From positions 8,005 through 72,004 of the forward strand of contig CAZOAZ010000023.1 of the NCBI GenBank assembly GCA_964577955.1: DNA of 64,000 bases, in the 5' to 3' direction. This document shows, in pieces, positions 1 through 64,000 of this stretch. Both the position numbers and the translations under genes were made by a program. Each line of letters begins with the position of its first letter. Position 1 is the stretch's first letter. The stretch comes from an uncultured Bifidobacterium sp. Lineage in GTDB: Bacteria > Acidobacteriota > Vicinamibacteria > Vicinamibacterales > CAVVIG01. The notes under the pieces are model-generated. The model worked only from the letters and a program-made list of their open reading frames with translations. It did no database searches and had not been told where the DNA came from.

Positions 1-132
1 GATCCTTCTGCCGAGGAAGCTGTCCATCGACACGTCCACGAGCGTGTCGAAGGTGGAGGATGGCCTGCGGCTGGTGACCGTACGCCCAATCAGCGACGAC
101 CGTCCGGACAGCGAGCGCGCGCCCAGCAGCAC
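1..132 (-). CDS. 5' part of an unidentified CDS running off the left edge (start uncertain; first in-frame GTG at 132)
   Basis: The minus-strand frame ending at base 1 is open from ~207 to 1 with G/C at almost every third codon position (..VLLGARSLSGRSSLIGRTVTSRRPSSTFDTLVDVSMDSFLGRRI). No domain recognised. Confidence 0.3.
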   Translation of the reverse strand, partial: MLLGARSLSGRSSLIGRTVTSRRPSSTFDTLVDVSMDSFLGRRI

Positions 133-214
133 GACGCGGCAGACAAAGCTGTTGCGGACGACAGCCGCGGCGCGGCTTTCACGGCCGGCGGCGCCAAACT
201 TTCCTGAAAGCGAA

Positions 215-1408
215 TTAGTCGCGGCCACTCTCGGATCGCGGTTCGAGGGTCAGAACGTTGCCAATCAGCTGATAGGTCGCGGTTTCGATCTGGATGTCGA
301 TGCCAGGCCGCACCGGGCGGTTTTCGAACGACCAGCCGTCCGCGGTGCGCGTCGCCGGCAGCCGGAACACGGCCTCGATGACGTTGATGCGCCCTTCGCG
401 CAGATCGTTCTTGGTTTCGCCGACGAGTTCGCGCTCGACGCGCAGCGATTGGATGCGCGGCGTGAGCGTCCCGAACAGATCGCGTGGCGGCGCCGCCAGG
501 TCGCGTTGGGCGAGCGCCAGCACTTCGGGCCGCACGACGGAGCGGATCCGGATGTCGATAGGCGCCGGGTTGTCCGGATAGACCTTCTGCACGACGAACG
601 TGAGCGGACGCGTCTTGCGCGGCGCATCGGGTGCGGGCGGCGGCGCGGGCGGTGCCCCCGCGGGGGGCGGTTCGGGCGCGACGGCAATCGGCACCTCGAG
701 TTCGGCGCCGACCACGACGCGTTTGTCCTTGAACATCAGCTCCTTGCCGGGAAGCCGGCCCTGGAGCCGCACCGCCGCGACGACCTGCTTTCGGCCGGCA
801 ACCTGCACGGCGACCGGATTGTTTTCGGCAAGCGCGATCGTGGCCGGACGCGGCGGCTGCACCGCCATCACCTCGAGCCACTCGTTCACGGGCACTGTGC
901 TGTCGAGCACCGCGAGGAGCTTCGCGCCCTTCCTGATCTCGGCGACATCTTTGTCTTCGATCCGGTTGAACGATCCGACCACGACGACGGTCGCCAGCGG
1001 ATCGTCGGGCACCACGACTTTCTCGGGCGGAAGGATCGTGATGTGCTGTCCGCGCGCCACTTCCTGCGCTTCGTCGAACAGGATCAGCTCATAGTCCCCT
1101 GGCGGCATTTCCGCCAGCCTCACCTGCGCGTGATCGGGCGTGGCAAAGAGATATTCGGCAGAGTTCTTGTTCATGAACGCCCGGAAGTACGGACGCAGGT
1201 TCGTGCCCTGCACATCCAGATAGGCGCCCTTGGCCGCCGCCACTTTGATTTCCTTGGGCGTGACGGCGGTGACGGTCGGCACCGGCGGCTGGAAGAGCAG
1301 GTACGCGGCGTAGCCGAGCGGGATCAGCAACAGCACGACCGCCGCGACGGCGGCGTCGATCAGATTGAGCTTGCCGAAGAGCCGGCCGCGATCATCGAGC
1401 AGTGGCAT
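215..1408 (-). CDS. DUF4330-like protein with N-terminal membrane anchor and a Pro/Ala-rich linker
   Basis: 397 aa with an ATG start. The N-terminus MPLLDDRGRLFGKLNLIDAAVAAVVLLLIP matches the characteristic DUF4330 opening (..KGKLFGKINIIDL.. plus TM helix). There is an internal APEPPPAGAPPAPPPAPDAP linker. Confidence 0.6.
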   Translation of the reverse strand: MPLLDDRGRLFGKLNLIDAAVAAVVLLLIPLGYAAYLLFQPPVPTVTAVTPKEIKVAAAKGAYLDVQGTNLRPYFRAFMNKNSAEYLFATPDHAQVRLAEMPPGDYELILFDEAQEVARGQHITILPPEKVVVPDDPLATVVVVGSFNRIEDKDVAEIRKGAKLLAVLDSTVPVNEWLEVMAVQPPRPATIALAENNPVAVQVAGRKQVVAAVRLQGRLPGKELMFKDKRVVVGAELEVPIAVAPEPPPAGAPPAPPPAPDAPRKTRPLTFVVQKVYPDNPAPIDIRIRSVVRPEVLALAQRDLAAPPRDLFGTLTPRIQSLRVERELVGETKNDLREGRINVIEAVFRLPATRTADGWSFENRPVRPGIDIQIETATYQLIGNVLTLEPRSESGRD

Positions 1409-2870
1409 ACGTCGAAGAGTGACTCAGGGCGTCGTCGGCCGGAGCCGTGGCGCGCGGACGAAAGTATAGTACGGCGGCTTCGGCGACCGCACAGAAGCCG
1501 AGCGCGCCGAGAAACAGGACGAACGGCACGACCATGTCGCGCATGCGGATGAACGTGCCGATATTGCCGCTCGGCAGCGAGATGATCGATCCGGCGATCG
1601 CGATATAGCCGAAGAGCAGCCAGGTCAGCCATGGATTGCGGCGCAGCCCCGCGACGACGCCGGCGAACGCGAACACGATCGAGAGATACCACACCACCAT
1701 CTCGGGCAGGAATACGAGCGCCGGCCGCGACGACATCTGCCACGGCTTCGGCACCGTGGCAAAGCTCGCGATCGAGCGCAGCGCGTAGCGCGCGGCCTCT
1801 TCAGGCACCATGAACGACAGGTCGTTGTTGACCCACCAGCGTGTGTAGAAGTACGGATCGAGCGTTTTGTACCCGTAGCCTTGCGTGCCGACGTTGCCGA
1901 TGTGAGTAACGGCGGCGGTTCGAAACTGGTACATCAATCGCTCCTGGATGTCCGGACGCTGAATGCCCTCGTAGCCGACGAGGAGCGCGAAGGCGACCGC
2001 CCCGACGCAGAGCCACGCCCGCCACGTCGCGATTCTGGCGGCAATCCCGACGGCCATGCCGCCGGCCGTGACGATCCAGCCGATCGAACGGATCGTAGCC
2101 ACGGCATTCGCCGCGAGCAGCGCAGGCACGACCGCCAGGACGCGCATCCACCAGCGCCGGCCGATGAAGATCGTCGCCGTCGACGCGAGCGCGACCGACG
2201 TCAGGAAGAAATACGCCGACTCCTTGAGCGCCGACATCGAGAAGATGAACAGCGACGGCAGCCACAGCACGAGCGCGAGACCCAGGCTGGACGGCGCCGC
2301 GCCGAACCACGGCCGCACGACTTTGAACAGCACGATGGCGCCGGCGACGTACAGCAGGATGTTGAAGAGATGCACGCTGTACGGCGAGGGACCAAACAGC
2401 GCGTGCAGGAGCGCAAACGCATAGACGAGACCGGACTCGCCGTACTCCTGATAGGTGTAGATCCAGTCGGTGGGCGCAATCGGCACATCGAGGACGATGT
2501 TCCGCAGCCAGAGCGCGCGCCACTGGATCAGCATCTCGTCGCCGATCATCAGACCGTACGGGACTTTGCTGTGATCGGTGGCCAGCACGAACACCGTCAG
2601 CGCGAGCGCCCGGGCCGCCAACGCCGCGCCAATCAGCGTCATCACGGCGGCGCGTTCGCGCCCCACGAGCCCGCGACCCGCCCAGACGACGAGCAGGCTG
2701 GCGAGGATCAGAAACCAGGTCGTGAACGGCGACAGCGCGTGGCTGACGCCGGCGAGAATCCCGAGCGCCGTGGCCCCACCCCAGGCCAGGGCATGCGACC
2801 GCGACGACACGGGGGGGACCACGTCGTCACCCCTCAATCCGGCTGAAGCCGGATCCCACAAACCTCTCAT
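1392..2870 (-). CDS. Polytopic integral membrane protein (GT-C / Wzy-like candidate, function unknown)
   Basis: 492 aa with many hydrophobic segments. The ATG at 2870 forms an ATGA overlap with the stop of the upstream GT4 gene. No soluble-domain motif recognised. Confidence 0.6.
   Translation of the reverse strand: MRGLWDPASAGLRGDDVVPPVSSRSHALAWGGATALGILAGVSHALSPFTTWFLILASLLVVWAGRGLVGRERAAVMTLIGAALAARALALTVFVLATDHSKVPYGLMIGDEMLIQWRALWLRNIVLDVPIAPTDWIYTYQEYGESGLVYAFALLHALFGPSPYSVHLFNILLYVAGAIVLFKVVRPWFGAAPSSLGLALVLWLPSLFIFSMSALKESAYFFLTSVALASTATIFIGRRWWMRVLAVVPALLAANAVATIRSIGWIVTAGGMAVGIAARIATWRAWLCVGAVAFALLVGYEGIQRPDIQERLMYQFRTAAVTHIGNVGTQGYGYKTLDPYFYTRWWVNNDLSFMVPEEAARYALRSIASFATVPKPWQMSSRPALVFLPEMVVWYLSIVFAFAGVVAGLRRNPWLTWLLFGYIAIAGSIISLPSGNIGTFIRMRDMVVPFVLFLGALGFCAVAEAAVLYFRPRATAPADDALSHSSTYATAR
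2837..2854. repeat. REP-like palindromic hairpin element inside a CDS (atccggc-tgaa-gccggat)
   Basis: 7-bp stem with a 4-nt loop. Its reverse complement shares a 17-nt identity (tccggcttcagccggat) with the element at 45700-45716. Confidence 0.6.
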
Positions 2871-4054
2871 GCAGGTTCAAGCATACGTTCGTACAGCCGG
2901 CGGATGTCGCCGACGAGCCGTGACTGGTCGAAGCGCCCGACGACGCTGGCCCGGGCCGCACGGCCGGTTGCGTCTCTCAGACCGGCGTCGCCGGCAAAAC
3001 GTAACATCGCTTCCGTGAGTGCCGCGGCATCGCCGAACGGCACCAGCGTACCCTCGGCTGGCGACGTGATCACATCGCGGACGCCGCCGACGTCGGTGCT
3101 GACCGCGGCCACGCCCGCCGCCATCGCTTCGATCAGCGCCACCGGTGTCCCTTCGTTCCTCGACGTCAGCATGAAGATGTCGGTCGCGCCGTAGATCACG
3201 TCGAGATCGCCGCGCCAGCCGAGAAACCGCACCGTCGCGTCCAGCCCCGCGGACTTCACCTGCTGTTCGAGCTCCGCCCGCAGTTCGCCGTCGCCGACGA
3301 TGAGCAGCCGCAGCCGTCCGTCACGCGCCAACGCCTGGCGAAATGCGTCGAGCAGCAGCCCGTGTTGTTTGATCGCGGTCAGCCGCCCGACGGTTGAAAC
3401 AACGAGGGTGTCGGGCGCGATGTCGAGGACCGCTCGTGCGCGCAGTCGGTCGGCCGGCGCGACGCGCGCCAGCTTCTCGAGCTTGAAGCCAAGCGGCACG
3501 ATGACGACGTTACGGCCGTCGCTGATCGCGTACGTCTTCACCAGGTCGTTCTGCACCTGCGCGGATATCGCGATCAGCCGATCGCTTCGTTTTCCTAGCC
3601 ACCGTTCGACCGCGAGAAACACCTTGGTGCTCAAGCCGCCGAAGTACCCCTCGAAGACGTGACCGTGGTAGGTATGGACCATGCGCGTCCGTTGCGATCG
3701 TCCCGTCGTCCAGTTGTAGGCGACCGCCGCCAGGCGGCCGAGCGCGCCGGCTTTGGCCATATGGGTGTGAACGATGTGCGGGCGCCAGCGGCGGAGGGCG
3801 CGATAGATGCGCCACAGCGCCCTGAGATCGCGCAGCGGCGAGACCGGCCGCACCAGGTCGTCCACATACTCCATCGTCACGCCGTCGGTCCCGATGAGAC
3901 CGGTCATGTCGCCTTCGGCCTCGCCCAGTTTGCCGTGTATCAAGAGCGAGCTGAAGCCGGCGGCGCCGAGCTCACGACTGAGAGTGATGGCCTGAATCGA
4001 CGGACCGCCGATGTTGAGGCGGGTGATGATGCGGACGACCCGGCGCTCGCTCAC
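2867..4054 (-). CDS. Glycosyltransferase family 4 (GT-B)
   Basis: 395 aa. C-terminal EX7E-type motif TSRNEGTPVALIEAMAAGVAAVSTDVGG. The GTG start at 4054 forms a GTGA overlap with the upstream stop. Confidence 0.85.
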   Translation of the reverse strand: MSERRVVRIITRLNIGGPSIQAITLSRELGAAGFSSLLIHGKLGEAEGDMTGLIGTDGVTMEYVDDLVRPVSPLRDLRALWRIYRALRRWRPHIVHTHMAKAGALGRLAAVAYNWTTGRSQRTRMVHTYHGHVFEGYFGGLSTKVFLAVERWLGKRSDRLIAISAQVQNDLVKTYAISDGRNVVIVPLGFKLEKLARVAPADRLRARAVLDIAPDTLVVSTVGRLTAIKQHGLLLDAFRQALARDGRLRLLIVGDGELRAELEQQVKSAGLDATVRFLGWRGDLDVIYGATDIFMLTSRNEGTPVALIEAMAAGVAAVSTDVGGVRDVITSPAEGTLVPFGDAAALTEAMLRFAGDAGLRDATGRAARASVVGRFDQSRLVGDIRRLYERMLEPA

Positions 4055-5982
4055 GCCGTGGCCGCTTCGCGCACGACGCCGCGCGTGGTCCAGTCCGAGA
4101 GCGAGCGGAGCCAGATCTCGAAGGTGAGGATGGTCCAGAGCTGCAGGCCGAGATCGGCGTCGCCGTTCAGATGGCGGGTGACCAGCCGGTGAACATAGTC
4201 AGTCGACAGGTACTCGGGATAGCGGGCGTCCGGCGTCAGCAGCAGATCGGTGACCGCGTCGCGAAGCGCGCCTCTGAACCAGAGCCCGAACGGAATTCCG
4301 AAGCCCATCTTGCCGCGGCGCTGAATCTGCGCTGGAATGAGGTCCGCAAAGGCCTCGCGCAGGATGATCTTGGTGCGGCCGCGCTGCAGCTTCATGTCGT
4401 CCGGCAGCGACGCGACGTATTCAATCAGCGCGGTGTCCAGGAACGGCGACCGCGCTTCCAGCGAGTTCGCCATCGTGCAGCGATCGACCTTGATCAGCAG
4501 ATCGTCCAGCAGATACGTGTTGAAATTGATCTGCAAGACGCGGCTCAGCGTCGTCCGCCCGGCGGTGGCGTCCTCGAATCCGCGCAGATAGCGCAGACGA
4601 TCGACAACCGGCGTGGACTGTTTCAGCTCAGGTGAAAGCAGCACGTCGAGGTCGTCGTAGAACAGCCCCGACCAGCGTGTGATCCGCTCGTTGAGCGGCA
4701 GGCTCATCGCCGCGCTGAAGCGCTGTGCCCGCGAGAACCAGTGGCGCGCGGTCGGCCCCTCGGGAAGGATCGATGCCGCCGCCCGCACCACGGCGCGAAT
4801 CGGCGACGGAATCCGTTCCGCCACCATCGCCGCATAAAAGCGCAGGTACCCGGCGAACAGCTCGTCGCCGCCGTCGCCATTCAACACGACGGTCACCTGG
4901 CGCCTGGTCAGTTGCGAGACGAGATAGGTCGGCACTGCCGACGAATCGCCGAAGGGGCCGTCGTGATGCCAGACCAGCTTTTCAATGAGATCGAACGCGG
5001 TGGGTTCGACGATGAACTCGGTGTGGTCGGTTTTGAAACGCGCCGCGGCAATGCGCGCGAAGGCCGTTTCGTCGTAGTCCGGGCTGTCCTTGAAACCAAT
5101 GCTGAACGTCTTGACCGGGCGATCGGTCAGACGACTCATCAACCCGACCACGACCGTCGAGTCCACTCCGCCGCTGAGGAACGCGCCGAGCGGAACGTCC
5201 GACATCAGACGACGTTCGACCGCCGACGTCATGAGGTCGCGAATGGTCCTGACGACCACTTGCCGATCGGGCGGCGTCTGAACCTCCGAGGCTTTCGGGA
5301 ACTTCAGCGACCAGTAGCGGCGCGAGGTCGTACGGCCGTGGCGATCGACGGTCATCACCGTGCCCGGTTCGACCTGCAGGACACCGCGATAAAGCGTCCG
5401 CGGGCACGGTGCGTAGCCATAGAGGAAGTAGTACGGCACCATCTCGCGATCGATCTCGAGACGGAGATCGCGAACCGGAAAGAGCGTTTTGATCTCCGAC
5501 CCGAACAGCAGCCGGTGCGCGTCGTGGTAGTAGAACAGCGGCTTCTTGCCCGACCGATCGCGCGCCAGTGTCAGCCGACGCTCGCGTTCGTCCCAGACGG
5601 CGATCGCGAACATGCCGTCGAGCCGATCGACGAAGGCCGGCCCGAGCTCTTCGTAGAGATGGACGATGACTTCGGTGTCGGTGCGCGAACGGAAGATGTG
5701 GCCCTTGCGCAGGAGCTCTTCGCGGATCGGCGCGAAGTTGTAGATCTCGCCGTTGAAGACGACCTGCACCGAGCCGTCTTCGTTGGCCATCGGCTGTCTG
5801 CCGTTCTCGCTGAGGTCGACGATCGCGAGGCGGCGGAAGCCGAGGGCGGCGCGATGCGACGGCGAGAGGTAGACACCCTCAGAATCCGGGCCGCGGTGCA
5901 CAATCTGATCGCGCATCGCGATCAGCCGCTCCGCGCTCACCGGCGCCTCGTCGAATCGCACTTCTCCGCAAATCCCACACAT
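4051..5982 (-). CDS. Asparagine synthase (glutamine-hydrolysing) family amidotransferase, copy 1
   Basis: The start is taken at the internal MCGICGEVRF (Ntn Cys2) rather than the ORF-track start at 6138. PP-loop motif GAFLSGGVDSTVVVG. A 1-nt TGATG overlap with the upstream gene at 5982. Confidence 0.88.
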   Translation of the reverse strand: MCGICGEVRFDEAPVSAERLIAMRDQIVHRGPDSEGVYLSPSHRAALGFRRLAIVDLSENGRQPMANEDGSVQVVFNGEIYNFAPIREELLRKGHIFRSRTDTEVIVHLYEELGPAFVDRLDGMFAIAVWDERERRLTLARDRSGKKPLFYYHDAHRLLFGSEIKTLFPVRDLRLEIDREMVPYYFLYGYAPCPRTLYRGVLQVEPGTVMTVDRHGRTTSRRYWSLKFPKASEVQTPPDRQVVVRTIRDLMTSAVERRLMSDVPLGAFLSGGVDSTVVVGLMSRLTDRPVKTFSIGFKDSPDYDETAFARIAAARFKTDHTEFIVEPTAFDLIEKLVWHHDGPFGDSSAVPTYLVSQLTRRQVTVVLNGDGGDELFAGYLRFYAAMVAERIPSPIRAVVRAAASILPEGPTARHWFSRAQRFSAAMSLPLNERITRWSGLFYDDLDVLLSPELKQSTPVVDRLRYLRGFEDATAGRTTLSRVLQINFNTYLLDDLLIKVDRCTMANSLEARSPFLDTALIEYVASLPDDMKLQRGRTKIILREAFADLIPAQIQRRGKMGFGIPFGLWFRGALRDAVTDLLLTPDARYPEYLSTDYVHRLVTRHLNGDADLGLQLWTILTFEIWLRSLSDWTTRGVVREAATA

Positions 5983-7835
5983 CAGAGCCAGCCCTTCCAC
6001 CAGTACCAGGCGATTGCCGCGTATTCGTGGGCCAGGCCGCGCAGCTGATCGAGGCTCGCGCCGCGATCGTGCGTGTAGAACTGCGTGTCCATCACCGGCG
6101 TCGGCGTCACGCTGAGCCCGGGCGCACGCTTCTTCCACACCAGCATCGCCCGGCGCATGTTGTACGGCGAGCTCACCAGCAGGATCCGCCGCCAGCCGTG
6201 CTTGTCGAGAACCGCCGCGACCTGTTCGGCGGCCTCGTAGGTGTTCGCGCCGGACGGCTCGAGCACGATCGCCGACGACGGCACGCCGAGGTTGAGCGCC
6301 AGGTCGCGCATGATCTCGGCTTCCTTGAACGCAAACACGTAGCCGGATTGAAAGATCATGCTGGGCGCAAAACCGCCGCGATAGAGATCGACGGCCTGCT
6401 TCACGCGCTCCTGATAGCCGCCGCCGGCCTGACCCGACTCACCCACGCCGCCGGCAAACACGACGATGGCATCGGCGGCTACGGGCGGCTGGCTCAGTCG
6501 GAGCGGCTCAGCCAGAACCCACGGCGTCGAGGTCTCGAAGGCCAGATACGCGATCAGGACAATCGCGAGGGCGGCGGCCAGCCCGCTGCGGGTCCGGCGA
6601 TAGATCCGGCGCAGCCGGACTTCCCACGCGTCGCGCCGACGGCGCGCGCTTTCGAGGCGCTCTTCGACCAGCCCCGACATCCGCCGGATTCGCGCGTCCC
6701 AGCTGTTTTCCTTCGCCACGCTGATCCGCTGATCGCGCTCTTGCTTCGACGCGGGCTGCAGCGCCGCCTCGATCGCGCGCACGAACGCCGGTGCATCGGA
6801 CGCGACGGCCACGCGCGGTCCATGATCCTCATTGAACCGGCGGATCTCCGGCAGGTCGGTGGCCACGACCGGCAGCCCCATCGACAAGTACTCGTTCAAC
6901 TTCGTCGGGTAGACGTTCGCGGTGTAGTCGCTCAGCACGTACGGCACGATGCCGACGTCGAACCCCTTGATGTATTTCGGGATCTCGTCATGCCCGCGCT
7001 TGCCGAGAAAGTGCAGGTTGGGAATGCCGGCGGCCTCGCCCAGCTCAGTCTGCAGCGGACCGACCATCGCGAACGTCGTCTTCGGCATCGCCTTCGCCGT
7101 CTGCGCGAGCAGCTGGAGATCCATCCACCGATGGATGCCGCCGATGTAGCCGACGATGGGACGCGCCAGCGCCGCCAGGTCCGCCGGCGGCGGCTCGGTC
7201 GATTCGCGGACCTGTTCAAACTTCCTGAAGCTGACGCCGAACGGAAAGAGGTGAACGCTCTTGCTGAACCGTGCGGCCCGCTCGCGCAGCTTCTCGGAGG
7301 TCACAAACACCAGATCGACTTCGGCGAACAGCCGCTGCTCGGAGTCGGTGATCCGCTGGGCCGCCTTCGAACTGGACGCGAAATCGTCGATGCAGTAGTA
7401 CACCGACACGATCGGATCGAGACGCGGGATGGTTTCGCGAACCAGCGGCGTCGGCAGAAACGTCCAGACAATCGGCTGGTTGAAGCCGGCCGCCCGCATC
7501 CAGCGCCGCAGCGACCGCAGGAACAGGAACCGGTTGATGCGCCGGACAATCGGTGAATACGGAAACGGGAGCAGCAGCGGCGAGTAGATGAACAGCCGCT
7601 CGCGCTCGCTGCGGAAACCGTTGGTCCCGCGCCACCAGTTGCGGAGGCGCTGGCGGATTCGCGGCAGATCGCGGACCGACGGAGTCCGGACGCCGGTGTT
7701 CTCGACGAACAGGATCCGGTTTCCGTTCGCCGCGAGCGTCGACATGATTTCCTGGTGCCCCTGCCAGATGAACTGCCAGTCGATCGACGAAAAGCACACG
7801 ATGTCGTGGCCGCTGAGCATCGCCGGTTCGCTCAT
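5982..7835 (-). CDS. Fusion protein: GT-B glycosyltransferase + TM segment + DUF218 (YdcF/ElyC-like) domain
   Basis: The start is taken at MSEPAMLSGHDIVCFSSIDWQFIWQGHQ (ATG 7835, ATGA overlap). GT-B C-terminal motif PTKLNEYLSMGLPVVATD. A TM helix LAAALAIVLIAYLAF follows, then DUF218 motifs AIVVFAGGVG..SGYVFAFKEAEIM..LEPSGANTYE..LLVSSPYNMRRA. Confidence 0.8.
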   Translation of the reverse strand: MSEPAMLSGHDIVCFSSIDWQFIWQGHQEIMSTLAANGNRILFVENTGVRTPSVRDLPRIRQRLRNWWRGTNGFRSERERLFIYSPLLLPFPYSPIVRRINRFLFLRSLRRWMRAAGFNQPIVWTFLPTPLVRETIPRLDPIVSVYYCIDDFASSSKAAQRITDSEQRLFAEVDLVFVTSEKLRERAARFSKSVHLFPFGVSFRKFEQVRESTEPPPADLAALARPIVGYIGGIHRWMDLQLLAQTAKAMPKTTFAMVGPLQTELGEAAGIPNLHFLGKRGHDEIPKYIKGFDVGIVPYVLSDYTANVYPTKLNEYLSMGLPVVATDLPEIRRFNEDHGPRVAVASDAPAFVRAIEAALQPASKQERDQRISVAKENSWDARIRRMSGLVEERLESARRRRDAWEVRLRRIYRRTRSGLAAALAIVLIAYLAFETSTPWVLAEPLRLSQPPVAADAIVVFAGGVGESGQAGGGYQERVKQAVDLYRGGFAPSMIFQSGYVFAFKEAEIMRDLALNLGVPSSAIVLEPSGANTYEAAEQVAAVLDKHGWRRILLVSSPYNMRRAMLVWKKRAPGLSVTPTPVMDTQFYTHDRGASLDQLRGLAHEYAAIAWYWWKGWL

Positions 7836-9697
7836 GCGCGGACCCCGCGGTACCACAGCTCGAACATCAGCAGGACCCAGAGGTGGTGCGCGTGGTCGGC
7901 CGCGCCTTTGCCGTGCGCCTCGATCAGCCGATCGATTGCCGGCTGTTCGAGGACGCCGGCCCGCGCCGCGCACGAGGGCTGGAGATGATCCCGGAGAAAT
8001 CCGCGCAGTTCACCGCGGAACCAGGTCCGGAGCGGCACGGCGAAACCGCGCTTCGGCCGCTTCAGAATCTGCGCCGGCAGACGGCCAGCAAAGACCTTCT
8101 TCAACAGATGCTTGGTGGTCAGCCGTTTCAGTTTCAGCCGCGTCGGCAGACGGGCCACGAATTCGGCCAGCGGCACGTCGAGCATCGGCGAGCGGACCTC
8201 GAGCGAGTGCGCCATGCTCGCGATGTCCGCCTTCGGCAGAAGGTCCGTCGGGAGATAGAAGTTGGTGTCGACGGCCAGCATGGCGTCGATGGCATCGAGG
8301 CCTGCCGTCTGATCGAACGCGCTGCCGACAGCGGCGTCGTCCGCGGCGACGCGCGATACGTCGTGCGTGAGATCGCGGCTGAAGACGCCGGCCCACGCGC
8401 GGTAGCGCGCTTCACGAGAGGCAGCGGCCGCCGTCGCAAACCGCGTCGCGCGGGCGCCGCCGAAGTCGGCCAGAAGACGCGTCCGCGCCAGCCGCTCGCC
8501 GGCGCGGCGCAGCGGCGCGGGCACCGACCGCCACCGCTCGGCCAGATCGTTGGCGAGCACGCGGCCATACCCGGCAAAGACTTCGTCTCCACCATCCCCT
8601 GAAAGCGCCACGGTGACCGATTGGCGCGTCAACCGTGACAGATGCCACGTCGGAATCGCCGACGAATCAGCATACGGCTCGCCGAAGTGGCGCACGACGT
8701 CCGGCAGAACGTCCACTGCCGACGGTTTGACGACGAACTCGGTGTGCTCGCAACCGAACTGTGCCGCGACGCGCTTCGCGTACGACAGTTCGTCGTACTC
8801 CGGCTGATCGAACCCGATTGAGAAGGTCTTCACCGGCCGATCGGACAGGCCCGCCATGAGCGCGACGACCGCGCTGGAGTCGACCCCGCCGCTCAGAAAC
8901 GCGCCGAGCGGCACTTCGCCAATCAGCCGCTTGCGCACCGCCGCCGTCAGCAGGCGCTCGACTTCGGCGGCCGCGTCCCGTTCAGTGATCGTGGCCTTGG
9001 GCTCGAACGACAGCGACCAGTAGCGGATGACCGCCGTCCCCTCGGCCTTTCGCACCAGCACGTGCGCCGGCGGCAGCTTCCTCACATCGCGGTAGATGGT
9101 CCGCGGCGCCGGAATCGCCATGTAGGCGAGGTACTCGCCGAGCGCGTCGGGATCGAGATCGCGTGGGATGCCGGGGATCTGCAGCAATGACTGAAGTTCC
9201 GACGCAAAACCCAGCCGGCGGCCGTCGTCGAAATAGACGAGTGGTTTCTTGCCGAAGCGATCGCGCGCCAGGACGATCTGGCTGCGGCGATCGTCCCAGA
9301 CGGCGAACGCGAACATTCCGTCCAGCCGCTCGACGACGCGGGTGCCCCACTGCTCGTAGCCGTGCACGATCACTTCGGTGTCGGAACGCGTCTTGAAGTG
9401 GTGGCCGAACCCCGTCAGTTCGTCTCGCAGCGCCGCGAAGTTGTAGATCTCGCCGTTCAAGATCGTCCAGATGCTGCCGTCTTCGTTGGCAATCGGCTGA
9501 TGTCCGCCGGCCCGGTCGACGATGCTCAGACGCCGGCTGACCAGCCCGGCTCGAGGTCCGGCCGCCATCGCATCAGGGCGGCAGACGATGCCCTCGTCGT
9601 CAGGGCCGCGGTGCTCGAGCGACGCGCCCATGCGCGTCAAGAGCTGCGGATCAATCGGTGCACCATCGAAGTGCACGAGCCCGGCTATGCCGCACAT
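7832..9697 (-). CDS. Asparagine synthase (glutamine-hydrolysing) family amidotransferase, copy 2
   Basis: 621 aa starting MCGIAGLVHF. PP-loop motif GAFLSGGVDSSAVVA. Colinear with copy 1. Confidence 0.9.
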   Translation of the reverse strand: MCGIAGLVHFDGAPIDPQLLTRMGASLEHRGPDDEGIVCRPDAMAAGPRAGLVSRRLSIVDRAGGHQPIANEDGSIWTILNGEIYNFAALRDELTGFGHHFKTRSDTEVIVHGYEQWGTRVVERLDGMFAFAVWDDRRSQIVLARDRFGKKPLVYFDDGRRLGFASELQSLLQIPGIPRDLDPDALGEYLAYMAIPAPRTIYRDVRKLPPAHVLVRKAEGTAVIRYWSLSFEPKATITERDAAAEVERLLTAAVRKRLIGEVPLGAFLSGGVDSSAVVALMAGLSDRPVKTFSIGFDQPEYDELSYAKRVAAQFGCEHTEFVVKPSAVDVLPDVVRHFGEPYADSSAIPTWHLSRLTRQSVTVALSGDGGDEVFAGYGRVLANDLAERWRSVPAPLRRAGERLARTRLLADFGGARATRFATAAAASREARYRAWAGVFSRDLTHDVSRVAADDAAVGSAFDQTAGLDAIDAMLAVDTNFYLPTDLLPKADIASMAHSLEVRSPMLDVPLAEFVARLPTRLKLKRLTTKHLLKKVFAGRLPAQILKRPKRGFAVPLRTWFRGELRGFLRDHLQPSCAARAGVLEQPAIDRLIEAHGKGAADHAHHLWVLLMFELWYRGVRA

Positions 9698-10875
9698 GGG
9701 GCGAGAAGAGCCTGATAGCTGTCGAGATACTGACGTGCGGTTTCGTCGAGCGAAAACTGCGTCTCGATCGTGCGCCGCGCCGCGCGCCCGAAGCGGTCGC
9801 GCCTGGCGGAATCGGTCGCGAGCGTCGTCAGTGCATCGGCGAGCGCGGACCGATCGCCTGGAGGCACCAGCAGGCCGCTCTCGCCGTCCGCGATCAAACG
9901 GTCGGTGATTCCTTCGAGTCGCGTCGTGACGCAGGCCATGCCGCTGGCCATGGCCTCGAGAAGCGCGTTGGGCATCCCTTCGCGAAGCGAGGGCAGGACG
10001 AAGATGTCGGCCGCGCGGTAGTAGCGTTCGATCTCCAGCGTCGATTCGACAAAGACCACGCGGTCGGTGACGCCTTTCGCCGCCGCATCGCGCCGGATGG
10101 CCGGCGCCAGCGCGGCGTCGATCTCATGGTAGGTGGCGCCGGTCGCGCCGATGAAGACCAGCACCGCTGGTGACTTCGTCCGCGCCGCCATGTCGTGCCA
10201 CGCCTCGAACAGCACGTGCGGCTGCTTTTCAACGGAGAAAAACCCGACGAAGAGCACGACCGGTGTGCCATCCGGGATCTTCAGTTCGCGCCGCAGGCTC
10301 GACCGCTCACCATCAGCTGGCGGCCGGAACCGGTCAAGATCGACGCCGTTGGAAATGACCCGGAAACGATCGCCCGGCAGTCCGGCGCCGTCGTACGACT
10401 CGCGGAACTTCGGAGTGACCGCGAAGAACATGTTCGCCCGCCGGTAGCACCAGGCCGCCAGCCGGCTGCGACGCATCATCGTCCGCGGATCGTCGTCGCC
10501 AAACGAGGTCAGCTTGATGGCGATCTTCTTGCCGCTGAGGATCGCCATCACCGTGAGCAGGACCGATTTCTGCGAGAAACCGTGCAGGTGAACGATCGCG
10601 ATACGCGGCGCGAGAGCTCGAAAGGTTCGGGCCATCCGCCACGCCGCTCCGAGCTTTGAACCGAGGCGCTTCGGATCGACGTGAATGCGATGGACCGGCA
10701 CGCCGTCGCGGCGGTCTTCCGCGGGCAGCTGCGGGTCGGTCGCCGTCGTGAGGATCTCAAACCGCACGCGATCGCTGAGCCGAGTGACGAGCGTCCGGCA
10801 CTGCAGGCCGGCGCCGCTCAATTCAGGGTAATAGGCGCCCGTGACCATGAGGACGCCGGGCCGGGTCTCGGTCAT
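9685..10875 (-). CDS. Glycosyltransferase family 4
   Basis: The start is taken at MTETRPGVLMVTGAYYPELSGAG (ATG 10875, ATGA overlap). Motif LPSLREGMPNALLEAMASGMACV. Confidence 0.85.
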   Translation of the reverse strand: MTETRPGVLMVTGAYYPELSGAGLQCRTLVTRLSDRVRFEILTTATDPQLPAEDRRDGVPVHRIHVDPKRLGSKLGAAWRMARTFRALAPRIAIVHLHGFSQKSVLLTVMAILSGKKIAIKLTSFGDDDPRTMMRRSRLAAWCYRRANMFFAVTPKFRESYDGAGLPGDRFRVISNGVDLDRFRPPADGERSSLRRELKIPDGTPVVLFVGFFSVEKQPHVLFEAWHDMAARTKSPAVLVFIGATGATYHEIDAALAPAIRRDAAAKGVTDRVVFVESTLEIERYYRAADIFVLPSLREGMPNALLEAMASGMACVTTRLEGITDRLIADGESGLLVPPGDRSALADALTTLATDSARRDRFGRAARRTIETQFSLDETARQYLDSYQALLAPCAA

Positions 10876-12167
10876 CGAGAACGGACAACTGCGGGCGTCC
10901 CGAACTGATCGTCGCGCTTCACGCGCAGCGAACGCGCCAGGAACGCGACACCACCGCCGCTGAACGCAATCAGCATCGGCTCGACCGCCCAGCGGTGACG
11001 GCCTTCCACGTAGTAGAGGCTTTGAAGGCCGGAGAGCATCAGCAGGAACGCGCCAATCAACAGCGCATCGTGTCTGGCCGAAGCCGCGGCCCGGAAGAGC
11101 CGCGATACGCCGATCGCCGCAAGGATCAGAATCGTCACGTAGTACGCCTGGTAGAGACGCAGCCAGAGCCGCGGGTACAACGTCCCCGACTGCGGAGCAA
11201 ACCACCAGAATTGGTAGAACTTCATCAGCGTCAACCGCGCGAACTGATCCGGATGCTCACGCACGAACGCGCGCGCGCGGTCGGAGAACCACTTCGCCTG
11301 CGAGAGTTCGTCGGGCTGCCCCTGAAGGTCGGCCAACTCCTCCGGCGGAATCGACGTGAGGACGATGTGATCCTTGTCGACGTAGGAGTGCCCGGTGGCG
11401 TAGGGATTGTTGCCGCGCCAGAAGTCCTCGGCGTCGGTCGTCAGCAGAAAGACGAACCTGTGATGAATGAGCGAATTGCGGATCGTCCACGGAGCGATGA
11501 CCGCAGTCGCGACCAGGCCCGCCACAACAAGCCGTGACACCGCCGGCATTCGCACCGGGCCGCTGCTGATCCAGAGCAACCAGAGGCCGACGAGCGGCAG
11601 CATGATGACGATCGTGCCGCGGGTGAGCGCGCCGATGCCGACCGCCACGCCGAACGCCGCGGCTCTCCCCCACGTCAGCTGATCGCGCAGGCGAAACGCC
11701 GCCAGCAGGGCGAGCGCGAAAAAGAACGCGTCGAACGCGAGGGCGTGCGCCTTGGTCGCGCTGTAGACGATCAAGCCGGGATGCAGCGCGACGAACACTC
11801 CGGCAGCGAACTCCGCGAGCCAGTGCCCGAAGAGCCGCCTCGCGATGGCGGCCGCCATCACCGCGAGCGCGGTTCCGGCCAGGCACTGGAGCAGCATCAG
11901 CGGCAGGATCGATCCGGTGGCCCAGTAACCGGCCGCGCCGACCCACGATGAAAGCGGCACCATGTACGAGTAGTACGGGACGCCGATGTGGTAGTAGACG
12001 AAGCCCTGGCCGGCAACAATCGCTCGAGCGGCCGAGTCGTATTCGAAACGTTCGGGATGCGTCAGACCGCCGGTGACGATGCCCGCGCCAATGCGGACGG
12101 TGAGCGCCAACACCGCGATCAATACCCAGCGCACTGCCGGGTCTGGACGTGAGACCGAACGGATCAC
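10872..12167 (-). CDS. GT-C type membrane glycosyltransferase (ArnT/PMT, GT39/GT83-like)
   Basis: 431 aa and polytopic. The first-loop acidic motif HPERFEYDSAARAIV is typical of polyprenyl-P-sugar-dependent GT-C enzymes. GTG start with GTGA overlap. Confidence 0.6.
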   Translation of the reverse strand: MIRSVSRPDPAVRWVLIAVLALTVRIGAGIVTGGLTHPERFEYDSAARAIVAGQGFVYYHIGVPYYSYMVPLSSWVGAAGYWATGSILPLMLLQCLAGTALAVMAAAIARRLFGHWLAEFAAGVFVALHPGLIVYSATKAHALAFDAFFFALALLAAFRLRDQLTWGRAAAFGVAVGIGALTRGTIVIMLPLVGLWLLWISSGPVRMPAVSRLVVAGLVATAVIAPWTIRNSLIHHRFVFLLTTDAEDFWRGNNPYATGHSYVDKDHIVLTSIPPEELADLQGQPDELSQAKWFSDRARAFVREHPDQFARLTLMKFYQFWWFAPQSGTLYPRLWLRLYQAYYVTILILAAIGVSRLFRAAASARHDALLIGAFLLMLSGLQSLYYVEGRHRWAVEPMLIAFSGGGVAFLARSLRVKRDDQFGTPAVVRSR

Positions 12168-12946
12168 TTTTCAGCGATGACGAAGTACCCCGTCGTGAAC
12201 GACGGCTGCGAGTCGATCTGCTGCGCGATGGCACGATGGGCGTCGCGCCACTGCAGGAGGCGTCCGGTTTCAAAGAGCGCCTTGCGGACCAGGCGGGCAC
12301 CGGCGTGACGGGCGGACAACTGGCGGCCGCCGAACTCGACGAACATGCCGAGGCTGCCGAGGTACCCGCCCATCCCGAACACGCGCACATCCGAGAAGGA
12401 CGTGTGCAGCTGACGCAGACCATCGGCGGTGAACCGCTGGAAGTCGCGCGGATCGTTATGGACCGGGTAGAGAAACGGCGCTGACGCGATGAAGACGCCG
12501 CGTGGCCGGAGCAGGCGGTGCGCCTCATTGACGCAGGCCGCCGGATCGGCCAGATGTTCGAGCACCTCCGTGCAGACCACGCAGTCGGCGCTTCCGTCGG
12601 GCAGCGGCACGTGCGACACGTCGCACAGAAAGTCCGGCGAGGTCTCGGGATCCAGGTTGACGTACTTCCAGGTGGTGCCTTCGGCGGCCGGCGGCCGGAA
12701 CGTGCCGCGCTTGCGCTCCCGCTTGCCGCCCAAATCGATTACCGCCCCGCGCATCAGCGGCGCGCACCAGTCCATGTAGGCATCGAGCAGATGACGCCGA
12801 TAACTCACCGCCCGCCGCATCAAGGTCAGGCTGGTGGGAATCGGCGGGCGCTCAGGCATCGGCAGGCGGCGATCGATCGCCGGCAGCGTCCGCGCGGAGA
12901 GCGGCAGCGGGCTGGCGAGATCGTGTGCGATCGCACTGGTCTTCAT
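12164..12946 (-). CDS. Class I SAM-dependent methyltransferase
   Basis: The start is taken at MKTSAIAHD (ATG 12946, ATGA overlap). Motifs VIDLGG and ADCVVCTEVLEHLADP..LLRPRGVF (Methyltransf_11-like). Confidence 0.75.
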   Translation of the reverse strand: MKTSAIAHDLASPLPLSARTLPAIDRRLPMPERPPIPTSLTLMRRAVSYRRHLLDAYMDWCAPLMRGAVIDLGGKRERKRGTFRPPAAEGTTWKYVNLDPETSPDFLCDVSHVPLPDGSADCVVCTEVLEHLADPAACVNEAHRLLRPRGVFIASAPFLYPVHNDPRDFQRFTADGLRQLHTSFSDVRVFGMGGYLGSLGMFVEFGGRQLSARHAGARLVRKALFETGRLLQWRDAHRAIAQQIDSQPSFTTGYFVIAEK

Positions 12947-14034
12947 CGCATATCTCCCTCGGAGAATGGCGGGCGCGGCGGCCGCAGACGGGTCCGCCAC
13001 CTCACGTAACTGTCGTACAAAGCTGCCCTGGTCCGCAAGACTCGATTGGCGCCGGCACCGCACGCGCGCCCGGCCACCACCGCGTCGCGACGGCTGAGAA
13101 GGTCCTGAAAGAGCGTCAGATAGCTCTCGCACATACGGTCGGCGGTGTAGGGATACTCCGACATCCGCGCCTTGAGCGCCCCGTAGCAGCCGCGCATCTT
13201 GGTCAACGCTGCCTCGAACGTCGCGGCGTCGAAGCCGACGCCGAACCGGTCGCAATACTCAGGCAGCGCACCGCTCATCCGGTAGAGGATCGGCAGGCCG
13301 CACAGCGCGCCCTCGATGTGATGCATGCCGGCCGGCTCGTTCTGCGACGCCGTCAGGTAGACGTGATGACCGGCGAGCGCCGCGCCAAGCGCCGTGCCGT
13401 GACGAGGCGCGAGGACGTCGGTGTGGCGAAAGGAGAAGCCCACCGGCAGCTTGCCGATGTATGTGAATCTGAACTGCTTCGCGAACGTCTCCTGCCCCAG
13501 CATCTCGTCGAAGTGCCGGTAAACGTCGAACCCCTTCATCCAGTGATCGCTCCAGTGGTGGGTGACGACACGCAGCGGCTCGCGGCCGTCCCAGACGACG
13601 CCGGATGGTTTGAAGACGTGCGGATCGCCGCCGTTGCGGATCACGTGGACGTCCGCGAAGGGCCGCCCGCGTCTCGCGAAGAGATCGGCCAGCCACTCGG
13701 AAATGAACACCGTCGCGTCAGCGCAGCCGTTCGCCAGCTCGAGCCTCCGGTTGACGTGCTTCGTGCCCTTCCGTTCGTCACACTCGTTGATGCGGTGCAC
13801 GACCAACGCACGCGGATTCACCGCGAGATAGCGGAGGATGTCGACGTCGTTGAAGGCGGAGCTCGCAGATGCCCGGCGAGGTTCGGTCAGCAGGATCAGA
13901 TCGAGATCGCGAGCAGACAGATCGCGCTCCACGGTGACGCCACGATCTTGGAGAAAGTCGGCGATCGCGTTCGCGAACTGATTCCCGCCGCCCCAGGGCC
14001 CTTCACGCCGCCGGACACCGAGCGCAACCTTCAC
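12943..14034 (-). CDS. GT-B fold glycosyltransferase (GT4-like)
   Basis: 363 aa. N-terminus GPWGGGNQFANAIADFL and C-terminal TASQNEPAGMHHIEGALCGLPIL (EX7E-like). GTG start with GTGA overlap. Confidence 0.65.
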   Translation of the reverse strand: MKVALGVRRREGPWGGGNQFANAIADFLQDRGVTVERDLSARDLDLILLTEPRRASASSAFNDVDILRYLAVNPRALVVHRINECDERKGTKHVNRRLELANGCADATVFISEWLADLFARRGRPFADVHVIRNGGDPHVFKPSGVVWDGREPLRVVTHHWSDHWMKGFDVYRHFDEMLGQETFAKQFRFTYIGKLPVGFSFRHTDVLAPRHGTALGAALAGHHVYLTASQNEPAGMHHIEGALCGLPILYRMSGALPEYCDRFGVGFDAATFEAALTKMRGCYGALKARMSEYPYTADRMCESYLTLFQDLLSRRDAVVAGRACGAGANRVLRTRAALYDSYVRWRTRLRPPRPPFSEGDMR

Positions 14035-15044
14035 GCGGGTGTCTCAAGGGCGAGGGCCACCGTCACCGGCGCGAGAATCTCATCGACGGTGATCTCGTGC
14101 AGGCACTTCTTGCCGTAGGGACAGTTCCCACGCAGGCCGCACGGCGCGCAATCCACGTATTTGCAGACGATGGTGTGGCGCTCCTTGTAGCCGGCAAACT
14201 CCGGCAGCGACGTGCCGCCCCAGGCGATCACCGCGGGTACGCCCACGGCGTTGGCCGCGTTCATCAGGCCGCCGTCGAGGCCGAGAAAGAGCCGCGCCTG
14301 CTTCATGAGAAGGACGGCGACACGGAACGGCAGCTTGCCTGAGAGATCGATCACTCGCTGAAGCGATGGCCGTCCACCCTCGCCGATTTGGACGACCTGA
14401 TAGCGTCCCTCCTCGACGATCCGATCGACGACCGCCTGCCAGCGTTCGAACGGCCAGGCGCGAAGATCGCCGAACCAGGCGTCGTTCGAGTTGGGCTCGA
14501 TGACGACGAACTCACGCGCGATCCCGTGCGTTTGCCGCGCCACCGCGACCTCGCGCTCTTCGTCAGCCGTGAAATACATCTCGCAGGTGTGATCGGAGGC
14601 AGGGATTCCGTAGTTCGCCAGAATGATGTCGATGATGTGGCCACCAGGCTTCCACACCAGCCGCTCCGCCGTCTCGCGCTCGACATAGCTGTGGCGCTGC
14701 AGATCGATATGGGCATCGAACTGACCGGTCCGCTTCGCCCGGCGCATCATCAGCCTGAGCACGAGCGATTCATAGGACGCAGTCAAACCCAGCCGGCGAA
14801 TCCCCGCGTGAACAAAGCGATCGACTGACGCCGCCAACGTGGACTTGGGCTGCACCGGCGGATGGACGATGCGAGGGTTGCCGCGAAAGATGAGATCGTC
14901 GGCGAGTGTGACATCGCCGCGGTACAAACGGCCGGCCGCAAGATCGGAGGCCATCGGCGCATAACACACGCGCACCGGCTCACCGCTGCGCTCGTGTAGC
15001 GTGCGGATGACCGATGACCAGAGCAGATGTCCGCCAAGACCCAT
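14031..15044 (-). CDS. Glycosyltransferase family 9 (heptosyltransferase-like)
   Basis: Motifs LRAWPFERWQAVVDRI..VVQIGEGG..GLDGGLMNAANAVGVPAVIAWGGTS and a C-terminal CAPCGLRGNCPYGKKC. The start is taken at MGLGGHLLW (ATG 15044); the ORF is open to 15206, so the start is uncertain. Confidence 0.75.
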   Translation of the reverse strand: MGLGGHLLWSSVIRTLHERSGEPVRVCYAPMASDLAAGRLYRGDVTLADDLIFRGNPRIVHPPVQPKSTLAASVDRFVHAGIRRLGLTASYESLVLRLMMRRAKRTGQFDAHIDLQRHSYVERETAERLVWKPGGHIIDIILANYGIPASDHTCEMYFTADEEREVAVARQTHGIAREFVVIEPNSNDAWFGDLRAWPFERWQAVVDRIVEEGRYQVVQIGEGGRPSLQRVIDLSGKLPFRVAVLLMKQARLFLGLDGGLMNAANAVGVPAVIAWGGTSLPEFAGYKERHTIVCKYVDCAPCGLRGNCPYGKKCLHEITVDEILAPVTVALALETPA

Positions 15045-15129
15045 GCCGTCAGCGCCGCCGTTGTATGATGAACCGCTTGTCCGGCCGCACTCGCCAACTC
15101 GCCTGCCCGACGGCACGCCGACGCCCGCA
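15045..15129. promoter_or_regulatory. Divergent intergenic region between the GT9 gene (-) and the carbamoyltransferase gene (+); candidate promoters
   Basis: This is the only divergent gap in the window (85 nt). It contains a -10-like TATGAT at 15064-15069 on the plus strand. No convincing -35 element. Confidence 0.3.
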
Positions 15130-16896
15130 ATGAACGTTCTCGGAATCAGCCTGGGCCACGATTCGAGCGTCGCGCTCGTGGACGAGGGCCGCATCGCCGG
15201 CATCATGGAAGCCGAGCGGCTGTTCCGGCAGAAGCGCTACAAGCTCCACGCGGTCACGCTCGAACCGGGCAAGCATCCGTCCGGCTTTCAGCAGGTCGAC
15301 ATCGAGGACCTGCGCCGCTTCCTCCGCCTTGCCGTCTCGACGTGGGGCGCCACGTTCGACGCCGTCGCCGTGCAGAACCAGGGGCGCGAGGACGAGTTCG
15401 TCAACCTCCAGACCGTCCTGCGGGACGAGGGCATTCGCGCGCACGAGTTCCGGCACGTCGATCATCATCTGAGCCACGCCGCGCTCGCCTACTACACGTC
15501 GCCGTTCGCCGAGGCGTTGATCCTCAGTTACGACGGGATGGGCAACGACGGTTTCACCGTGCTCTTCCGCGGCCAGGGTGCGTCGCTCGAGTACCTCGAA
15601 CGCGACCCGCACCAGTTCGGGCGGAGCTACAACAATCTCGGCTACATCGCCGGCGTGGCGCCGGACGTGGCCGGATCGACGGCCGGCAAGACGATGGGGC
15701 TGGCGGCGTACGGTGAACTCCGGCCCGACTGGATGGCGTTCGCCACCGACTACGTTCGCCGCTACGAAAAACTGCCGCCGCGCGCAGTGACCGGGCTTGC
15801 CGACCACGGCAAGAGCCATCGGATCAATTCGCTGGCGCTCGATCGCATTCCCGAGCTGCAGCCGTTTCTGGTTCCCGCGCCGCCCGAGGCCCCAGTCGGC
15901 CTTCGCGCGACGCTTGCGGCGCTGGCCAGGGGGCGAGCGAACGAACTGCGATTGCCCGGTCCTGACCACCCGCTCGCGCAGTCGCTCGCCAATACGGTGC
16001 AGCAGGCGTGGAGTGCCGAAGTGCTCGGGCTCCTCGGCAAGGTGCGCGACACGAGCCGGAACATCGCGGTGGTCGGCGGTTGCGCGCTGAACGGCGTCAC
16101 CAACTACCAGATTGAAGAGTCGGGCCTGTTTGCGCGCACCCACTTCCTGCCCAATCCGACCGACTGCGGTCTGTCGGCAGGGGCGGCGCTGCATGCGTAC
16201 TACGGTCTGAGCGGCGCGCCGTTCGACGGTCATGCCGACTACCTGACGCCGTACCTCGGCACGGAAGTCTTCGATCGTGACGAACTGCCCGCGCTGCGGC
16301 AGCGCTATCCGCATCGCCGGATCGGCGGCGGCGCGTCCGACCTCGCGTCGGTCCTGGCGTGGCTCATTCATCGCGATCTGATCGTCGGCGTGATCCGCGG
16401 CCGCTACGAAGTCGGGCCGCGCGCGCTCGGCAACCGGTCGATCTTCTGCAACCCGCTCAACCCGTCGATGCGCGAGGTCCTGAACGCCCGCGTCAAGCAT
16501 CGCGAGTGGTACCGCCCCTTCGCGCCGGTCGTGTCGGCCGAAGATGCGCCACGCTATTTCACCAACGCCGCCGACATCCCCTACATGTCGGTGATCTGCT
16601 TCACGAAGCCCGAGCACCGGAAACTGCTGCCCTCGATCACGCACGTCGACGGCAGCGCGCGCCTGCAGACCATCCGGCGCGATCACCATCCGTTCCTGCA
16701 TGACACGTTGAAGGCGTTCGAACGTCTGAGCGGAGTGCCCATCCTGCTGAATACGTCGTTCAATCCCGGCGGGGAGCCGATCCTGAATTACTGCCGCGTC
16801 GGCCTCGAGATGCTCGAGACCACCGACCTCGATCTCGTGTTGATCGACGACGAGCTCTTCTGTCGGCCGGGTCGCGAAGCGCTGCTGAACATCTAG
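15130..16896 (+). CDS. Carbamoyltransferase (NodU/CmcH family)
   Basis: The start is taken at MNVLGISLGHDSSVALVDEG (typical Carbam_trans_N opening). C-terminal motifs HVDGSARLQT and LLNTSFNPGGEPIL. This is the only credible plus-strand gene. Confidence 0.88.
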   Translation: MNVLGISLGHDSSVALVDEGRIAGIMEAERLFRQKRYKLHAVTLEPGKHPSGFQQVDIEDLRRFLRLAVSTWGATFDAVAVQNQGREDEFVNLQTVLRDEGIRAHEFRHVDHHLSHAALAYYTSPFAEALILSYDGMGNDGFTVLFRGQGASLEYLERDPHQFGRSYNNLGYIAGVAPDVAGSTAGKTMGLAAYGELRPDWMAFATDYVRRYEKLPPRAVTGLADHGKSHRINSLALDRIPELQPFLVPAPPEAPVGLRATLAALARGRANELRLPGPDHPLAQSLANTVQQAWSAEVLGLLGKVRDTSRNIAVVGGCALNGVTNYQIEESGLFARTHFLPNPTDCGLSAGAALHAYYGLSGAPFDGHADYLTPYLGTEVFDRDELPALRQRYPHRRIGGGASDLASVLAWLIHRDLIVGVIRGRYEVGPRALGNRSIFCNPLNPSMREVLNARVKHREWYRPFAPVVSAEDAPRYFTNAADIPYMSVICFTKPEHRKLLPSITHVDGSARLQTIRRDHHPFLHDTLKAFERLSGVPILLNTSFNPGGEPILNYCRVGLEMLETTDLDLVLIDDELFCRPGREALLNI

Positions 16897-17142
16897 TTCG
16901 CAAGATCAGAGCTCTCAACACAGAGCCCGCAGAGTTCGCAGAGACGCTTCGGATAACTGCGGCACACGCATCGACGCGGCGCCGCGAAGCGGCGGCCTCC
17001 GCGCTCGGCCGGCTACGCCGGCCGGCCCGCGTCGAATCGCGATCCATTTCCTCTGTGCCTCTGTGTCTCCGTGGCGCATTTCAGACAAGCAAGATTTTCG
17101 TGTTTTCGTGTCTTCGTGGCGCATTCTAGAACCACGTCGAAG
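16897..17142. repeat. Convergent intergenic region with short tandem arrays and GC-rich hairpins (probable bidirectional terminator / REP-like zone)
   Basis: One array is 3 x 8-nt (ctctgtgc ctctgtgt ctccgtgg, 17051-17074) followed by cgcatt. A second is 3 x 8-nt (ttttcgtg ttttcgtg tcttcgtg, 17095-17118) followed by gcgcatt. Within these, an 18-mer gtgtctYcgtggcgcatt occurs twice (17063-17080, 17108-17125). CAGAG occurs three times at 9-nt spacing (16921-16943). There are hairpins cggccgg-ctacg-ccggccg (17006-17024) and gccgc-gaa-gcggc (16981-16993). Confidence 0.55.
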
Positions 17143-18963
17143 TCAGACCCCCTGCAACGCCAGCGGCTCGGTCGTCGCCTTCACTTTGTAGAGCCAGTGG
17201 TCGTACAGCCAGTGTCGCGTGCGTGTCCCGAGGGTTTCGAAAAACGTGGATTGATCCGCGATGTCGAACACGCTCCGGCGGGTCAGCTCGCGCGCGAACG
17301 CGGGGCCTGACGGCAGATACGTGAAGTAGATCGGATTGTCGCGCACGCCGGCGGGCAGCGCCGCCGGATCCGGTCCGGTCCCCAGTTCACGACCGAGCTC
17401 GCGGACCGCCGCCGCAACCTTGTCGCCGGCGCCGATGCGCACGGCGTGAGCCGACGCCACCTGACCGAAGCGTTTCCAGGTCCACTCGTCGTTCGGCAGG
17501 TGGACGAACTCGCGGGCCAGGCGATCGCCTTCCGGCACGCGCGTGCACCAGTCGAAAATCCGCTGCAGCATCACGCCCTGATCGCAATAGCGGTTGTTCT
17601 GCTCGTCGTCCAGATAGCGCAGCTCCGCGATCGGTTTTGCGCCAAGCCGTGGACGGCGTAGTAGTGGATCCTCGACGAAGACGTCGGCGCTGAGCGCATC
17701 CTTGCGGCGGATGACGAAATCGTCGACGAGCGGATTGTGCTTCTCGCCGCGGGTGTGCTGCCGGACGACAGCTTCGATCGCGGCCGGACCGCCGGCGACG
17801 TGGCGCAGCACGCTTCGGCTGAAAAAGCGATCGTCGAGGTCGTCGTTCGATCCGGTATAGAGCTCGTACTTGCTGGCGATCGTGCCCATCGCGGTCCCAC
17901 CGTACGGAGCCAGGATCGACGTCCACCCCATCTCCGGCGCCAACCGCACGTTGAGTGCCAGCGTCTGCAGGTCGGTCTCGAGGTCGCTGAACGGCACCAT
18001 CAAGATCTGCTGCAGCCGCAGCGTCAGACCGCGCGCCTGAATCCGCTCGACACCTTCCTGGATCAGTTCGTCCGACATGCCGCGCTTCAGCACGTAGCGG
18101 CGCAGGAAGTCGTTGCCGGATTCGACCGCCAGCGTGATGCCGGTGCAACCGGCCTCGCGGAACAGGTCGAGCCGCTCGAGCCCGACATCGTGGCGCGTCA
18201 GCTCGAGGCGGATCTGACAGTGCCACGGCACGCCGATCTCTTCCTTCCAACGGCGCGCGAACTCCCGCAGCCACGGCACCTTGAAGCCGAAGATGTCGTC
18301 CTGGAAGTAGATCATCGACAGCGGATAGCGATCCCGCATCAACCGGGCTTCGGCAATCAGCTGTTCGACTGGACGCTCGTTTCCCTCGTAGCCGCCGTAC
18401 ATGTCGTTGTAGACCGGCGCGTAGCAGTACGAACACTCGAAGGGGCAGCCGACCGTCGCCATCATGCTCTTGATGGGACTGCGCGCGTAATCGGGAAAGG
18501 CGTCATACAGCAGACGCCGCGCCGGAACCGGAAAGCCCTCGGCCACCCGCACCGGATCGTGCTGCAGTCCGCGCGGCAGCTCGCCGGCAAGCAGCTTCCG
18601 GAAGAAACGAAACGCCTCGCCCTTGATCACCCAGTCGGCGTGCTTCGCGCAGTCCTCGGCAAAGTAGGTCGCGTGCGGGCCGCCGATCACGACATTCACG
18701 CCCATCTCACGGACGATGTCCGCGGCGCCAAACGCCTGGACGTGATAGCCGGTCCAGATCGAGAAACCCACCAGATCGGGCTGGAACGCCGCGACCTCGT
18801 CGAAGAGCGGCTGAAAATCGAAATCGCGAATCAGCACGGTCTTCGCGTCCCAGCCTTCGGCCTCGGCCAGGCCGAGCAGGTGCAGGATGCCGAGCGGTTC
18901 GATCGAATAATGACGGCCGACCAGAATCAGCCGCGGCTTCCGCCCATTTGGAGTTGTCATCAT
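17143..18963 (-). CDS. B12-binding domain radical SAM enzyme (class B), copy 1
   Basis: 606 aa. The N-terminal cobalamin-binding-like Rossmann region is RLILVGRHYSIEPLGILHL..PDLVGFSIWTG..VVIGGPHATY. The canonical cluster motif is GCPFECSYC (CX3CX2C). Confidence 0.88.
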   Translation of the reverse strand: MMTTPNGRKPRLILVGRHYSIEPLGILHLLGLAEAEGWDAKTVLIRDFDFQPLFDEVAAFQPDLVGFSIWTGYHVQAFGAADIVREMGVNVVIGGPHATYFAEDCAKHADWVIKGEAFRFFRKLLAGELPRGLQHDPVRVAEGFPVPARRLLYDAFPDYARSPIKSMMATVGCPFECSYCYAPVYNDMYGGYEGNERPVEQLIAEARLMRDRYPLSMIYFQDDIFGFKVPWLREFARRWKEEIGVPWHCQIRLELTRHDVGLERLDLFREAGCTGITLAVESGNDFLRRYVLKRGMSDELIQEGVERIQARGLTLRLQQILMVPFSDLETDLQTLALNVRLAPEMGWTSILAPYGGTAMGTIASKYELYTGSNDDLDDRFFSRSVLRHVAGGPAAIEAVVRQHTRGEKHNPLVDDFVIRRKDALSADVFVEDPLLRRPRLGAKPIAELRYLDDEQNNRYCDQGVMLQRIFDWCTRVPEGDRLAREFVHLPNDEWTWKRFGQVASAHAVRIGAGDKVAAAVRELGRELGTGPDPAALPAGVRDNPIYFTYLPSGPAFARELTRRSVFDIADQSTFFETLGTRTRHWLYDHWLYKVKATTEPLALQGV

Positions 18964-20072
18964 GTTCGCGCTACGAGGTCGCGCAGCACCGCCCGCTCGC
19001 GCTCGACCGCCACGGTCAGCGTGCAGTGCGTCTGCACGTAGGCCAGACCGGCCGCAGCCAGCCGCTCTCTGAGCGGCGCGTCTTCGAGCAGCCGGCGAAT
19101 CACGCTCCGCAGTTCATCTGCGGACGGTCCACTCAAGAGCCCATTGCTTCCGTCGGCGATGATCTCCTGAATCCCGCTCACCCGCGTCCCGACGACCGCC
19201 GCCCCCGACGCCATCGCCTCGACGAGCGCCTTCGGATTGCCCTCGTATTGCGACGGTAGCACGAAGACGCCGGTGCGACCGAGCAGGACGGGAAGATCGT
19301 CGTGCGCGACACGGCCGTGAAACTGCGCCTTCACACCGAGCGCCCGCGCCTGCTGTTCGAGCGCGGCGCGGCGCGACCCGTCGCCGACAATCGAGAGCTC
19401 GACGCCGGCCAGTCCAGCCAGCGCCTCGATCAGCACGTCGACGTTCTTCTCAGGCTCGAGCCGCCCGACGAACGTGACGCGGTTCGCCTCGCGCGGGACG
19501 TCGGACCGCAGCTTGAACTTGCGGGTGTCCACGTAGTTGGGCACGACCGTAATCACGTCCGGAGCAACGCCGTACCGCGCCGCCACCGCCGCGGCATGAC
19601 CTGCCGACGCGACGACGATGCGATCGGCGGAGCGGAAGACCTTGCGCTCGAGCGCGCGGCTGACGCGCCGCCGGAGCGGGCTGGTCGTCTCCCGTTCGAC
19701 GTTGTCGGCCCAGAGGAACCCGCAGCGAACCACCAGCGGGGTTCCAAACAGCCACTTGGCCACGACCGCGCACCAGCCGCCGTTGATCTGGTTCGTCCGG
19801 AGCGCCGACGCCGTGCGCAGGTACTTCCGGTGCAGCCAGGGCGCGAGCACACTGTAGAGATTCGACGGCAGATTCCAGACGTTCGGCAGCACGTCGAGCC
19901 GCGGCATCGCTTCGGCCACCCGCCCATCGTCACGCCCGCCGTAGGTGACAAAGGCCAGGCGATCCAGATCGGGCGAGAGCTCGCGATAGAGCGCCAGCTC
20001 GCGATCCAGGATGCCGGCGCGGCGCCAGCCTTCGAGCGACATGCCGCGGCTGAAGAACACGACCAGCGTCAT
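18960..20072 (-). CDS. Glycosyltransferase family 4
   Basis: The start is taken at MTLVVFFSRGMSLEGW (ATG 20072, ATGA overlap). Motif LPSQYEGNPKALVEAMASGAAVVGT. Confidence 0.85.
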   Translation of the reverse strand: MTLVVFFSRGMSLEGWRRAGILDRELALYRELSPDLDRLAFVTYGGRDDGRVAEAMPRLDVLPNVWNLPSNLYSVLAPWLHRKYLRTASALRTNQINGGWCAVVAKWLFGTPLVVRCGFLWADNVERETTSPLRRRVSRALERKVFRSADRIVVASAGHAAAVAARYGVAPDVITVVPNYVDTRKFKLRSDVPREANRVTFVGRLEPEKNVDVLIEALAGLAGVELSIVGDGSRRAALEQQARALGVKAQFHGRVAHDDLPVLLGRTGVFVLPSQYEGNPKALVEAMASGAAVVGTRVSGIQEIIADGSNGLLSGPSADELRSVIRRLLEDAPLRERLAAAGLAYVQTHCTLTVAVERERAVLRDLVART

Positions 20073-21619
20073 CGCTGCTGAGCCAGGGCAGGAGTGACGT
20101 ACGTCAGTCCCCAGGTGATGATGACGGCTGCCGCACAGAGGTGGTACACACCGTAGTAAGGGATGTTGCCACCCGAGTAGATCGCGACGGCCGTCAACGA
20201 CAGCGGCAACGAGAACACCAGAATCCGAAGGGCGATCCAGTCGCGCCGGAGCCACGCCACCAGGGCAAACGGCACCACGAGCAGGCCGCTGAACGGAATC
20301 ACGCCGCCAATCCCCGGGGTGAGCTGCACCATCACCGGAGTCGTCTCGCGGAGCACCCGCCACACGCGCCTGGCCAGAATGGAGACGTACCAGAATGGAT
20401 CGGCCGCGATGTCATGGAGCACCTTGTCGCGCATGACGTCGAGAAGGTGGGGCGTCTGCAGCGGATGGCGATAGTAGAGATGATCCGGATCGAAGTAGTC
20501 GTCCGGCGTTCGTGCCGGCTTCCGGGTTCCCCACCACCACGGCAGCTTCTCGCCGTACTGCTGTTCGAGCACCGGCTCCGCGTACGCGACCGCCAGGTCG
20601 TCCCGCCACGAGTAGCCGTGCGTGGTGTCGAAATCGCCGAGCCCGCTCCAGAGCGAACCCCAGAACTGGTGGCGAGCGGCGCGAGAGGCGTCGTAGACAT
20701 GCCCGCCGGCACGGCGCACGACCGCCGTGGCTTCCGTCCACTTGTGATCGAAATAGCTGCTCCATGCCCAGGAAGTTCCGGTAAAGGCGAGCCACAACAC
20801 GGCGATCAGTCCCACTCGCAGCGGCCACCCGAAACGCGGCGCGCCGAGGCAGACTGCCGCGACTCCCAGAATCGACACTGCGGCTTCGAACCGGATCTGG
20901 GCCGCGGTCGCGAGCACGAGCGCGCAGATGACAACGGCAAAGCCGGCGTACCACCGGCGGCACGTGCCGGTGATGACCGGCAGCATGAGCGCGAGGGTCA
21001 CGCAGAAGACGGCGATCGGCCAGCCGAAGATCTGCTCGCGTCGATACGCCTCGAACAACTGGAAGGGATTGGAGCCGAGCAGTCCAACCAGCACGAAGCC
21101 GAGAACCGGCAGACCGACGTACCAGAAACTGATCAGGAGACCGGCCAGCCCCAGGAAGAAGACGAGGCTCGTCGCGATCCGCATCTCGGCATTCTCAGGG
21201 GTGCCGCGCCGCCAGGCGTCAATCAGATACAGATAGGTCTGCAAGTCGCTGCCGAAGCGCGTCGTGTGGCCCCATTCCATGACCAGCGTCGAACCGCGCT
21301 CCGCGATCGTGCGTTCCGCGGCCTCGCGGCTGAAGACACGGCGGTCGGGGTCCTTCGGGTGCGCGGCGCCATCGAAGTAGAAGTCCGGATCGATCCCGGA
21401 GTCGAGCGTCGCCACCGGAAAGAGGTTGAGGTAGTACAGGAAGTAGACGAACTTTTCCTGCGAGTGCAGCCCGCTCGACGCCTTCAGCATGTAGTCCGAC
21501 GGCAACGGGGCGCGGAAGAGCATCAACTGCCAGACGGTCAAGCCGGCGAGACCGGCGAGCAGCAACGCGACGCTGCGCGGCGTTCGCCGACGAGGCGCCG
21601 CCGCCAGTTCCGTTCTCAT
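20069..21619 (-). CDS. Large polytopic membrane protein (Wzy/GT-C-like candidate, unknown)
   Basis: The start is taken at MRTELAAAPRRRT (ATG 21619, ATGA overlap). ~516 aa, with one N-terminal TM, a soluble segment, then many TM helices. No family motif recognised. Confidence 0.55.
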   Translation of the reverse strand: MRTELAAAPRRRTPRSVALLLAGLAGLTVWQLMLFRAPLPSDYMLKASSGLHSQEKFVYFLYYLNLFPVATLDSGIDPDFYFDGAAHPKDPDRRVFSREAAERTIAERGSTLVMEWGHTTRFGSDLQTYLYLIDAWRRGTPENAEMRIATSLVFFLGLAGLLISFWYVGLPVLGFVLVGLLGSNPFQLFEAYRREQIFGWPIAVFCVTLALMLPVITGTCRRWYAGFAVVICALVLATAAQIRFEAAVSILGVAAVCLGAPRFGWPLRVGLIAVLWLAFTGTSWAWSSYFDHKWTEATAVVRRAGGHVYDASRAARHQFWGSLWSGLGDFDTTHGYSWRDDLAVAYAEPVLEQQYGEKLPWWWGTRKPARTPDDYFDPDHLYYRHPLQTPHLLDVMRDKVLHDIAADPFWYVSILARRVWRVLRETTPVMVQLTPGIGGVIPFSGLLVVPFALVAWLRRDWIALRILVFSLPLSLTAVAIYSGGNIPYYGVYHLCAAAVIITWGLTYVTPALAQQR

Positions 21620-22434
21620 TCCCACCGGGAGCGCAGCCAGTTGAACATCGCGATCCGCTGCGGCGCGGGGACAATCTCGCTGCACCGGGCGGCGAACGCC
21701 GCCATCCGCCCGGTCAGCGAAGCCCGGTAGCCGTACTGCTCGCGGGCGATCTGACGAACCCGCAACACCGCGGATTGCATCGCCTGAAGGCGGCTTCCAG
21801 TCGCCGACCCGGGATGCACGCGATACTTGAGCAGCGGCCGGTCGAGGTTGGCGAGCTTGTAGCGCGTCCCGATCCGGAACCACAGGTCAAGATCGTCGGC
21901 CAGGACGTGCGCGGGGTTGTACAGCCCCACCTCGTCGAGCACGTGCCTGCGAATCATCGTGATTGGATGGGCGAACGGGTTGAAGAGAAAGAACCGATCG
22001 CGCAGCCCCTGATCGTCGCACCGGTAGCGGCGGACGCCGAGGTCACGGCCGTCTTCGTCGATCAGGAAAATCCCTGCACCGCAGACGCCGACGTCGGGAT
22101 GCGCCAGCATGAACGCGTGCTGCGCCGCCAGCCGCTCCGGCAGCGCGATGTCGTCGCTGTCCATGTTGGCGATCAACGGTCCGCGTGCCTCCCCGATGCC
22201 GATGTTGCGGCTCCGCACGAAGTCGAGGTTGCGCTCGTTGCGAAGCAGACGAATGCGGCCGTCGCGGCTCGCGTACTCGCGCAGCAGCTCGGACGACCCG
22301 TCGTTCGAGCAATCGTCGACGATGACGAATTCAAAGTCGGTGAAGGTCTGACCGAGGATGCTCTCGACCGCCGCACCCACGAATCGGGCCGCGTTGTAGG
22401 TCGGCATCACGACCGACACCGCCGGCGCGCTCAC
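21616..22434 (-). CDS. Glycosyltransferase family 2
   Basis: Motifs VSVVMPTYNAARFVGAAVESILGQTFTDFEFVIVDDCSNDGS and NMDSDDI (DXD). Confidence 0.88.
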   Translation of the reverse strand: MSAPAVSVVMPTYNAARFVGAAVESILGQTFTDFEFVIVDDCSNDGSSELLREYASRDGRIRLLRNERNLDFVRSRNIGIGEARGPLIANMDSDDIALPERLAAQHAFMLAHPDVGVCGAGIFLIDEDGRDLGVRRYRCDDQGLRDRFFLFNPFAHPITMIRRHVLDEVGLYNPAHVLADDLDLWFRIGTRYKLANLDRPLLKYRVHPGSATGSRLQAMQSAVLRVRQIAREQYGYRASLTGRMAAFAARCSEIVPAPQRIAMFNWLRSRWE

Positions 22435-23198
22435 AGCGACGGCCGTTTCTCCTGCTCACGCGCCCGATCGCGGGCGGGAACAGGAGCAGCAGCGGAAGCG
22501 CGCCGCAGCGCCACGAACAAATGCACAAGGTTCCGGGTGGTCTGCGGAATCCGTCGAATCAGCGAGCCGTAACTGGGGGCGCGAATCTCAGCAACCGACA
22601 CCGGGACCTCGGCAATCCGCAGCCCGGCGCGTTCGGCCCGGATCACCAGCTCGGTGTCGAAAATCCAGCCGGCCGTCTCGCACTGTTCCGCAATCGCCAG
22701 CAGCGGCGCGCGGCGAAACGCCTTCAGGCCGTGCGTGTCGCTGCCCCGAAACCCAAACACCACGCGCAGCACACGGTTGAAGTTGTGGGTAATCAGTCTG
22801 CGGATGACCGGCCGCCGATCGTCACCTTTCACCTTGGAGCCCAGGACCAGGTCATGGTGGTCGAGCAGTTCCAGCGCCGCACGGACGAATCCCATGTCCC
22901 AGAAATCCAGGTTGAAGATCACCACGCGTTCGCACCGGGCCACCGCGATCGCGTGTTTGAGCGCCTGTCCGTAGTCGGCGACGGCGAGCCGCTCCTGTCG
23001 GATGCGCGCATCTTCACGGGCGTGGCGGGCGATGATCTCGGGCGTCGCGTCGCGGCTGCCGTTTTCGCACAACAGCAGTTCGAACGGCACGCCCAGGCCC
23101 GCAAGCGCGTCGCGGATGCGCGCGACCGCCTGCTCGGCAATCGCGGCCTCGTTGTACACCGGAATCACGACCGATAGTTCCGACGCTGCACCGCTCAC
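22431..23198 (-). CDS. Glycosyltransferase family 2 (polyprenyl-phosphate sugar synthase-like, soluble form)
   Basis: Motifs LSVVIPVYNEAAIAEQAV..LLLCENGSRDATPEII..VIFNLDFWD. The GTG start at 23198 overlaps the stop of a 7-codon mini-ORF. Confidence 0.8.
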   Translation of the reverse strand: MSGAASELSVVIPVYNEAAIAEQAVARIRDALAGLGVPFELLLCENGSRDATPEIIARHAREDARIRQERLAVADYGQALKHAIAVARCERVVIFNLDFWDMGFVRAALELLDHHDLVLGSKVKGDDRRPVIRRLITHNFNRVLRVVFGFRGSDTHGLKAFRRAPLLAIAEQCETAGWIFDTELVIRAERAGLRIAEVPVSVAEIRAPSYGSLIRRIPQTTRNLVHLFVALRRASAAAPVPARDRAREQEKRPSL

Positions 23199-23218
23199 GG
23201 CGTCACCTTCAGGATCAT
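23195..23218 (-). other. 7-codon mini-ORF (MILKVTP*) with its own Shine-Dalgarno; its stop overlaps the GTG start of the GT2 gene
   Basis: AAGGAG (complement of 23223-23228) lies 4 nt upstream of the ATG at 23218. The TGA at 23197-23195 overlaps the GTG at 23198-23196 (GTGA). Confidence 0.4.
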
Positions 23219-23231
23219 CGGGCTCCTTGCC

Positions 23232-24728
23232 TCAGGGCTCCGCGCAGCCTGGGTCGCCTGGAAGCGCCCAGACGCCGGGCTCGTGCAGTGCCCGGGCAAA
23301 CTGGTCGGCGATCAGGCGATTGCCGTCCGCGCTCAGATGCACCACGTCATACGGAAAATAGGCCGGCTCGTGCGGCACCGCGGCGGCGATGTCCACGTAT
23401 GGAACCGAGCAGTCCGCCGCGATCTTTGCCGACACGCGATTGACGGCCTCGTAGATCTGCGCCGTCTCGCCTGGCGTCAGCGGAAACCGGTCGAAGGTCA
23501 GGTCATCGAACAGTCCAGGCGTGACGCGGCGGTCGACCAGCAGTCCGTCGCGCCCGACCGAGGCAAACGACGACAACACCACGGGCACGCCCTGGCTCCT
23601 GATCGCCCTGACCAGCCGGCGCAGCTTGGCGTCAATGGCGTTCAGCGACCGCTTCGAAGAAACGGCGTCGAAACGATGCACCAGGGGCTGGCCGGGGCTC
23701 GACCGGTGCACCGTCTTGAGCGCGCTGAGCACGACGACGCTCCGGTGCGCCATCCACGCGAGCCAGCCTGGATATGCGGCCATCCAGCAATCGCCGACCA
23801 GCACGCCAATGGCGCAGTTAAGATCGGGCACGAACTCCCTGACGTCGACGTCGTTGTGTCCCTCGTAGAAGAGCACCAGATCCGGATGGAGTCGAGCAAT
23901 CTTCGTCATGAAGATGGCCGTCAGGTCGTCCAGCGCGAACCCGCTGAATCCGGCGTTGACGACCTCCGTGCGCCCGAACTCGCCCGACCGATCGAGCGCG
24001 ACCTGCAGAAAGTACGGATACGTCTCGACGTCGGCGTTGTACACCCCTTCGGTCGTGCTCGCCCCCAGTGCCACGATTCTCCGGACACCGGACGGTTTCT
24101 CGAGCGCGATCTGTGCGCCCCGCAAACCGAGGGCGTTCGACGACCAGAACGCCGGTTCGTGCGGCGATGCCTCGACCAGCCGGGTTCCCTTCAACACCAG
24201 CCGGAGATCGGGCCTGAAGACATAGCGCGGCGCCGGCGTGTCCGCTGGAAACGTTTCCGGAGGACGGGGAAACGTGCCGAACTGATAAGCACGCTGTGCA
24301 ACGAAGCGGGCGTTGTAGATTTTGGTTCTGTCTCGCTCGTTGTACAAGCGCTTCACGAGCGGCATCGCGAGGGGCAGGTAGCCGGCCGCGCTCCGCGCGT
24401 ACCACTCGAGACCGGCTCCACCGGCAGCCAGCGTGACCATCAACACGGCGCTCTTCAGGAGTCCGCCGGCGTACGGCGCGGCCACGCGTCCAACGACCGC
24501 CCATCGAAGCCCGGCACCTGCGGCCACGAACGCGACCCCGACGACAAACCCCGACGCTTCCATGGGACCGATCCCGGGCGCCCCGCCAAGCCATCCTGCA
24601 ACGCTCGTCAATCCGATGGCGAGCGCTCCCGCGGCCATGAGCACGGCCTGCAGCATCGCGAGTTCGCGAGGCGAACGGCGCGGCCCGGTCATCTGCGAGT
24701 CGGGCGCGTCCCGTCGCGAAGTCCTCAT
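23232..24728 (-). CDS. Membrane-anchored SGNH/GDSL-family hydrolase or esterase
   Basis: The start is taken at MRTSRRDAPD (ATG 24728, ATGA overlap). N-terminal TM helices are present. SGNH blocks: IVALGASTTEG (I), VNAGFSG (II), YEGHNDVD (III), YDVVHLSADG (V, DxxH). Confidence 0.75.
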   Translation of the reverse strand: MRTSRRDAPDSQMTGPRRSPRELAMLQAVLMAAGALAIGLTSVAGWLGGAPGIGPMEASGFVVGVAFVAAGAGLRWAVVGRVAAPYAGGLLKSAVLMVTLAAGGAGLEWYARSAAGYLPLAMPLVKRLYNERDRTKIYNARFVAQRAYQFGTFPRPPETFPADTPAPRYVFRPDLRLVLKGTRLVEASPHEPAFWSSNALGLRGAQIALEKPSGVRRIVALGASTTEGVYNADVETYPYFLQVALDRSGEFGRTEVVNAGFSGFALDDLTAIFMTKIARLHPDLVLFYEGHNDVDVREFVPDLNCAIGVLVGDCWMAAYPGWLAWMAHRSVVVLSALKTVHRSSPGQPLVHRFDAVSSKRSLNAIDAKLRRLVRAIRSQGVPVVLSSFASVGRDGLLVDRRVTPGLFDDLTFDRFPLTPGETAQIYEAVNRVSAKIAADCSVPYVDIAAAVPHEPAYFPYDVVHLSADGNRLIADQFARALHEPGVWALPGDPGCAEP

Positions 24729-25537
24729 CGCCGCTGGGCGACCGCGAGAATCATGTGGCTGATGTAGTCCGACGGCAGCACGGTGCCAAAGACTCGACTC
24801 GCCAGACGGTACGCCGTCGTTCCCTTGGTCTTCAGTCCCACTTCCCACTGGAGCCAGCGGCCGACGCCGGTGGCCTTGGCGATCGGCGCCACCTCGTGCA
24901 CCTTGAAGCCGCGCAGCTCGAGTTCGCGCCGCAGCTCTTCCCGCGTGAGCCGCCACTGGTAGAACCGTTGCGGCCGTTCGTAGCCGGACGCCGGATCGAA
25001 CTGATCGTCCCACCGTTCGAGCGCGGCGCGATCCCGCTTCATCAGCCGGCGGTTGTGGAATGGCACGCTCACGAAGAGCCAACCGCCCCTGCGGAGCAGG
25101 CGGCCGGCTTCGACAAGACAGTCGCCCAGTCCAGACTCGAAGTGCTCGAACGTCCCCCACGAGTAGTACGCGTCAAACGAGCCTGCGGCGAAATCGGTGT
25201 GCCGCAGATCGCCCTGACGGAAGTCGTGCTGGGGAAACCAGCTCTTGAGCCGCTCGATCGTCTCGGTGCTGATGTCGAGACCGGTCACCTGGTAGCCCCG
25301 ACCCGACAAGTACAGCGTCCACTCCCCGAGTCCGCAGCCGCCGTCGAGCAGATGGCTGCCGGCCGGCAATCGCTCGAGATAGGGCGCCACCACGCGGTAC
25401 TCATCGCTCTCGGCAACCGCGGACACGTCCGGCGGCCGCTGACGATCCTTCCAGAGCGCGCTCCAGTGCTGTTCGACGAACGCGGCTTCGTCGAGCGCGC
25501 CGGCGGCATCATCAACTGGAAGATAGTCTTTCCGCAC
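24725..25537 (-). CDS. Class I SAM-dependent methyltransferase
   Basis: Motifs LLDGGCGLGEW..VTGLDIS and FDAYYSWGTFEHF..LLRRGGWLFV. No in-frame ATG is available, so the start is assigned to the GTG at 25537, just below the upstream stop at 25548. Confidence 0.7.
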   Translation of the reverse strand: MRKDYLPVDDAAGALDEAAFVEQHWSALWKDRQRPPDVSAVAESDEYRVVAPYLERLPAGSHLLDGGCGLGEWTLYLSGRGYQVTGLDISTETIERLKSWFPQHDFRQGDLRHTDFAAGSFDAYYSWGTFEHFESGLGDCLVEAGRLLRRGGWLFVSVPFHNRRLMKRDRAALERWDDQFDPASGYERPQRFYQWRLTREELRRELELRGFKVHEVAPIAKATGVGRWLQWEVGLKTKGTTAYRLASRVFGTVLPSDYISHMILAVAQRR

Positions 25538-25547
25538 CGGCTGAGGC

Positions 25548-26381
25548 CTACGACTGCTTGTACTGCTTGTAGTCCACGGCGTAGCGCTTGTAGTCGGCCT
25601 GCGCGTCGAACCCGAAGTTGGATCGCGGCAGATTGGCGCCCTTTCGGTAGTAGTTGACGAGCACGTGACGCTCCGCGCCTGGCCGCGGCGCAATGCCGCG
25701 GTGTACACCCCACGTGTCGAACAGCACGATCGTCCCCGCCGGTCCGACCACGGGGACCTGCGTGTGCAGCAGATCGCCAAGTTCCGCGTCGGTGAAATTG
25801 GTGGGATGCGGCTTGCCTGACGGATCGCCGGCGCTGACCGCCGGTCCCCACTCGTGCTCCTTCTTCCGGCGCAGTTCAGCGTTGGTATGCGTGCCGGGAA
25901 TGTAGCAGGTCGGTCCCTCGGCCTCACCGACGTCGTTCAGATAGAGCATCACCTTGAAGGTCGGCAGCTCGAACGTGTCGACGTGAAACCCGCGCACCGG
26001 GATCTCGTTGTAGCGGTGCCGTTCGTAGATGCAGACGTGGACCGAGTGGGGTGCACCGAAATAGTCCGAGGCGATTTCCGTCAGCTGCGGCTCGTGCTTG
26101 AAGTGGTCGCCGCGCGGGCTGAAACAGTCGACGTGATACACGCGTTCGTTCGGCGCCGCCGCGGTCCCCCGGTAGGCATCCGCGCGCCGGTACGACCCAT
26201 CGTCGAAGTTGGTGTCGCCGTCCACGTCCACGCGCGCGACACAGGCCGCCAGGATCTCGTCCATCATCGCGCGTGGATAGAAGGCCGGCACGACGCAGAT
26301 GCCGTGCTGCTTGACGCACGCCAGCATGGCCTCGGTGGCCGGCGGTCGGATGACTGCTTCGAGCATCGCTAAGCCTTTCAC
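25548..26381 (-). CDS. PhyH-family Fe(II)/2-oxoglutarate-dependent dioxygenase
   Basis: 277 aa. HxD in GFHVDTF, distal His in GTIVLFDTWGVHRG, and Arg in RHVLVNYY. GTG start with GTGA overlap. Confidence 0.75.
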   Translation of the reverse strand: MKGLAMLEAVIRPPATEAMLACVKQHGICVVPAFYPRAMMDEILAACVARVDVDGDTNFDDGSYRRADAYRGTAAAPNERVYHVDCFSPRGDHFKHEPQLTEIASDYFGAPHSVHVCIYERHRYNEIPVRGFHVDTFELPTFKVMLYLNDVGEAEGPTCYIPGTHTNAELRRKKEHEWGPAVSAGDPSGKPHPTNFTDAELGDLLHTQVPVVGPAGTIVLFDTWGVHRGIAPRPGAERHVLVNYYRKGANLPRSNFGFDAQADYKRYAVDYKQYKQS

Positions 26382-27337
26382 ATCGCCATCAACTGTTTGG
26401 TCGAGATTGTCGAAATGCCGTCAATTGGCGTCGCGTACTTCCACGGATCGTAGACGCGGGTGAACTTCACCGGCGACGCCTTCCACAGCGCGCGGATGTC
26501 GTCGAATTCGCTTTGCGGTCGCCTGAACATCCAGCCGTTTCTCACGTAGTTGCCGCTGAACACTTTGCCATTCCGCCGCCAGAACCACCAGAAATGCGCC
26601 ATCGAGCGGAACGTGTAAGGCGCCGAATACTCCAGCGACCCGAGAATCGACATGTCCATGCCGATGAAGTAGGCCTCGGCGAATCCCATGAAGCTGAGGA
26701 TCGGATAGAGCGCAATCGCCGCCGAGTTCATGAACGTCGTGGCGCACTGGAGCACCGCCACGCCGTCGCGCTCGAGCGGCGCGAAGTATTTCTGCACGTC
26801 GAAGGTGTTCTCGTTCGGCGCGTGCTCGTAGTAGTAGGCGCGATCACGATAGGCGAAGTTCGGAAAGTACTCGTCCTGCAGCGCGCGATCGACGATCAGT
26901 TTCGTTTCGGGGACGCGGGCCAGCAGGTCGTAGGGAGAGTCCTTCAGGTAAACGTCAGGCCGCCACTTGTAGCGCTTGTGCGGCCCGCGGTGCACCCGCC
27001 ACGGGACGTAGTACTCGTCGAAATGATCCCGCAGCTCCTGCGCCACCGTCCGGAACGGCGGCTTCAGCATCCAGTCGATGTTGATCTGCGCCAGAAACGA
27101 TCGGTAGATGAAGTGCTGAATCGCGTTGTCCTTGGCCTTCTCCGGAAAGAGCAGCAGGTGATAGTCGGGCGCGCCGGCGGCGGCGATGAAGCCCGGCGTC
27201 AGCGCCTTGGTCTCGACCAGCGTGACGAAACCGGATCGTCGCAGCCAGCCGAAGTCGAAGCCGTGGGCCAGCAGCGACGGACCGCCAAAGACGACGAGCG
27301 CGCGTTGACCGCGATGCCGACCGCGGAGCCGAACCAT
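26378..27337 (-). CDS. Uncharacterised protein, possibly DUF115/Maf (MptE-like) family: candidate nonulosonic-acid transferase
   Basis: The start is taken at MVRLRGRH (ATG 27337). The segment QRALVVFGGPSLL..TLVETKALTPGFIAAAGAPDYHLLLF resembles the DUF115 GNGPSL / ..PDY.. pattern. The assignment is tentative. Confidence 0.35.
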   Translation of the reverse strand: MVRLRGRHRGQRALVVFGGPSLLAHGFDFGWLRRSGFVTLVETKALTPGFIAAAGAPDYHLLLFPEKAKDNAIQHFIYRSFLAQINIDWMLKPPFRTVAQELRDHFDEYYVPWRVHRGPHKRYKWRPDVYLKDSPYDLLARVPETKLIVDRALQDEYFPNFAYRDRAYYYEHAPNENTFDVQKYFAPLERDGVAVLQCATTFMNSAAIALYPILSFMGFAEAYFIGMDMSILGSLEYSAPYTFRSMAHFWWFWRRNGKVFSGNYVRNGWMFRRPQSEFDDIRALWKASPVKFTRVYDPWKYATPIDGISTISTKQLMAM

Positions 27338-27352
27338 CAGTGGTAACGGTAG

Positions 27353-27372
27353 GGACAGGCTGCAGCCTGTCC
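27353..27372. promoter_or_regulatory. Perfect 20-nt palindrome / RNA hairpin in a 46-nt intergenic gap
   Basis: ggacaggc-tgca-gcctgtcc (8-bp stem, 4-nt loop) lies between the radical SAM stop (27384) and the next start (27337). No U-tract follows in either orientation. Confidence 0.5.
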
Positions 27373-27383
27373 GTCCAAAACAA

Positions 27384-29486
27384 TCAGACGAACTCGCTCG
27401 GCGAGACGCGGAAGCCCGGCGTGCTTTCGTAGACCGGCTGTTCACCGGCGACGCCGCTGAACTCGACCGCACGCTGCAGCCGCGACATCGCGATGCGCGA
27501 AATGATCCGGCCGATCGCGTTGATCTCCGTGCCGTACTGCGCGTACTGGCTCTGGAGCATGTCGCGCTGATCGGCGGCGTGGAAGAACGTCACCCGGATC
27601 GGCTCGGCCAGCTTCACCGGCATCCGGTCGAAATCGTGCTCGAAGAGATCGCGGAGGTCGTAGCGGAAGATCTCGCTCTGCGGCTCGCCGAGGGCGAAGA
27701 TGTTGCGCTTCCGGGCCGCGCTGTAGCGGCGCAGCTCGCCGAGATAGTCGCCGTATTCGGCATCGGCTGAGGGATTGCGCTCGCGCAGCAGCTCCGCCGC
27801 GACGCCGAATGCCGCATCGTGAATGTCGTCCACCAGGTTCATCAACGCCATCGCCCGGTGGCGGAACAGGACGTTGTTGCCCAGTTCGCCGGCGATGTAC
27901 TGCTCGATCACCTTGCGGTCGCTGCGGATGAAGGCCTCGAGATCCTCCTTCCGATCCCACAGCTCATCCCGGGTCGCCTGGTTGAACGACACGTAGAGCT
28001 CGCGTATACCCGGCGAGAAGGTGTCGCGCCGGGCGTGCAGGACCTCGAGGATCTGCGACGGTGGAATCCCGCACAAACGCAGGAACCGCAACAGCTCGTA
28101 GAGAATCCGGTCCTGATAAAACAGCCCCATCGTCAAGGCAAACTCGCGGCACTCGAGATAGTCCTGAAAGGACATCGTTTTCGAGGCGACCGCGACTTCT
28201 TCCGGTTCCGCCGAGAGCAGCTCCCGGCCGTCGAACCGATAGGCGCCGAAGCAGCGCGGCACGATGCGGTATTTGGTCTGCAGCTCCCACTGCTGGATCG
28301 AGGCGTCCGTCGTGAGCTCGGTGCCGTCGAACATCATCAGCGTGAACATCGAGATCAGCTTCATGTCGGCGTCGGCCAGCTGCAGCACAGTCGCCATGTG
28401 CTTGGCCTTGGTGTCGCCCGGCAGGCCGAGAATGACCTCGGAGTAGGTGTTCGCGTCGCTGGCGTTGAACTGCGTCGCCACCTGCAACAGCTGATTGGCG
28501 GCGATGTTCTGCCGCTTGATATTGATCAGCACCTGGTTGTCGAGCGATTGCACGGAAGCGGAGACGCGTAGACTGCCCTGCAGCAGTTCGGCGCACTCCA
28601 GCACGCGCTCCTTCTGGTTCTTGCCGGTCGCGACATGGAGGTACGCCGGGTACCCGTAGCGCTCGCGCGTCCGCGCCAGGGCCCGGGTAATCTCGAGGTC
28701 CTGCTTGAACATGCCGAAGTTCACGTCGGCCATGTCGAGGACTTTGCCCTTGTAGCGTTGGGCGATGTACTCGAGCTCGTTCTCAAAACGACTCGCCGTC
28801 TTCCAGTAGACCTTGGTCCGCGCGCCAATCCCGTCGACGCAGAACGTGCAGGCAAACGGGCAGCCGCGATTGCTCTCGAGGAGTGGCGTGAGAGCGATTT
28901 CTTCCAGGAACGCGTCCAGGTAACCAGCGGTGTACGGCGACGGAATGAGGTCCAGATCGGTCACCCGCTGGGCGACGTCGCTGCCTTTCAGCAGCGCGCC
29001 GTCCACGAACGAGTGACAGCCTTCGATTCCTTTGCGGCGAACCGCCTCGCGATCGCCGCCGGCTTCGTACCACGCGTCGACCACTTTCGTGAATGCGTCT
29101 TCACCTTCGCCGGACACATGGAGGTCCGCCGCCGGGTGCTTCCGCAGCCAGCGCTCGCGGGCGCTATCGTCGATCGGATAGTTCGGGCCGCCGAACACGA
29201 TCAGCGTATCGGGCTGCCTCTCTCGAATCGCCTGAGCGACGGTGTAGGCGAGGTCGAGGTTCCACATGTAGTTCGACAGACCGACGATCGCCGGCCGCTC
29301 GCGGAGGAAGCCGTCGATGAACTGCTGCGGATGCTTGAAGAGGCGGACTTCGGCGCCGGCGGCATGCGTCGAATACTGATGCAGCCACGACTTGATGCAG
29401 GCGATCGCGTACGGCATCGTCTCGACGCCGTAGCCCATGGGGGTCACGTGCGCCAGGTCGCCGAGATAGATGAGGTCGCGATTCAT
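27384..29486 (-). CDS. B12-binding domain radical SAM enzyme (class B), copy 2
   Basis: 700 aa. The N-terminal B12-like region is PAIVGLSNYMWNLDLAY..TLIVFGGPNYP. The canonical motif is RGCPFACTFC (CX3CX2C). Confidence 0.88.
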   Translation of the reverse strand: MNRDLIYLGDLAHVTPMGYGVETMPYAIACIKSWLHQYSTHAAGAEVRLFKHPQQFIDGFLRERPAIVGLSNYMWNLDLAYTVAQAIRERQPDTLIVFGGPNYPIDDSARERWLRKHPAADLHVSGEGEDAFTKVVDAWYEAGGDREAVRRKGIEGCHSFVDGALLKGSDVAQRVTDLDLIPSPYTAGYLDAFLEEIALTPLLESNRGCPFACTFCVDGIGARTKVYWKTASRFENELEYIAQRYKGKVLDMADVNFGMFKQDLEITRALARTRERYGYPAYLHVATGKNQKERVLECAELLQGSLRVSASVQSLDNQVLINIKRQNIAANQLLQVATQFNASDANTYSEVILGLPGDTKAKHMATVLQLADADMKLISMFTLMMFDGTELTTDASIQQWELQTKYRIVPRCFGAYRFDGRELLSAEPEEVAVASKTMSFQDYLECREFALTMGLFYQDRILYELLRFLRLCGIPPSQILEVLHARRDTFSPGIRELYVSFNQATRDELWDRKEDLEAFIRSDRKVIEQYIAGELGNNVLFRHRAMALMNLVDDIHDAAFGVAAELLRERNPSADAEYGDYLGELRRYSAARKRNIFALGEPQSEIFRYDLRDLFEHDFDRMPVKLAEPIRVTFFHAADQRDMLQSQYAQYGTEINAIGRIISRIAMSRLQRAVEFSGVAGEQPVYESTPGFRVSPSEFV

Positions 29487-31363
29487 ACGAGCGGCTGCTC
29501 CGTCAGCCGGGCCGGACGGTCGAACTGCAGACGGCAGAATGTCTGATAGGTAGGGCTCTTTTCAAGCAGCAACTCGTGCGGGCCGATCGCCTCGATTCGG
29601 CCCTGGTCGAGCACCACAATCCGGTCCGCGTGCGTCACGGTCGAGAGGCGATGCGCGATGACGATGGCGGTGGTCCGCGCGACGACGGTGTTGATCGCGT
29701 CCTGGACGAGACGTTCGGACTGGCTGTCGAGCGCGCTCGTCGCTTCGTCCAGAATGAGAATCTGCGGGTTGTGGACCACCGCGCGGGCAATCGCGACGCG
29801 CTGGCGCTCGCCGCCCGAGAGGCGCATGCCGCGATCGCCGACGACCGTGTCGTACCCCTCTGGCAGAGCCATGATGAAGTCGTGGGCGTTGGCGATGCGC
29901 GCGGCCTGCTCGATGTCCTGGTCGCTCAGCTCGTCGCGGCCGTAGCGGATGTTGTTGCGGACGGTGTCGTGGAAGAGCAGGCTCTCCTGCGAGACGACGC
30001 CGAAGAGCCGCCGATAGTCGTGCTGCTTGAGCGTTTTCAGGTCGACGCCGTCGACGCTGATGGCGCCCGCCGAGGGATCGTGAAGGCGGAGCATCAGGTC
30101 GGCGAGCGTAGACTTCCCCGCTCCGCTCGGGCCGACCAGGGCGACGAACTCGCCCTTGGCGATGTCGAGCGAGAGATCCTGAATCGCCGGCCGGTCGCCG
30201 TACGCGAAGGTCACGTTCCGCAGCTGAATCCCGCGGTCGAACGTTCGCTTGCTGACCGGGCCGTCGACCACTTTCGGCTGCTCGGTCTCGAGCTCGGCGA
30301 TCCGCTCCGATGCCGCGCCGAGCGCTTCGATCCAGAGCGCGCTGGTCGCCAGGTGGTTCATCGGCGCGATCAGCGACCTGCCGACGTAGGTAAAGAGCAG
30401 CAGCCCCTGAAACGTCAGTTCGCCGCGCCGGACCTGCAGGATCGCGATGAGGAAGATGCCGAGAATCGCCAGCGAATCCAGAACGGAGCGCGCTGGAAGC
30501 TCCAGCTTTTCGATACGCCCCTTGCGCAACAGTGCCGCGGTCACGGTGTCGATCGTCGTGCGCAGTTTCTTCAATTCGAACGGCTCGGCGCTGAACGACT
30601 TCGCGACGCGGACGCTCGTGAACGCTTCCTGGAGCGCAGTGATCAGATCGGCCGACGTGTCGGTTTCCTCTCGGGTCAGGCGACGAATCGGACGGCGGAG
30701 CACCTGAGTGATCGCGAACTGCGCGGCCAGCAGTACGAGCGAACCGAACGTCAGCCAGATGCTCGTGCTGAAAAGATACGCTGAGTAGATGACGATCTGG
30801 ACACCGTGGTGCACGATGCTGCGCACCAGCGGGCCGAGGGCCTGCGCGGTGGCGATCGTGTCGACGGTCACGCGCGAAATCAGCTCGCCTGCACGCTGGC
30901 GGCCGAAGAACGCCATGTCCTGCTTGAGCAGGTGCTGGAGCAGATCGAGCTGCATCAGCCGCGCGAAGCGGGCGCGCAACCAGGAGGCGCCGTACTCGGC
31001 GAGGTAGTTCGCCACCGCGACCAGCACCGATTGGACGACGAACAGCAGGCCGAACAGGATCAGCGTGTCGTTGCCGCTGCCCATCCCGTAGCCCGCGAGC
31101 CAGAGCGTGATCCGGGCGCCGAGGTAATTCAGGTTCAGCCACGACGTGCCGGGAGGAATCGGCTGCGGCGCCGAGCCGCCGATGTTGGCGAGCAGGACCG
31201 CGAGAATCGCCGGCTGCAGCACGGCCAGCAGGTTCGCGACCAGCGTCACGAGGCCGACCAGCACGATGGCCCCGACATGCGGACCGCCGTAGCGGCGGAC
31301 CAGCACGCGCGCGGCCGCGAAGCTCGATCGCGGCGCCAATGAGTTAGCGGATGAGCCTGCCAA
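29483..31363 (-). CDS. ABC exporter, fused permease-ATPase (MsbA/PglK-like type I exporter)
   Basis: 626 aa. The N-terminal half carries 6 TM helices. Walker A GPSGAGKST, signature LSGGERQRVAIARA, Walker B ILILDEATSALD. The TTG start at 31363 is uncertain. Confidence 0.88.
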   Translation of the reverse strand: MAGSSANSLAPRSSFAAARVLVRRYGGPHVGAIVLVGLVTLVANLLAVLQPAILAVLLANIGGSAPQPIPPGTSWLNLNYLGARITLWLAGYGMGSGNDTLILFGLLFVVQSVLVAVANYLAEYGASWLRARFARLMQLDLLQHLLKQDMAFFGRQRAGELISRVTVDTIATAQALGPLVRSIVHHGVQIVIYSAYLFSTSIWLTFGSLVLLAAQFAITQVLRRPIRRLTREETDTSADLITALQEAFTSVRVAKSFSAEPFELKKLRTTIDTVTAALLRKGRIEKLELPARSVLDSLAILGIFLIAILQVRRGELTFQGLLLFTYVGRSLIAPMNHLATSALWIEALGAASERIAELETEQPKVVDGPVSKRTFDRGIQLRNVTFAYGDRPAIQDLSLDIAKGEFVALVGPSGAGKSTLADLMLRLHDPSAGAISVDGVDLKTLKQHDYRRLFGVVSQESLLFHDTVRNNIRYGRDELSDQDIEQAARIANAHDFIMALPEGYDTVVGDRGMRLSGGERQRVAIARAVVHNPQILILDEATSALDSQSERLVQDAINTVVARTTAIVIAHRLSTVTHADRIVVLDQGRIEAIGPHELLLEKSPTYQTFCRLQFDRPARLTEQPLV

Positions 31364-31967
31364 CGCGGTCGGTGAGCGACTTGCCGTGTTTCACGTAGTT
31401 GTAGAGCGGCACCGGGAGGTGAAAGATCTTGTCACGGTCGAGACGATCGAAGAGATCGTGATCCTCGAACACCTTCTTCTTCTTGTTGTACGACCCGACG
31501 CGCTCGAGATGCGAGGTCCTCAGCATCAGCCCGCACGCCAGGCCGTTGTTCTGGAACGACTCGACGGACATGATCTTCTCGTCGTTGTCGGTCAGAAAGT
31601 AGTCGCACGAGACGCCGATGTACTGCGGACAGAACCGCAGGAAGTTGAACAGCATCGGCAGGAACGGCGGCTGGACGTAGTCGTCGGCGTCGACGCGGAC
31701 GAAGAACTTGCCGCGCGAATGATCCACCCCGATGCGGGCGCTCGCCCCGACTCCGACATTCTTCCGGTTCACGACCAGCTTGATGTCACCAGCGGCATGA
31801 AACGTCTTCAGCGCCTCCACCGAGTCGTCGGTACTGTGGTCGTCGACGACGATGATTTCGTATTTGCTGCGTTCGATTTCCTGGCTGAGGAGCGAACGCA
31901 GGCAGCGGCGTACATAGCTCCCGTAGTTGTAGTTGGTGACGACGACGGAGATGTCCGGGCCCCTCAT
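31344..31967 (-). CDS. Glycosyltransferase family 2 (short, lower-GC gene)
   Basis: The start is taken at MRGPDISVVVTNYNYGSYV (ATG 31967, ATGA overlap). Motifs IIVVDDHSTDDS and RVDADDY. Confidence 0.8.
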   Translation of the reverse strand: MRGPDISVVVTNYNYGSYVRRCLRSLLSQEIERSKYEIIVVDDHSTDDSVEALKTFHAAGDIKLVVNRKNVGVGASARIGVDHSRGKFFVRVDADDYVQPPFLPMLFNFLRFCPQYIGVSCDYFLTDNDEKIMSVESFQNNGLACGLMLRTSHLERVGSYNKKKKVFEDHDLFDRLDRDKIFHLPVPLYNYVKHGKSLTDRVGRLIR

Positions 31968-32674
31968 CGGACGACCTTCTCCATCAGGCGGGCGAGGCGG
32001 CACAATTCGGCGAGCTCCGCCGGCGTCGCGCTGCACACGTGATCGGGCCCGGGCAGTCCTTTGTTGAGCGTGAAGTGCTTTTCGAGCACCGTCGCGCCGC
32101 GGCCGACCGCCACCAGCATCGCTTCGATGCCAATCGTGTGGTCGCTGAAACCGTCGTAGATCGATTCCGCGAACGACACCGGCAGCGAGATGTCGCTGTA
32201 CTCGCAGGGATACTTCGGCACGCAGTACAGGTAGTGGAGCTGCGGCAGGTCGTACGGCACGTCCTCACGATCCCAGAAGCCGAGCGAAATGAACGCGTCC
32301 TTCCCGGTGGCGAGGATCCGCTCGCACAGTTCCTCGTTCTGCAGCGCGCGGCTGGCGATCTTGTGGCGGCGGACGCCCAGCTCCTCCACCCACTCGAAGC
32401 GCTCGACGTCGAAGACCGAGGCCATGAACTCGATCCCCTCCTCATCACACCACCCCTTCAACCGCTCAGCATCGTCTCTCCCGAACTGCACGGTCAGCGC
32501 CTGGCGGAGCGCCTCGTCGTTGGGATGCGATCCGTTCGGACCGAAGATCTTGTAGGGGTCGTAGAACTGGAATTTCGCGATGTCGGCGCCGGCGATCTTC
32601 GCCTGCCGGATCATTTCGTGGGCGACGTCGATGCTGCCGTTGTGGTTGATGCCGATCTCAGCGATGACAATCAT
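31964..32674 (-). CDS. NeuB-family (sialic-acid-synthase-like) protein lacking the C-terminal SAF domain
   Basis: 236 aa. Motifs MIVIAEIGINHNGSIDVAHEMIRQAKIAGADIAKFQ and GFSDHTIGIEAMLVAVGRGATVLEKHFTL..GPDH. The protein ends about 100 aa short of PseI (348 aa) in the same locus. Confidence 0.75.
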   Translation of the reverse strand: MIVIAEIGINHNGSIDVAHEMIRQAKIAGADIAKFQFYDPYKIFGPNGSHPNDEALRQALTVQFGRDDAERLKGWCDEEGIEFMASVFDVERFEWVEELGVRRHKIASRALQNEELCERILATGKDAFISLGFWDREDVPYDLPQLHYLYCVPKYPCEYSDISLPVSFAESIYDGFSDHTIGIEAMLVAVGRGATVLEKHFTLNKGLPGPDHVCSATPAELAELCRLARLMEKVVR

Positions 32675-32679
32675 GCGCG

Positions 32680-33927
32680 TCAGAAGTAGATGGAGGGCAG
32701 TTCCGTTCGCAGGCGCTCGAGCCCTGGTCGCAGCGCCTTGACCTTCAGATAGTCGCCACGCCAGTCGACCGCGATAGTACCGGGATAGTAGCGGTTGATG
32801 TAGGTGGCCATTTCAGGAGCGGTGTCTTCGCGCAGGTAGTTGTAGAAATCCTTACGCACGCGGTGAAAGCCGTCGGTGAACCACTTCTCGAAGCCGAGCC
32901 ACTGCGGAACCAGTCCCCAGATCACCTCGAGCGGTGTGCCGGCAAAACGGATCTGCAGGACGTCCCAGATCGCGAACTCGTCGAGCTTCGCGTGGAACCG
33001 TTCCAGAAACGTGCGGCTCATGAGGTGATTCGTCGCACAGCCGAACCACTCGGGACCAGCCTCGCGATGAAACGCCACCCCGTTGACCCGTTCCGGCGAA
33101 ACGACGCGCTCGGCAGGTTGTGGCTGTCCGCCGACAAATACCGGCGCCGCTTCGCCGTCGGCGGCCGGCCCGTCGCTCATCCGCCGCCGGGCCGCTCTCG
33201 CCTCGACTCGCCACGGCAGTTCGCGGAGCAGTCCGCCTTCTGCTGGCGACCCGAACGTGCGGATCCAGCGTGAGCGGAGCGCTCGAAGACGCGACGACGG
33301 CGGACCACCAGCCGGCACGTGATTCTGCGTTTCGGCGGCAAAGTCCGAATGCCAGTCCTCGAGCACCCGGCGAAACGCCGGATCGCGCGAGAAGATTGCG
33401 AACGCTTCGGCAATCATCTGGTCTTCGAGGCGATCAATCGGCGTCGGTTGATCGTGACGCTCGCGGTAGCGCAGAAACTGATCCTTGGGTATCCGCCGCT
33501 TCTCGTGCCCGGACGCGATCACGTGCACGCCCTTTGCGGGCGCGAACGTCAGCATCGAGGACAGCAACTGCTCCCGCGCCAGCAGCGTGCCCTCGCCGAT
33601 GAACAGCACCCAGTCGTAGTCGCGCCAGCGTCCGTCCCGGATGAACTTGTACCAGGCGCCCGAGTCCAGGCTTTCGTCGTTCTGATACTCGATCGTATGG
33701 ACCCCAGGCCGCGACAGCGCGCAGACGCCGCGGACCCGCTCGTCGAACGGACTGAGCTGCTGATTCATGCCCGGCGCGTCGGCCCGGATCGCGCCGCCGC
33801 CGCCGACGTTGTAGAGCACGAAGACGTCGAACGCCTGCAGATCCTGCAGCAGCGTCGTCACCAGCGTCGACTGCATCAGCCACGGCTTGTGATGGACGCA
33901 GAAGACCAGCGCCAGACGGTTGGCCAT
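32680..33927 (-). CDS. Hypothetical protein (415 aa), no recognisable domain
   Basis: Long ORF in the operon frame with good third-position GC and an ATG start 3 nt below the upstream stop. N-terminus MANRLALVFCVHHKPWLMQSTL. A central Arg/Ala-rich low-complexity stretch is present. Confidence 0.6.
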   Translation of the reverse strand: MANRLALVFCVHHKPWLMQSTLVTTLLQDLQAFDVFVLYNVGGGGAIRADAPGMNQQLSPFDERVRGVCALSRPGVHTIEYQNDESLDSGAWYKFIRDGRWRDYDWVLFIGEGTLLAREQLLSSMLTFAPAKGVHVIASGHEKRRIPKDQFLRYRERHDQPTPIDRLEDQMIAEAFAIFSRDPAFRRVLEDWHSDFAAETQNHVPAGGPPSSRLRALRSRWIRTFGSPAEGGLLRELPWRVEARAARRRMSDGPAADGEAAPVFVGGQPQPAERVVSPERVNGVAFHREAGPEWFGCATNHLMSRTFLERFHAKLDEFAIWDVLQIRFAGTPLEVIWGLVPQWLGFEKWFTDGFHRVRKDFYNYLREDTAPEMATYINRYYPGTIAVDWRGDYLKVKALRPGLERLRTELPSIYF

Positions 33928-33930
33928 CGA

Positions 33931-34602
33931 CTAGACGCGGTGTTCCCGCGATCCGCGCCACAGCGCCTCCGCGAATGCAAAATCTTCTTCGGTGTCGATG
34001 TCGACGATCTCGAAGCGGTCACCCATCTCGACGAGCCTGACCTGTTGCCAGTCCCAGTAGCGGCCGTGCTCGAAGAAATAGCGCTTCTCGAAGAAATACA
34101 GCGCGTGCGCGAACTCGAGCACCGGCTGGACGGTCTTGCTGTTGATGGTCTTCATGTCGGCCGGAAAATTGAGCGGCCGGTGGTCGAGGCTGATGAAGTG
34201 ATTCTGCCGCCTGACGACACCAAAGGCGGGCGCCAGATTGCCGCGGACGCAGTCGCCCAGGAACCCCTGGATCGTTTCCGCGCGGAGAAACGGCAGGCAG
34301 GCGTTGACGATCAGGAGATGCGTAAACGGCACGTCGTGCAGGAACGACAGGATCTCGGTGATCGGCTCGTCGATCGTCGCGCTGCGCTCGCTGCGCCGGA
34401 CGAACGGGACCCCGTGGGCCACGCACTTGTCACGAAACGCGTTTTCGTGCCCGGCGAAGAAACCGCGCGTGCCAAACGTCGCGAGTTTCTCGAGCGCAAT
34501 GTCCACCAGCGTCGTGCCGGCGAACGGCCGCAGCATCTTGTTCGGGCAGCGCTGGCTTTGCGAACGGCCGAACGAAAACACGCCAATCGAAGGGGTCGTC
34601 AT
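33931..34602 (-). CDS. Cytidylyltransferase-family protein (CMP-NeuAc synthetase / SpsF-like)
   Basis: 223 aa. The N-terminal GVFSFGRSQSQRCPNKMLRPFAGTTL resembles the ..ARxxSxRxPxKxL..G.. opening of the acylneuraminate cytidylyltransferase family. It is the second such gene in the locus. Confidence 0.6.
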   Translation of the reverse strand: MTTPSIGVFSFGRSQSQRCPNKMLRPFAGTTLVDIALEKLATFGTRGFFAGHENAFRDKCVAHGVPFVRRSERSATIDEPITEILSFLHDVPFTHLLIVNACLPFLRAETIQGFLGDCVRGNLAPAFGVVRRQNHFISLDHRPLNFPADMKTINSKTVQPVLEFAHALYFFEKRYFFEHGRYWDWQQVRLVEMGDRFEIVDIDTEEDFAFAEALWRGSREHRV

Positions 34603-35861
34603 ACGCGTGCCACCGAAGCCACCTCAGCGATGGCCGCGAAACTTCTCGCCGCCGCCCCGTCGACCGAACCGAGATACTTGCGGAGATACGCCTCACGCGC
34701 CTCGGGATCGACCCTGAAGCTGTCCAGCGTCAGCGATGGCAACCGGTCGAGCGCTTCACCAATCCCGATGGTCGTCGACACCCCGGCAAAAGCGAAGGGA
34801 CCGCCTTCCTCCGTGATGAAGAATCGATCGTGCGACTTGTGCATGTCGGCTTCGTCGCCGAGGTAGTCGTGCGCGTCGAACGTGATGCACAGGTTGGGAA
34901 CGCCCATCGACACGGCCTCGAGCACGCTCAGACTGAAGTAGTTCACGCAGACGTCGGCAATGGCCATGGCCTCGAGGATCGTCGGCGGGTAGTAGCCTTC
35001 GTCGTAGAGCGCCTTGTCGGCGGCCGCATGGAGGTACGGCGGAATCGGCGTCTTCTCCCGCGACTTCACCAGCAGGAACGCACCGTTGCGATTGCAGAAC
35101 GCCCGCAGGGCGCCGACGACCGCCGCATCCGACCAGCCGCGGCGGACGTGTTCGATGTATTCGAAGCGCCTTCTGCGGACGATGTTGAAGAGTTGACGGA
35201 GCCGGCTCGGTTCGCCAAACACCGACTTGGGCCAGAACGTCTGCTTGCCGACGCCCTGCGGAAACGGCAGCAGCAGAACCACCGGCTGCTCTTTCGGAAT
35301 GCCCCAGCGCGCCCGGACCGCCGCGGCATCGATGACGCCCGCAACATCAGCTTCGGCAAAACCGGTCCATACGGCACGCGACGCCAGCAGCGTGGGCAGC
35401 GGGTCGCTCGCCGCTTTGCTCGTCGCCCTATAGAAGTCCTCCGCCCACTCGAGCCACCAGGGCGACTGCAGCAGCAGGCGATCGCACGACAGCAGCCCGG
35501 ACGGCGGATGCGTCAGGAATGTATCGAGCCCGGATTGCACGAGACACCACGGTACGTTCGCGCCGAGGGCACGGTCGCCGATATCGCTCTGACGAGTCCC
35601 AATCGAGAGCACGGCGTCGTAGCCGCCCGCGGCAAGACCAGCCGCGAGCTCATCGGCACCGCGAAACGTCTTCACGTTGACGGATCCTTTGAACGTCGGC
35701 GTGCGTGCCACGGCGGGAAAGAGATAGCTCTTGGCGCCTTCAGACGGATGGCTGTAGTCGTGCCAGCAGTCCACCATGGCGCCGTTCGTCAGCGCCGCAT
35801 CGATGATCGGCCCCACCAGCTTGTAGGTCGAAATGCGGCTGATGACGGCAGCGATCTTCAT
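34599..35861 (-). CDS. Hypothetical protein (420 aa), possible GT-B-like transferase
   Basis: ATGA-coupled to pseG upstream and to the cytidylyltransferase-like gene downstream. No motif recognised. The two-lobed alpha/beta-looking sequence only suggests a GT-B or TagF-like fold. Confidence 0.55.
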   Translation of the reverse strand: MKIAAVISRISTYKLVGPIIDAALTNGAMVDCWHDYSHPSEGAKSYLFPAVARTPTFKGSVNVKTFRGADELAAGLAAGGYDAVLSIGTRQSDIGDRALGANVPWCLVQSGLDTFLTHPPSGLLSCDRLLLQSPWWLEWAEDFYRATSKAASDPLPTLLASRAVWTGFAEADVAGVIDAAAVRARWGIPKEQPVVLLLPFPQGVGKQTFWPKSVFGEPSRLRQLFNIVRRRRFEYIEHVRRGWSDAAVVGALRAFCNRNGAFLLVKSREKTPIPPYLHAAADKALYDEGYYPPTILEAMAIADVCVNYFSLSVLEAVSMGVPNLCITFDAHDYLGDEADMHKSHDRFFITEEGGPFAFAGVSTTIGIGEALDRLPSLTLDSFRVDPEAREAYLRKYLGSVDGAAARSFAAIAEVASVARV

Positions 35862-36889
35862 GACGCCCGCACGACCTCTCGCGCCACCCGCGCCGCACCG
35901 TGACCGTCGACGAGCGTCCGGCCAGCCAGACTCTGCTTACGCCGCAGCCCTGAATCGGCCAGCAGCGCCGACACTGCGTTCTGTAACCGCTGGGCAAGGC
36001 CGGAGTCGTCAATCGATCCGGCGGATAGCGCCGTGCCGGCGCTGACGAAGCCGTGCAGCGTCGGCCGCTGGTTGTCGAACAGTTCCATCGCCACGGCGGG
36101 CGTGCCGGTCGCGGCCGCCTCGTACAACGTCTGCCCCGCGGCGCAGACGACGAGTTCGGCGTCGACCAGCAGCGGATGGAGCGATGGAGGACCGTCGACG
36201 ATCCGCACGACATGTCGAGATTCGAGTGGGACGGACCAGCCATCCGAAAACGGGCCGACGACGACGGTCATCGTGAAGGCGGCGGGCAGGGCGTCGAGCC
36301 ACTCGACGATTCTCGGCAGCAGACGATGCGGATCGCTGCCGCCGACGGCGACGAGAACCTGTGGCGACGCGGCCGCGGCCTGCCGTTCAGGCGGTTCGAC
36401 TTCGTACTCGGGCTGCAGCACCGCATACGCGGGTCCCAGGAGAAACTGTGTGGCCTCCGTCGTCGAACGGTACGGCACACGGTCGGCGCCGATCGCCCCG
36501 TTGATCAGCACGTCGGCCGGTGTCGGCGACGACGCCTGATCGTCGAACACGGTCAGCCTGCCCGCAGCATCCCGAACCGTCGCCAGGTCCGCAGCGCTCA
36601 GGCGATACGAATCGACGACAGCCATCCGAGCGCGTTCGTGGCGGATCACATTCACGGTCTGATCGACATCCTCGTGAGCGCCGAGCCGATCGAGTCCGGC
36701 CTCGAGCGCCACGAACCGGCAGCCGGCCGCGGCGGTGCGCTGACGCACGGTCTCGAAATCCGGAGCAAGGACCACGCTATCCATGTCACATCTGCCAAGG
36801 GCGCGCGCCAGCGCCAGCGAACGCTGCAGATGTCCCAGTCCAATACCCGGACCGGCGTCCACCCGCAGTACCGCCGTGAATCGTGTCAC
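35858..36889 (-). CDS. pseG: UDP-2,4-diacetamido-2,4,6-trideoxy-beta-L-altropyranose hydrolase (PseG)
   Basis: 343 aa. The N-terminal LRVDAGPGIGLGHLQRSLALARAL is the typical PseG opening (RADAS..IGxGHxMRCL). GT-B-like C-terminal half. Lies in pse gene context. Confidence 0.8.
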   Translation of the reverse strand: MTRFTAVLRVDAGPGIGLGHLQRSLALARALGRCDMDSVVLAPDFETVRQRTAAAGCRFVALEAGLDRLGAHEDVDQTVNVIRHERARMAVVDSYRLSAADLATVRDAAGRLTVFDDQASSPTPADVLINGAIGADRVPYRSTTEATQFLLGPAYAVLQPEYEVEPPERQAAAASPQVLVAVGGSDPHRLLPRIVEWLDALPAAFTMTVVVGPFSDGWSVPLESRHVVRIVDGPPSLHPLLVDAELVVCAAGQTLYEAAATGTPAVAMELFDNQRPTLHGFVSAGTALSAGSIDDSGLAQRLQNAVSALLADSGLRRKQSLAGRTLVDGHGAARVAREVVRAS

Positions 36890-37560
36890 CGCAGCGAGCG
36901 CACCAGTTCAAAGGCTTCGGCATACTGCACGCCCGCCGCCGCACCACGAGAACGAGCCAGCGCCCGCAGCGACTCCGGCGAACGCGGATGCGGTGCCGGC
37001 CGAGACTCGGAGCGGTAACGTTGCATCGCCTCGACTTTTTGCTCGATCGTCGCCGTGACGTCGACGAACACCGACGGCCGGAACACCGGGTCGACCCGCT
37101 GGAACGCCCACTCGGTCGACGAGGGCACTTCGAAGAGGTAAAGGTCCTTGACGCGGTGTGCGGCCGCACCAGGGCGCGTGGCCGTCAGCACCGCGCGAAA
37201 CGTCAGGCCGTGATCGATGTTCAGGTCGCCCGGATGGTGGGTATAGATGGCGTCCGGCCGGTACTCCTCGACCCATCCTTCGACGCGCTTCACGATGTCG
37301 AGGAGCGAGACCTCGTCGAAGCGATTGTCGGGTAGACCGCCGAAGGCGACCCCGCGGGCGCCGAGCACGGCCGCCGCGGCCCTGGCATCGGCGCGGAGTT
37401 CGTCGAGCGCGCTCTCGGCAACGCCGCTGCGTTCGGCGTGCCTCGAGCTCAACCCCTCGCCGAGGATCGCGATCTGGACCGAATGGTGCCCCGACTCGCG
37501 CGCCACCAACCCGCCGCAGCCAAGCACTTCGTCGTCTGGATGCGCCGCCACGATGAGCAT
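36886..37560 (-). CDS. PIG-L / LmbE-family N-deacetylase
   Basis: MLIVAAHPDDEVLGCGG (AHPDDE motif) and HHPGDLNIDH (zinc-ligand His cluster). The ATG at 37560 lies 2 nt below the upstream stop. Confidence 0.85.
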   Translation of the reverse strand: MLIVAAHPDDEVLGCGGLVARESGHHSVQIAILGEGLSSRHAERSGVAESALDELRADARAAAAVLGARGVAFGGLPDNRFDEVSLLDIVKRVEGWVEEYRPDAIYTHHPGDLNIDHGLTFRAVLTATRPGAAAHRVKDLYLFEVPSSTEWAFQRVDPVFRPSVFVDVTATIEQKVEAMQRYRSESRPAPHPRSPESLRALARSRGAAAGVQYAEAFELVRSLR

Positions 37561-37562
37561 GT

Positions 37563-38753
37563 TCACGATGGTGACCCGTCCTTCGCGGGCGTGAGGCGCA
37601 CCTGTGCACGCAGGACACCGCCGTCCAGCGATGCGCCGGTGAACTCGCAACGTGCGCCGCCGATGTCGGTATAGGCGTGCGGATAGCCCTCGGCATCGAG
37701 CATCCGGATGAAGTCGTAGAGTTCGTCGATGCTCGCGCTGTCCGGTAGCCGGCTCTCAGCCGGGGTGCGGCGGCGGAATTCCACAACGTCGCCGGACTGC
37801 GGCTCCGGCACTGGCTGTTCGTCGAGAATGCGGCCGACCATCCTCGCCGCCAGTTCGGACGCACGAACGTAGATGTCTTGCGCGCTGCCGTCGAGCGCGA
37901 GCGGCGCCTTGAGATAGATCGGCCCGGCGTCCAGCTCCTCGCTCAAGCGGAACGCGCTCAGCACGGTCGTCCGGTGGCCGCGCAGGATCAGGTTCTGCAG
38001 CGGCGATCCGCCGCGGCCGTACGGCAGATCGGTCATGTGGAAGCCGACGCATTCGAAGCCGTTGACGATCTCGGCCGGCACCTTCCACGACCAGTGGACG
38101 AAGAAGATGTAGCGCGGTCCATGCGATCGGACGAGCGTCGCGAGGCTGTCGGGATTGTCGACAAGGATCCAGCGTCCCGGACGGTCGGCGAGGCATCGAT
38201 CGAAGACCTCGCGATTCCACGCCCCGCGAGCGGCGACCAGATAGCACTCACTCACATCCGGCCTCAGCCTGGTGCCGCTGCCGCTCTGGCGTTCGCGGCG
38301 TTCGAGACGGATCGCGGGATGGCCGGCAACCGTTTCCTCCCCCGTCGCGACGAATCCCGCCTGCTCGAACGTCCGCAGCGAAGCGCGATTCTCCGGCTTC
38401 ACGCGGGCGACGATGGCGACACGGGGATGGCGGCGCTGTAGCTGCACGCTGGCTTCGCGCAGCATCGTAACGCCGAGTCCGCGCTGCCGGCACGCCGGCG
38501 CCACGCTGATATCGACTTCTGCCTCACCGCCGCTTCGATCGAAGCGGATCTGGCCGACCGCGACGCCGTTCTCTTCAGCGACAAACATCTCGCAGTCGCT
38601 CGCCTGAAGTCGGCCGGCAAACCACCGTTGATGATCGGCCCAGGTGATTGGCTCGGACTGGAACGCCGAGGCGCGAGTCACCGAATCGTTAACCCACTCC
38701 CAGAGCAGCCGCGCATCGGCCGCGGTCGCGCGCCGCAGCGTGAGTGCGCTCAC
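37563..38753 (-). CDS. pseH: Fusion: PseH-like GNAT N-acetyltransferase + formyltransferase-like domain
   Basis: The N-terminal ~150 aa are GNAT (LRRATAADARLLWEWVNDSVTR..VGQIRFD..RQRGLGVTML). The C-terminal ~230 aa are Formyl_trans_N-like (FVHWSWKVPAEIV..GFHMTDLPYGRGGSPLQNLI..EELDAGPIY). GTG start with GTGA overlap with pseI. Confidence 0.7.
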   Translation of the reverse strand: MSALTLRRATAADARLLWEWVNDSVTRASAFQSEPITWADHQRWFAGRLQASDCEMFVAEENGVAVGQIRFDRSGGEAEVDISVAPACRQRGLGVTMLREASVQLQRRHPRVAIVARVKPENRASLRTFEQAGFVATGEETVAGHPAIRLERRERQSGSGTRLRPDVSECYLVAARGAWNREVFDRCLADRPGRWILVDNPDSLATLVRSHGPRYIFFVHWSWKVPAEIVNGFECVGFHMTDLPYGRGGSPLQNLILRGHRTTVLSAFRLSEELDAGPIYLKAPLALDGSAQDIYVRASELAARMVGRILDEQPVPEPQSGDVVEFRRRTPAESRLPDSASIDELYDFIRMLDAEGYPHAYTDIGGARCEFTGASLDGGVLRAQVRLTPAKDGSPS

Positions 38754-39796
38754 GAAATGTCGTCCTGCTGGACCGGCGCGTCGCTCGCAATCGCGCGTTT
38801 CGCGTAGCGGCCGAGCACGCCGGGGAAAGCGGACGGCGGCAGCCCCGGATGGTTCTTGCCCTGGCGGAGAACCGCGATGTTATCGCGGCTGAATACTTCC
38901 CCGGCGGCGATCGCCCGGGTGGCGAAGACGCTGCGGCGGGCGAAGGCACGGAGCTCGTCCTCCACCGGATCGACGACCTTCTCGCCGCTGCCGCGCACCA
39001 GTTCGGCCTGGCGGATTCGCGTCACCATCTCGCGCAATTCATGCGGTTCGAGCGCAAAGCGATGGTCGGGGCCGGCGAGCGCGTTGCTCAGCGTGAAGTG
39101 TTTCTCGATGATCGACGCGCCGCACGCGACTGCGGCCACCGGCGCGACGATCGGATCGCGGGAGTGATCGGAGAGCCCGACCGGCACCTGGAATCGATCC
39201 GCCAGCGTCACCAGGGCGCGCACGTTGATCGACGCGATCGGCGCCGGATAGGCCGCTGTGCACTGCAGCAGCGCCAGTTCGCGGTTGCCCGCCTCGCGGC
39301 AGGTGGCGACCGCTTCTTCCACTTCGGCGAGGTTCGAGGTGCCCGTCGACAGAATCATCGACGTGCCCTTCGCCGCGACATGGCGCAGCAACGGTGCATG
39401 GGTCATCTCGTAGGAGGCAATCTTGAAGGTCTCGACGTACGGATCCAGCCGATCGGCCGACTCCTCATCGAATGGCGTCGCGAGAAAGTGAACCGACCGC
39501 GCGCGGCAGTGGTCGGAAAGGACCGGCAGCCACTCGTACGGCATCTCCATCGCGGCGATGATGTCGACGATTGGCGTCGGTACCTTGAGGTAGTCGCTGA
39601 CGCCGGCACTCCTCGGATACATCCGCGCCGCCCGGAAGACCTGGAATTTCACGGCATCGGCGCCGGCGTCAGCCGCGACATCGATGAGCTGCCGGGCCAT
39701 CTGCAGATCGCGATTGTGGTTGCTGCCGGCTTCGGCGATGACATACACCGGATGCGCCGGGCCGACGTGGCGGTCGCCGATCCGGATCCCTGGCAT
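38750..39796 (-). CDS. pseI: Pseudaminic acid synthase (NeuB family with SAF domain)
   Basis: The start is taken at MPGIRIGDRHVGPAHPVYVIAEAGSNHN (ATG 39796, TGATG overlap with pseF). Motifs GLSDHS and EKHFTL..GPDH, plus a C-terminal SAF-like RSVFATRAIAAGEVF. Confidence 0.85.
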   Translation of the reverse strand: MPGIRIGDRHVGPAHPVYVIAEAGSNHNRDLQMARQLIDVAADAGADAVKFQVFRAARMYPRSAGVSDYLKVPTPIVDIIAAMEMPYEWLPVLSDHCRARSVHFLATPFDEESADRLDPYVETFKIASYEMTHAPLLRHVAAKGTSMILSTGTSNLAEVEEAVATCREAGNRELALLQCTAAYPAPIASINVRALVTLADRFQVPVGLSDHSRDPIVAPVAAVACGASIIEKHFTLSNALAGPDHRFALEPHELREMVTRIRQAELVRGSGEKVVDPVEDELRAFARRSVFATRAIAAGEVFSRDNIAVLRQGKNHPGLPPSAFPGVLGRYAKRAIASDAPVQQDDIS

Positions 39797-40524
39797 CACG
39801 CTTCGGCCGCCTGCATCGCGCGCAAGTAGTGCTCGGCCTGGCGGGCCTGGTCCGGGTAGTCGACCTCCAGCGAATACTTGTCGTCGTCCTGAACGAGGAG
39901 ATGCAGCCGCTCGCCGAACCACGCGTGCAGGGCGCGGTTGCCATCGGTGGCTTCGAGTGTCGACACGCGGACGCCGTAGACCGCGCCGTCCATCGCGAAG
40001 ATCTTCGGGTAGTCCTGAGTCCTGAAACCACGATCCGAGTTCATGAACGGCTCACAGGCGCCGGTCGCAGGATCGGTGATGACCTTCGCCCACTCGGGCC
40101 GGAAGCGCAGTTGCTGCGCCGTGCACACCGCGGTCGCCTCCGGAGTCCGTTCGAGTCGCGCGATGACTTCGTCGATCTGGCCGGTTTTCCGGATCGGAAC
40201 GTTGCCTTGCATCGTGATGGCGAGATCGGCGTGAAAACCGTCTCGGCTGGCAAGCAACCGCACGACCTGACGGATCGCATCGTCGAGCGCCGCGGTATCG
40301 GACGCGAGTTCGGCGGGACGCGGCACGAACTCGACGCCATACGCGCGGGCCAGTTCCTCGAGCGCGGGATCGTCCGACGACACCACCAGCCGATCGAGGC
40401 GCTTCGCGTCGAGCGCGGCTTCGAGCGTATACGCAAACATCGGCTTGCCGCAGAGCCGCGCGAGATGTTTGTCCGGAAACCTCAGGCTGCCTTTACGCCC
40501 GGGAATGATGCCGACGGTTTTCAT
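39796..40524 (-). CDS. pseF: Pseudaminic acid cytidylyltransferase (CMP-sugar synthetase family)
   Basis: 242 aa. The opening MKTVGIIPGRKGSLRFPDKHLARLCGKPM is typical of CTP_transf_3 family enzymes. Adjacent to pseI. Confidence 0.8.
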   Translation of the reverse strand: MKTVGIIPGRKGSLRFPDKHLARLCGKPMFAYTLEAALDAKRLDRLVVSSDDPALEELARAYGVEFVPRPAELASDTAALDDAIRQVVRLLASRDGFHADLAITMQGNVPIRKTGQIDEVIARLERTPEATAVCTAQQLRFRPEWAKVITDPATGACEPFMNSDRGFRTQDYPKIFAMDGAVYGVRVSTLEATDGNRALHAWFGERLHLLVQDDDKYSLEVDYPDQARQAEHYLRAMQAAEA

Positions 40525-40554
40525 CTACTCGGTTCTCATCGACATGGTGCTCAT
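40525..40554 (-). other. 9-codon mini-ORF (MSTMSMRTE*) exactly filling the gap between the radical SAM stop and the pseF start
   Basis: The minus-strand sequence reads TAG|ATGAGCACCATGTCGATGAGAACCGAGTAG|ATGAAA. The upstream stop, the mini-ORF and the pseF ATG are contiguous and in one frame. Confidence 0.35.
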
Positions 40555-42306
40555 CTAGACGTCCGCACGCGTGGCGCCGCGCACCCGCTCCGGGCGTTCC
40601 TGGACCTCGCCGGTGTGAGGATGGCGAACGGTGTTCTGCGCCCCGAGTGAATTGATGGCCTGCCAGGACAGTTCAACGACCTCCTCGTCAGGCAAGTCGC
40701 TGAAATTGGTGCGAACGTTTTCGCCCTGTTCGCCCAGTTTCAAGAAGTACTGTTCGATGATGTCTTCGTCCGCCGGCCCCTTCACCCCGGTCACCGCCTT
40801 GGCGATCAGACCGCGATCGAGTGCGAGCTGCCAGAATGCCGTGGCCGGATACGCCGTCGTGAAGAAGAAGACCTCCGGCTTGAGGTTGACGCGGTTGCAG
40901 AACTCCACCGTTTCACGAACGGTGTCGGCGGTTTCGCCCGGAGAACCAATCATGAACGAGCAGTCGGCGTAGCCCAGGACGCGCTGCGTCTCGCTGATCG
41001 CCAGCTCCATCTTTTCGATGGTCTGGCCGCTCTTGTCGATCTCCTTGAGCACGGTCGGACTGCCCGACTCAATCCCGTAGCCGGCTTGTCGCATGCCGAC
41101 GTCGTACGCCTGTTCGAGCATGTGCGGCCGGCCTTCCTTCCGCGCTCTGATCACATCGTCGGCAATGATGTTGGTGCGGCAGGTGCCGCCCCAGAGCACT
41201 TCGAAGCCACTCCGCGCCCGCCGCTCGCGAAGTTCAGCACAAAGCTGCAGCGCCCACCGGTAGTCGGTCATCAACAGATCGTCGAGGAAGTGCACGTAGG
41301 CCGCGCCGTAGTGCTCGACCAGAAACTGCATCTCGTCGACCACTTCCTTCGGACTGCGGAGCCGGTACTGCGCGCCGAGATACGCGGCGTAGCAGTAGTC
41401 GCACGCCTTGCCGGCATAGGGGCACCCGCGTGACGCGATCATCGACATACTGAACTGGCCGGGCTCGGTCGACGCACCGTCCTTCCACTTGCTCTTCCAA
41501 TTGAGATGCCCGACCGGATTTCGCTTGTAGACCTCTTCCTCCGGCCAGCGGCCGCGCAGCGGCCAGGGCAGGTGATCGAGGCCGCGCCGTTGCGCCTGCA
41601 CCGACGGCCGGTGGCCGTTGTCGCGGATATCGAAATCGCCGGGCCGAAGTTCGTGCCGATAGGCGATTCCCTTGACCGACGCCAGCGACCCGCGTTCCTC
41701 CAGACAGTGAAGCACTTCGGAGAACGTGACCTCGCCCTCCTCCTGCACGGCAATGTCGATCGGCAGGCGCCGAAGCATGAATTCGGGGGCGGATGACGCG
41801 ATGCCACCGCCGAGAATGATCGGCACATCGGGACAGAGCTTTCGGCAGAGTTCCGTGATGGCGCGGATGCGGCCATACTGCGTGATGATCCCGCCGATAC
41901 CGATCACATCGGGTTTTTGCTCGGAGAGTTTTTCGGTGATGCGCCGCTCGATCCAGGCGTTGAAGTCCGACGCCGGCTGCTTCACCGGGCCGCCGCGTTC
42001 GGCATTCAGATCGAGCACGTCGACCTGGTGTCCGTCCATGGCCGCTACGGCGCCGACGTAGCCCTGACCGATCGGCATGATGTTCGGAAAGGACCACTCG
42101 CGAATCGGCGCATTGATGAACAGCACACGCAGGCCGCGCGCCCTCGGCGTGAAGGCCCGCACGGATTCCTCAGTCGTAATGCGCGGCCACGAGTCGCTCA
42201 GCACCGAGCCGCCTGTATCGAAGCGCTGATGAAAGCGCGCCGGCGGCGGGCCGGAAACCGGCTGGCCGGCTCCGGCGAGAGGAAGAATCGTCTTGCCGCC
42301 ACTCAT
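40555..42306 (-). CDS. B12-binding domain radical SAM enzyme, copy 3, with non-canonical Cys spacing
   Basis: 583 aa. The B12-like region is RVLFINAPIREWSFPNIMPIGQGYV..PDVIGIGGI..PIILGGGIA. The cluster region RGCPYAGKACDYC (codons at 41424-41392) has CX6CX2C spacing instead of CX3CX2C. Confidence 0.8.
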   Translation of the reverse strand: MSGGKTILPLAGAGQPVSGPPPARFHQRFDTGGSVLSDSWPRITTEESVRAFTPRARGLRVLFINAPIREWSFPNIMPIGQGYVGAVAAMDGHQVDVLDLNAERGGPVKQPASDFNAWIERRITEKLSEQKPDVIGIGGIITQYGRIRAITELCRKLCPDVPIILGGGIASSAPEFMLRRLPIDIAVQEEGEVTFSEVLHCLEERGSLASVKGIAYRHELRPGDFDIRDNGHRPSVQAQRRGLDHLPWPLRGRWPEEEVYKRNPVGHLNWKSKWKDGASTEPGQFSMSMIASRGCPYAGKACDYCYAAYLGAQYRLRSPKEVVDEMQFLVEHYGAAYVHFLDDLLMTDYRWALQLCAELRERRARSGFEVLWGGTCRTNIIADDVIRARKEGRPHMLEQAYDVGMRQAGYGIESGSPTVLKEIDKSGQTIEKMELAISETQRVLGYADCSFMIGSPGETADTVRETVEFCNRVNLKPEVFFFTTAYPATAFWQLALDRGLIAKAVTGVKGPADEDIIEQYFLKLGEQGENVRTNFSDLPDEEVVELSWQAINSLGAQNTVRHPHTGEVQERPERVRGATRADV

Positions 42307-42313
42307 AGATGAC

Positions 42314-43510
42314 TCACTCGGAAAGTTGACTCACGACTTTGGTGACGGCGGCCACGACGTCGGCGACATCGTGATCGGTCATCCCATGAAACATCGGCAG
42401 GCTGACGAGCCGGCGAAAGGCGTCCTCGGCGATCGGAAAGTCGCCATCGCCCGTGCCCAGCGTCTGCCGGTAGTACGGATGCAGATGCACGGGAATGTAG
42501 TGAACGTTCGCACCGATACCCTCGGCCCGCAGCGCGCGAAAGAGCTGGGCGCGGTCGAACGCGGCGCGCGAGCGGACGCGAATTGGAAAGAGATGCCACG
42601 ATGGCTCGACGCCGTCACGAATCACCGGCAATTCGAGGTCGGACAGTCCGGCGAAGGACGCCACGTAGGTCCGCGCGATGCTGCGGCGCCGCTCGACATT
42701 CGCCGCCAGACGATCGAGCTGCGACAGGCCCAGCGCGCAGGCGATGTCGGAGATACGGTAGTTGAAGCCGAGCGCCGTCATTTCGTAGTGCCACTGGCCG
42801 CGCGCCTGGCGTTCGCGCGCGTCCGACTCGATGCCGTGGTTGCGGAAGAGACGCAGCCGCCGGGCCAGCCCGGCATCGTTGGTCGTGACCATTCCGCCTT
42901 CGCCGGTCGTCAGATGCTTGACCGGATGAAAGCTGAAGACGGTCATCTGGCTGATTGAACCGACTCGCCGCCCGTGATACTGCGCGCCGAGCGCGTGCGC
43001 CGCATCTTCAATCAACGTCAGCCGGTGATCGCGCGCGAGCGCCAGCAGTTGATCCAGATCGGCGGGATGCCCGGCGTAGTCGACCGCCAGGATCGCCTTC
43101 GTCCGGCGAGTGATCCGTTGGGCCGCCGCCGACGGATCAAGATTGAGCGTGTCGGCCTGCACGTCGGCAAAGACCGGCGTGGCGCCCTGGTACAACACGG
43201 CGTTCGAGGTCGCGCAGAACGTCATCGGCGTCGTGACCGCTTCGTCGCCGGGGCCGAGCCCCGCGGCGAAGGCCGCCGCATGCAGCGCCGCCGTCCCCGA
43301 ACTGAACGCCACCGCATCCGCCGCTCCAGTGGCCGACGCAATCCCGCGTTCGAACTCGGCGACCTTCGGCCCGGTCGTGATCCAATCCGAGCGCAGCACC
43401 GCCACAACCGCGGCGATGTCGGCTTCGGTGATCGTCTGGTGGCCGTACGGCAGCAACTCGCGCCGGACCGGCGTACCGCCGTCGACGGCGAGCCGGGCGT
43501 TGGTCGTCAT
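42314..43510 (-). CDS. pseC: UDP-4-amino-4,6-dideoxy-N-acetyl-beta-L-altrosamine transaminase (DegT/DnrJ/EryC1 family)
   Basis: The start is taken at MTTNARLAVDGGTPVRR (ATG 43510, ATGA overlap with pseB). The PLP-lysine region is SFHPVKHLTTGEGGMV. Motif LPYGHQTITEADI. Confidence 0.82.
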   Translation of the reverse strand: MTTNARLAVDGGTPVRRELLPYGHQTITEADIAAVVAVLRSDWITTGPKVAEFERGIASATGAADAVAFSSGTAALHAAAFAAGLGPGDEAVTTPMTFCATSNAVLYQGATPVFADVQADTLNLDPSAAAQRITRRTKAILAVDYAGHPADLDQLLALARDHRLTLIEDAAHALGAQYHGRRVGSISQMTVFSFHPVKHLTTGEGGMVTTNDAGLARRLRLFRNHGIESDARERQARGQWHYEMTALGFNYRISDIACALGLSQLDRLAANVERRRSIARTYVASFAGLSDLELPVIRDGVEPSWHLFPIRVRSRAAFDRAQLFRALRAEGIGANVHYIPVHLHPYYRQTLGTGDGDFPIAEDAFRRLVSLPMFHGMTDHDVADVVAAVTKVVSQLSE

Positions 43511-44511
43511 TCCTGAATCAGCCGTCGAAGTTCGTCGACACTCAGCCAGCGCTCGTTGGTATCGCTGCTGAAGCGGAAGCCATCGGGCACGGGCCGTCCC
43601 TCGTGCCAGTTGTCGGCCCGCCACCACGGATGGAGCGGTTTGATCAGATAGAGGTCGTCGAGCTCCAGCGCATGACGCGACTCATCCTCGGACACCAGCA
43701 CTTCATGCACCTTCTCGCCCGGCCGGATGCCGGTCAGCTTCACCTGGCAGCCCGGCGCGACCGCCGAGACGAGATCCATGATCCGCATGCTCGGAATCTT
43801 CGGCACGAACACTTCCCCGCCCTGCATCACGTCCAGGCAGCGAAGCACGAAGTCGACGCCCTGCTGCAGCGTGATCCAGAAGCGCGTCATGCGATCGTCG
43901 GTCACCGTCACCGTACCGGTCGCGCGCTGCTCGACGAACAGCGGAATCACGCTGCCGCGGCTGCCGACGACGTTGCCGTAGCGGGCGCAGCTGAATTTCG
44001 TGCCGGCTTCCCCCGAGTAGGCATTGCCCTGCACGAACAGCTTCTCGGCGCACAGCTTCGTCGCGCCGTACAGGTTCACCGGGTTGACGGCCTTGTCGGT
44101 GCTGAGCGCGAGCACGTGGCCGACGCCGGCGTCGATCGCCGCGTCGATCACGTTCGAGCCGCCGACGATATTGGTCTTCACCGCCTCGAACGGGTTGTAC
44201 TCGCAGGCCGGCACCTGCTTCAGCGCGGCGGCGTGGATGACGACGTCCACGCCGCTCATCGCCCGGCGCAGCCGATCCAGATCGCGGACGTCGCCGATGA
44301 AGTAGCGGACCTTCTTGCCGCCGAACTCGCGGAACATTTCCGACTGTTTGAGTTCATCGCGGCTGAAGACGATCACCTTGCGCGGTTCGTAGCGCTTCAG
44401 CACGGTGTCGACGAAACGGCGCCCGAATGACCCGGTGCCGCCGGTCACGAGGACGACCTTGTTGGTGAGCGTCATGGCTGTGGATGTCACGGAATCCTTT
44501 TCTCGGCGCAC
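43507..44511 (-). CDS. pseB: UDP-N-acetylglucosamine 4,6-dehydratase (inverting), PseB/FlaA1 type
   Basis: Motifs VVLVTGGTGSFG and STDKAVNPVNLYGATK. The maximal ORF uses the GTG at 44511. Alternative starts are the GTG at 44490 (AAGGA 4 nt upstream) and the ATG at 44475. Confidence 0.88.
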   Translation of the reverse strand: MRREKDSVTSTAMTLTNKVVLVTGGTGSFGRRFVDTVLKRYEPRKVIVFSRDELKQSEMFREFGGKKVRYFIGDVRDLDRLRRAMSGVDVVIHAAALKQVPACEYNPFEAVKTNIVGGSNVIDAAIDAGVGHVLALSTDKAVNPVNLYGATKLCAEKLFVQGNAYSGEAGTKFSCARYGNVVGSRGSVIPLFVEQRATGTVTVTDDRMTRFWITLQQGVDFVLRCLDVMQGGEVFVPKIPSMRIMDLVSAVAPGCQVKLTGIRPGEKVHEVLVSEDESRHALELDDLYLIKPLHPWWRADNWHEGRPVPDGFRFSSDTNERWLSVDELRRLIQE

Positions 44512-44519
44512 GGACCCGC

Positions 44520-46184
44520 CTACGACGACAAGCGAGCCACCAGTTGCCGGCTGCCGTAGCAGTCGGCCGAAGATTGTCCGGCGGTCAGCGCGGCCGGAAT
44601 GGGAAAAGTTTCCGCCGTGGCGACGGCGGACACGTCCCGCAAGTCGTACAGATAGGCGGACGCCTCGGCGCTCGACCCATCAGGCGTTCCCGGACGGGCG
44701 ATCCGCGTCGCCTGACCGCGGACGCCGACCACGTCGAGATAGGCCAGGATCAGGTCGCGCTCGGTCTTGGCGGCGTGCGTGAACAGCACCCAGACGGAGC
44801 GGCCGCGCAGCTGATCGATCTCCCGCAGATAGTCGCGGACGTTGTCGCGCGCGCACGCACCCAGCGTCGCTCCGGCGTCGCGCAGCCCGTAGCGGGGAGC
44901 GTAGTACCCAAAGGCCGCCCGTCCGCCGTAATAGACATACAGCGACTGGGACGGCTCGCGATGAGCCGTCACAAATTGCAGCAGCGACTTCATGTCCTCG
45001 CTGCCACGCTCGAGCGACGCCTGGGTTGCCGCGTACAAGGCCAGCGACACCGCCGCGATCATCGGCACCGCACCTGCCCAGCGCGGCATCGCGCGGGCCA
45101 GCGCGTCGACACCTTCAGCAATCACCGGAAACAGCAGCACGAGATAGAACAGCTGAACGCGGCCCGACGCCAGCGGAAACCGTCCGGCGGCGGAGGCGAT
45201 GACGACCGCGGCGAACGGTGCCAGCAGCAGCGCCATCCGCATCCCGCGGCGGGACCAGACGAACGACCAGGCCCCAATGGCCAGAAGCGCGATCCAGAAC
45301 ACCGTCAGGCGGTAGCCGGCCGTGAAGCCAAACATGTCCTTCACCCGCCTCCAGAACCAGACGACGGGTTCGCCGTTCGACCATGGGACGAAGCTGCCGC
45401 GCCAGAAAGTGTAGAGATAGTCGGCGCCTTCGGGCCCCTGACGCGCCGTCGCCAGCTGCCAGCCGGCCACCGCGCTCGCGGTCCAGATTGCCGCCGCCGT
45501 CAGCGCGAGGCGCCGGGCTTCACTGCGTCGCATCAGCGCGTAACCCGCGAGGACCACAGCCGCCGCGGCCAGGACGAGCACGGCAGAGGATGAGAACAGC
45601 GCACAAAGCGCCGCGGACAGAATCAGTCCACCAGCCGTGGGATCCGTCTTGAGCCGAGCCGTATCGGTGTCGTCAGGCTTCAGCCGAACTCCGGTGGCGT
45701 CCGGCTTCAGCCGGATTTCAGAGATCTCGATCGCGACCCACGCAATCCACAGCGAGATCAGCACGTCCAGGCTGTACGGCCTGGCCTGCGCGGCCGCTTC
45801 GACGAACGACACGTTGATCGCGAACAGCAGCAGCGCGACGAGCGCCGCAGCACGCGACAGCGTCCGCTCAGCGAGGCGCCAGAACAGAATGACCGACAGC
45901 ACGCCGGCCGCCAGAGGCACCAATCGAAGCGCGCGCTCGCTGGCACCGAACACCAGCGTCGCCGCCTTCTCGAGCACGAGAAATCCGCCCGGCACCGCCT
46001 GCAACGAGCTGGTGCCGCCGCGCACGATGTCGCCGAACGACTGGGTCAGGACGTTTTCCGCCAGCCGCGCTTCGTCGTAGGTCAGCGAGCAGTCCTGGAA
46101 ATACAGGGCGAGGCGCAGCAGCACGCCCGCGGCGATGATCCCGGCCAGCAGCGGCCACCGAAGCAGCTCGCGCGGACTAGTCAT
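44520..46184 (-). CDS. GT-C type membrane glycosyltransferase (ArnT/GT39-like) carrying an in-frame repeat insertion
   Basis: 554 aa and polytopic. First-loop motif SLTYDEARLAENV. The loop sequence RLKPDATGVRLKPDDTDTARLKTDPT is encoded by the repeat at 45643-45717. Confidence 0.65.
   Translation of the reverse strand: MTSPRELLRWPLLAGIIAAGVLLRLALYFQDCSLTYDEARLAENVLTQSFGDIVRGGTSSLQAVPGGFLVLEKAATLVFGASERALRLVPLAAGVLSVILFWRLAERTLSRAAALVALLLFAINVSFVEAAAQARPYSLDVLISLWIAWVAIEISEIRLKPDATGVRLKPDDTDTARLKTDPTAGGLILSAALCALFSSSAVLVLAAAAVVLAGYALMRRSEARRLALTAAAIWTASAVAGWQLATARQGPEGADYLYTFWRGSFVPWSNGEPVVWFWRRVKDMFGFTAGYRLTVFWIALLAIGAWSFVWSRRGMRMALLLAPFAAVVIASAAGRFPLASGRVQLFYLVLLFPVIAEGVDALARAMPRWAGAVPMIAAVSLALYAATQASLERGSEDMKSLLQFVTAHREPSQSLYVYYGGRAAFGYYAPRYGLRDAGATLGACARDNVRDYLREIDQLRGRSVWVLFTHAAKTERDLILAYLDVVGVRGQATRIARPGTPDGSSAEASAYLYDLRDVSAVATAETFPIPAALTAGQSSADCYGSRQLVARLSS
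45643..45717. repeat. Three tandem, progressively degenerate copies of a REP-like palindromic element inside a CDS
   Basis: The copies are tccgtcttgagccgag (45643-45658), tcaggcttcagccgaa (45673-45688) and tccggcttcagccgga (45700-15, a perfect 6-bp stem with a ttca loop). They are translated as RLK(P/T)D x3. Confidence 0.6.
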
Positions 46185-46911
46185 CGTCCGCCTCGAGGTG
46201 GAGCGCCGCCTTCAGTTCGTGCCACACACGCCGACCCGGCATTTGCAGCTCGGCGCGGAGCGGATGCGGAACCGCCGGCGTCGGCAGCCGCTTCATCAGT
46301 TCACCGTAGGGCGTGCCGTTCATGTCCAGCGTGCGAATCGTCTCCGGCACCAGCCGCGGATCCGCGCGCACGTCGTCGAGCGTGGCGAGCCGGCCGTCCG
46401 GGTGTCGATAGACGACGTTTCCAGCCACGTCGAAGAGGCACCAGCGGCCGCCGATCTGGACAAAGCTCAGGATCAGTCCACCTTCATTCGGGGCTGGCTT
46501 GAGCGGCAGCCAGAACGCCGGGACGCCCGCATACGTCGTCAGCGTCGCGAACACGTCAGCCTGCTGATCCGCCACGCCATGGCCGCGCTCGATGATGCTC
46601 AGGATGTGATCGTCAAGCACCGGCACACCGTCCGGCGTCGGCTTGACGTGCGCGCGGGTCCACGCAAAGGCCGCGACCGCGCGCGCTTCGGGATCGCTTG
46701 TCCCCGCGACCGCTTCGTTGGCCAGCTGCTGATAGCGGCGCGATCGTTCGACGAAGTCAAGCGCCTTCCGGTAGAGCGGCAGCCGGTGTTCCGACACCGC
46801 GTAGTTGACGCCCTGGCGTGTCGTCACCGGGTAGGCGCCGACGAGCACGGTGAGCGTCAAGCCGGCGGCCAGCGCACCGATGGTCTTCACGCGCCAGCCG
46901 CGCCAGGTCAC
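46177..46911 (-). CDS. Membrane-anchored protein with a transglutaminase-like core lacking the catalytic Cys/His (tentative)
   Basis: 244 aa with an N-terminal TM helix IGALAAGLTLTVLVGAY. GHGVADQQADVFATLTTYAGVPAFW aligns with the G.G.C..FA.LF..L.RA.GIPAR motif (Cys to Ala). SFVQIGGRWCLFDVAG aligns with H.W.EV...G.W..FD (His to Ser). Confidence 0.35.
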   Translation of the reverse strand: MTWRGWRVKTIGALAAGLTLTVLVGAYPVTTRQGVNYAVSEHRLPLYRKALDFVERSRRYQQLANEAVAGTSDPEARAVAAFAWTRAHVKPTPDGVPVLDDHILSIIERGHGVADQQADVFATLTTYAGVPAFWLPLKPAPNEGGLILSFVQIGGRWCLFDVAGNVVYRHPDGRLATLDDVRADPRLVPETIRTLDMNGTPYGELMKRLPTPAVPHPLRAELQMPGRRVWHELKAALHLEADDD

Positions 46912-47876
46912 TTCGCGCCGTCTCCAATCCAGCCGTAACGCGGGTGGACCTGGATGTCGTGCAGCCCCACCGACTCGAGCAGCGATCGCACTTCGGCCTC
47001 GCTATACCGCTTCTCGAGCGGCGCCGAAAACCGATCGAACTGATCGTTGTAGAGGACGTTGAACGGGTACTTGGCGTAGACGTAGAGCGGCCACGAGTCG
47101 TCGCCCTGGACACCGAGCGCCGTCACCAGCCGGTACGGCGTGATCACGAAGACCAGGAGCACGACGCTCAGCAGCCAGCAGAAGGCCTTCAGGATCGGGA
47201 ACGGCAACCGCGTCGTGATGACGCGGGCCAGCGACACCAGCGACAGCAGCGCGCCACTCAGGCCGTCGCGCTTCCAATAGAGATACAGCCGCAGCCGTCC
47301 GCCCGGCTTGACCTTCTTCACCAGACCGCGCAGTGTGCCGACCGTGTCGTCGATGTGATGCAGGACGCCCATCGAGTAGACGAAGTCGAACGCTTCGTCG
47401 GCGACGGGAAGCTTCGTCAGATCCCCTTCGACGCAGTGGACGTTCGGCTGATCGGCGGCGTTCTTCGCCGCCGCATCGATCGCTCCCGAAAAATCCACCG
47501 CGACGACGGTCTTCGCGTACGGCGCGATCTGGCGGGCGTGACGCCCCATGCCGCACCCGGCGTCGAGCACCGTGCGCCCGCGCAACCAGTCGAGATCGAA
47601 GTGACCGAAGTAGTCGGCAAAATTCGTCAGACCCGAAGGCCGCCAATCCTTGAAGTGCGTCCACTCGTAGCCGAAGCTCGCCTGCGTCCGCCGCGCCGTG
47701 TCGTCCGCCGCGTTGAAGTTCTGCCCTTGCACGAACCGCGGCACGCCGTTGCGGACCGCGGTCTGACGGCCGCAGCCGGTGCAACTCAGCGACTCGTCAG
47801 CCGCCGAGCCCGTGCGCCGCAGCGCGGCGCCGCACGCCGGACAGCGGAGCAACTGCATCAGTCGATCGTCGGTCAT
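46908..47876 (-). CDS. SAM-dependent methyltransferase with N-terminal Trm112-like zinc ribbon and C-terminal TM segment
   Basis: Zinc ribbon LLRCPACGAAL..LSCTGCG. MT motifs VLDAGCGMGRH and FDFVYSMGVLHHI..KPGGRL. Hydrophobic tail FCWLLSVVLLVFVITPY. Confidence 0.75.
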   Translation of the reverse strand: MTDDRLMQLLRCPACGAALRRTGSAADESLSCTGCGRQTAVRNGVPRFVQGQNFNAADDTARRTQASFGYEWTHFKDWRPSGLTNFADYFGHFDLDWLRGRTVLDAGCGMGRHARQIAPYAKTVVAVDFSGAIDAAAKNAADQPNVHCVEGDLTKLPVADEAFDFVYSMGVLHHIDDTVGTLRGLVKKVKPGGRLRLYLYWKRDGLSGALLSLVSLARVITTRLPFPILKAFCWLLSVVLLVFVITPYRLVTALGVQGDDSWPLYVYAKYPFNVLYNDQFDRFSAPLEKRYSEAEVRSLLESVGLHDIQVHPRYGWIGDGAK

Positions 47877-48953
47877 CTACTTCAGTCCCAGCACGCCGCG
47901 CAGCGCCGCCTGGCGCTCGGTCGCCCAGGCCAGCGGCCACGTCATATGGGTACGAATGAGGAGCGTGGCGACGGCGTAGGTGACCTGCTCGACCGGACCC
48001 GTGCGGTACTGCTTCATCTGCGCCAGCGCGTGGTCGAACTGCGCCGGCGTCAGCCGGTAGTCCATGATCTCGAAGAGCGTGCGATCGCCGTGCTTGGGCG
48101 TCCGCCGCTTGCGGAAGTGCAGGCCGACTTCGTACGTCAGCGCCCAGAACAGATAGCGGGCGATGCTGGTCCGCCACCGCGCCACCCGCTCGCCCTCGCC
48201 GGGATGACGCCGCAGATAGTCGTCGCAGTAGCCGCCAAGATTTTTCTGATAGTCCACCGCGATCGACTCGATCGTGCGGGCGCTGTGCGACACGCTGTTC
48301 TGCCGCCAGCTCCAGAGCCGCTCGCGGATGTGGCCGACGTCGCTCCGCTCCGCGACCTGGAACCACAACGGAAAGTCGCCGAATCCAATGGGCGCGTCGA
48401 GGCCGAAGCGCGCATCGGCCAGCGCCGAACGCCGGACCATCGCGCCAGGAATACCGATCGACGTCCGCCCGGTGCGCATCGTCTGGCCGATGTAGTCGTA
48501 CCCCGGCATCACCGCGGGCACGGCATGATCGCGAACGCCGATCCGCCTGTCGTCGTCGTCGAGGAGATCCCAGTCCGATGACACCACGCCGACGTTCGGA
48601 TGCGCGTCCAGGAAGGCGACGTAGCGGCTGACGATATGGCGATCGCGTTCGTCGTGGTCGTGGCAGATGCAGAAGAACTCGCCACGCGCCTGGTCCATGC
48701 AGAAGTTGTGGTTGCCGTGGAGTCCGATGTTCTTCGGGTGGCGAACGTAGCGGACGCGCGGGTCCCTGGCTGCGATCTCGCGACAGACCGATTCGGTGTC
48801 GTCCTCGGAGGCGTTGTCGCTGATCAGAATCTCGAGCGGCGCGTAATCCTGCGCGAGGATGCTCGCGATCCCCTTTCGGAGGCTCGCACCTCGATTACGC
48901 GTCGGAATGCCGATCGACACGAGTCGCGGCACGCTGGAAAGCGTCGTGGTCAC
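47877..48953 (-). CDS. Glycosyltransferase family 2
   Basis: [45 protein letters not shown] start with GTGA overlap. Confidence 0.82.
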
Positions 48954-49948
48954 CGGTTCGCAGTGCTGGCGAGGCGGTCGAAGTAGTCGCGATACCAGGC
49001 GATCGTTTCGACCAGCCCTTCACGCAGCGTGTAGCTCGATTTCCAGCCCAGCTCGGTTCTCGCCTTCTCGGCGCTCAGATACTGGTGCGGGATTTCGTTG
49101 GGTGCGTCGGCCTGAATGATCGGCTTGAGATCCGAACGTCCGGTCAGTTCCGTCAGGAGCGACACCAGATCCAGAACCGTGAGCTGAATCTCGTTGCTGA
49201 AGTTGTAGGCCTCGCCGCCGGCCTGGCCGGCGAGCAGTTTCTCGGCGAGGAGGACGTACGCGTAAACCGCGTCCTTGATGTAGAAGTAGTCGCGGATCAG
49301 CGTGCCGTCGCTCCTGATGATCGGCCGCTGGCCGTCGAAGAGCGACCTGATGGTGCCCGGCACGATGCGGTTGAAATTCAGATCGCCGCCGCCGTAGAAG
49401 TTGCCGCAGCGCGTGATGCCGACCGGCAGACGGTAGCTTTCCCAGTAGGCCTGGCCGATGAGGTCGGCGCAGCTCTTCGACACGTCATACGGATGCCGGC
49501 CGACCAGCGGCGCGGTTTCGCGATACGGCAGCGTCTTGTGCGTGCCGTAGGCCTTGTCGCTCGACGCCAGCACGATCGACTTGACCCGTTTCGTCCGGCG
49601 GCAGGCCTCGAGCACGTTCCAGGTGCCGGTGATGTTCGCCGTGAAGGTCGAGACCGGGTTCTCGTTGGCGATGCCGACGATCGTCTGTGCCGCGAGGTTG
49701 AAGACGACTTCGATCTCGTATTCGTTGATCGTCCGTTCGACGAGCGCGGCGTCCTCGAGCGATCCGCGAACCGTCGTCACCTTGTCGGCCAGGCCAAGGC
49801 GATAGAAGTTGCTGCCCGGCACGCTGTCGCGCACCAGGCCGACGACGTCAGCGCCCTGCCGCACCAGCCAGTCGGTCAGCCACGCCCCGAGCAACCCGGT
49901 ACACCCCGTCACGAAGACCCGCCGCCGCCGCCAGATGTCGGATGTCAT
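48950..49948 (-). CDS. rfbG: NAD-dependent sugar-nucleotide 4,6-dehydratase, CDP-glucose 4,6-dehydratase-like
   Basis: 332 aa. [23 protein letters not shown] (RfbG-like opening), SSDKAYG and YDVSK (YxxxK). Confidence 0.6.
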
Positions 49949-49988
49949 CAGCCTCTCTGCTCTCGTTGGTTGAAGGAAGACACGCCGG

Positions 49989-51146
49989 TCACTGCCTGAC
50001 CTGCGCGTCCTGATTGCCGTTGAACCACGCCCGCCTGGTCAGATCGGCCGCGAGCTGGATGCCGTCGCGGCTCCAGTGCGTGTCGTCCAGCCAGTAGATG
50101 AACTCGCCGCGCGAGAGGTCCCGGGCCGCAAGCTCCTGAAACGGCACCGTGACGTCAATCGTCGGAATGCCTTCGGCGACGAGCGCGTCCTGCAGCCGCG
50201 CCAGCACGTGCCGGTCGTCGCCCGGCGAGCGCGGCTCGTCGGCCAGCAGCGGGTAGTAGACCGTGTACTTGCTCGGCGCCAGCACCAGCACCGGCTCGTA
50301 GCCTTCCTTCCGCAACTCCGCTACGAGCGGCACGATGAAATCGCGGGCCGGCGCGATCTCGCGGTGGGAGTGAAAACCGTCGACATCCGACGGATAGAAC
50401 AACATCGTCTCGCCGGTCCGGAGATGGCGCTCGACGACGCGGTCCTTGTAGATATTGGGCAGGACGCGATCGTTGGCGAGCGTCAGAAACGCCTTTTCGG
50501 ACACGATCTTGAGCGGCGACGTGTACCACCAGCCGCGCAGCAGCGAACGCACGCGGTCGGCCTGACCGCCAATCACGGTCGCCAGCCACTGCTCGCGGCG
50601 GTCCTTCCCGTCAGCGGCGGCGCTTGCCGCCCGCAGTTGTTCGACCGGCTCGGACTCGGTCCACACGATGATCACGCGGCCAGATGAAAAGCCCAGGCGT
50701 TCGCGCAGCAATCGCACCGTCTGCAGGTACGCATACGGCCCGCCGGCGTTGTAGATTCGCCCGCCGGTCAGCGCGCTCAACTGCACCGGAAACGTGTCTG
50801 CATCGGTGACGCCGTAGCCGACCACGAACGAATCTCCGACGACCACGACGTCCGGACGAACGCGATCCGCGCCCGGCGGATTCCGGAAGCCGTTCGCGTC
50901 GGTCGTAAACACCTGCGGACGAATCTGTCGCAACGCCGGCAGATTGCCCATGTTCGACAGATTGCCGTGCGTTCGCTCGCTCTCGAATCGACGATTCGCC
51001 TGAAAGATCGCGCCGGGTTCCTGGTAGCGGGTCATGCACTCCCAGGCCTGAAAACAGAGCCGGTCGATCGGCAGGAACCGTGCACCGATATCGACGACGA
51101 GGAGTCCTGCGATGAGCAGCGGCAGCAAACGTCCCAGGCGAGGCAC
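49989..51146 (-). CDS. AlgX/AlgJ-like SGNH-fold polysaccharide O-acetyltransferase partner
   Basis: N-terminal signal/anchor [12 protein letters not shown], plus [11 protein letters not shown] (GDS) and [11 protein letters not shown] (DxxH). Sits directly downstream of an MBOAT gene. GTG start. Confidence 0.65.
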
Positions 51147-51158
51147 CGATACAGACTC

Positions 51159-52547
51159 TTAGAACTGGAAATAAAGAAACGGCGACGGCTGCGCGCCGTA
51201 GATCGCCACCATCGAGACCAGAAACAACAGCGCGAGCGCCGCGGTCGCCCCGCCGCCCCATTCGTGCTTCAGCTCGAACGAATTCGGGCCGACGTGCGAC
51301 AGCCAGCCGGCGACGAGCAGCATCACGACGAGACCGACGCCGGCGGTCATCGAGAAGCCCGGCTGGAAGACGAACATCTTTCGGAACATCGCGCCGGCCA
51401 TTTCGACCGACTGCGCACGGAACACCACCCAACCGAGCAGGACCAGAAGGAACGTCGCCGTTCCGCGAATCAGCGCCGGCACGCGGTCCCACGTACGGCC
51501 CAGGGCGCCGTAAATCGCCATCAGAATGCCGTGATAGATCCCCCAGATCACGAACGTCCAGGCCGCGCCATGCCACAACCCGCCGAGCGCCATCGTCAGC
51601 ACGAGATTGCGGGCGCGCTGCCAGCTGGTGCCGAAGACGCCGCCCATCGGCTGGAACAGGTAGTCGCGCAGCCATGACGACAGCGACATGTGCCACCGCC
51701 GCCAGAATTCCGGAATGCTCTTCGACTTGTACGGCGAGCTGAAGTTCTGCGGGATCCGGATGCCGAAGAGATATCCGAGACCGACCGCCATGTCGCTGTA
51801 ACCGGCGAAGTCGAAATAGAGCTGGTACGAATAGCCCAGCATGCAGAGCCAGGCCTCGAACGTCGACAGCTGGTCGTAACGCTGGAGCGCCGGGTTGATG
51901 ATCGCGGCGATCGTGTCGGCGATGAGCACCTTCTCGATCATGCCGATCGCGAAGAACGACCAGCCGCGATTCAAGTACTGGCGGCGGTCCGCTCGATCGA
52001 TCTGCTCGAGATCCTGCTCGATCTGCCGGAAGCGGACGATTGGACCGGCCACGAGCTGCGAGAACAACGACACGTAGGTGGCGTACTCCCAGAAGTTCCG
52101 CGTCGGCGTGATCGTCCCGCGATAGGCGTCGACGATGTAGGAGATCGAGTGGAAGGTGTAGAACGAGATGCCGACCGGAAGAATGATGTTGAGCGGCGCG
52201 ATGTGGATGTCGGCGCCGGTCCAGCGGCCGATCGTGACGAGCGACGACAGCCCGAAGTCGGCGTACTTGAAGAACGCCAGCACGGCAAGATCGCTGGCAA
52301 TCGAAATGACGAGACACAGCTTGCGGCGGCGCTCGTCGTTCCAGCGCAGCAGTCCCAGGCCGGCGACGTAGCTGACGATCGTCGAAAACGCGAGCAGCGC
52401 GCAGAATTTGTAGTTCCAGAAGCTGTAGAAGACGAAGCCGGTCGCCGTCAGCCAGACGTAGCGCTGGCGCTGCGTCTGCAGCCGCCAGAACACCAGGTAG
52501 GTGATCGGCAGGAAGGCGTAGAGAAAGATCAGGCTATTGAACAGCAT
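51159..52547 (-). CDS. MBOAT-family membrane O-acyltransferase (AlgI/DltB-like)
   Basis: The start is taken at MLFNSLIFLYAFLPI (ATG 52547). Conserved His motif FWRRWHMSLSSWLRDYLFQPMGG. Confidence 0.88.
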   Translation of the reverse strand: MLFNSLIFLYAFLPITYLVFWRLQTQRQRYVWLTATGFVFYSFWNYKFCALLAFSTIVSYVAGLGLLRWNDERRRKLCLVISIASDLAVLAFFKYADFGLSSLVTIGRWTGADIHIAPLNIILPVGISFYTFHSISYIVDAYRGTITPTRNFWEYATYVSLFSQLVAGPIVRFRQIEQDLEQIDRADRRQYLNRGWSFFAIGMIEKVLIADTIAAIINPALQRYDQLSTFEAWLCMLGYSYQLYFDFAGYSDMAVGLGYLFGIRIPQNFSSPYKSKSIPEFWRRWHMSLSSWLRDYLFQPMGGVFGTSWQRARNLVLTMALGGLWHGAAWTFVIWGIYHGILMAIYGALGRTWDRVPALIRGTATFLLVLLGWVVFRAQSVEMAGAMFRKMFVFQPGFSMTAGVGLVVMLLVAGWLSHVGPNSFELKHEWGGGATAALALLFLVSMVAIYGAQPSPFLYFQF

Positions 52548-54399
52548 GCGGAGTGGTCGCGGTTCGCAGTTCAAGGCCGACCAGATCGCCGTCGGTGAAG
52601 CGCGTGATGTAGGCGTCGCTGCTCAGGAACTCGAGCAGCGGCCGCTCCAGCCGCGACTGGAATTCGAGCGTCAGGTTGAAGACCGTCGAACCGGGCAGCG
52701 GCGCACCCGTGACCGCGAACGGCCACGCCGTCGGCAGCAGCTTCGGCGGCTCGGGACTGAGATCGGCGCGACGCGACAGGACGACCGCCTGGCTGTCGCG
52801 AAGTTGACGAATGACGTGCTGAATGTCCTCGGGCGTGAACGCCGCCGTCAGCGACGGCTGGTACATGAACGGCTTCAACTGAAACTGCAGATAGATCGGC
52901 AGCCGGTAGTACTCGAGCAGATGCATGTAGTAGAGGCGATCCCGGCCGAAGTGCTCCACGGCCCTGGCGATTCCAGCTTGAATCGTCTGCTTGCTCGGCG
53001 CTGGCGCGGCTGACGCCGTGGGCTCGTCCTGCGCCGCCAGCCGTTTCAGCAACGACGGAACAAACAACATCGCGTCGTAGAACTGCAACGGCAGGGCGAG
53101 GCCGACGAGAAGCACCGCGGCCAGCGCGTTTCGCCGGACCGCAGGCGCCATCCGCTCTCCGGCCCAGGCGATGGTGGCCAGCAGGACGGGCAGCCCGCTG
53201 TAGACGATGTGAACGACGTCCGCCTTGCCGAAACTCGCCCGCTGCATCAGCAGCGCCATGACGAAGTAGGCGGCCAGAAGCGGACGCCGCTCGCGGAACC
53301 CGGGCTGCTGCCACGCCGACCAGAACCAGGCCACCATCAGCACGGTCAGCCCGAGCAGCGTGATCATCGGCACGCTGGGATCGATCTGCGTGTTCCAGCC
53401 GCCGGCGGCGAACGTCACGACGGGCGCCAGGTAGGCGATCGCCGGCCGCCAGCTGCCATCGATCAAAAACAGCAGTCCGGCGGCGACGACGAGCGCCACG
53501 GCTGTGAGCGAGAAGCCGAGCCCCAGCGTCCGTGTCCGCTCGCGGGAATCGCCGAGCAACAGCGTCAGCGTCCACATCACGCCGAGTCCGGCGCTGCTGA
53601 CAATCGCCATGTCCGGTGAACACAGCAGCGTCACCGTCAGCAGCAGTACGACGCTCGCCTTCGCGCCCGGTGTCGGTTCGGCCGTGCAGCGCCACGCCGC
53701 GACGAGCGTCGTCAACGGCAGCATGAAGCGCAGCCAGGTGTAGTTGAGCCCGAGATACGGATTGAAGAAGCCGATCGCGAGACCGGCAAACCACAGCGTG
53801 GCGCGACGGCGGTCGCCGAGGAGCGCGGCGAGCACGATCCACAGCAAATACAGGCCGGCGAGATACTGGAGCCCGAAGGCCAACGCGTAGCCTGGAAGCA
53901 GACCGAAGGCGCGGCCAAGCCAGACGGTTGGATAGAGCAGCAGCGGACCGTAGAAGAACGTGAAGTCGATGAAGGGCACCGCGCCCGCGATCGCGCGGTA
54001 GGCGGTGTCCTCGAAGTACAGCGCTTCGGCGAGGAGGAATCCCCCTTGCCGCCGGTACATCCACGCAAACAGCGCGACGTGTCCAGCGAGGACCAGGATG
54101 ACAGCGGCAGACGGCAGGAGAAACAGTCGGCCGCCCGCTTCGGGTCCGGGCCATGTCGGTCTCGGGATCACTCGCGCCACCAGCGACGCGCTGACGATCA
54201 GCGTGACCGCGTACAGCACGTACGCGACCGTGTTGTTGAACCCGGCGAGCGCCGAGGCGCTCAGAAGATGCTGCGACGGCGGAAACAGGTACGGCAGCGC
54301 GAACACCGACACCGCCATCGCACCGAGCGACACGGCAACCAGCGCGAGCTGCGATGTTGACGCAGCCGAGCGGGACGGAAGGGAATCCACAGCCAGCAC
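52534..54399 (-). CDS. Large polytopic membrane protein with C-terminal soluble domain (unknown; polymerase/GT-C-like candidate)
   Basis: ~621 aa if started at the GTG at 54399, 1 nt below the FabH-like stop. More than 10 hydrophobic helices and a ~170-aa C-terminal hydrophilic domain. No family motif recognised. Confidence 0.55.
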   Translation of the reverse strand: MLAVDSLPSRSAASTSQLALVAVSLGAMAVSVFALPYLFPPSQHLLSASALAGFNNTVAYVLYAVTLIVSASLVARVIPRPTWPGPEAGGRLFLLPSAAVILVLAGHVALFAWMYRRQGGFLLAEALYFEDTAYRAIAGAVPFIDFTFFYGPLLLYPTVWLGRAFGLLPGYALAFGLQYLAGLYLLWIVLAALLGDRRRATLWFAGLAIGFFNPYLGLNYTWLRFMLPLTTLVAAWRCTAEPTPGAKASVVLLLTVTLLCSPDMAIVSSAGLGVMWTLTLLLGDSRERTRTLGLGFSLTAVALVVAAGLLFLIDGSWRPAIAYLAPVVTFAAGGWNTQIDPSVPMITLLGLTVLMVAWFWSAWQQPGFRERRPLLAAYFVMALLMQRASFGKADVVHIVYSGLPVLLATIAWAGERMAPAVRRNALAAVLLVGLALPLQFYDAMLFVPSLLKRLAAQDEPTASAAPAPSKQTIQAGIARAVEHFGRDRLYYMHLLEYYRLPIYLQFQLKPFMYQPSLTAAFTPEDIQHVIRQLRDSQAVVLSRRADLSPEPPKLLPTAWPFAVTGAPLPGSTVFNLTLEFQSRLERPLLEFLSSDAYITRFTDGDLVGLELRTATTPHAVQ

Positions 54400-54400
54400 G

Positions 54401-55348
54401 TTAGGTTGCGAGCGCCAGAAGAGCGCCCCAGTGAAGCCCGGCGCCAAATGCCGCGAACACGATCGGCGCGCCCGCAGCGGCGCCGCCGCTCTCGGCCCAT
54501 TCCGCCGCCGCAATCAGCAGCGACGCCGACGACGTGTTGCCGTAGCGTTCGACGTTCGACACGAAGCGGTCGCGCGGTGCGCCGACGACCTTTGCCACTT
54601 GATCCGTGAGGTTGCGGTTGGCCTGATGCAGAAGAAACGCCGCGACGCGGTCCACCGGAATGTCGTGCCGCGCCAGGAGGTCGGTGATCGTCTGCGGGAC
54701 TTTGCGCGCGGCCTGCATGATCACCGTGCGGCCGTCCATCTGCATCGGCCCCTCATGCGGCAGCTGCAGCGCATCGGCAAAGGCGCCGTCCGAGTGGACG
54801 AGGGCATCGACGATGCGAGCCTGACCACCGTGCGTGCTGACGAGACAGGCGCCGGCTCCGTCTCCAAAGAGCACGGCAATCTGCGACGCCGTGCCCGGCC
54901 GGCCAACGACCGCCGACATCTTCTCGGCGCCGACGACCAGGATGTTGGGATACGCACCGGTGAGCCGCGAGGCGAGCACGAGCGCGAAGAGACTGCCGGC
55001 GCTCGCCATCGTGACATCCAAGGCCGGAACCGATCCCAGTTGCAGCGCCTGCGCCACCCGCGCCGCCGGCCCGGGAAACGCGCGGTCAGAGGTCCCACTC
55101 GCGACGATCACAAGATCGACCTTCGGCGTCCCCGCTTTCCGGAGACACGCCGACGCCGCCGCGACCGCCATGTCGATCACCGATTCGTCGTCGGCCGCGT
55201 AGCGGCGGGTTTCGATTCCCGACGTCCGAGCAATCCATTCCGCGTCGGTTCCGGTGGCCGCGGCCATTTCCGTGTTGTCGACGATGCGTGCCGGCAGATA
55301 CGCGCTGCAGGCACCGACGAACGCGGCCGGACCGGCGGTGTGTGTCAC
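54401..55348 (-). CDS. KAS III (FabH)-like enzyme with Ser replacing the active-site Cys (probable acyl-ACP acyltransferase)
   Basis: 315 aa. ALDVTMASAGSLFAL aligns residue for residue with E. coli FabH FDVAAACAGFTYAL, so Cys112 corresponds to Ser116 (AGC codon, complement of 55001-55003). The His (LLHQAN) and Asn (YGNTSSAS) are retained. Confidence 0.8.
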   Translation of the reverse strand: MTHTAGPAAFVGACSAYLPARIVDNTEMAAATGTDAEWIARTSGIETRRYAADDESVIDMAVAAASACLRKAGTPKVDLVIVASGTSDRAFPGPAARVAQALQLGSVPALDVTMASAGSLFALVLASRLTGAYPNILVVGAEKMSAVVGRPGTASQIAVLFGDGAGACLVSTHGGQARIVDALVHSDGAFADALQLPHEGPMQMDGRTVIMQAARKVPQTITDLLARHDIPVDRVAAFLLHQANRNLTDQVAKVVGAPRDRFVSNVERYGNTSSASLLIAAAEWAESGGAAAGAPIVFAAFGAGLHWGALLALAT

Positions 55349-55590
55349 CGGCGATGCTTCTGTACGTAGGCGGCGATCCGTTCGATCGATTCGAACGTCT
55401 GCGCGTCGAGGTCGCGATCCGGAATCTTGATCCCGAACTCGGTCTCGAGTGCCGTCACGAGTTCCGGCAGCCCGAAGGAATCCAGCACGCCGGCGTCGAA
55501 GAGCGACCGATGGGCGTCGAGCGTGAGCGGCGTCTGGGTGCGGCCGACATCCTTCAGAATGGTGCGGACACGGGTGTCGAGATCGTCCAT
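55345..55590 (-). CDS. Acyl carrier protein
   Basis: 81 aa from the ATG at 55590, with GAGGAG 3 nt upstream. The phosphopantetheine-site motif is GVLDSFGLPELV. Confidence 0.8.
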   Translation of the reverse strand: MDDLDTRVRTILKDVGRTQTPLTLDAHRSLFDAGVLDSFGLPELVTALETEFGIKIPDRDLDAQTFESIERIAAYVQKHRR

Positions 55591-55600
55591 GAGCTCCTCG

Positions 55601-56362
55601 TCAGGCGCGCGAATGATCCGGGACCCCGATGGCAAAGACTTCGGTCCCGACAAACGGGAGGTTGAACCGGTACGCGAAATCGGCGATGTCCATCACCATC
55701 CGCTTGGCCGGCGTGTATTCGCCGAGGCCGACTTTGTCCATCGCCGACCGCGGCATGCGGCGCATCAGTTGACGGTAGAACAGCGAGTGCACCGGCCAGC
55801 CGCACGTGAACGCACGAATCACCTTGTAGCCGGCGCGCTGCATTTTTTCGGTCAGGTCGGCCTTGGTGTAGTGGCGGTAATGGCCGTTGGCGCGGCCGTT
55901 GTCGTCGAACTTGCCGCCGGGCACACTGATGAGCGTGTAGCGCTTGCACATCTCGCGCATCTTCCGCAGCGCGAGCACGTCGTCGCTCAAGTGCTCGAGG
56001 ACCTGGATCGAGATCACCAGGTCGTACGACAGACCGGCGACATCGTCTTTCAGGATGTCGAGGTTGAAGATGTCGCTCTTCGGCAGCTGTTCGCGGCAAT
56101 AGCGAAGCGCGGTTTCGCTGAACTCGCTGCCGGCGAGCTGCGCGTGCGGATAGCGCTCGGCCAGCATCTTCAACATCGTGCCTTCGCCGCACCCCATGTC
56201 GAGCACGGAGTCGAACTGCAGCCGCTTCAGTTCCTTGAGCACCATCCGGCGCAGATAGCGCGGCGCCGGCGCGTAGCGCTCCATGTCGCGCCACTGAAAC
56301 CAGATGTCGTCGTAGAACGCCTTGTGGTTGTCGGCGGTGTTCTCGGCGGTGTTGTCAGTCAT
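55601..56362 (-). CDS. Class I SAM-dependent methyltransferase
   Basis: VLDMGCGEGTML and YDLVISIQVLEHLSDD. Confidence 0.8.
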   Translation of the reverse strand: MTDNTAENTADNHKAFYDDIWFQWRDMERYAPAPRYLRRMVLKELKRLQFDSVLDMGCGEGTMLKMLAERYPHAQLAGSEFSETALRYCREQLPKSDIFNLDILKDDVAGLSYDLVISIQVLEHLSDDVLALRKMREMCKRYTLISVPGGKFDDNGRANGHYRHYTKADLTEKMQRAGYKVIRAFTCGWPVHSLFYRQLMRRMPRSAMDKVGLGEYTPAKRMVMDIADFAYRFNLPFVGTEVFAIGVPDHSRA

Positions 56363-57296
56363 GCATCGCCTTATGCGAAACGCGGGCGCTGGGCGACGGG
56401 CTCACCTGCGACCGCGACCAATCGATGACAAACAGCGGACGCTGCACCACGTTCTTGTAGGTGCGCGCCAGATAGAGACTCATGAGCGGCATCGTGATCA
56501 CGAGGAAGTAGAGCGCCGTGACCGCCGCGGCCACGGCGACGCCGCTCGCGCTCAGCCCGAGCAGGAGCACGATCACCGGAAACAGCACGCCAACCGCCGC
56601 CGCGAGGTAGAGCACGAGACGCAGCGGAAACGTCGACCCGGAGAGGATGCTGGCGACCGCGAACACCGTCATCCGCCACAGGTTGTAGTGGGTCTCTCCG
56701 TAAGTGCGTCGGGCGCGCTGATACGGAATGCCGACGCGCACGAAACCGACGTAGCCGAGTTCGGCGCGCAGCGAAATGAACGTCGTTCGCGAAGCGAGGA
56801 TCGCTTCGCGGACCTGATGGGTGAACATCGAGAACTCGCCCATCCACATGACGATCTCGCTGTCAGCGACGCCGCGGTTGGCGAGATAGAACAGCTTGCG
56901 GCCAAAGGTGACGAGCGCCGGCTCGTCGCGCTGCGAGCGGACACCGTAGGCCACCTGCGCGCCGCCCTGAATCGCCTTGTAGAACTCGAGGAGGAGTTCG
57001 GGCGGATCCTCGCAGTCGACGTCCACCATCGCGTAGTAGTCGCTGTCGGCCGCCGACAGGCCGGCGACGAGCGCCGCATGGTAGCCGAAATTTTTCGAGA
57101 GCGTGACGACATTCACCCGAGGATCGCGAGCCCGAAGCTCGAGAATCTTCTCGAGCGTGCCGTCCTCGCTGCAGTTGTTGACGAAGATGATGTGCCAGTC
57201 GAGATCGGTGGTCTCGAGCGCCTTCCGGGCGCGCTCGTAGAAGAACGGCACGTTCAGCAGCTCGTTGCGCGACGGCACGATGACGTTGAGTCTCAC
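56355..57296 (-). CDS. Polyprenyl-phosphate glycosyltransferase (GT2, ArnC/GtrB/DPM1-like) with two C-terminal TM helices
   Basis: The start is assigned to the GTG at 57296 (GTGA overlap with the upstream stop). Motifs LNVIVPSRNE..IIFVNNCSEDGT..MVDVDCEDPPELL, with C-terminal helices VFAVASILSGSTFPLRLVLYLAAAV and VAVAAAVTALYFLVITMPLM. Confidence 0.8.
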   Translation of the reverse strand: MRLNVIVPSRNELLNVPFFYERARKALETTDLDWHIIFVNNCSEDGTLEKILELRARDPRVNVVTLSKNFGYHAALVAGLSAADSDYYAMVDVDCEDPPELLLEFYKAIQGGAQVAYGVRSQRDEPALVTFGRKLFYLANRGVADSEIVMWMGEFSMFTHQVREAILASRTTFISLRAELGYVGFVRVGIPYQRARRTYGETHYNLWRMTVFAVASILSGSTFPLRLVLYLAAAVGVLFPVIVLLLGLSASGVAVAAAVTALYFLVITMPLMSLYLARTYKNVVQRPLFVIDWSRSQVSPSPSARVSHKAMHD

Positions 57297-58318
57297 GCTT
57301 GAACCGTCTTTCTCTGGAGCGACGACGACAGGCGGCGGGCACGGGCCCGGCGGACGCGGGCAAACGCCGCCAGGACATGCTGTCCGATGGGGTTGGTGCA
57401 CAGCGCCGCGAGCGCCGTATAGGCCGGCGACAGTCCGATGTCGCGCAGCTGCCGCAGCACGTCGCGATAGCCGTTGGCGAGGGCGAAGTCGCCGTGCGAG
57501 ACCGCGGCCAGTTCGGCGACGAGAAAGCGCCGGCCCTGGGTGCGCGCCGCCCGGCGCTTGAGCGCGGTCTCGTCGTCGACCAGACCCGGCCGCGCCGATC
57601 GGGCCAGCGCCAGCCCGCGATCGAGAATCGTCCGGAATTCCTGGTGCCAGCGCGCCGGATTGAGCCACGAGGTGACGGTGATGGGGTGGACGCGCATCTC
57701 GACCAGCGGATCCGCGACGTAGGCCACGTCACCGCGCAGCGCCAGGCGCACCCACATCATGTAGTCGGCGCACAGCAGATCGGTGTCGAAGCCGCCGGTT
57801 TCGAGGTACGCCGTCCGCCGCGCCATCACCGACGAGCAGCAGACGTTGTGGTTCTCCAGATAGCGCAGGAACTCCTGGTTGCCGGGAATCACCCGCGAGT
57901 CCGGATAGGCGCGAACGACGCGCTGCGACGCACCGTTGGCGTCGACTTCGTACGCCGCGCAGTGCACCATGCTCGCCGACGGATGGGCGTCCAGCATGCC
58001 GCTCAAACGCTCCAGGAACGTCGGGGCGTAGAGATCGTCGTCGTGCACAATGCAGACGTAGTCGCCCCGCGCCATCTGGAGCAGCAGGTTCATGTTCGGG
58101 AACGGACCGATGTTGGTCTCATTGCGGTGCGAGCGGAGCCGCCCGTCGCTGAATCCGGACATCACCGCCGGCGTCGCGTCGGTCGAGCAGTTGTCCGAGA
58201 CGATGACCTCGTAGTCCGTGAAGGTCTGCGCGAAGATCGACTCGAGGAACGGCTTCAGCATGCCCGACCGGTTGTAGGTCGGCACGCAGACCGAGATTTT
58301 CGGCACCCGCGCGGTCAT
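57293..58318 (-). CDS. Glycosyltransferase family 2
   Basis: ISVCVPTYNRSGMLKPFLESIFAQTFTDYEVIVSDNCSTDAT and VHDDDLY. Confidence 0.88.
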   Translation of the reverse strand: MTARVPKISVCVPTYNRSGMLKPFLESIFAQTFTDYEVIVSDNCSTDATPAVMSGFSDGRLRSHRNETNIGPFPNMNLLLQMARGDYVCIVHDDDLYAPTFLERLSGMLDAHPSASMVHCAAYEVDANGASQRVVRAYPDSRVIPGNQEFLRYLENHNVCCSSVMARRTAYLETGGFDTDLLCADYMMWVRLALRGDVAYVADPLVEMRVHPITVTSWLNPARWHQEFRTILDRGLALARSARPGLVDDETALKRRAARTQGRRFLVAELAAVSHGDFALANGYRDVLRQLRDIGLSPAYTALAALCTNPIGQHVLAAFARVRRARARRLSSSLQRKTVQA

Positions 58319-58330
58319 GCCACCCTCATG

Positions 58331-59263
58331 TCAGGCGCGCGCCTCCCGCGCCTGCCACCACGACACGGTGTCGGCGAGTCCGTGGTTCAGATCGAAGCGC
58401 GGCCTCCAGCCGATCGACGACAGTCGGGCCGCGTCACCGAGAATGTGCATCGGCTCGCCGTCGCGGTATTTCAGGGCGCCGAGCCGCAGCAAATCCGGGC
58501 GGCCGACGACCCGCGCCAGCTGCCGGGCCACGTCCGCGATCGTCACCGGGACGCCCGATGCGATGTTCACCGCGCCGGTCAGTTCGCTCTGGGCCACGGC
58601 CCAGATCGCGCCGGCGACGTCGGCGACGTGCAGGTAGTCGCGCACCTGCTCGCCCGGTGTGACGTTGGCCACTTCCCCGCTGAGGAGCGCATGCGTGATC
58701 GAGGGGACGAGGCGACGCGAGTCCTCGTAGGGCCCGTACGAGTAGAAGACCCGGGCGGTCACGACGCTGACGCCGGTCAGCGCCGAGAAATGTCCGGCGA
58801 CCTCGAAGAGCGACTTCTTGCACGTTCCGTAGAGGTCGTGCGGCGTGAGCGGCGTGTCTTCGCGGAGCACGCGCGCCGACGGCTCGTACTCGAAACAGGT
58901 GCCGATGCCGACAAACCGCGGGCAGCCGAGGCTCGGCATCAGCCGCAGCAGTTCGACGCTCATCCCGAGTGAGGTCAGATTCGCGTCGGCCTCGGCCTTG
59001 CCCGACCAGCCCTTCCAGGCGAGATGAATGCAGATCTCCGGGCGCGCCTCGCGCAGCCGATCGACCAGCGGGCTGAGGTTGGCGAGATCACCGTACACGA
59101 TTTGCAGGCGCGAGCGGACGTCGTCCAGGCGCCACAGGTTCGACCCGTCGCGCAGGATCAGCGTCACGTCGTGCCCCTGCGACACCAGCAGCCGGGCCAC
59201 ATGCGACCCGATGAAGCCGGCGGCCCCGGTCACCAGAACGCGTCGCGGCGAGCCGTGGCTCAC
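58331..59263 (-). CDS. NAD(P)-dependent sugar-nucleotide epimerase/reductase (SDR)
   Basis: RVLVTGAAGFIGSHV and YGTCK (YxxxK). The start is ambiguous: the GTG at 59263 (GTGA overlap with the rfbF stop) is preferred over the GTG at 59278. Confidence 0.75.
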   Translation of the reverse strand: MSHGSPRRVLVTGAAGFIGSHVARLLVSQGHDVTLILRDGSNLWRLDDVRSRLQIVYGDLANLSPLVDRLREARPEICIHLAWKGWSGKAEADANLTSLGMSVELLRLMPSLGCPRFVGIGTCFEYEPSARVLREDTPLTPHDLYGTCKKSLFEVAGHFSALTGVSVVTARVFYSYGPYEDSRRLVPSITHALLSGEVANVTPGEQVRDYLHVADVAGAIWAVAQSELTGAVNIASGVPVTIADVARQLARVVGRPDLLRLGALKYRDGEPMHILGDAARLSSIGWRPRFDLNHGLADTVSWWQAREARA

Positions 59264-60039
59264 GACCACACCTTCCACGGCGCCTTGCCCGACTCCCAGA
59301 GTTCGTTCAGGTACTTGAACTCACGATACGTGTCCATGGCGAAGAAGAAGCCGCTGTGCCGGTAGGCGATCAGCTGTCCGTCGCGCGCCAGCTTCTGGAG
59401 CGGCTCCTGCTCGAGCACGCAGGACGGATCGACCTTGAGGTAATCGAAGACGCCGCGGTTGAACACGAAGTAGCCGATGTTGACCCAGCCGTCGATCTGC
59501 GGCTTCTCGCTGAACGACGCGACGGTGCCCGACGAATCGACTTCGAGGACGCCGAACCGTGAGATCGGCCGATGGGTGGTGACCGTCGCCAGCCGTCCGT
59601 GCTGACGATGAAACGCCAGCAAGGCGCGCACGTCCACGTCGCTCAACCCATCCCCGTAGGTCACCATGAACGTGTCGTCTTCGATGTATTTCTGGACGCG
59701 CTTGAGGCGGCTGCCGGTCATCGAGTCGAGGCCGGTGTCGGCGAGCGTGACCGTGAAGCCGTCCTCGTCGTGACCGCCCAGATACTTGATCGTGGGTTTG
59801 GCGCCGAGCGCGACGGTGAAATCGTTGTTCATCGCCTCGTAGTTCAGGAAGTGCTCCTTGATCATCTGCCCCTTGTAGCCCAGGCAGAGGACGAACTGGT
59901 TCACGCCATGATGCGCGTAGAGCTTCATGATGTGCAGCAGGATCGGCCGGCCGCCGACATCCACGAGCGGCTTCGGCCGGAACTCGGTTTCCTCTCGCAG
60001 CCGCGTGCCCTGTCCGCCGCACAGAATCACAACCTTCAC
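59260..60039 (-). CDS. rfbF: Glucose-1-phosphate cytidylyltransferase
   Basis: MKVVILCGGQGTRLREETEFRPKPLVDVGGRPILLHIM. The GTG start is preceded by AAGGAGA (complement of 60046-60052) with a 6-nt spacer. Confidence 0.88.
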   Translation of the reverse strand: MKVVILCGGQGTRLREETEFRPKPLVDVGGRPILLHIMKLYAHHGVNQFVLCLGYKGQMIKEHFLNYEAMNNDFTVALGAKPTIKYLGGHDEDGFTVTLADTGLDSMTGSRLKRVQKYIEDDTFMVTYGDGLSDVDVRALLAFHRQHGRLATVTTHRPISRFGVLEVDSSGTVASFSEKPQIDGWVNIGYFVFNRGVFDYLKVDPSCVLEQEPLQKLARDGQLIAYRHSGFFFAMDTYREFKYLNELWESGKAPWKVWS

Positions 60040-60069
60040 GGAGCGTCTCCTTGTCTCGTCGCCTCTGCG

Positions 60070-61521
60070 CTAGCGCGGTCTCGCCAGCGCCAATCCGCGA
60101 ATGAACGCGGCATCGTCGCCGCGGAAGAGCCTGAACCGTCGCGCCAGCGCGTAGATGCTGACGACCGCGACCGGCACGGCGTAGAGATAGAACGCCGGGC
60201 CTTGAATCAGCAGAAAGCCGGTGCTCAAGAGCGCAACCGGCGACGCCAGCCACGCCAGCTCGAGCACCCGCCCGCTGAGACGCGTCTGCACGAAGGCCAG
60301 CACCAGCACCGCCGACACGCCGTAGGCGGCGACGGTCGCGAAGGCTGCGCCCTGAATTCCGTACGACGGCACGAGGAGCAGATCCATCACGACGTTGACG
60401 CCGCCCGACGCGAGGCAGATCCCCGACAGGATCCAGGTCGACCCGAGCGCGCTCACGAGCGGTGAGAAGGCGTTGAAGAACGCCAGCGAGCAGGCCGCCA
60501 GCATCAGAATCGCCAGCACCACCACCGAGCCTTCGAACGACGGACCGAAGACGAACGGCACGATCCAGGGCGCGCCGAGAATGACGCCGCTGAAAAGCAC
60601 CGATGTCGCGAGGAAGTAGTACGGGAGCACGCGTTCAGCCAGCGTGCGAATCCGATCGAGTTCGCCGCGCGCCACCATCACCGACAGCTGCGGCAGCAGC
60701 AAGGTCGAGAAGATGATGGTCACCTGCTGCGCGACGCCGGCCAGCACCGTTCCCAGCGAGTACAGTCCCACTTCCGACACCGGCCGGTACTGCTTGATGA
60801 CGATGAAGTCGAACCAGTTGGTGCCGAGCAGACCGGCCCAGCTCGAAAGCACGAGCGGCAGCGAGAACGCCATCATCTGGCGATAGCCGGCGCGCGAGAA
60901 GGTCATCGGCCAGAGCGCTGCGGGACCGATCAGGAAGAGCGCGATCACGACCACGGTGCTCGAACTGAGCGCGTAGAGCACGAGGACCGCAAGCGGCGTG
61001 ACCGGCGACGCAATCGCCAGAAGGACCAGCATGAAGGCCTTGTCGAAGAAGAGCGTCGCGCCGTAGCGCGCCATCTCGTTGCGCGCCTGCAAGACCGCAC
61101 CGACCGACGCCAGCGAGAAGGTCGCCGTCAGGTGCAGCAGCACCAGCCAGATACCGGACGCCGGGATGGAGAAATACGCGGCCAGCGGCTCGCGGCCGAT
61201 CACGAGCACGACCGCGGCGGTCGCCAGCCAGGGTGCGACGAGCCAGAGCCGCGTCCAGAATGTCGTCGCCACCGAACCGGTCGCGGCGAATTCCTGCGCG
61301 CCGAAGCGCACCGCGCCGGTCTGCGTCCAGTTGGCCGCCAGGAGCAGCACGACCTGCGAGATCATCAACAGCAGCGCGAGCCGGCCGAACGCCTCCGCGC
61401 CCAACCGCCTGGTGAGGAGCGCGTTGATCAGGAGCGACACGATCATCGCGCCATAGTTGCCGGCGCCAAGCGCGATGAAGTTGCGCAGCAGCTGGCCGAT
61501 CTTCTGTGACCCGTCGCTCAT
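60070..61521 (-). CDS. MOP-superfamily polysaccharide flippase (Wzx-like)
   Basis: 483 aa, about 12-14 TM helices. The opening LLRNFIALGAGNYGAMIVSLLINALLTRRLGAEAFG is typical of the polysaccharide biosynthesis protein family. Confidence 0.75.
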   Translation of the reverse strand: MSDGSQKIGQLLRNFIALGAGNYGAMIVSLLINALLTRRLGAEAFGRLALLLMISQVVLLLAANWTQTGAVRFGAQEFAATGSVATTFWTRLWLVAPWLATAAVVLVIGREPLAAYFSIPASGIWLVLLHLTATFSLASVGAVLQARNEMARYGATLFFDKAFMLVLLAIASPVTPLAVLVLYALSSSTVVVIALFLIGPAALWPMTFSRAGYRQMMAFSLPLVLSSWAGLLGTNWFDFIVIKQYRPVSEVGLYSLGTVLAGVAQQVTIIFSTLLLPQLSVMVARGELDRIRTLAERVLPYYFLATSVLFSGVILGAPWIVPFVFGPSFEGSVVVLAILMLAACSLAFFNAFSPLVSALGSTWILSGICLASGGVNVVMDLLLVPSYGIQGAAFATVAAYGVSAVLVLAFVQTRLSGRVLELAWLASPVALLSTGFLLIQGPAFYLYAVPVAVVSIYALARRFRLFRGDDAAFIRGLALARPR

Positions 61522-61522
61522 G

Positions 61523-62104
61523 CTATTTGCGCAGCGTCACCAGGCGCTCGTGGGTAATCCCCAGCGCGACGAGGCGTTCGACGATCGGCGCCGCCTTGCC
61601 GAGCGTCGCGACGATCAGGAGGTCGAAGCTGACCTCGTGGTGGGTTTCGATTGGCCGGACGTCCTGGCCGAGAAAGCGCCGCGCGTCGGCGCCGTCGAAG
61701 ACCGCGACGAGTTCAAGGCCCAGTTCGGCGATGGAGAGGTAGGCCAGTTCGGCCGCTTCACCGGTGCCGTAGACGGCGATGCGGCGGCGGTTGCCGAGCA
61801 CGGCGGTTTCGAGCACCTGGCGCAGATGCGACCGCACCTGCCCGTACAGGAAGAGCGAGTACTCCATGAACTCGTAGGTCAGCCGCGTCTTCTCGGCAAT
61901 CCCCTTGGGCGTCAGGAGATAGCGCAGCCGGTTGGACTGCACGTTGACGCACTTCACGTAGCCCTTCCGGACCAGCCGCTTGAGATAGATGTTGGTCAGG
62001 CCGAGCGCGATGCCGAGCTGACTCGACAGCGTGCGCTGCGTGATCTGGCCGTCGGCGGCAATCGCCTCGAGGGCCTGCAGATTACGGCGCGCTTCGGTAT
62101 CCAT
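61523..62104 (-). CDS. MarR-type, EPS-locus-associated winged-helix regulator with a C-terminal Rossmann-like extension
   Basis: ITQRTLSSQLGIALGLTNIYLKRLVRKGYVKCVNVQSNRLRYLLTPKGIAEKTRLTYEFM matches the EPS-associated MarR pattern. The extra ~95 aa read RRIAVYGTGEAAELAYLSI..LLIVAT. It is the first gene of the long operon. Confidence 0.7.
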   Translation of the reverse strand: MDTEARRNLQALEAIAADGQITQRTLSSQLGIALGLTNIYLKRLVRKGYVKCVNVQSNRLRYLLTPKGIAEKTRLTYEFMEYSLFLYGQVRSHLRQVLETAVLGNRRRIAVYGTGEAAELAYLSIAELGLELVAVFDGADARRFLGQDVRPIETHHEVSFDLLIVATLGKAAPIVERLVALGITHERLVTLRK

Positions 62105-62418
62105 GGCGTCGGGAGTCGAGCCGGGCAGAACTCATGAGACTCATCGGGCTCATGGACGGCCGGCGACGGACAGCGTGGGGCGTGTTGGGAGACGCCCGGA
62201 AGGGGTCGGTGAGGGGCTAATCGCGATCGGCGTACAGGCTTTCGCCCTCTCGGTCACAGACCGCGGGAGGACGAGGCGAATTCTCCTGACGGATCGAAGG
62301 AGGGCCGGAAATCACTGCGGTAATGCGCTCGCGTGGCCCACCGCGTTCAAAAACTGAACGGGTGATGGTCGCCTAGTTTTTCTCCTCTGTCAAGCGGGTT
62401 CTCCCGACGGTTCCGGCG
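62105..62418. promoter_or_regulatory. 314-nt leader/promoter region upstream of the regulator and the 45-kb operon
   Basis: This is the largest non-coding stretch in the window. On the minus strand there is a TTGACA (62393-62388), a 17-nt spacer, then GACCAT (weak -10). ATGAG occurs three times at 9-nt spacing (complement of ctcat at 62131, 62140, 62149), 27-50 nt upstream of the start codon. A palindrome ctcatgag lies at 62131-62138. Confidence 0.4.
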
Positions 62419-63648
62419 TCAGACAGCGGCCGACGCGCGCCGGGCGAGCAGCATGCGATAGAGCTCACCGTACCGCGCAATTCCCTTGGCCACGTCGAAG
62501 CGCATTTCGGCCGCCGCCCGGCAACGACCGGCCATTCCCACGTCGTCCAGCATCGTCTGCACGGCGTCGAACGACCCGTCCATGGAGACATCGTCGAGCG
62601 CATCGAGGACGACGCCGACGTGGTCCGAGCGGACGATCGATCCGGAATCACCAACGCCGTCGTTGATCACGACCGGCACGCCGCAGCCGAGAAATTCGGC
62701 CAGCTTCGTCGCCGCGGACCCGCGCTTCGAGAGCGCCGGCCGGATGAAGAACACGCCGGCGTCGAAGAGCGCGGTCAGCGCCGGCATCTCGTCGAAGCCG
62801 GCCTTCGTGAGGACCAGGCGATCGGCAGGAACGCCCGCGGCCACCGCATCACGCCGAAGCGCGTCGTGGTCCTCGCGCGTCACAAACAGGACCCGCACGT
62901 CCGCCCGCGCGGCGGCGAACCGGCCCAGATACGTCAGCGTCTCCCGCCGCAAATACCAGTTGCTGATGGTTCCGGTCGACCCGACCACGACGGCGCCTTC
63001 GAGCCCGAACTGCCGAAGCAGCTGCGCGTCTTTCGGCCGCGGCGCGAAGCGCTGCAGATCGACGCAGGTCGGAATCACCGCAACCGGCACCGACGGAGCA
63101 ATCACGTAACCGAGGCTGGCAAAGGTGTCCACGCCGGCCTGGGTCAGCGACACGATGGCGTCAGCTTCGCGAAAGAAGCGCCGCTCCCACCATTTGCCGA
63201 CGCGATAGAGCCAGCCGCCGGCCGGCCAGTGTCCGGCCTCGACCTTCTCGTCAACCCAGAATCCGCGCATGTCGAAGAGAAACATGGCACCGCTGACGCC
63301 GCGGGCGCCAAGGGCGATCAACGAGGAGACATAGCTGCGCGCGTGAATCACGCCGACGTTGTGTTCGCGACACAACGCCCGAGCGCGGCGGATGCCGCTC
63401 ACCACGTCCAGCAATGTCGAGAGCACCGGCGGCCGCTTGCGATACGTCAGCGGCGTCCAGGCGATCCGCGAATGCGTCAGGCGGGCGCGCATCGCGTCGA
63501 CGCGGGCGCGATCGGTCAGGTCGTGCGGCTTTTCAAACGAGAGGAGCGCGATCTCGTACGAGCGGGCGAGACCCTCGAGGTAGGTGACGACCTGCGATTC
63601 CCCGAGCGGCTCGAGCACGCCGTCGTACGTGATGTAAAGAATCGCCAT
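62419..63648 (-). CDS. Glycosyltransferase family 4
   Basis: 409 aa. The opening MAILYITYDGVLEPLGESQVVTYL is typical of EPS-locus GT4 enzymes. C-terminal motif SAATKLAEFLGCGVPVVINDGVGD. Confidence 0.8.
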   Translation of the reverse strand: MAILYITYDGVLEPLGESQVVTYLEGLARSYEIALLSFEKPHDLTDRARVDAMRARLTHSRIAWTPLTYRKRPPVLSTLLDVVSGIRRARALCREHNVGVIHARSYVSSLIALGARGVSGAMFLFDMRGFWVDEKVEAGHWPAGGWLYRVGKWWERRFFREADAIVSLTQAGVDTFASLGYVIAPSVPVAVIPTCVDLQRFAPRPKDAQLLRQFGLEGAVVVGSTGTISNWYLRRETLTYLGRFAAARADVRVLFVTREDHDALRRDAVAAGVPADRLVLTKAGFDEMPALTALFDAGVFFIRPALSKRGSAATKLAEFLGCGVPVVINDGVGDSGSIVRSDHVGVVLDALDDVSMDGSFDAVQTMLDDVGMAGRCRAAAEMRFDVAKGIARYGELYRMLLARRASAAV

Positions 63649-63743
63649 CTCGGGTCAGCCTGGTGCCAGACAGGAGCCAGCTCGGTGCCAGGTTGCAAGC
63701 TGGCCCCGGGTAGGACGCGATGTAGGTGCGAGTCCGACGGGCG

Positions 63744-64000
63744 TCAGACCTCAGCCGACGCCGGCGCCAGCACCCGACCCGACAGCCTGATGATGTTCGG
63801 CGCGCTGAAATGCTTCAGGGCATGCCGGGTGTCGACGATCGGCAATCCGCTGCCGACAATCGGCTTCCAGTCGAAGCTCGAATGGTCGGTGCAGATGACC
63901 AGGCAATCGGCGCCGCGCGCGAGCACGTCGGACGGCTCGACCTGATCGTACGTGCGCCCGCCATGCGTGATCGACGGCACGTACGGATCGCTGTACGACA
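63744..64000 (-). CDS. 3' end of a nucleotide-sugar dehydrogenase (UDP-glucose/GDP-mannose dehydrogenase family), truncated by the window edge
   Basis: The reading frame is open to base 64000 (..SYSDPYVPSITHGGRTYDQVEPSDVLARGADCLVICTDHSSFDW..). This is the typical C-terminal domain pattern (DPY..., ..aDavvi.t.H..f). Confidence 0.6.
   Translation of the reverse strand, partial: SYSDPYVPSITHGGRTYDQVEPSDVLARGADCLVICTDHSSFDWKPIVGSGLPIVDTRHALKHFSAPNIIRLSGRVLAPASAEV

What the first reader, a model, noticed from the sequence alone, without database searches (positions are those of the whole stretch)
17143..42306. Three paralogous-class B12-binding radical SAM enzymes inside one polysaccharide locus
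The genes at 17143-18963, 27384-29486 and 40555-42306 each combine an N-terminal cobalamin-binding-like Rossmann region with a radical SAM core. Class B radical SAM enzymes are known mainly from antibiotic, bacteriochlorophyll and hopanoid tailoring, where they methylate unactivated carbon or phosphorus (for example GenK, Fom3, TsrM). They are not standard parts of surface-glycan loci. Three in one operon, together with four ordinary SAM methyltransferases, suggests C-methylation or other radical chemistry on sugars that has not been described for cell-surface glycans.
Basis: partly seen in the sequence, partly recalled or inferred. Interest (0 to 1): 0.78.

Follow-up and report, generated by a model that had tools for sequence, protein, structure and literature searches.

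The report
B12-radical SAM enzymes in sugar operons
Three unrelated cobalamin-type radical SAM enzymes sit inside a giant cell-surface sugar locus, and each keeps sugar-pathway neighbours in distant microbes, one as a near-fixed extra gene of the pseudaminic acid operon, which points to an undescribed radical modification of surface sugars.

Summary
ORFs 17143-18963, 27384-29486 and 40555-42306 (all minus strand) each carry PF02310 plus PF04055 above Pfam cut-offs. They sit in a roughly 52-gene glycan locus with four class-I methyltransferases.

They are about 23% identical to each other, so they are three separate class-B families. None reaches any NCBIfam cut-off.

- **rSAM3 (40555-42306):** lies between equivalog-grade PseB/PseC and a cytidylyltransferase. 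Orthologs are 64-79% identical in more than 15 phyla, including CPR bacteria, DPANN archaea and a cultured cyanobacterium. Of 24 loci with at least 15 kb, 24 carry NeuB, 21 PseB, 21 PseG and 19 PseC. Its cluster motif is Cx6Cx2C, and it has no close solved relative.
- **rSAM2:** is a homolog of the C-methylases TokK and CysS (E about 1e-53). It travels with a SAF-less NeuB, a cytidylyltransferase and an ABC exporter.
- **rSAM1:** is closest to the sugar diol-dehydratase AprD4. It sits in glycan loci in 29 of 39 relatives.

No paper found links radical SAM enzymes with nonulosonic acids. A 2026 preprint reports unexplained carbon-extended CMP-ulosonic acids.

The chemistry remains inferred: C-methylation is likeliest for rSAM2, plausible for rSAM3, and open for rSAM1. 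I class this as a new variant of a known kind, interest about 0.7.

The parts
40555..42306 (-). rSAM3: orphan class-B radical SAM enzyme (583 aa) with a Cx6Cx2C cluster motif, embedded in the Pse operon between PseC and a cytidylyltransferase.
   Evidence: Pfam PF02310 plus PF04055. No NCBIfam cut-off is met. Orthologs are 64-79% identical across more than 15 phyla with conserved Pse synteny. AF2 model pLDDT 82; closest fold is TsrM, TM about 0.6. Its ATG lies 8 nt after the PseC stop.
27384..29486 (-). rSAM2: TokK/CysS/KedN5-related class-B radical SAM enzyme (700 aa), a putative cobalamin-dependent C-methyltransferase.
   Evidence: Pfam. KedN5 182 bits, cut-off 700. Profile against PDB: TokK 8.7e-54, CysS 1.6e-52. 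Conserved sugar/NeuB contexts. Its ATG overlaps the ABC exporter stop as ATGA.
17143..18963 (-). rSAM1: AprD4/HpnJ-like class-B-architecture radical SAM enzyme (606 aa), the last gene of the operon.
   Evidence: Pfam. HpnJ 65 bits and AprD4 58 bits, far below cut-offs. Profile against PDB: AprD4 3.9e-17. AF2 pLDDT 95.5; best fold match AprD4, TMt 0.66. Its ATG overlaps the GT4 stop. Context survey.
43507..44511 (-). PseB, UDP-GlcNAc 4,6-dehydratase (inverting).
   Evidence: NCBIfam TIGR03589 498 bits, above the cut-off of 407.75; Pfam Polysacc_synt_2.
42314..43627 (-). PseC, C4 aminotransferase.
   Evidence: NCBIfam TIGR03588 470.8 bits, above the cut-off of 423.5; Pfam DegT_DnrJ_EryC1.
39796..40524 (-). 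CMPt_1: divergent cytidylyltransferase immediately downstream of rSAM3.
   Evidence: Pfam CTP_transf_3. PseF 90 bits, below the cut-off of 205.7. It follows rSAM3 directly in 11 other loci, with 56-62% identity in five of them.
38750..39922 (-). NeuB/PseI-type nonulosonic acid synthase with a SAF domain.
   Evidence: Pfam NeuB plus SAF. NeuB 338.9 bits (cut-off 399.65) and PseI 283.8 bits (cut-off 340.25).
37563..38753 (-). Fusion of a GNAT (PseH-like) domain and a formyltransferase-like domain.
   Evidence: Pfam Acetyltransf_3, Formyl_trans_C_2 and Formyl_trans_N. PseH 31.9 bits, below the cut-off of 93.1.
36886..37650 (-). PIG-L family de-N-acetylase.
   Evidence: Pfam PF02585 79 bits. The same deacetylase plus formyltransferase pair was reported for the Ca. 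Kuenenia NulO cluster.
35858..36889 (-). PseG-like UDP-sugar hydrolase.
   Evidence: NCBIfam TIGR03590 146.5 bits, cut-off 153.55.
34599..35861 (-). unk420: soluble orphan protein conserved next to PseG and NeuB.
   Evidence: No Pfam, NCBIfam or PDB hit. No TM segments. Orthologs in L008-L012, L015, L016, L041 and L104.
33931..34602 (-). CMPt_2: second nucleotidyl/cytidylyltransferase.
   Evidence: Pfam CTP_transf_3 and NTP_transf_3. 74% identical ortholog in L104.
32680..33927 (-). unk415: soluble orphan protein of the second cassette.
   Evidence: No family hit. Orthologs in L104, L013 and L016.
31964..32674 (-). SAF-less short NeuB-family synthase (236 aa).
   Evidence: Pfam NeuB residues 21-234 of 236. 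The ortholog has the same length in L104; Nitrosopumilus has a 277-aa version.
31344..32036 (-). Small GT2 glycosyltransferase of the second cassette.
   Evidence: Pfam Glycos_transf_2. 76% identical ortholog in L104.
29483..31363 (-). MsbA/HepA-like fused ABC exporter directly upstream of rSAM2.
   Evidence: Pfam ABC_membrane plus ABC_tran. HepA_fam 418 bits and MsbA 395 bits. An ABC exporter lies directly upstream of rSAM1-family genes in 10 loci.
26378..27472 (-). unk364: soluble orphan protein downstream of rSAM2. The listed N-terminus is probably over-extended.
   Evidence: No family hit. 64% identical ortholog adjacent to rSAM2 in L104.
25548..26381 (-). PhyH-family Fe(II)/2-oxoglutarate dioxygenase.
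   Evidence: Pfam PF05721. Ortholog after the ABC exporter in L104.
18960..20363 (-). GT4 glycosyltransferase translationally coupled to rSAM1.
   Evidence: Pfam Glycos_transf_1 and Glyco_trans_4. Stop/start overlap.
14031..15206 (-). GT9 (heptosyltransferase family) gene near rSAM1.
   Evidence: Pfam Glyco_transf_9. GT9 is also adjacent to rSAM1 orthologs in L042, L054 and L071.
24725..25927 (-). Class-I SAM methyltransferase, one of four in the locus. The others are 12164-13255, 46908-47876 and 55601-56362.
   Evidence: Pfam Methyltransf_11/23/25.

Best explanation
The three genes are dedicated sugar-tailoring enzymes from three different class-B (B12-domain) radical SAM families. Each was recruited into a nucleotide-sugar or ulosonic-acid pathway of one very large surface-glycan locus.

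**Cassette A (44511 down to 35858).** This is a pseudaminic-acid-type pathway: PseB, PseC, a GNAT, PseG, a NeuB/PseI-type synthase and a cytidylyltransferase. It also has a PIG-L deacetylase and a formyltransferase domain that could swap N-acyl groups. rSAM3 is an extra, conserved step.

The proposed mechanism for rSAM3 follows established class-B chemistry. Its [4Fe-4S] cluster (Cx6Cx2C) cleaves SAM to a 5'-deoxyadenosyl radical. That radical abstracts a hydrogen from an unactivated C-H of a Pse intermediate, or of Pse or CMP-Pse. Most likely methylcobalamin then delivers a methyl group, giving a C-methylated or carbon-extended 5,7-diamino-ulosonic acid. The unusually conserved partner cytidylyltransferase would then activate it.

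**Cassette B (35861 down to 25548).** This encodes a SAF-less NeuB, a second nucleotidyltransferase, a small GT2, an ABC exporter, three orphan proteins and a PhyH dioxygenase. It would make a second ulosonic-type sugar. rSAM2, a TokK/CysS-like enzyme, would C-methylate it, possibly more than once.

**rSAM1.** It is coupled to a GT4 gene at the operon end and resembles AprD4 and HpnJ. It most likely performs a non-methylating radical reaction on a sugar, such as dehydration/deoxygenation or ring rearrangement.

**Shown:** domain architecture, operon coupling, conserved synteny across phyla, homology to TokK/CysS and to AprD4.
**Inferred:** substrates, the position attacked, cobalamin use, and methyl transfer.
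For: - Architecture.
- Operon coupling: ATGA overlaps and an 8-nt spacer.
- PseB and PseC pass their equivalog cut-offs.
- rSAM3: 34 genome loci in more than 15 phyla at 64-77% identity. The typical order is PseB-PseC-rSAM3-cytidylyltransferase-NeuB-PseG on one strand. Among 24 loci of at least 15 kb, 24 have NeuB, 21 PseB, 21 PseG and 19 PseC.
- rSAM3 is a discrete family. Scores run 977 and 633 bits, then fall to 278 bits or less among full-length proteins. Inteins are inserted inside its cluster motif.
- The cytidylyltransferase after rSAM3 is 56-62% identical in phyla where the other Pse genes are only 22-50% identical. It fails the PseF cut-off.
- rSAM2: TokK 8.7e-54, CysS 1.6e-52, KedN5 182 bits. 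A syntenic module is found in L104, with NeuB contexts in Nitrosopumilus and in Tara marine contigs.
- rSAM1: AprD4 is the best match by sequence profile and by fold. It has heptose-type neighbours in L042, and 29 of 39 loci have glycan genes.
- Nine of the 110 fetched loci carry two or more class-B genes.
- A 2026 preprint reports CMP-ulosonic acids with an extra backbone carbon and CH2-spaced masses, with no gene assigned.
Against: - No biochemical data exist for any of the three families.
- Class-B enzymes also catalyse non-methylating reactions (OxsB, BchE, HpnJ), and AprD4 is a dehydratase, so methylation cannot be read from the fold.
- rSAM3 has no near relative of known function. Its best fold match, TsrM, shares only 20% identity.
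- The sister locus L104 runs the same Pse genes without rSAM3. Its NeuB is 58% identical to the window's. Downstream enzymes therefore show no obvious specialisation to a modified substrate, and rSAM3 is an optional decoration.
- rSAM1 orthologs occur outside glycan loci in a minority of cases: Stellaceae L005/L006, L048, and 10 of 39 loci without any glycan hit.
- The genome scan found no rSAM3 ortholog in Magnetospirillum. The link to the reported C10 ulosonic acids is therefore only an analogy.
Confidence: 0.72

Rival explanations
1. The enzymes act on sugars but not as methylases. rSAM3 and/or rSAM1 would carry out radical epimerisation, 1,2-diol or amino-alcohol elimination (like AprD4 or DesII, for example on the PseC product UDP-4-amino-4,6-dideoxy-L-AltNAc), or ring contraction or carbocycle formation (like HpnJ or calditol synthase). 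The products would be new stereoisomers or deoxy or carbocyclic derivatives, not C-methyl sugars.
For: - rSAM1's best sequence and fold match is the diol dehydratase AprD4, and its best NCBIfam hit is HpnJ.
- rSAM3 matches TsrM, OxsB, MgmA and AprD4 about equally weakly.
- The order PseB-PseC-rSAM3 mirrors the desosamine order dehydratase-aminotransferase-DesII (own knowledge).
- rSAM1 orthologs in Stellaceae sit next to a Gfo/Idh/MocA oxidoreductase, as would suit a dehydratase-reductase pair.
Against: - Most characterised class-B enzymes are methylases (reviews found).
- rSAM2 is clearly in the TokK/CysS methylase clade.
- Loci with rSAM3 still keep a complete canonical Pse enzyme set including a GNAT (17 of 24). 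That fits a decoration better than a rerouted pathway.
Confidence: 0.3
2. The radical SAM enzymes modify a non-sugar part of the glycoconjugate. Candidates are the N-acyl substituent of the nonulosonic acid (for example extending acetyl to propionyl or branched acyl), the lipid carrier, or an acceptor protein.
For: - TokK and CysS, the relatives of rSAM2, build alkyl chains by repeated methylation of a small substituent (names; chemistry from the papers listed).
- The locus has a FabH-like gene, an MBOAT, a GDSL protein, a GNAT and a formyltransferase.
- ABC exporters sit directly upstream of class-B genes in 11 loci.
Against: - rSAM3's tight pairing is with PseC and the cytidylyltransferase, not with acyl-handling genes.
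- FabH, MBOAT and GDSL genes are not conserved near orthologs.
Confidence: 0.15
3. The co-location is incidental. The three genes would serve unrelated housekeeping, lipid, cofactor or RiPP pathways and merely lie within a large gene island.
For: - Public automatic names call them 'anaerobic Mg-protoporphyrin IX monomethyl ester cyclase' or 'YgiQ'.
- Some rSAM1 orthologs lack glycan neighbours.
Against: - BchE scores 29-85 bits against a cut-off of 481; lipid and RiPP families are also far below their cut-offs.
- All three genes are translationally coupled to glycan genes.
- Synteny is conserved across Bacteria and Archaea for rSAM3 and rSAM2.
Confidence: 0.03

Closest known systems
TokK / ThnK / CysS / KedN5-type cobalamin-dependent radical SAM C-methyltransferases (antibiotic pathways)
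   Same: rSAM2 shares the B12 Rossmann domain plus radical SAM core over about 410 residues. TokK scores E 8.7e-54 and CysS 1.6e-52; KedN5 is its best NCBIfam hit. It has the canonical CX3CX2C motif.
   Different: It scores 182 bits against the KedN5 cut-off of 700. The C-terminal roughly 230 residues are unmatched. Its context is NeuB, cytidylyltransferase and ABC exporter genes or other sugar genes, not carbapenem, cystobactamid or enediyne clusters. The substrate is unknown.
AprD4 (radical SAM 1,2-diol dehydratase of apramycin biosynthesis; PDB 6fd2)
   Same: It is the best sequence-profile match (3.9e-17) and best fold match (TMt 0.66) for rSAM1. It acts on a sugar ring and has a B12-like N-terminal domain followed by a radical SAM core.
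   Different: Identity is only about 20%. NCBIfam AprD4 scores 58.5 bits against a cut-off of 500. rSAM1 is about 150 residues longer, with a helical C-terminal domain. It lies in glycosyltransferase, heptose or ABC-exporter contexts, not aminoglycoside clusters.
HpnJ (hopanoid cyclitol-ether formation) and calditol synthase: radical SAM enzymes that reshape a sugar head group on a lipid
   Same: HpnJ is the top NCBIfam hit for rSAM1 (65 bits) and a high-ranking hit for rSAM3 (84.5 bits, third). Both known enzymes perform radical chemistry on a sugar attached to an envelope molecule (own knowledge; for calditol).
   Different: Scores are far below the 577.6 cut-off. There are no hopanoid or GDGT genes nearby.
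GenK / GenD1 / Fom3-type class-B methylases acting on sugar-like carbons in antibiotic pathways
   Different: No specific sequence relationship was tested. They belong to secondary metabolism, whereas here the enzymes are fixed parts of surface-glycan precursor operons in many phyla.
Canonical pseudaminic acid pathway (PseB, C, H, G, I, F of Campylobacter and Helicobacter)
   Same: PseB and PseC meet their equivalog cut-offs. PseG, a NeuB/PseI-type synthase, a GNAT and a cytidylyltransferase are present in the same operon.
   Different: The operon contains an additional class-B radical SAM gene. PseH, PseG, PseI and PseF all fall below their equivalog cut-offs. PIG-L and formyltransferase functions are added.
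TsrM (PDB 6wte), best structural neighbour of rSAM3
   Same: It has the same three-domain class-B architecture. Foldseek gives E 8e-23 and TM about 0.6.
   Different: Identity is 20% with rmsd 5.6-7.4 A. TsrM is a non-radical tryptophan methylase of a thiopeptide pathway. rSAM3 has a Cx6Cx2C motif, a conserved 58-residue N-terminal extension and an invariant NPVGHLNW loop.

Membership tests
Class B (cobalamin-domain) radical SAM enzymes | N-terminal B12-binding Rossmann domain (PF02310). | tested here: met
   All three are above the gathering score: 45.6, 38.4 and 60.1 bits against 32.1. Models superpose on TsrM, OxsB, TokK and AprD4.
Class B (cobalamin-domain) radical SAM enzymes | Radical SAM core with three cysteines for the [4Fe-4S] cluster (canonical CX3CX2C). 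| tested here: met
   PF04055 scores are above the cut-off for all three. rSAM1 and rSAM2 have CX3CX2C. rSAM3 has an invariant Cx6Cx2C (C295/C302/C305) instead. The three cysteines are present but the spacing is atypical.
Class B (cobalamin-domain) radical SAM enzymes | Actual binding and use of cobalamin. | not testable with these tools
   This needs purified protein. From own knowledge, AprD4, the nearest relative of rSAM1, has the same fold without using cobalamin.
KedN5/TokK/CysS methylcobalamin-dependent C-methyltransferases (rSAM2) | NCBIfam NF033712 score at or above 700. | tested here: not met
   182.5 bits. It is nevertheless a clear homolog of TokK and CysS at E about 1e-53. It is related to the family but not a member of the named subfamily.
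AprD4 family radical SAM diol-dehydratase (rSAM1) | NCBIfam NF033070 score at or above 500. | tested here: not met
   58.5 bits. AprD4 is the best PDB match, at only about 20% identity.
HpnJ | NCBIfam TIGR03471 score at or above 577.6. | tested here: not met
   65.1 bits (rSAM1), 31.8 bits (rSAM2) and 84.5 bits (rSAM3).
BchE (anaerobic Mg-protoporphyrin IX monomethyl ester cyclase), the name given by JGI annotation | NCBIfam TIGR02026 score at or above 481.35. | tested here: not met
   29.2, 41.4 and 85.4 bits. There are no photosynthesis genes in the window.
Pseudaminic acid pathway (context of rSAM3) | PseB and PseC equivalogs. | tested here: met
   498 bits against 407.75, and 470.8 bits against 423.5.
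Pseudaminic acid pathway (context of rSAM3) | PseH, PseG, PseI and PseF equivalogs. | tested here: not met
   PseH 31.9 bits against 93.1, PseG 146.5 against 153.55, PseI 283.8 against 340.25, PseF 90.1 against 205.7. Homologous functions are present but divergent.
Pseudaminic acid pathway (context of rSAM3) | The product is Pse5Ac7Ac or a derivative of it. | not testable with these tools
   This needs DMB-labelling LC-MS or NMR of the sugar.

The most novel reading that the evidence does not exclude
Cobalamin-dependent radical C-methylation is a widespread, unrecognised way of diversifying prokaryotic surface sugars. rSAM3, together with its partner cytidylyltransferase, and the TokK-like rSAM2 would convert pseudaminic-type and related ulosonic acids into C-methylated, carbon-extended (C10 or longer) CMP-ulosonic acids. 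These are the kind of 'higher-carbon ulosonic acids' just detected by mass spectrometry with no gene assigned. That would define a new sugar class made in more than 15 bacterial and archaeal phyla, and it would tie cell-surface composition to B12 availability.
Probability: 0.35. Interest if true: 0.85.

Novelty: new variant of a known kind. Interest (0 to 1): 0.72.

Why it matters
Nonulosonic acids cap flagella, S-layers, capsules and LPS. They govern phage and immune recognition. Their known diversity comes from stereochemistry and from N- and O-substituents.

A conserved radical SAM step inside the Pse operon would add carbon-skeleton editing to that repertoire. The enzyme is 64-79% identical from Rokubacteria to Cytophagales, CPR bacteria and DPANN archaea, and is important enough to host inteins in its cluster motif.

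It would also give class-B radical SAM enzymology its first primary-metabolism sugar substrates. It offers candidate genes for the unexplained carbon-extended CMP-ulosonic acids reported in 2026. It implies that surface glycan structure in many uncultured lineages depends on cobalamin supply.

The finding corrects widespread misannotation of these proteins as BchE or YgiQ. The cultured cyanobacterium Lusitaniella coriacea LEGE 07167 makes the question directly testable.

Tried and rejected
- **Source contig.** I could not identify it. The three proteins are singletons from one unnamed 88-kb NCBI contig, and exact look-ups failed. The Rokubacteria/Methylomirabilota origin is inferred only from best hits.
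- **ORF clustering.** Single-linkage clustering of all ORFs around rSAM3 was spoiled by antisense shadow ORFs in these high-GC genomes. My crude gene calling in the closest rSAM1 loci failed for the same reason. I used tblastn/phmmer with window proteins instead.
- **Orphan proteins.** Pfam at E up to 1, NCBIfam and PDB sequence searches found nothing for unk420, unk415, unk364, unk604 or unk659.
- **Plasmids.** The collection holds no close rSAM3 ortholog, only relatives at 23-29% identity.
- **Viral contigs.** There is no rSAM3 relative, and only distant rSAM2 relatives at 28-39% identity.
- **AFDB fold library.** It was unavailable.
- **Nearest outgroups of rSAM3.** These are 36-55% identical and are also unnamed class-B proteins, so they gave no functional lead.
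- **Literature.** Searches combining radical SAM, cobalamin or B12 with pseudaminic, legionaminic, nonulosonic, NeuB or surface-glycan terms gave no relevant paper. The one apparent NeuB/B12 hit was the author name Neubauer.
- **Ideas considered and set aside.** I dropped the idea that the ABC exporter next to rSAM2 is a cobalamin importer of the Rv1819c/BacA type, because it scores as an MsbA/HepA-type exporter. I rejected pseudogene status for the 236-aa NeuB, because the same length is conserved in L104.

Full report
**1. The observation**

The window has 66% GC. Nearly all real genes lie on the minus strand, forming one continuous array of about 52 genes.

Each combines an N-terminal PF02310 B12-binding domain with a PF04055 radical SAM core, and all six domain hits are above Pfam's gathering scores.

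The cluster-binding motifs are CX3CX2C in the 606-aa protein (rSAM1, C173/177/180) and in the 700-aa protein (rSAM2, C209/213/216). The 583-aa protein (rSAM3) has Cx6Cx2C (C295/302/305). No other radical SAM gene was found in the locus.

The four 'ordinary' methyltransferases are also real.

The three proteins are only about 23% identical to each other over partial alignments. They share a class, but they are three separate families and not recent paralogs.

**2. The locus**

Pfam and NCBIfam scans define a very large surface-glycan locus. It contains:
- many GT2, GT4 and GT9 glycosyltransferases and two PMT_2-type (GT-C) genes;
- a Wzx-like flippase;
- an MBOAT plus AlgX-like O-acetylation pair;
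- two AsnB amidotransferases, a carbamoyltransferase, and sugar dehydratases/epimerases.

*Cassette A (44511 down to 35858):*
- PseB, 498 bits against a cut-off of 408;
- PseC, 471 bits against 423.5;
- rSAM3;
- a cytidylyltransferase, CMPt_1;
- a NeuB/PseI-type synthase with a SAF domain;
- a GNAT-formyltransferase fusion;
- a PIG-L deacetylase;
- PseG.

Only PseB and PseC reach equivalog level. The PseH-, PseG-, PseI- and PseF-like proteins all fall below their cut-offs.

*Cassette B (35861 down to 25548):*
- an orphan 420-aa protein;
- a second nucleotidyltransferase;
- an orphan 415-aa protein;
- a 236-aa NeuB without a SAF domain;
- a small GT2;
- an MsbA/HepA-like ABC exporter;
- rSAM2;
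- an orphan 364-aa protein;
- a PhyH dioxygenase.

rSAM1 is the last gene of the array, after a GT4 gene.

All three radical SAM genes are tightly coupled to their upstream neighbours. The GT4 stop overlaps the rSAM1 start (ATGA). The ABC exporter stop overlaps the rSAM2 start (ATGA). The PseC stop lies 8 nt before the rSAM3 start.

**3. rSAM3 is a conserved extra gene of Pse operons**

The protein search returned hundreds of full-length relatives at 70-79% identity. The sources include Rokubacteria, Anaerolineae, Cytophagales and Bathyarchaeia. A few are about 930 aa long because they carry an intein.

A scan of one genome per species found 34 loci at 64-77% identity. They come from:
- Rokubacteria/Methylomirabilota, Acidobacteriota, Nitrospiria and Omnitrophota;
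- Planctomycetia, Chloroflexota, Verrucomicrobiota and Sericytochromatia;
- Alpha-, Gamma- and Deltaproteobacteria;
- a CPR bacterium (Giovannonibacteria) and a DPANN archaeon (Pacearchaeota);
- the cultured cyanobacterium Lusitaniella coriacea LEGE 07167.

Mapping the window's proteins onto these loci shows a recurrent same-strand order: PseB-PseC-rSAM3-cytidylyltransferase-NeuB-PseG. Among the 24 loci with at least 15 kb of sequence, 24 have NeuB, 21 PseB, 21 PseG, 19 PseC and 17 a GNAT. A Cytophagales MAG shows the same gene set by independent Pfam annotation.

In an exhaustive search of 1.84 billion cluster representatives, the family appears as one 50%-identity cluster (977 bits) plus one 55% relative (633 bits). 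Full-length proteins then drop to 40% identity or less and 278 bits or less. The nearest outgroups belong to no named family.

The inteins are inserted between Y304 and C305, which is inside the Fe-S motif. That fits this being the catalytic heart of the enzyme.

The cytidylyltransferase that follows rSAM3 is 56-62% identical even in phyla where PseC, NeuB and PseG are only 22-50% identical. rSAM3 and this enzyme therefore behave as a two-gene module.

The AF2 model (pLDDT 82) has the three-domain class-B architecture. No solved structure is close: TsrM is best at TM about 0.6 and 20% identity, followed by OxsB, MgmA, AprD4, CysS and TokK. Sequence-profile matches to the PDB are marginal.

**4. 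rSAM2 is a TokK/CysS-type enzyme that travels with ulosonic-acid and other sugar genes**

A profile of the family matches TokK (8.7e-54) and CysS (1.6e-52) across both the B12 and radical SAM domains. KedN5 is the best NCBIfam hit, at 182 bits against a cut-off of 700. All of these are methylcobalamin-dependent C-methyltransferases, and TokK and CysS methylate iteratively.

The contexts sampled were as follows.
- **L104 (67% identity).** This is a sister locus with almost the same gene order as the window: AsnB, HTH, transglutaminase-like, PseB, PseC, cytidylyltransferase, NeuB, PseG-GNAT, unk420, rSAM2, unk364, unk415, nucleotidyltransferase, short NeuB, GT2, ABC exporter, PhyH, unk604, GT4. 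It lacks rSAM3, the PIG-L/formyltransferase pair, and rSAM1 within the 22.1-kb stretch fetched, which ends just past the GT4 gene.
- **Nitrosopumilus sp. S6 (48%).** DegT, rSAM2, CTP_transf_3, a HAD phosphatase, a SAF-less NeuB and a SIS isomerase.
- **An abundant Tara Oceans lineage (49%).** PseB-like, formyltransferase, NeuB, DegT, CTP_transf_3, a Capsule_synth transferase, a methyltransferase and rSAM2.
- **Two lineages at 55% identity.** These sit in other sugar loci. One has TPP-dependent enzymes, a GHMP kinase, NUDIX and a GT4. The other has SIS, HAD, GT and Bac_transf genes.

All five contexts beyond the window, like the window itself, are sugar pathways. Three of the five include NeuB and a cytidylyltransferase.

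**5. rSAM1 resembles AprD4 and is mostly, but not always, in glycan loci**

The family profile matches the sugar 1,2-diol dehydratase AprD4 (3.9e-17). The high-confidence model (pLDDT 95.5) has AprD4 as its best fold match (TMt 0.66, about 20% identity), followed by MgmA and TsrM. HpnJ and AprD4 are its top NCBIfam hits, both far below their cut-offs.

A metagenome scan gave 62 loci. Of the 39 with at least 8 kb:
- 29 have at least one, and 22 at least two, homologs of the window's glycan genes;
- 7 have NeuB.

Across all 62 loci, including the shorter ones, 10 have an MsbA-like ABC exporter directly upstream.

One close relative lies between a GmhA-like SIS protein on one side and a PfkB kinase and a GT9 heptosyltransferase-family gene on the other. 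The window also has a GT9 gene about 2 kb away. A CPR genome has it between two GT4 genes.

There are exceptions. In a Stellaceae genome it lies next to a Gfo/Idh/MocA oxidoreductase and an MFS transporter, and one contig shows no sugar context at all.

**6. How it most likely works**

The following is shown: architecture, operon coupling, conserved synteny, and homology to TokK/CysS (rSAM2) and to AprD4 (rSAM1).

The mechanism below is inferred from established class-B chemistry. Each enzyme reductively cleaves SAM at its [4Fe-4S] cluster and abstracts a hydrogen from an unactivated sugar C-H.

- **rSAM2.** The likeliest outcome is methyl transfer from methylcobalamin, possibly repeated, onto the cassette-B ulosonic-type sugar. 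I put this at about 0.6.
- **rSAM3.** I consider C-methylation of a Pse intermediate, or of Pse or CMP-Pse, the single most likely reaction, at about 0.45. Epimerisation, elimination and rearrangement remain open.
- **rSAM1.** A non-methylating dehydration, deoxygenation or ring rearrangement is as likely as methylation.

L104 runs a very similar Pse gene set without rSAM3. rSAM3 is therefore an optional decoration module and not an obligatory pathway step. Its tight pairing with a divergent cytidylyltransferase suggests that it acts at or near the NulO/CMP-NulO stage, but this is weak evidence.

**7. Comparison with the literature**

Full-text searches combining radical SAM, cobalamin or B12 with pseudaminic, legionaminic, nonulosonic, NeuB or surface-glycan terms found nothing relevant. 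Two reviews of cobalamin-dependent radical SAM enzymes (2022 and December 2025) never mention polysaccharide, glycan, sialic or nonulosonic.

One preprint is suggestive (SugarBase, April 2026, doi 10.64898/2026.04.20.719630). [quoted passage not shown] No genes are assigned, and radical SAM and cobalamin are not mentioned.

The same preprint reports NulOs with free and formylated amines in Ca. Kuenenia, from a cluster with a deacetylase and a formyltransferase. That is the same pair as in cassette A.

The genome scan found no rSAM3 ortholog in Magnetospirillum. This is an analogy that motivates a test, and it is not evidence for the function.

**8. Verdict**

The proteins do not cluster with housekeeping, HemN-like or lipid families, and the neighbourhoods are conserved.

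The enzymes belong to a known superfamily, so the finding is not categorically new. However, three uncharacterised families fixed in surface-sugar operons across many phyla form a new variant of a known kind, and one of them is a near-universal add-on to a class of Pse operons. The finding has clear experimental handles.

Noticed in passing
Orthologs P0071, P0090, P0100, P0104 and P0108 of window 40555-42306: Some rSAM3 orthologs are about 930 aa because an intein with a LAGLIDADG_3 domain (PF14528) is inserted between Y304 and C305. This is inside the Cx6Cx2C iron-sulfur motif.
   Followed up: partly
window 31964-32674 (-): A 236-aa NeuB-family protein lacks the SAF domain. It is not a truncation artefact: the ortholog in L104 is also 236 aa, and Nitrosopumilus has a 277-aa SAF-less NeuB next to its rSAM2 ortholog. 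Its substrate is unknown.
   Followed up: partly
window 29483-31363 (-); loci L064, L067, L068, L072-L075, L078, L083, L089: An MsbA/HepA-like fused ABC exporter sits directly upstream of a class-B radical SAM gene. In the window it precedes rSAM2; in 10 metagenome loci it precedes an rSAM1-family gene. The recurring pairing with either family is unexplained.
   Followed up: partly
window 39796-40524 (-): The cytidylyltransferase downstream of rSAM3 is conserved at 56-62% identity in Cytophagales, Pseudomonadales, Omnitrophota and Planctomycetia loci. That is far more than the neighbouring Pse genes. It fails the PseF equivalog cut-off (90 bits against 206). It seems to form a mobile two-gene module with rSAM3.
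   Followed up: partly
window 34599-35861, 32680-33927, 26378-27472 (-): Three soluble proteins (420, 415 and 364 aa) are conserved with the cassettes in L104, L013 and L016. None has a Pfam, NCBIfam or PDB sequence match. They are candidate new transferases or pathway enzymes. The 364-aa ORF's N-terminus is probably over-extended into rSAM2.
   Followed up: partly
window 20069-21883, 52534-54513, 1392-2870 (-): Three polytopic membrane proteins (9-10 predicted TM segments) have no family hit. They could be polymerase-, ligase- or GT-C-like components of the glycan machinery.
   Followed up: no
window 15001-16896 (+) and spacer 16897-17142: The only clear plus-strand gene in the window is a carbamoyltransferase convergent with rSAM1. 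The 246-nt spacer holds a roughly 30-nt imperfect direct repeat (AATGCGCCACGnAGACAC...) and a long GC-rich hairpin.
   Followed up: no
L104 (ENA ERZ28612946 scaffold_133, 220 kb): This sister locus has nearly identical gene order to window 18960-48000. It lacks rSAM3, the PIG-L/formyltransferase pair, and, within the 22.1-kb stretch fetched, rSAM1. The gene after its GT4, cut off at the locus end, is a CmcI/Methyltransf_24-type methyltransferase where the window has rSAM1. The radical SAM genes behave as swappable modules.
   Followed up: partly
L111-L118 (IMG/VR contigs): TokK-like relatives of rSAM2 (28-39% identity) occur on contigs classed as viral. Two low-GC contigs have them next to DegT-type aminotransferase and SDR sugar genes. 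Whether these are real phages was not checked.
   Followed up: no
L107 (Azospirillum lipoferum 4B plasmid AZO_p6, NC_016588.1, 22100-23620): A distant class-B-like radical SAM gene (28% identity to rSAM3) lies in a cultured bacterium. It sits between GDP-L-fucose synthase and a glycosyltransferase on one side and a kinase and a NUDIX hydrolase on the other. This is another glycan-locus example.
   Followed up: no
L004 21169-22115; L009, L010, L033, L038, L041, L085, L100, L102: Nine of the 110 fetched loci carry two or three separate class-B radical SAM genes within about 20 kb of sugar genes. Multiple such enzymes per glycan locus is a recurring pattern, not a peculiarity of this window.
   Followed up: partly
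Public annotations of P0002-P0120, P0126-P0237 and P0260-P0360: JGI names for all three families ('anaerobic magnesium-protoporphyrin IX monomethyl ester cyclase', 'radical SAM superfamily enzyme YgiQ') are not supported. BchE scores 29-85 bits against a cut-off of 481.
   Followed up: yes
window 4051-6138 and 7832-9697 (-): Two full-length AsnB-type glutamine amidotransferases lie inside the glycan locus, and an ortholog sits at the start of L104. They may amidate uronic or ulosonic carboxylates or make acetamidino groups.
   Followed up: no
window 61523-62104 (-); L008, L012, L013, L015, L021, L037, L104: A small HTH_24/MarR-like regulator recurs near PseB and the ABC exporter in related loci. 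It may be a dedicated regulator of these cassettes.
   Followed up: no

Follow-up and report, generated by a model that had tools for sequence, protein, structure and literature searches.

A tightly packed block of genes at positions 35858-44511, on the minus strand of the 64,000-nucleotide stretch of DNA analysed here (the window), is a real operon for a bacterial sugar of the pseudaminic acid (Pse) type, i.e., one resembling sialic acid. In transcription order it encodes PseB, PseC, a cobalamin (B12)-dependent radical SAM (rSAM) enzyme, a PseF-like cytidylyltransferase, a NeuB-type synthase with a SAF domain, a fusion of a GNAT and a formyltransferase-like (FMT-like) domain, a PIG-L protein and PseG. 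The apparent insertions among the Pse genes are a conserved architecture, in which the rSAM enzyme and an unusual cytidylyltransferase form a recurring and as yet unstudied module. We propose, with a probability of roughly one half, that these genes form the core of a conserved, variant CMP-pseudaminic acid pathway, in which these two enzymes modify and activate the nonulosonate, likely by C-methylation. The module probably yields a modified sugar that has not yet been described.

Operon structure

Family matches confirmed all eight genes in the order given by a first-pass annotation. The longest reading frame of pseB (43507-44511; inverting UDP-GlcNAc 4,6-dehydratase) may begin upstream of the true start, which could be GTG 44490 or ATG 44475. 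It is followed by pseC (42314-43510; PLP aminotransferase), the rSAM gene (40555-42306; 583 aa, of a 'long' subfamily found in Pse loci), CTP1 (39796-40524; a CTP_transf_3 cytidylyltransferase by profile match, PseF-like but non-canonical), the nonulosonate synthase gene (38750-39799; NeuB TIM barrel PF03102 and SAF PF08666, SpsE-like), the GNAT/FMT-like fusion (37563-38753), the PIG-L/LmbE-family N-deacetylase gene (36886-37566) and the gene for a PseG-like UDP-sugar hydrolase (35858-36889). GC3 is 0.78-0.87 across the eight genes, and their codon-position GC is typical of real genes.

That the additional enzymes are embedded in the core and translationally coupled to it was borne out by overlaps read from the sequence. 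ATGA overlaps at pseB/pseC and CTP1/neuB place the starts of pseC and neuB at 43510 and 39799, and GTGA overlaps join neuB to the fusion gene and PIG-L to pseG. The PIG-L gene starts either at GTG 37566, within a further GTGA overlap, or at ATG 37560, 2 nt past the upstream stop, while pseC and the rSAM gene are separated by 7 nt. The 30-nt gap between the rSAM gene and CTP1 is exactly spanned by a nine-codon reading frame (MSTMSMRTE*; 40525-40554), in frame with both neighbours, which had been listed as part of the operon. As it is missing from the closest relatives (loci L072 and L073/L074), we treat it as a chance occurrence and probably not a gene; the two flanking genes overlap in L072, lie 15 nt apart in L073, and are spaced differently from locus to locus. 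Packing is equally tight downstream of 35858, with ATGA overlaps at pseG/u420 and u420/CTP2, and on the upstream side only 8 nt separate the end of a PMT_2 gene from pseB. The operon reaches beyond 35858-44511 on both sides.

Family assignment of the core enzymes

Assignments were tested against NCBIfam equivalog cut-offs, with Pfam used for domains. PseB scored 498 bits on TIGR03589 (cut-off 407.75; LegB only 59.7) and matched Polysacc_synt_2 at 9e-100, and PseC scored 470.8 bits on TIGR03588 (cut-off 423.5; LegC 246) and matched DegT_DnrJ_EryC1 at 6e-127. Their translations contain the previously annotated motifs STDKAVNPVNLYGATK (PseB) and HPVKHLT (PseC), and PseB also holds a T-x9-Y-x3-K motif. 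With both enzymes above their cut-offs, the first two steps are Pse-type, as had been claimed. None of the other core enzymes passes its equivalog cut-off: PseG narrowly misses TIGR03590 (146.5 against 153.55 bits), CTP1 reaches 90.1 of the 205.7 bits set for PseF (TIGR03584), its closest solved structures being CMP-Neu5Ac synthetases at 63 bits, and the GNAT domain scores 31.9 bits on the PseH model (cut-off 93.1). The synthase scores 283.8 bits on the PseI model (cut-off 340.25) and higher, 338.9 bits, on that of NeuB_NnaB (cut-off 399.65); its closest solved structure is SpsE of Bacillus subtilis (1VLI, 281 bits), with PseI (8H2C) at 172 bits. The earlier description of a complete Pse pathway was therefore overstated, in that homologues of all six Pse functions are present but only PseB and PseC stand at equivalog level. 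Because the synthase is SpsE-like and the PseG, PseI, PseF and PseH matches all fall below their cut-offs, these sequence comparisons leave the Pse (L-glycero-L-manno) configuration unsecured for the window.

The affinity of the synthase raises the prospect of a legionaminic-type (Leg) product, or another stereoisomeric 5,7-diamino-nonulosonate, since SpsE belongs to the legionaminic acid pathway of B. subtilis, where a Pse-like set (SpsM, C, D, G, E and F) working with UDP-sugars makes Leg (PMC7439481). The better match to the NeuB than to the PseI model points the same way. We nevertheless consider such a product distinctly unlikely: PseB and PseC pass their cut-offs with LegB and LegC at 60 and 246 bits, the dehydratase triad is that of PseB and not the Met form of SpsM, and the hydrolase is of the PseG type, with no NeuC or LegG found by sequence. 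Furthermore, sister loci that share this rSAM are unambiguously of the Pse type. In L001, L028 and L036 PseB (512-539 bits), PseC (475-569), PseG (194-236) and PseI (483-502) all exceed their cut-offs, as do PseG (177.5) and PseI (484) in L035, so that PseG homologues above the TIGR03590 cut-off span 177-236 bits across these four loci.

Conservation of the rSAM-cytidylyltransferase module

We retrieved 66 rSAM loci from species-representative genomes and counted gene content in the 37 that had 6 kb or more of flanking sequence on each side. All 37 carry a NeuB-type synthase, and PseC, PseG and PseB are found in 32, 31 and 29 of them, respectively. PIG-L (9/37) and the FMT-like gene (5/37) are not part of the constant module. 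Relatives of the rSAM enzyme occur in Pse loci of 12 or more bacterial phyla and of several archaeal lineages, and the recurring gene order is pseB-pseC-rSAM-cytidylyltransferase; what had been read as an interrupted canonical order is thus itself widespread and conserved. The inserted genes proved to be common, but a literature search found no characterisation of them and no paper tying radical SAM enzymes to nonulosonic acids.

The tightest link of the rSAM gene is to the cytidylyltransferase, its constant partner. In 53 of 60 loci, a CTP_transf_3 gene is found on the same strand no more than 2.5 kb downstream; 28 loci have it directly next to the rSAM gene, and most of the others have exactly one Gfo/Idh/MocA gene in between. 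None of the rSAM-linked cytidylyltransferases tested reaches the PseF cut-off of 205.7 bits, the matches being of 87-117 bits or only KdsB-like. Because PseG and PseI are canonical in the four sister loci tested and the PseF cut-off is never reached, the one consistently altered enzyme is the cytidylyltransferase, which must recognise the finished sugar. We infer that the substrate of the rSAM enzyme is the nonulosonate or its CMP ester, and that the enzyme is most likely a C-methyltransferase. Beside the rSAM gene, many sister loci also have genes for a Gfo/Idh/MocA oxidoreductase, a class III aminotransferase and SAM methyltransferases. Together with the rSAM, these genes presumably resemble the GenD2/GenS2/GenN/GenD1 set.

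PseC is encoded directly upstream of the rSAM gene in 23 of 61 loci (38%), which is also compatible with action on a UDP-amino sugar, i.e., on the UDP-4-amino-4,6-dideoxy-hexose of PseC or the keto-sugar of PseB, the later enzymes then handling a modified hexose. Such early action would suit the frequent pseB-pseC-rSAM order and, in the window, the division between PseB and PseC, which pass, and PseH, PseG, PseI and PseF, which do not. However, PseG and PseI remain fully canonical in L001, L028, L035 and L036 despite the presence of the rSAM, and linkage to the cytidylyltransferase is much stronger than to pseC, making early action unlikely.

We think it highly unlikely that the core makes ordinary Pse5Ac7Ac and only shares its operon with rSAM, PIG-L and FMT-like enzymes that serve other sugars of the glycan. 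The window is indeed a glycan island, over 60 kb long, with many transferases, methyltransferases, a carbamoyltransferase, amidotransferases and two more B12-rSAM genes, but neither of these two recurs in sister loci. The rSAM of the operon, on the other hand, keeps its place among the Pse genes and beside the cytidylyltransferase across at least 12 phyla while the surrounding glycan genes vary, and the FMT-like/PIG-L pair, wherever found, adjoins GNAT, PseG or NeuB. The original proposal that the product is not plain Pse5Ac7Ac is probably correct, and is strengthened by the tie between rSAM and Pse genes across phyla and by the recurrence of this pair.

The radical SAM enzyme

The 583 aa protein combines a B12-binding (PF02310) and a Radical_SAM (PF04055) domain, and its best NCBIfam equivalog match is 96 bits against a cut-off of 750. 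Homologues numbered 510, the top 120 at 70-80% identity. Association with Pse genes was found alike for a long form (61-78% identity; invariant CPYAxxACDYC, i.e., Cx6Cx2C) and a short form (35-40% identity; canonical CPYxCxYC). The cluster cysteines of the window protein (C295, C302 and C305) are invariant; their Cx6Cx2C spacing is atypical of the cobalamin rSAM class. Among solved structures TokK comes closest (30 bits), and the AlphaFold model is poor (pLDDT 56). Since no other protein of the locus is as conserved as the rSAM (mean column identity 80% over 12 sequences from different lineages), and since some homologues carry an intein immediately before the third cluster cysteine, the sequences argue for an active, strongly constrained enzyme.

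The function of cobalamin rSAM enzymes is not readable from sequence, and the characterised class B members that act on sugars or small molecules are mostly C-methyltransferases, e.g., GenK, GenD1, MoeK5, Fms7 and Fom3 (PMC9204698). An enzyme that acts on the Pse-type sugar without methylating it seems to us somewhat unlikely; it might epimerise, deoxygenate, dehydrate or deaminate the sugar, or rearrange its skeleton in the manner of OxsB or of the reaction proposed for HpnJ. In favour of such chemistry, the short form finds its best NCBIfam matches in HpnJ (181-192 bits) and BchE (at 180 bits), neither of which is a methylase, and the long form matches HpnJ, BchE and ApyD ahead of any methylase; reviews extend the chemistry of the class to ring contractions, cyclisations and thioether formation, and the cysteine spacing is unusual. 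Yet all of these matches fall far short of their cut-offs, with methylases and non-methylases side by side among them (Sden_1168, PhpK, QCMT, HpnR), the characterised sugar-modifying members mostly methylate carbon, and a NeuA/PseF-like cytidylyltransferase would still need to accept a rearranged skeleton.

Putative N-acyl-editing enzymes

The fusion protein consists of a PseH-like GNAT acyltransferase domain (approximately aa 1-160; Acetyltransf_3, 56.7 bits) and a C-terminal domain (approximately aa 170-396) of the 1ZGH/PF21553 family, which scores 182 bits against 1ZGH, 66 bits on Formyl_trans_C_2 and 21.8 bits on Formyl_trans_N, below the cut-off of 26.1. In the N-x-H motif, Gly stands in place of the catalytic Asn (Val in 1ZGH), and His and Asp are kept. 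The earlier label of formyltransferase is not supported as it stands, since the domain falls clearly within the 1ZGH family, which is uncharacterised, and lacks the catalytic Asn; the PDB entry 1ZGH is labelled 'methionyl-tRNA formyltransferase', and a literature search found no functional paper on it. No entry named PseJ occurred among the PDB matches of the domain.

The PIG-L protein scores 79.3 bits on PF02585 (cut-off 28.2), carries the AHPDDE metal motif and reaches 61.5 bits on the BshB1 model, below its cut-off. FMT-like and PIG-L genes are adjacent in L001, L011, L014, L016, L028, L036, L048, L065 and L066, and separated by one gene in L072, which shares the GNAT-FMT fusion. Recurrence of the first-noted insertion is therefore uneven: broad for the rSAM and sporadic for this pair, in about ten loci.

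Genes downstream of pseG

Several minus-strand genes beyond pseG recur with the rSAM module in other genomes. The first, u420 (34599-35861; 420 aa), has no Pfam or NCBIfam match; its AlphaFold model (pLDDT 92.3) is confidently of GT-B fold, with generic GT-B matches in Foldseek at TM ~0.5 (TagF, UDP-GlcNAc 2-epimerases, MshA). Homologues lie between pseG and neuB in Rokubacteria loci, and the protein is a candidate nonulosonate transferase. CTP2 (33931-34602) encodes a second, more divergent CTP_transf_3 cytidylyltransferase (PF02348, 29.2 bits; PseF model, 23.9 bits), with homologues 53-61% identical in L011, L048, L065 and L067. The 415 aa protein u415 (32680-33927) has no family or PDB match, and its homologues co-occur with the module in L011, L014, L048, L066 and L067. 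A second NeuB-family protein (31964-32674; 236 aa) is a barrel only, without SAF (PF03102, 152 bits; NeuB_NnaB, 169 bits, below cut-off). A GT2 glycosyltransferase (31344-32036; 64% identical in L011) and a fused ABC exporter (29483-31363; identity 54% in L011, 40-48% in L004, L006, L010, L036 and L066), both assigned by Pfam, are likely partners in assembly and export. Lastly, u364 (26378-27472; 364 aa) has no family match; its homologues, 38-44% identical in L011, L048, L065 and L067, co-occur with CTP2 and u415.

Proposed pathway

PseB and PseC would produce UDP-4-amino-4,6-dideoxy-beta-L-AltNAc, a step assigned at equivalog level, from which the GNAT domain, PseG and the NeuB/SAF synthase would, judging by homology, lead to a 5,7-diamino-3,5,7,9-tetradeoxynonulosonate. 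The rSAM and the neighbouring non-canonical cytidylyltransferase may then work as a two-gene unit in which the nonulosonate is modified and the product activated as its CMP ester. Our best guess for the radical step is a methylcobalamin-dependent C-methylation of an unactivated carbon, with the free nonulosonate or, as for Fom3, the cytidylylated compound as substrate, and the product would be a C-methyl nonulosonate of 10 carbons. PIG-L and the 1ZGH-type domain, here fused to GNAT, may constitute a second, more sporadic add-on that edits an N-acyl group: PIG-L would remove the N-acetyl inherited from UDP-GlcNAc (the future N5), and the freed amine would either stay unsubstituted or receive a new acyl group, probably formyl. 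The product could be passed to the GT-B protein u420, the GT2 and the ABC exporter, within the glycan island.

Mass spectrometry has revealed unexplained '10-carbon' CMP-ulosonic acids without an assigned gene, reported in Magnetospirillum gryphiswaldense. A link to the rSAM is unsupported, as no homologue attributable to this species was found among the retrieved loci.

Comparison with known systems

All six enzymes of the CMP-Pse pathway of Campylobacter jejuni and Helicobacter pylori (PseB, C, H, G, I and F) have homologues here. The window differs in having a B12-rSAM between pseC and the cytidylyltransferase, a cytidylyltransferase far below the PseF cut-off, an SpsE-like synthase, and added PIG-L and FMT-like functions. 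The sps pathway of B. subtilis is likewise based on UDP-sugars, uses a PseG-like hydrolase and provides the closest solved relative of the synthase, but SpsM has the Met form of the triad, whereas the dehydratase of the window carries Tyr and scores above the PseB cut-off, and the published account of the sps pathway includes no rSAM, PIG-L or FMT-like enzyme (PMC7439481).

For the predicted N-acyl editing, a likeness is offered by Ca. Kuenenia stuttgartiensis, which is reported to make CMP-nonulosonates bearing a formyl group on one amine while the other is free, and to have a deacetylase and a formyltransferase in a nonulosonate cluster that the authors call Leg-related (preprint 10.64898/2026.04.20.719630). 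Both systems place these functions among nonulosonate genes, and the Kuenenia CMP-sugars show that N-acyl groups are edited there before transfer; the preprint mentions no rSAM, and the enzymes of the two systems are likened by description. N-formyl Pse is made by a dedicated enzyme, the N7-formyltransferase PseJ, according to work cited in PMC11040635.

GenK, GenD1, MoeK5 and Fms7 belong to the same class as the rSAM and are C-methyltransferases acting on amino sugars or uronic acids. Their similarity to it is at superfamily level only; they serve antibiotic tailoring, whereas the rSAM belongs to primary cell-surface glycan metabolism, and its long subfamily has Cx6Cx2C in place of CxxxCxxC. 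In fosfomycin biosynthesis, the substrate class differs and no close homology links the enzymes to those of the window, where the pairing is inferred from gene adjacency and TokK (30 bits) is the nearest solved relative of the rSAM. Nevertheless, Fom3 and the cytidylyltransferase domain of Fom1 likewise pair a B12-rSAM with a cytidylyltransferase, and, with Fom3 requiring a cytidylylated substrate according to PMC9204698 and its ref 39, they offer a mechanistic precedent for methylating a CMP-linked substrate by radical chemistry.

Results

Gene content and extent of the operon

The window has a GC content of 66% and nearly all of its genes lie on the minus strand. Eight close-packed genes occupy 35858-44511, all with strong family matches, and their junctions are ATGA or GTGA overlaps or else gaps of a few bases. 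From the upstream end, and all on the minus strand, they are pseB (43507-44511; TIGR03589, 498 bits against a cut-off of 407.75; LegB, 59.7), pseC (42314-43510; TIGR03588, 470.8 bits against 423.5; LegC, 246 against 420), the gene of a 583-aa cobalamin-dependent radical SAM enzyme, hereafter rSAM (40555-42306), in which B12-binding and radical SAM domains are combined, a CTP_transf_3 cytidylyltransferase (39796-40524; PseF TIGR03584, 90.1 bits against 205.7), a NeuB+SAF synthase (38750-39799; NeuB, 338.9 against 399.65; PseI TIGR03586, 283.8 against 340.25), a fusion of a GNAT domain with a formyltransferase-like (FMT-like) domain (37563-38753; PseH TIGR03585, 31.9 against 93.1; Acetyltransf_3, 56.7 bits), a PIG-L deacetylase (36886-37566; PF02585, 79.3 bits against 28.2) and a pseG-like gene (35858-36889; TIGR03590, 146.5 bits against 153.55). 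Cut-offs here and below are curated NCBIfam equivalog or Pfam thresholds. All the genes and motifs that the first-pass annotation had placed in this interval were found, and the 9-codon ORF between rSAM and the cytidylyltransferase exists too. The tight packing goes on downstream of pseG, past the limits assigned to the operon at that time, and the interval is part of a larger unit. The window as a whole is a single glycan island that exceeds 60 kb. The best relatives are Rokubacteria/Methylomirabilota and Acidobacteriota MAGs.

At 40522-40557 rSAM, the 9-codon ORF and the cytidylyltransferase share one frame, with two TAG codons between them in the repeated context TAGATG. The two flanking genes overlap in locus L072 and lie 15 nt apart in L073, the nearest relatives, therefore the mini-ORF is not a conserved feature and, given relatives that lack it, the same-frame arrangement is probably a matter of chance. 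A role as a coupling device was rejected because the mini-ORF is absent from these closest relatives.

Pseudaminic or legionaminic acid

The operon had been read as a complete pseudaminic acid (Pse) pathway. The TIGR profiles bear this out for PseB and PseC, both of which exceed their equivalog cut-offs, and the catalytic triad of the dehydratase is of the Tyr form; these three features support Pse and speak against a pathway of the legionaminic acid (Leg) type. However, PseG falls just short of its cut-off, and PseH, PseI and PseF are well below theirs. The synthase scores higher with the NeuB model than with the PseI model, below the cut-off of each, and its closest solved structure is Bacillus subtilis SpsE (281 bits; PseI, 172), an enzyme of a UDP-based Leg pathway assembled from Pse-like genes (PMC7439481). 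With an SpsE-like synthase and these missed cut-offs, a complete Pse pathway is only partly supported at the window's own locus, and a Leg-type product is a less likely alternative there. In sister loci the Pse assignment is well supported: PseG homologues score 177-236 bits, above the cut-off, in L001, L028, L035 and L036, and sister-locus synthases exceed the PseI cut-off with 483-502 bits.

Family, motif and conservation of rSAM

Both domains of class B radical SAM enzymes are present in rSAM (PF02310, 60.1 bits against 32.1; PF04055, 43.1 against 29.5). The canonical CxxxCxxC motif is absent, and in its place stands CPYAxxACDYC (Cx6Cx2C), invariant in 42/42 long-type sequences; since the three cysteines are kept, a [4Fe-4S] cluster is still expected. 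Beyond these, C154, C376, C449 and C470 are invariant in a 12-sequence alignment. The best equivalog matches are ApyD (96 bits against 750), BchE (85) and HpnJ (84.5), and the best PDB match is TokK (30 bits); assignment to a subfamily of known function through HMMs or PDB sequences was rejected because these matches are at superfamily level only. An AlphaFold model built from the 12-sequence alignment reached a pLDDT of only 56 and was too poor to be used.

Homologues of rSAM number 510 among those detected, and the best 120 of the 510 are all 70-80% identical to it; the few named ones belong to Rokubacteria, Anaerolineae, Cytophagales and Bathyarchaeia. Mean column identity is 80% across the 12-sequence alignment, and rSAM is one of the best-conserved proteins in the locus. 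Two subfamilies fill the same genomic slot, a long form of ~585 aa (61-78% identical, with invariant CPYAxxACDYC) and a short form of ~460 aa (35-40% identical, with canonical CPYxCxYC). Some orthologues (P0071, P0090, P0100, P0104 and P0108) are ~930 aa and carry a LAGLIDADG-type intein (PF14528). The intein of P0090 splits the protein at ...ACDY / CYAAY, just before the third Fe-S cysteine, so that this cluster cysteine would also be the intein +1 residue.

Recurrence across genomes and the constant partner of rSAM

Species-representative genomes were scanned with two exact peptide patterns, and most of the matches are nameless. The scan returned 66 rSAM loci, in Methylomirabilota, Acidobacteriota, Chloroflexota, Nitrospirota, Alpha-, Gamma- and 'Delta'-proteobacteria, Omnitrophota, Planctomycetota (including a Brocadiaceae MAG), Verrucomicrobiota, Patescibacteria, Actinomycetota, Cyanobacteria and their non-photosynthetic relatives, Pacearchaeota and Methanoregulaceae. 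Pse operons that include rSAM are spread over no fewer than a dozen phyla. A single locus of the 66 has a cultured source, the cyanobacterium Lusitaniella coriacea LEGE 07167 (L028; NZ_JBBBDN010000001.1:334413-356101). Mapped by tblastn, the window's proteins show pseB-pseC-rSAM-cytidylyltransferase as the common order, followed by pseG, GNAT and neuB in variable order. Where at least 6 kb was available on both sides, a NeuB-type synthase was present in 37/37 loci, PseC in 32/37, PseG in 31/37 and PseB in 29/37. In L072 and L073 the genes follow the order of the window, and the GNAT/FMT-like fusion is there too.

The constant partner of rSAM is the cytidylyltransferase. A CTP_transf_3 gene lies within 2.5 kb downstream on the same strand in 53/60 loci and directly adjoins rSAM in 28; most of the remaining loci have it ~1,000 nt away, a distance which in annotated loci is exactly one Gfo/Idh/MocA oxidoreductase gene. 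PseC lies directly upstream of rSAM in only 23/61 loci. PseB, PseC, PseG and PseI all exceed their cut-offs in L001 (Cytophagales), L028 (Lusitaniella) and L036 (alphaproteobacterial), as do PseG and PseI in L035, a second alphaproteobacterial locus. The presence of these canonical enzymes makes the rSAM family an accessory of genuine Pse pathways. None of the rSAM-linked cytidylyltransferases tested reaches the PseF cut-off of 205.7 bits (87-117 bits; two are only KdsB-like). The enzyme that differs consistently is therefore the one that recognises the finished nonulosonate, which, as far as comparative genomics goes, points to a modification by rSAM at the nonulosonate or CMP-nonulosonate stage and not at the UDP-hexose stage.

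The first-pass annotation had proposed that a canonical gene order is interrupted here and that the product is a modified Pse derivative. The notion of an interruption falls, since the insertions recur (rSAM in 66 loci, the FMT-like and PIG-L genes in a minority) and the order pseB-pseC-rSAM-cytidylyltransferase is widespread. The idea of a modified derivative went in the right direction but has to be recast: the window's locus belongs to a variant of the Pse pathway that is widespread and undescribed, and is not an idiosyncratic interruption. The hallmark of this variant is the cobalamin rSAM together with a non-canonical cytidylyltransferase, to which the window adds a putative N-acyl editing pair.

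An alternative architecture (L004:11772-14852, L055:5408-9387 and many others) runs rSAM - Gfo/Idh/MocA - KdsB-like cytidylyltransferase - class III (HemL-like) aminotransferase, often with SAM methyltransferases next in line, and is absent from the window; its gene content suggests oxidation, transamination and methylation of one sugar. In the Brocadiaceae MAG, pseB and pseC are separated by a radical SAM gene of the SPASM/twitch type (L055:1689-2744), and a short B12-rSAM is also present after pseC. The SPASM/twitch gene is weakly similar to several families including DesII, an enzyme which deaminates a 4-amino-4,6-dideoxy sugar.

The FMT-like domain and PIG-L

The C-terminal half of the fusion (37563-38753) is a clear member of the 1ZGH family (182 bits over 217 residues; PF21553, 66 bits against 27). 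1ZGH was titled a methionyl-tRNA formyltransferase by its depositors, and we found no functional study of it in the open-access literature. Formyl_trans_N reaches 21.8 bits against a cut-off of 26.1, over profile positions 70-154 only. The catalytic His and the LDxG Asp are kept, but the fusion has V-G-F-H-M-T-D-L-P against the canonical V-N-V-H-x-S-L-L-P, with Gly in place of Asn; in 1ZGH the Asn of N-x-H is Val. The loss of the catalytic Asn together with the sub-threshold Formyl_trans_N score makes 'formyltransferase', the name given in the first-pass annotation, a hypothesis for this domain.

PIG-L (36886-37566) has its AHPDD metal-binding motif in the sequence VAAHPDDEVLGCGG. An FMT-like gene followed by PIG-L is found in nine other loci, in which the two are adjacent, and in L072, where they are one gene apart; their neighbours are GNAT, pseG or neuB. 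Among well-flanked rSAM loci the pair is confined to a minority (PIG-L in 9/37, FMT-like in 5/37).

The rest of the island

Downstream of pseG follow u420 (34599-35861), a divergent cytidylyltransferase, CTP2 (33931-34602), u415 (32680-33927), a SAF-less NeuB barrel, a GT2, an ABC exporter and a KedN5-type B12-rSAM, as well as the orphan u364 (26378-27472) and a PhyH dioxygenase; u420, u415 and u364 are family-less proteins named by their length in aa. For u420 there is no Pfam, NCBIfam or PDB sequence match, and its 53 detected homologues are nearly all hypothetical metagenome proteins. Its structural model is confident (pLDDT 92) and a fold search returned a generic GT-B fold only. Possibly u420 is a new glycosyltransferase family. 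No PDB sequence relatives of u415 were found, and the two proteins were rejected as paralogues as they have no similarity to each other.

Window positions 26378-35861 hold a second conserved gene set. CTP2, u415 and u364 recur beside the rSAM/Pse module in L011, L048, L065 and L067, with u420, the GT2 or the ABC exporter in some of these, and L014 has only u420 and u415 of the set. The set may encode the machinery for transfer and export, or else a second branch that yields a CMP-activated keto-sugar.

Upstream or further off lie GT-C, GT2, GT4 and GT9 transferases, methyltransferases and a number of tailoring genes (4051-9697, 15001-16896 and 49989-55348), namely a carbamoyltransferase, which is the only plus-strand gene noted, two AsnB-type glutamine amidotransferases, an MBOAT + AlgX-like O-acyltransferase pair and a KAS III. 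The tailoring genes point to a glycan with many decorations. The island's other two B12-binding radical SAM genes, at 27384-29486 (KedN5-like, 182 bits, below cut-off) and, further off, at 17143-18963 (unassigned), do not recur in the related loci, unlike the Pse-linked rSAM. Neither a tRNA gene nor an Rfam family at the gathering threshold was found across window positions 1-64000, hence no cobalamin riboswitch despite three B12-dependent enzymes.

Discussion

Nonulosonic acids (NulOs) cap bacterial and archaeal surface glycans and affect recognition by phages, immune systems and neighbours. Their known diversity is one of N- and O-substituents. If rSAM alters the carbon skeleton, the outcome would be a new family of sialic-acid-like sugars, and cobalamin radical SAM chemistry would be extended to a new class of substrates and to an unusual variant of its motif, Cx6Cx2C. 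Cell-surface glycosylation would then also be B12-dependent in, e.g., CPR bacteria and DPANN archaea, which are generally thought to be without B12 synthesis.

Open-access literature contained no radical SAM enzyme tied to nonulosonic acid biosynthesis and no paper in which 'nonulosonic' and 'radical SAM' occur together. The top-ranked open-access papers on radical SAM and B12 make no mention of pseudaminic or legionaminic acid, and co-mentions of 'pseudaminic acid' and 'radical SAM' looked incidental from titles, abstracts and term counts. Sialic and ulosonic acids go unmentioned in a 2026 review and in other reviews of class B radical SAM enzymes.

According to reviews, the canonical motif of class B enzymes is CxxxCxxC and their function is not predictable from sequence (PMC9204698). 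Most of those characterised on sugars or small polar compounds are C-methyltransferases (GenK, GenD1, MoeK5, Fms7 and Fom3), and Fom3 needs a cytidylylated substrate (PMC9204698), a mechanistic parallel to the pairing of the adjacent rSAM and cytidylyltransferase genes. Because sugar-acting members are mostly C-methyltransferases and because of the Fom3 parallel, we favour C-methylation, in which rSAM would methylate the nonulosonate on carbon to give a 10-carbon acid. Some other, non-methylating radical chemistry is a serious rival, since the best matches of the short subfamily, HpnJ and BchE, are not methylases.

Taking C-methylation further, rSAM and the non-canonical cytidylyltransferase could form a widespread, undescribed module that converts pseudaminic acid to a C-alkylated 10-carbon ulosonic acid and then to its CMP ester, a tentative reading to which we give roughly one chance in four. 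If true, it would supply the missing genetic basis of the 'higher-carbon ulosonic acids' that mass spectrometry detects in environmental microbes, and the surface sugars of uncultured bacteria, CPR bacteria and DPANN archaea would include a new class. Unexplained 10-carbon ulosonic acids have been described in two studies, in M. gryphiswaldense and to a lesser extent in Methanococcus, neither of which assigns a gene; in the later study they appear as CMP esters. A C-methylating rSAM would account for such acids, and rSAM is a concrete candidate gene for them. However, no rSAM homologue attributable to Magnetospirillum came from the peptide-pattern genome scan, with its mostly nameless matches, or from a protein search that started from an orthologue in the Alphaproteobacteria. 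A link to the C10 acids of Magnetospirillum gryphiswaldense was thus without support from either search, and the connection is a lead, not evidence.

For the PIG-L/FMT-like pair, removal and replacement of an N-acyl group is a plausible role by analogy: PIG-L would strip the N-acetyl group inherited from UDP-GlcNAc, and re-acylation would come next. A dedicated Pse formyltransferase is known, PseJ (as cited in PMC11040635). The FMT-like domain departs from what is expected of N10-formyl-THF sugar N-formyltransferases of the ArnA, VioF and PseJ type both in its sub-threshold Formyl_trans_N score and in the Asn of the Asn-x-His...Asp triad. Ca. Kuenenia offers a chemical precedent: according to a 2026 preprint, one of its NulO clusters has a deacetylase and a formyltransferase, and its CMP-nonulosonates include some in which one amine is formylated and the other is free (10.64898/2026.04.20.719630).
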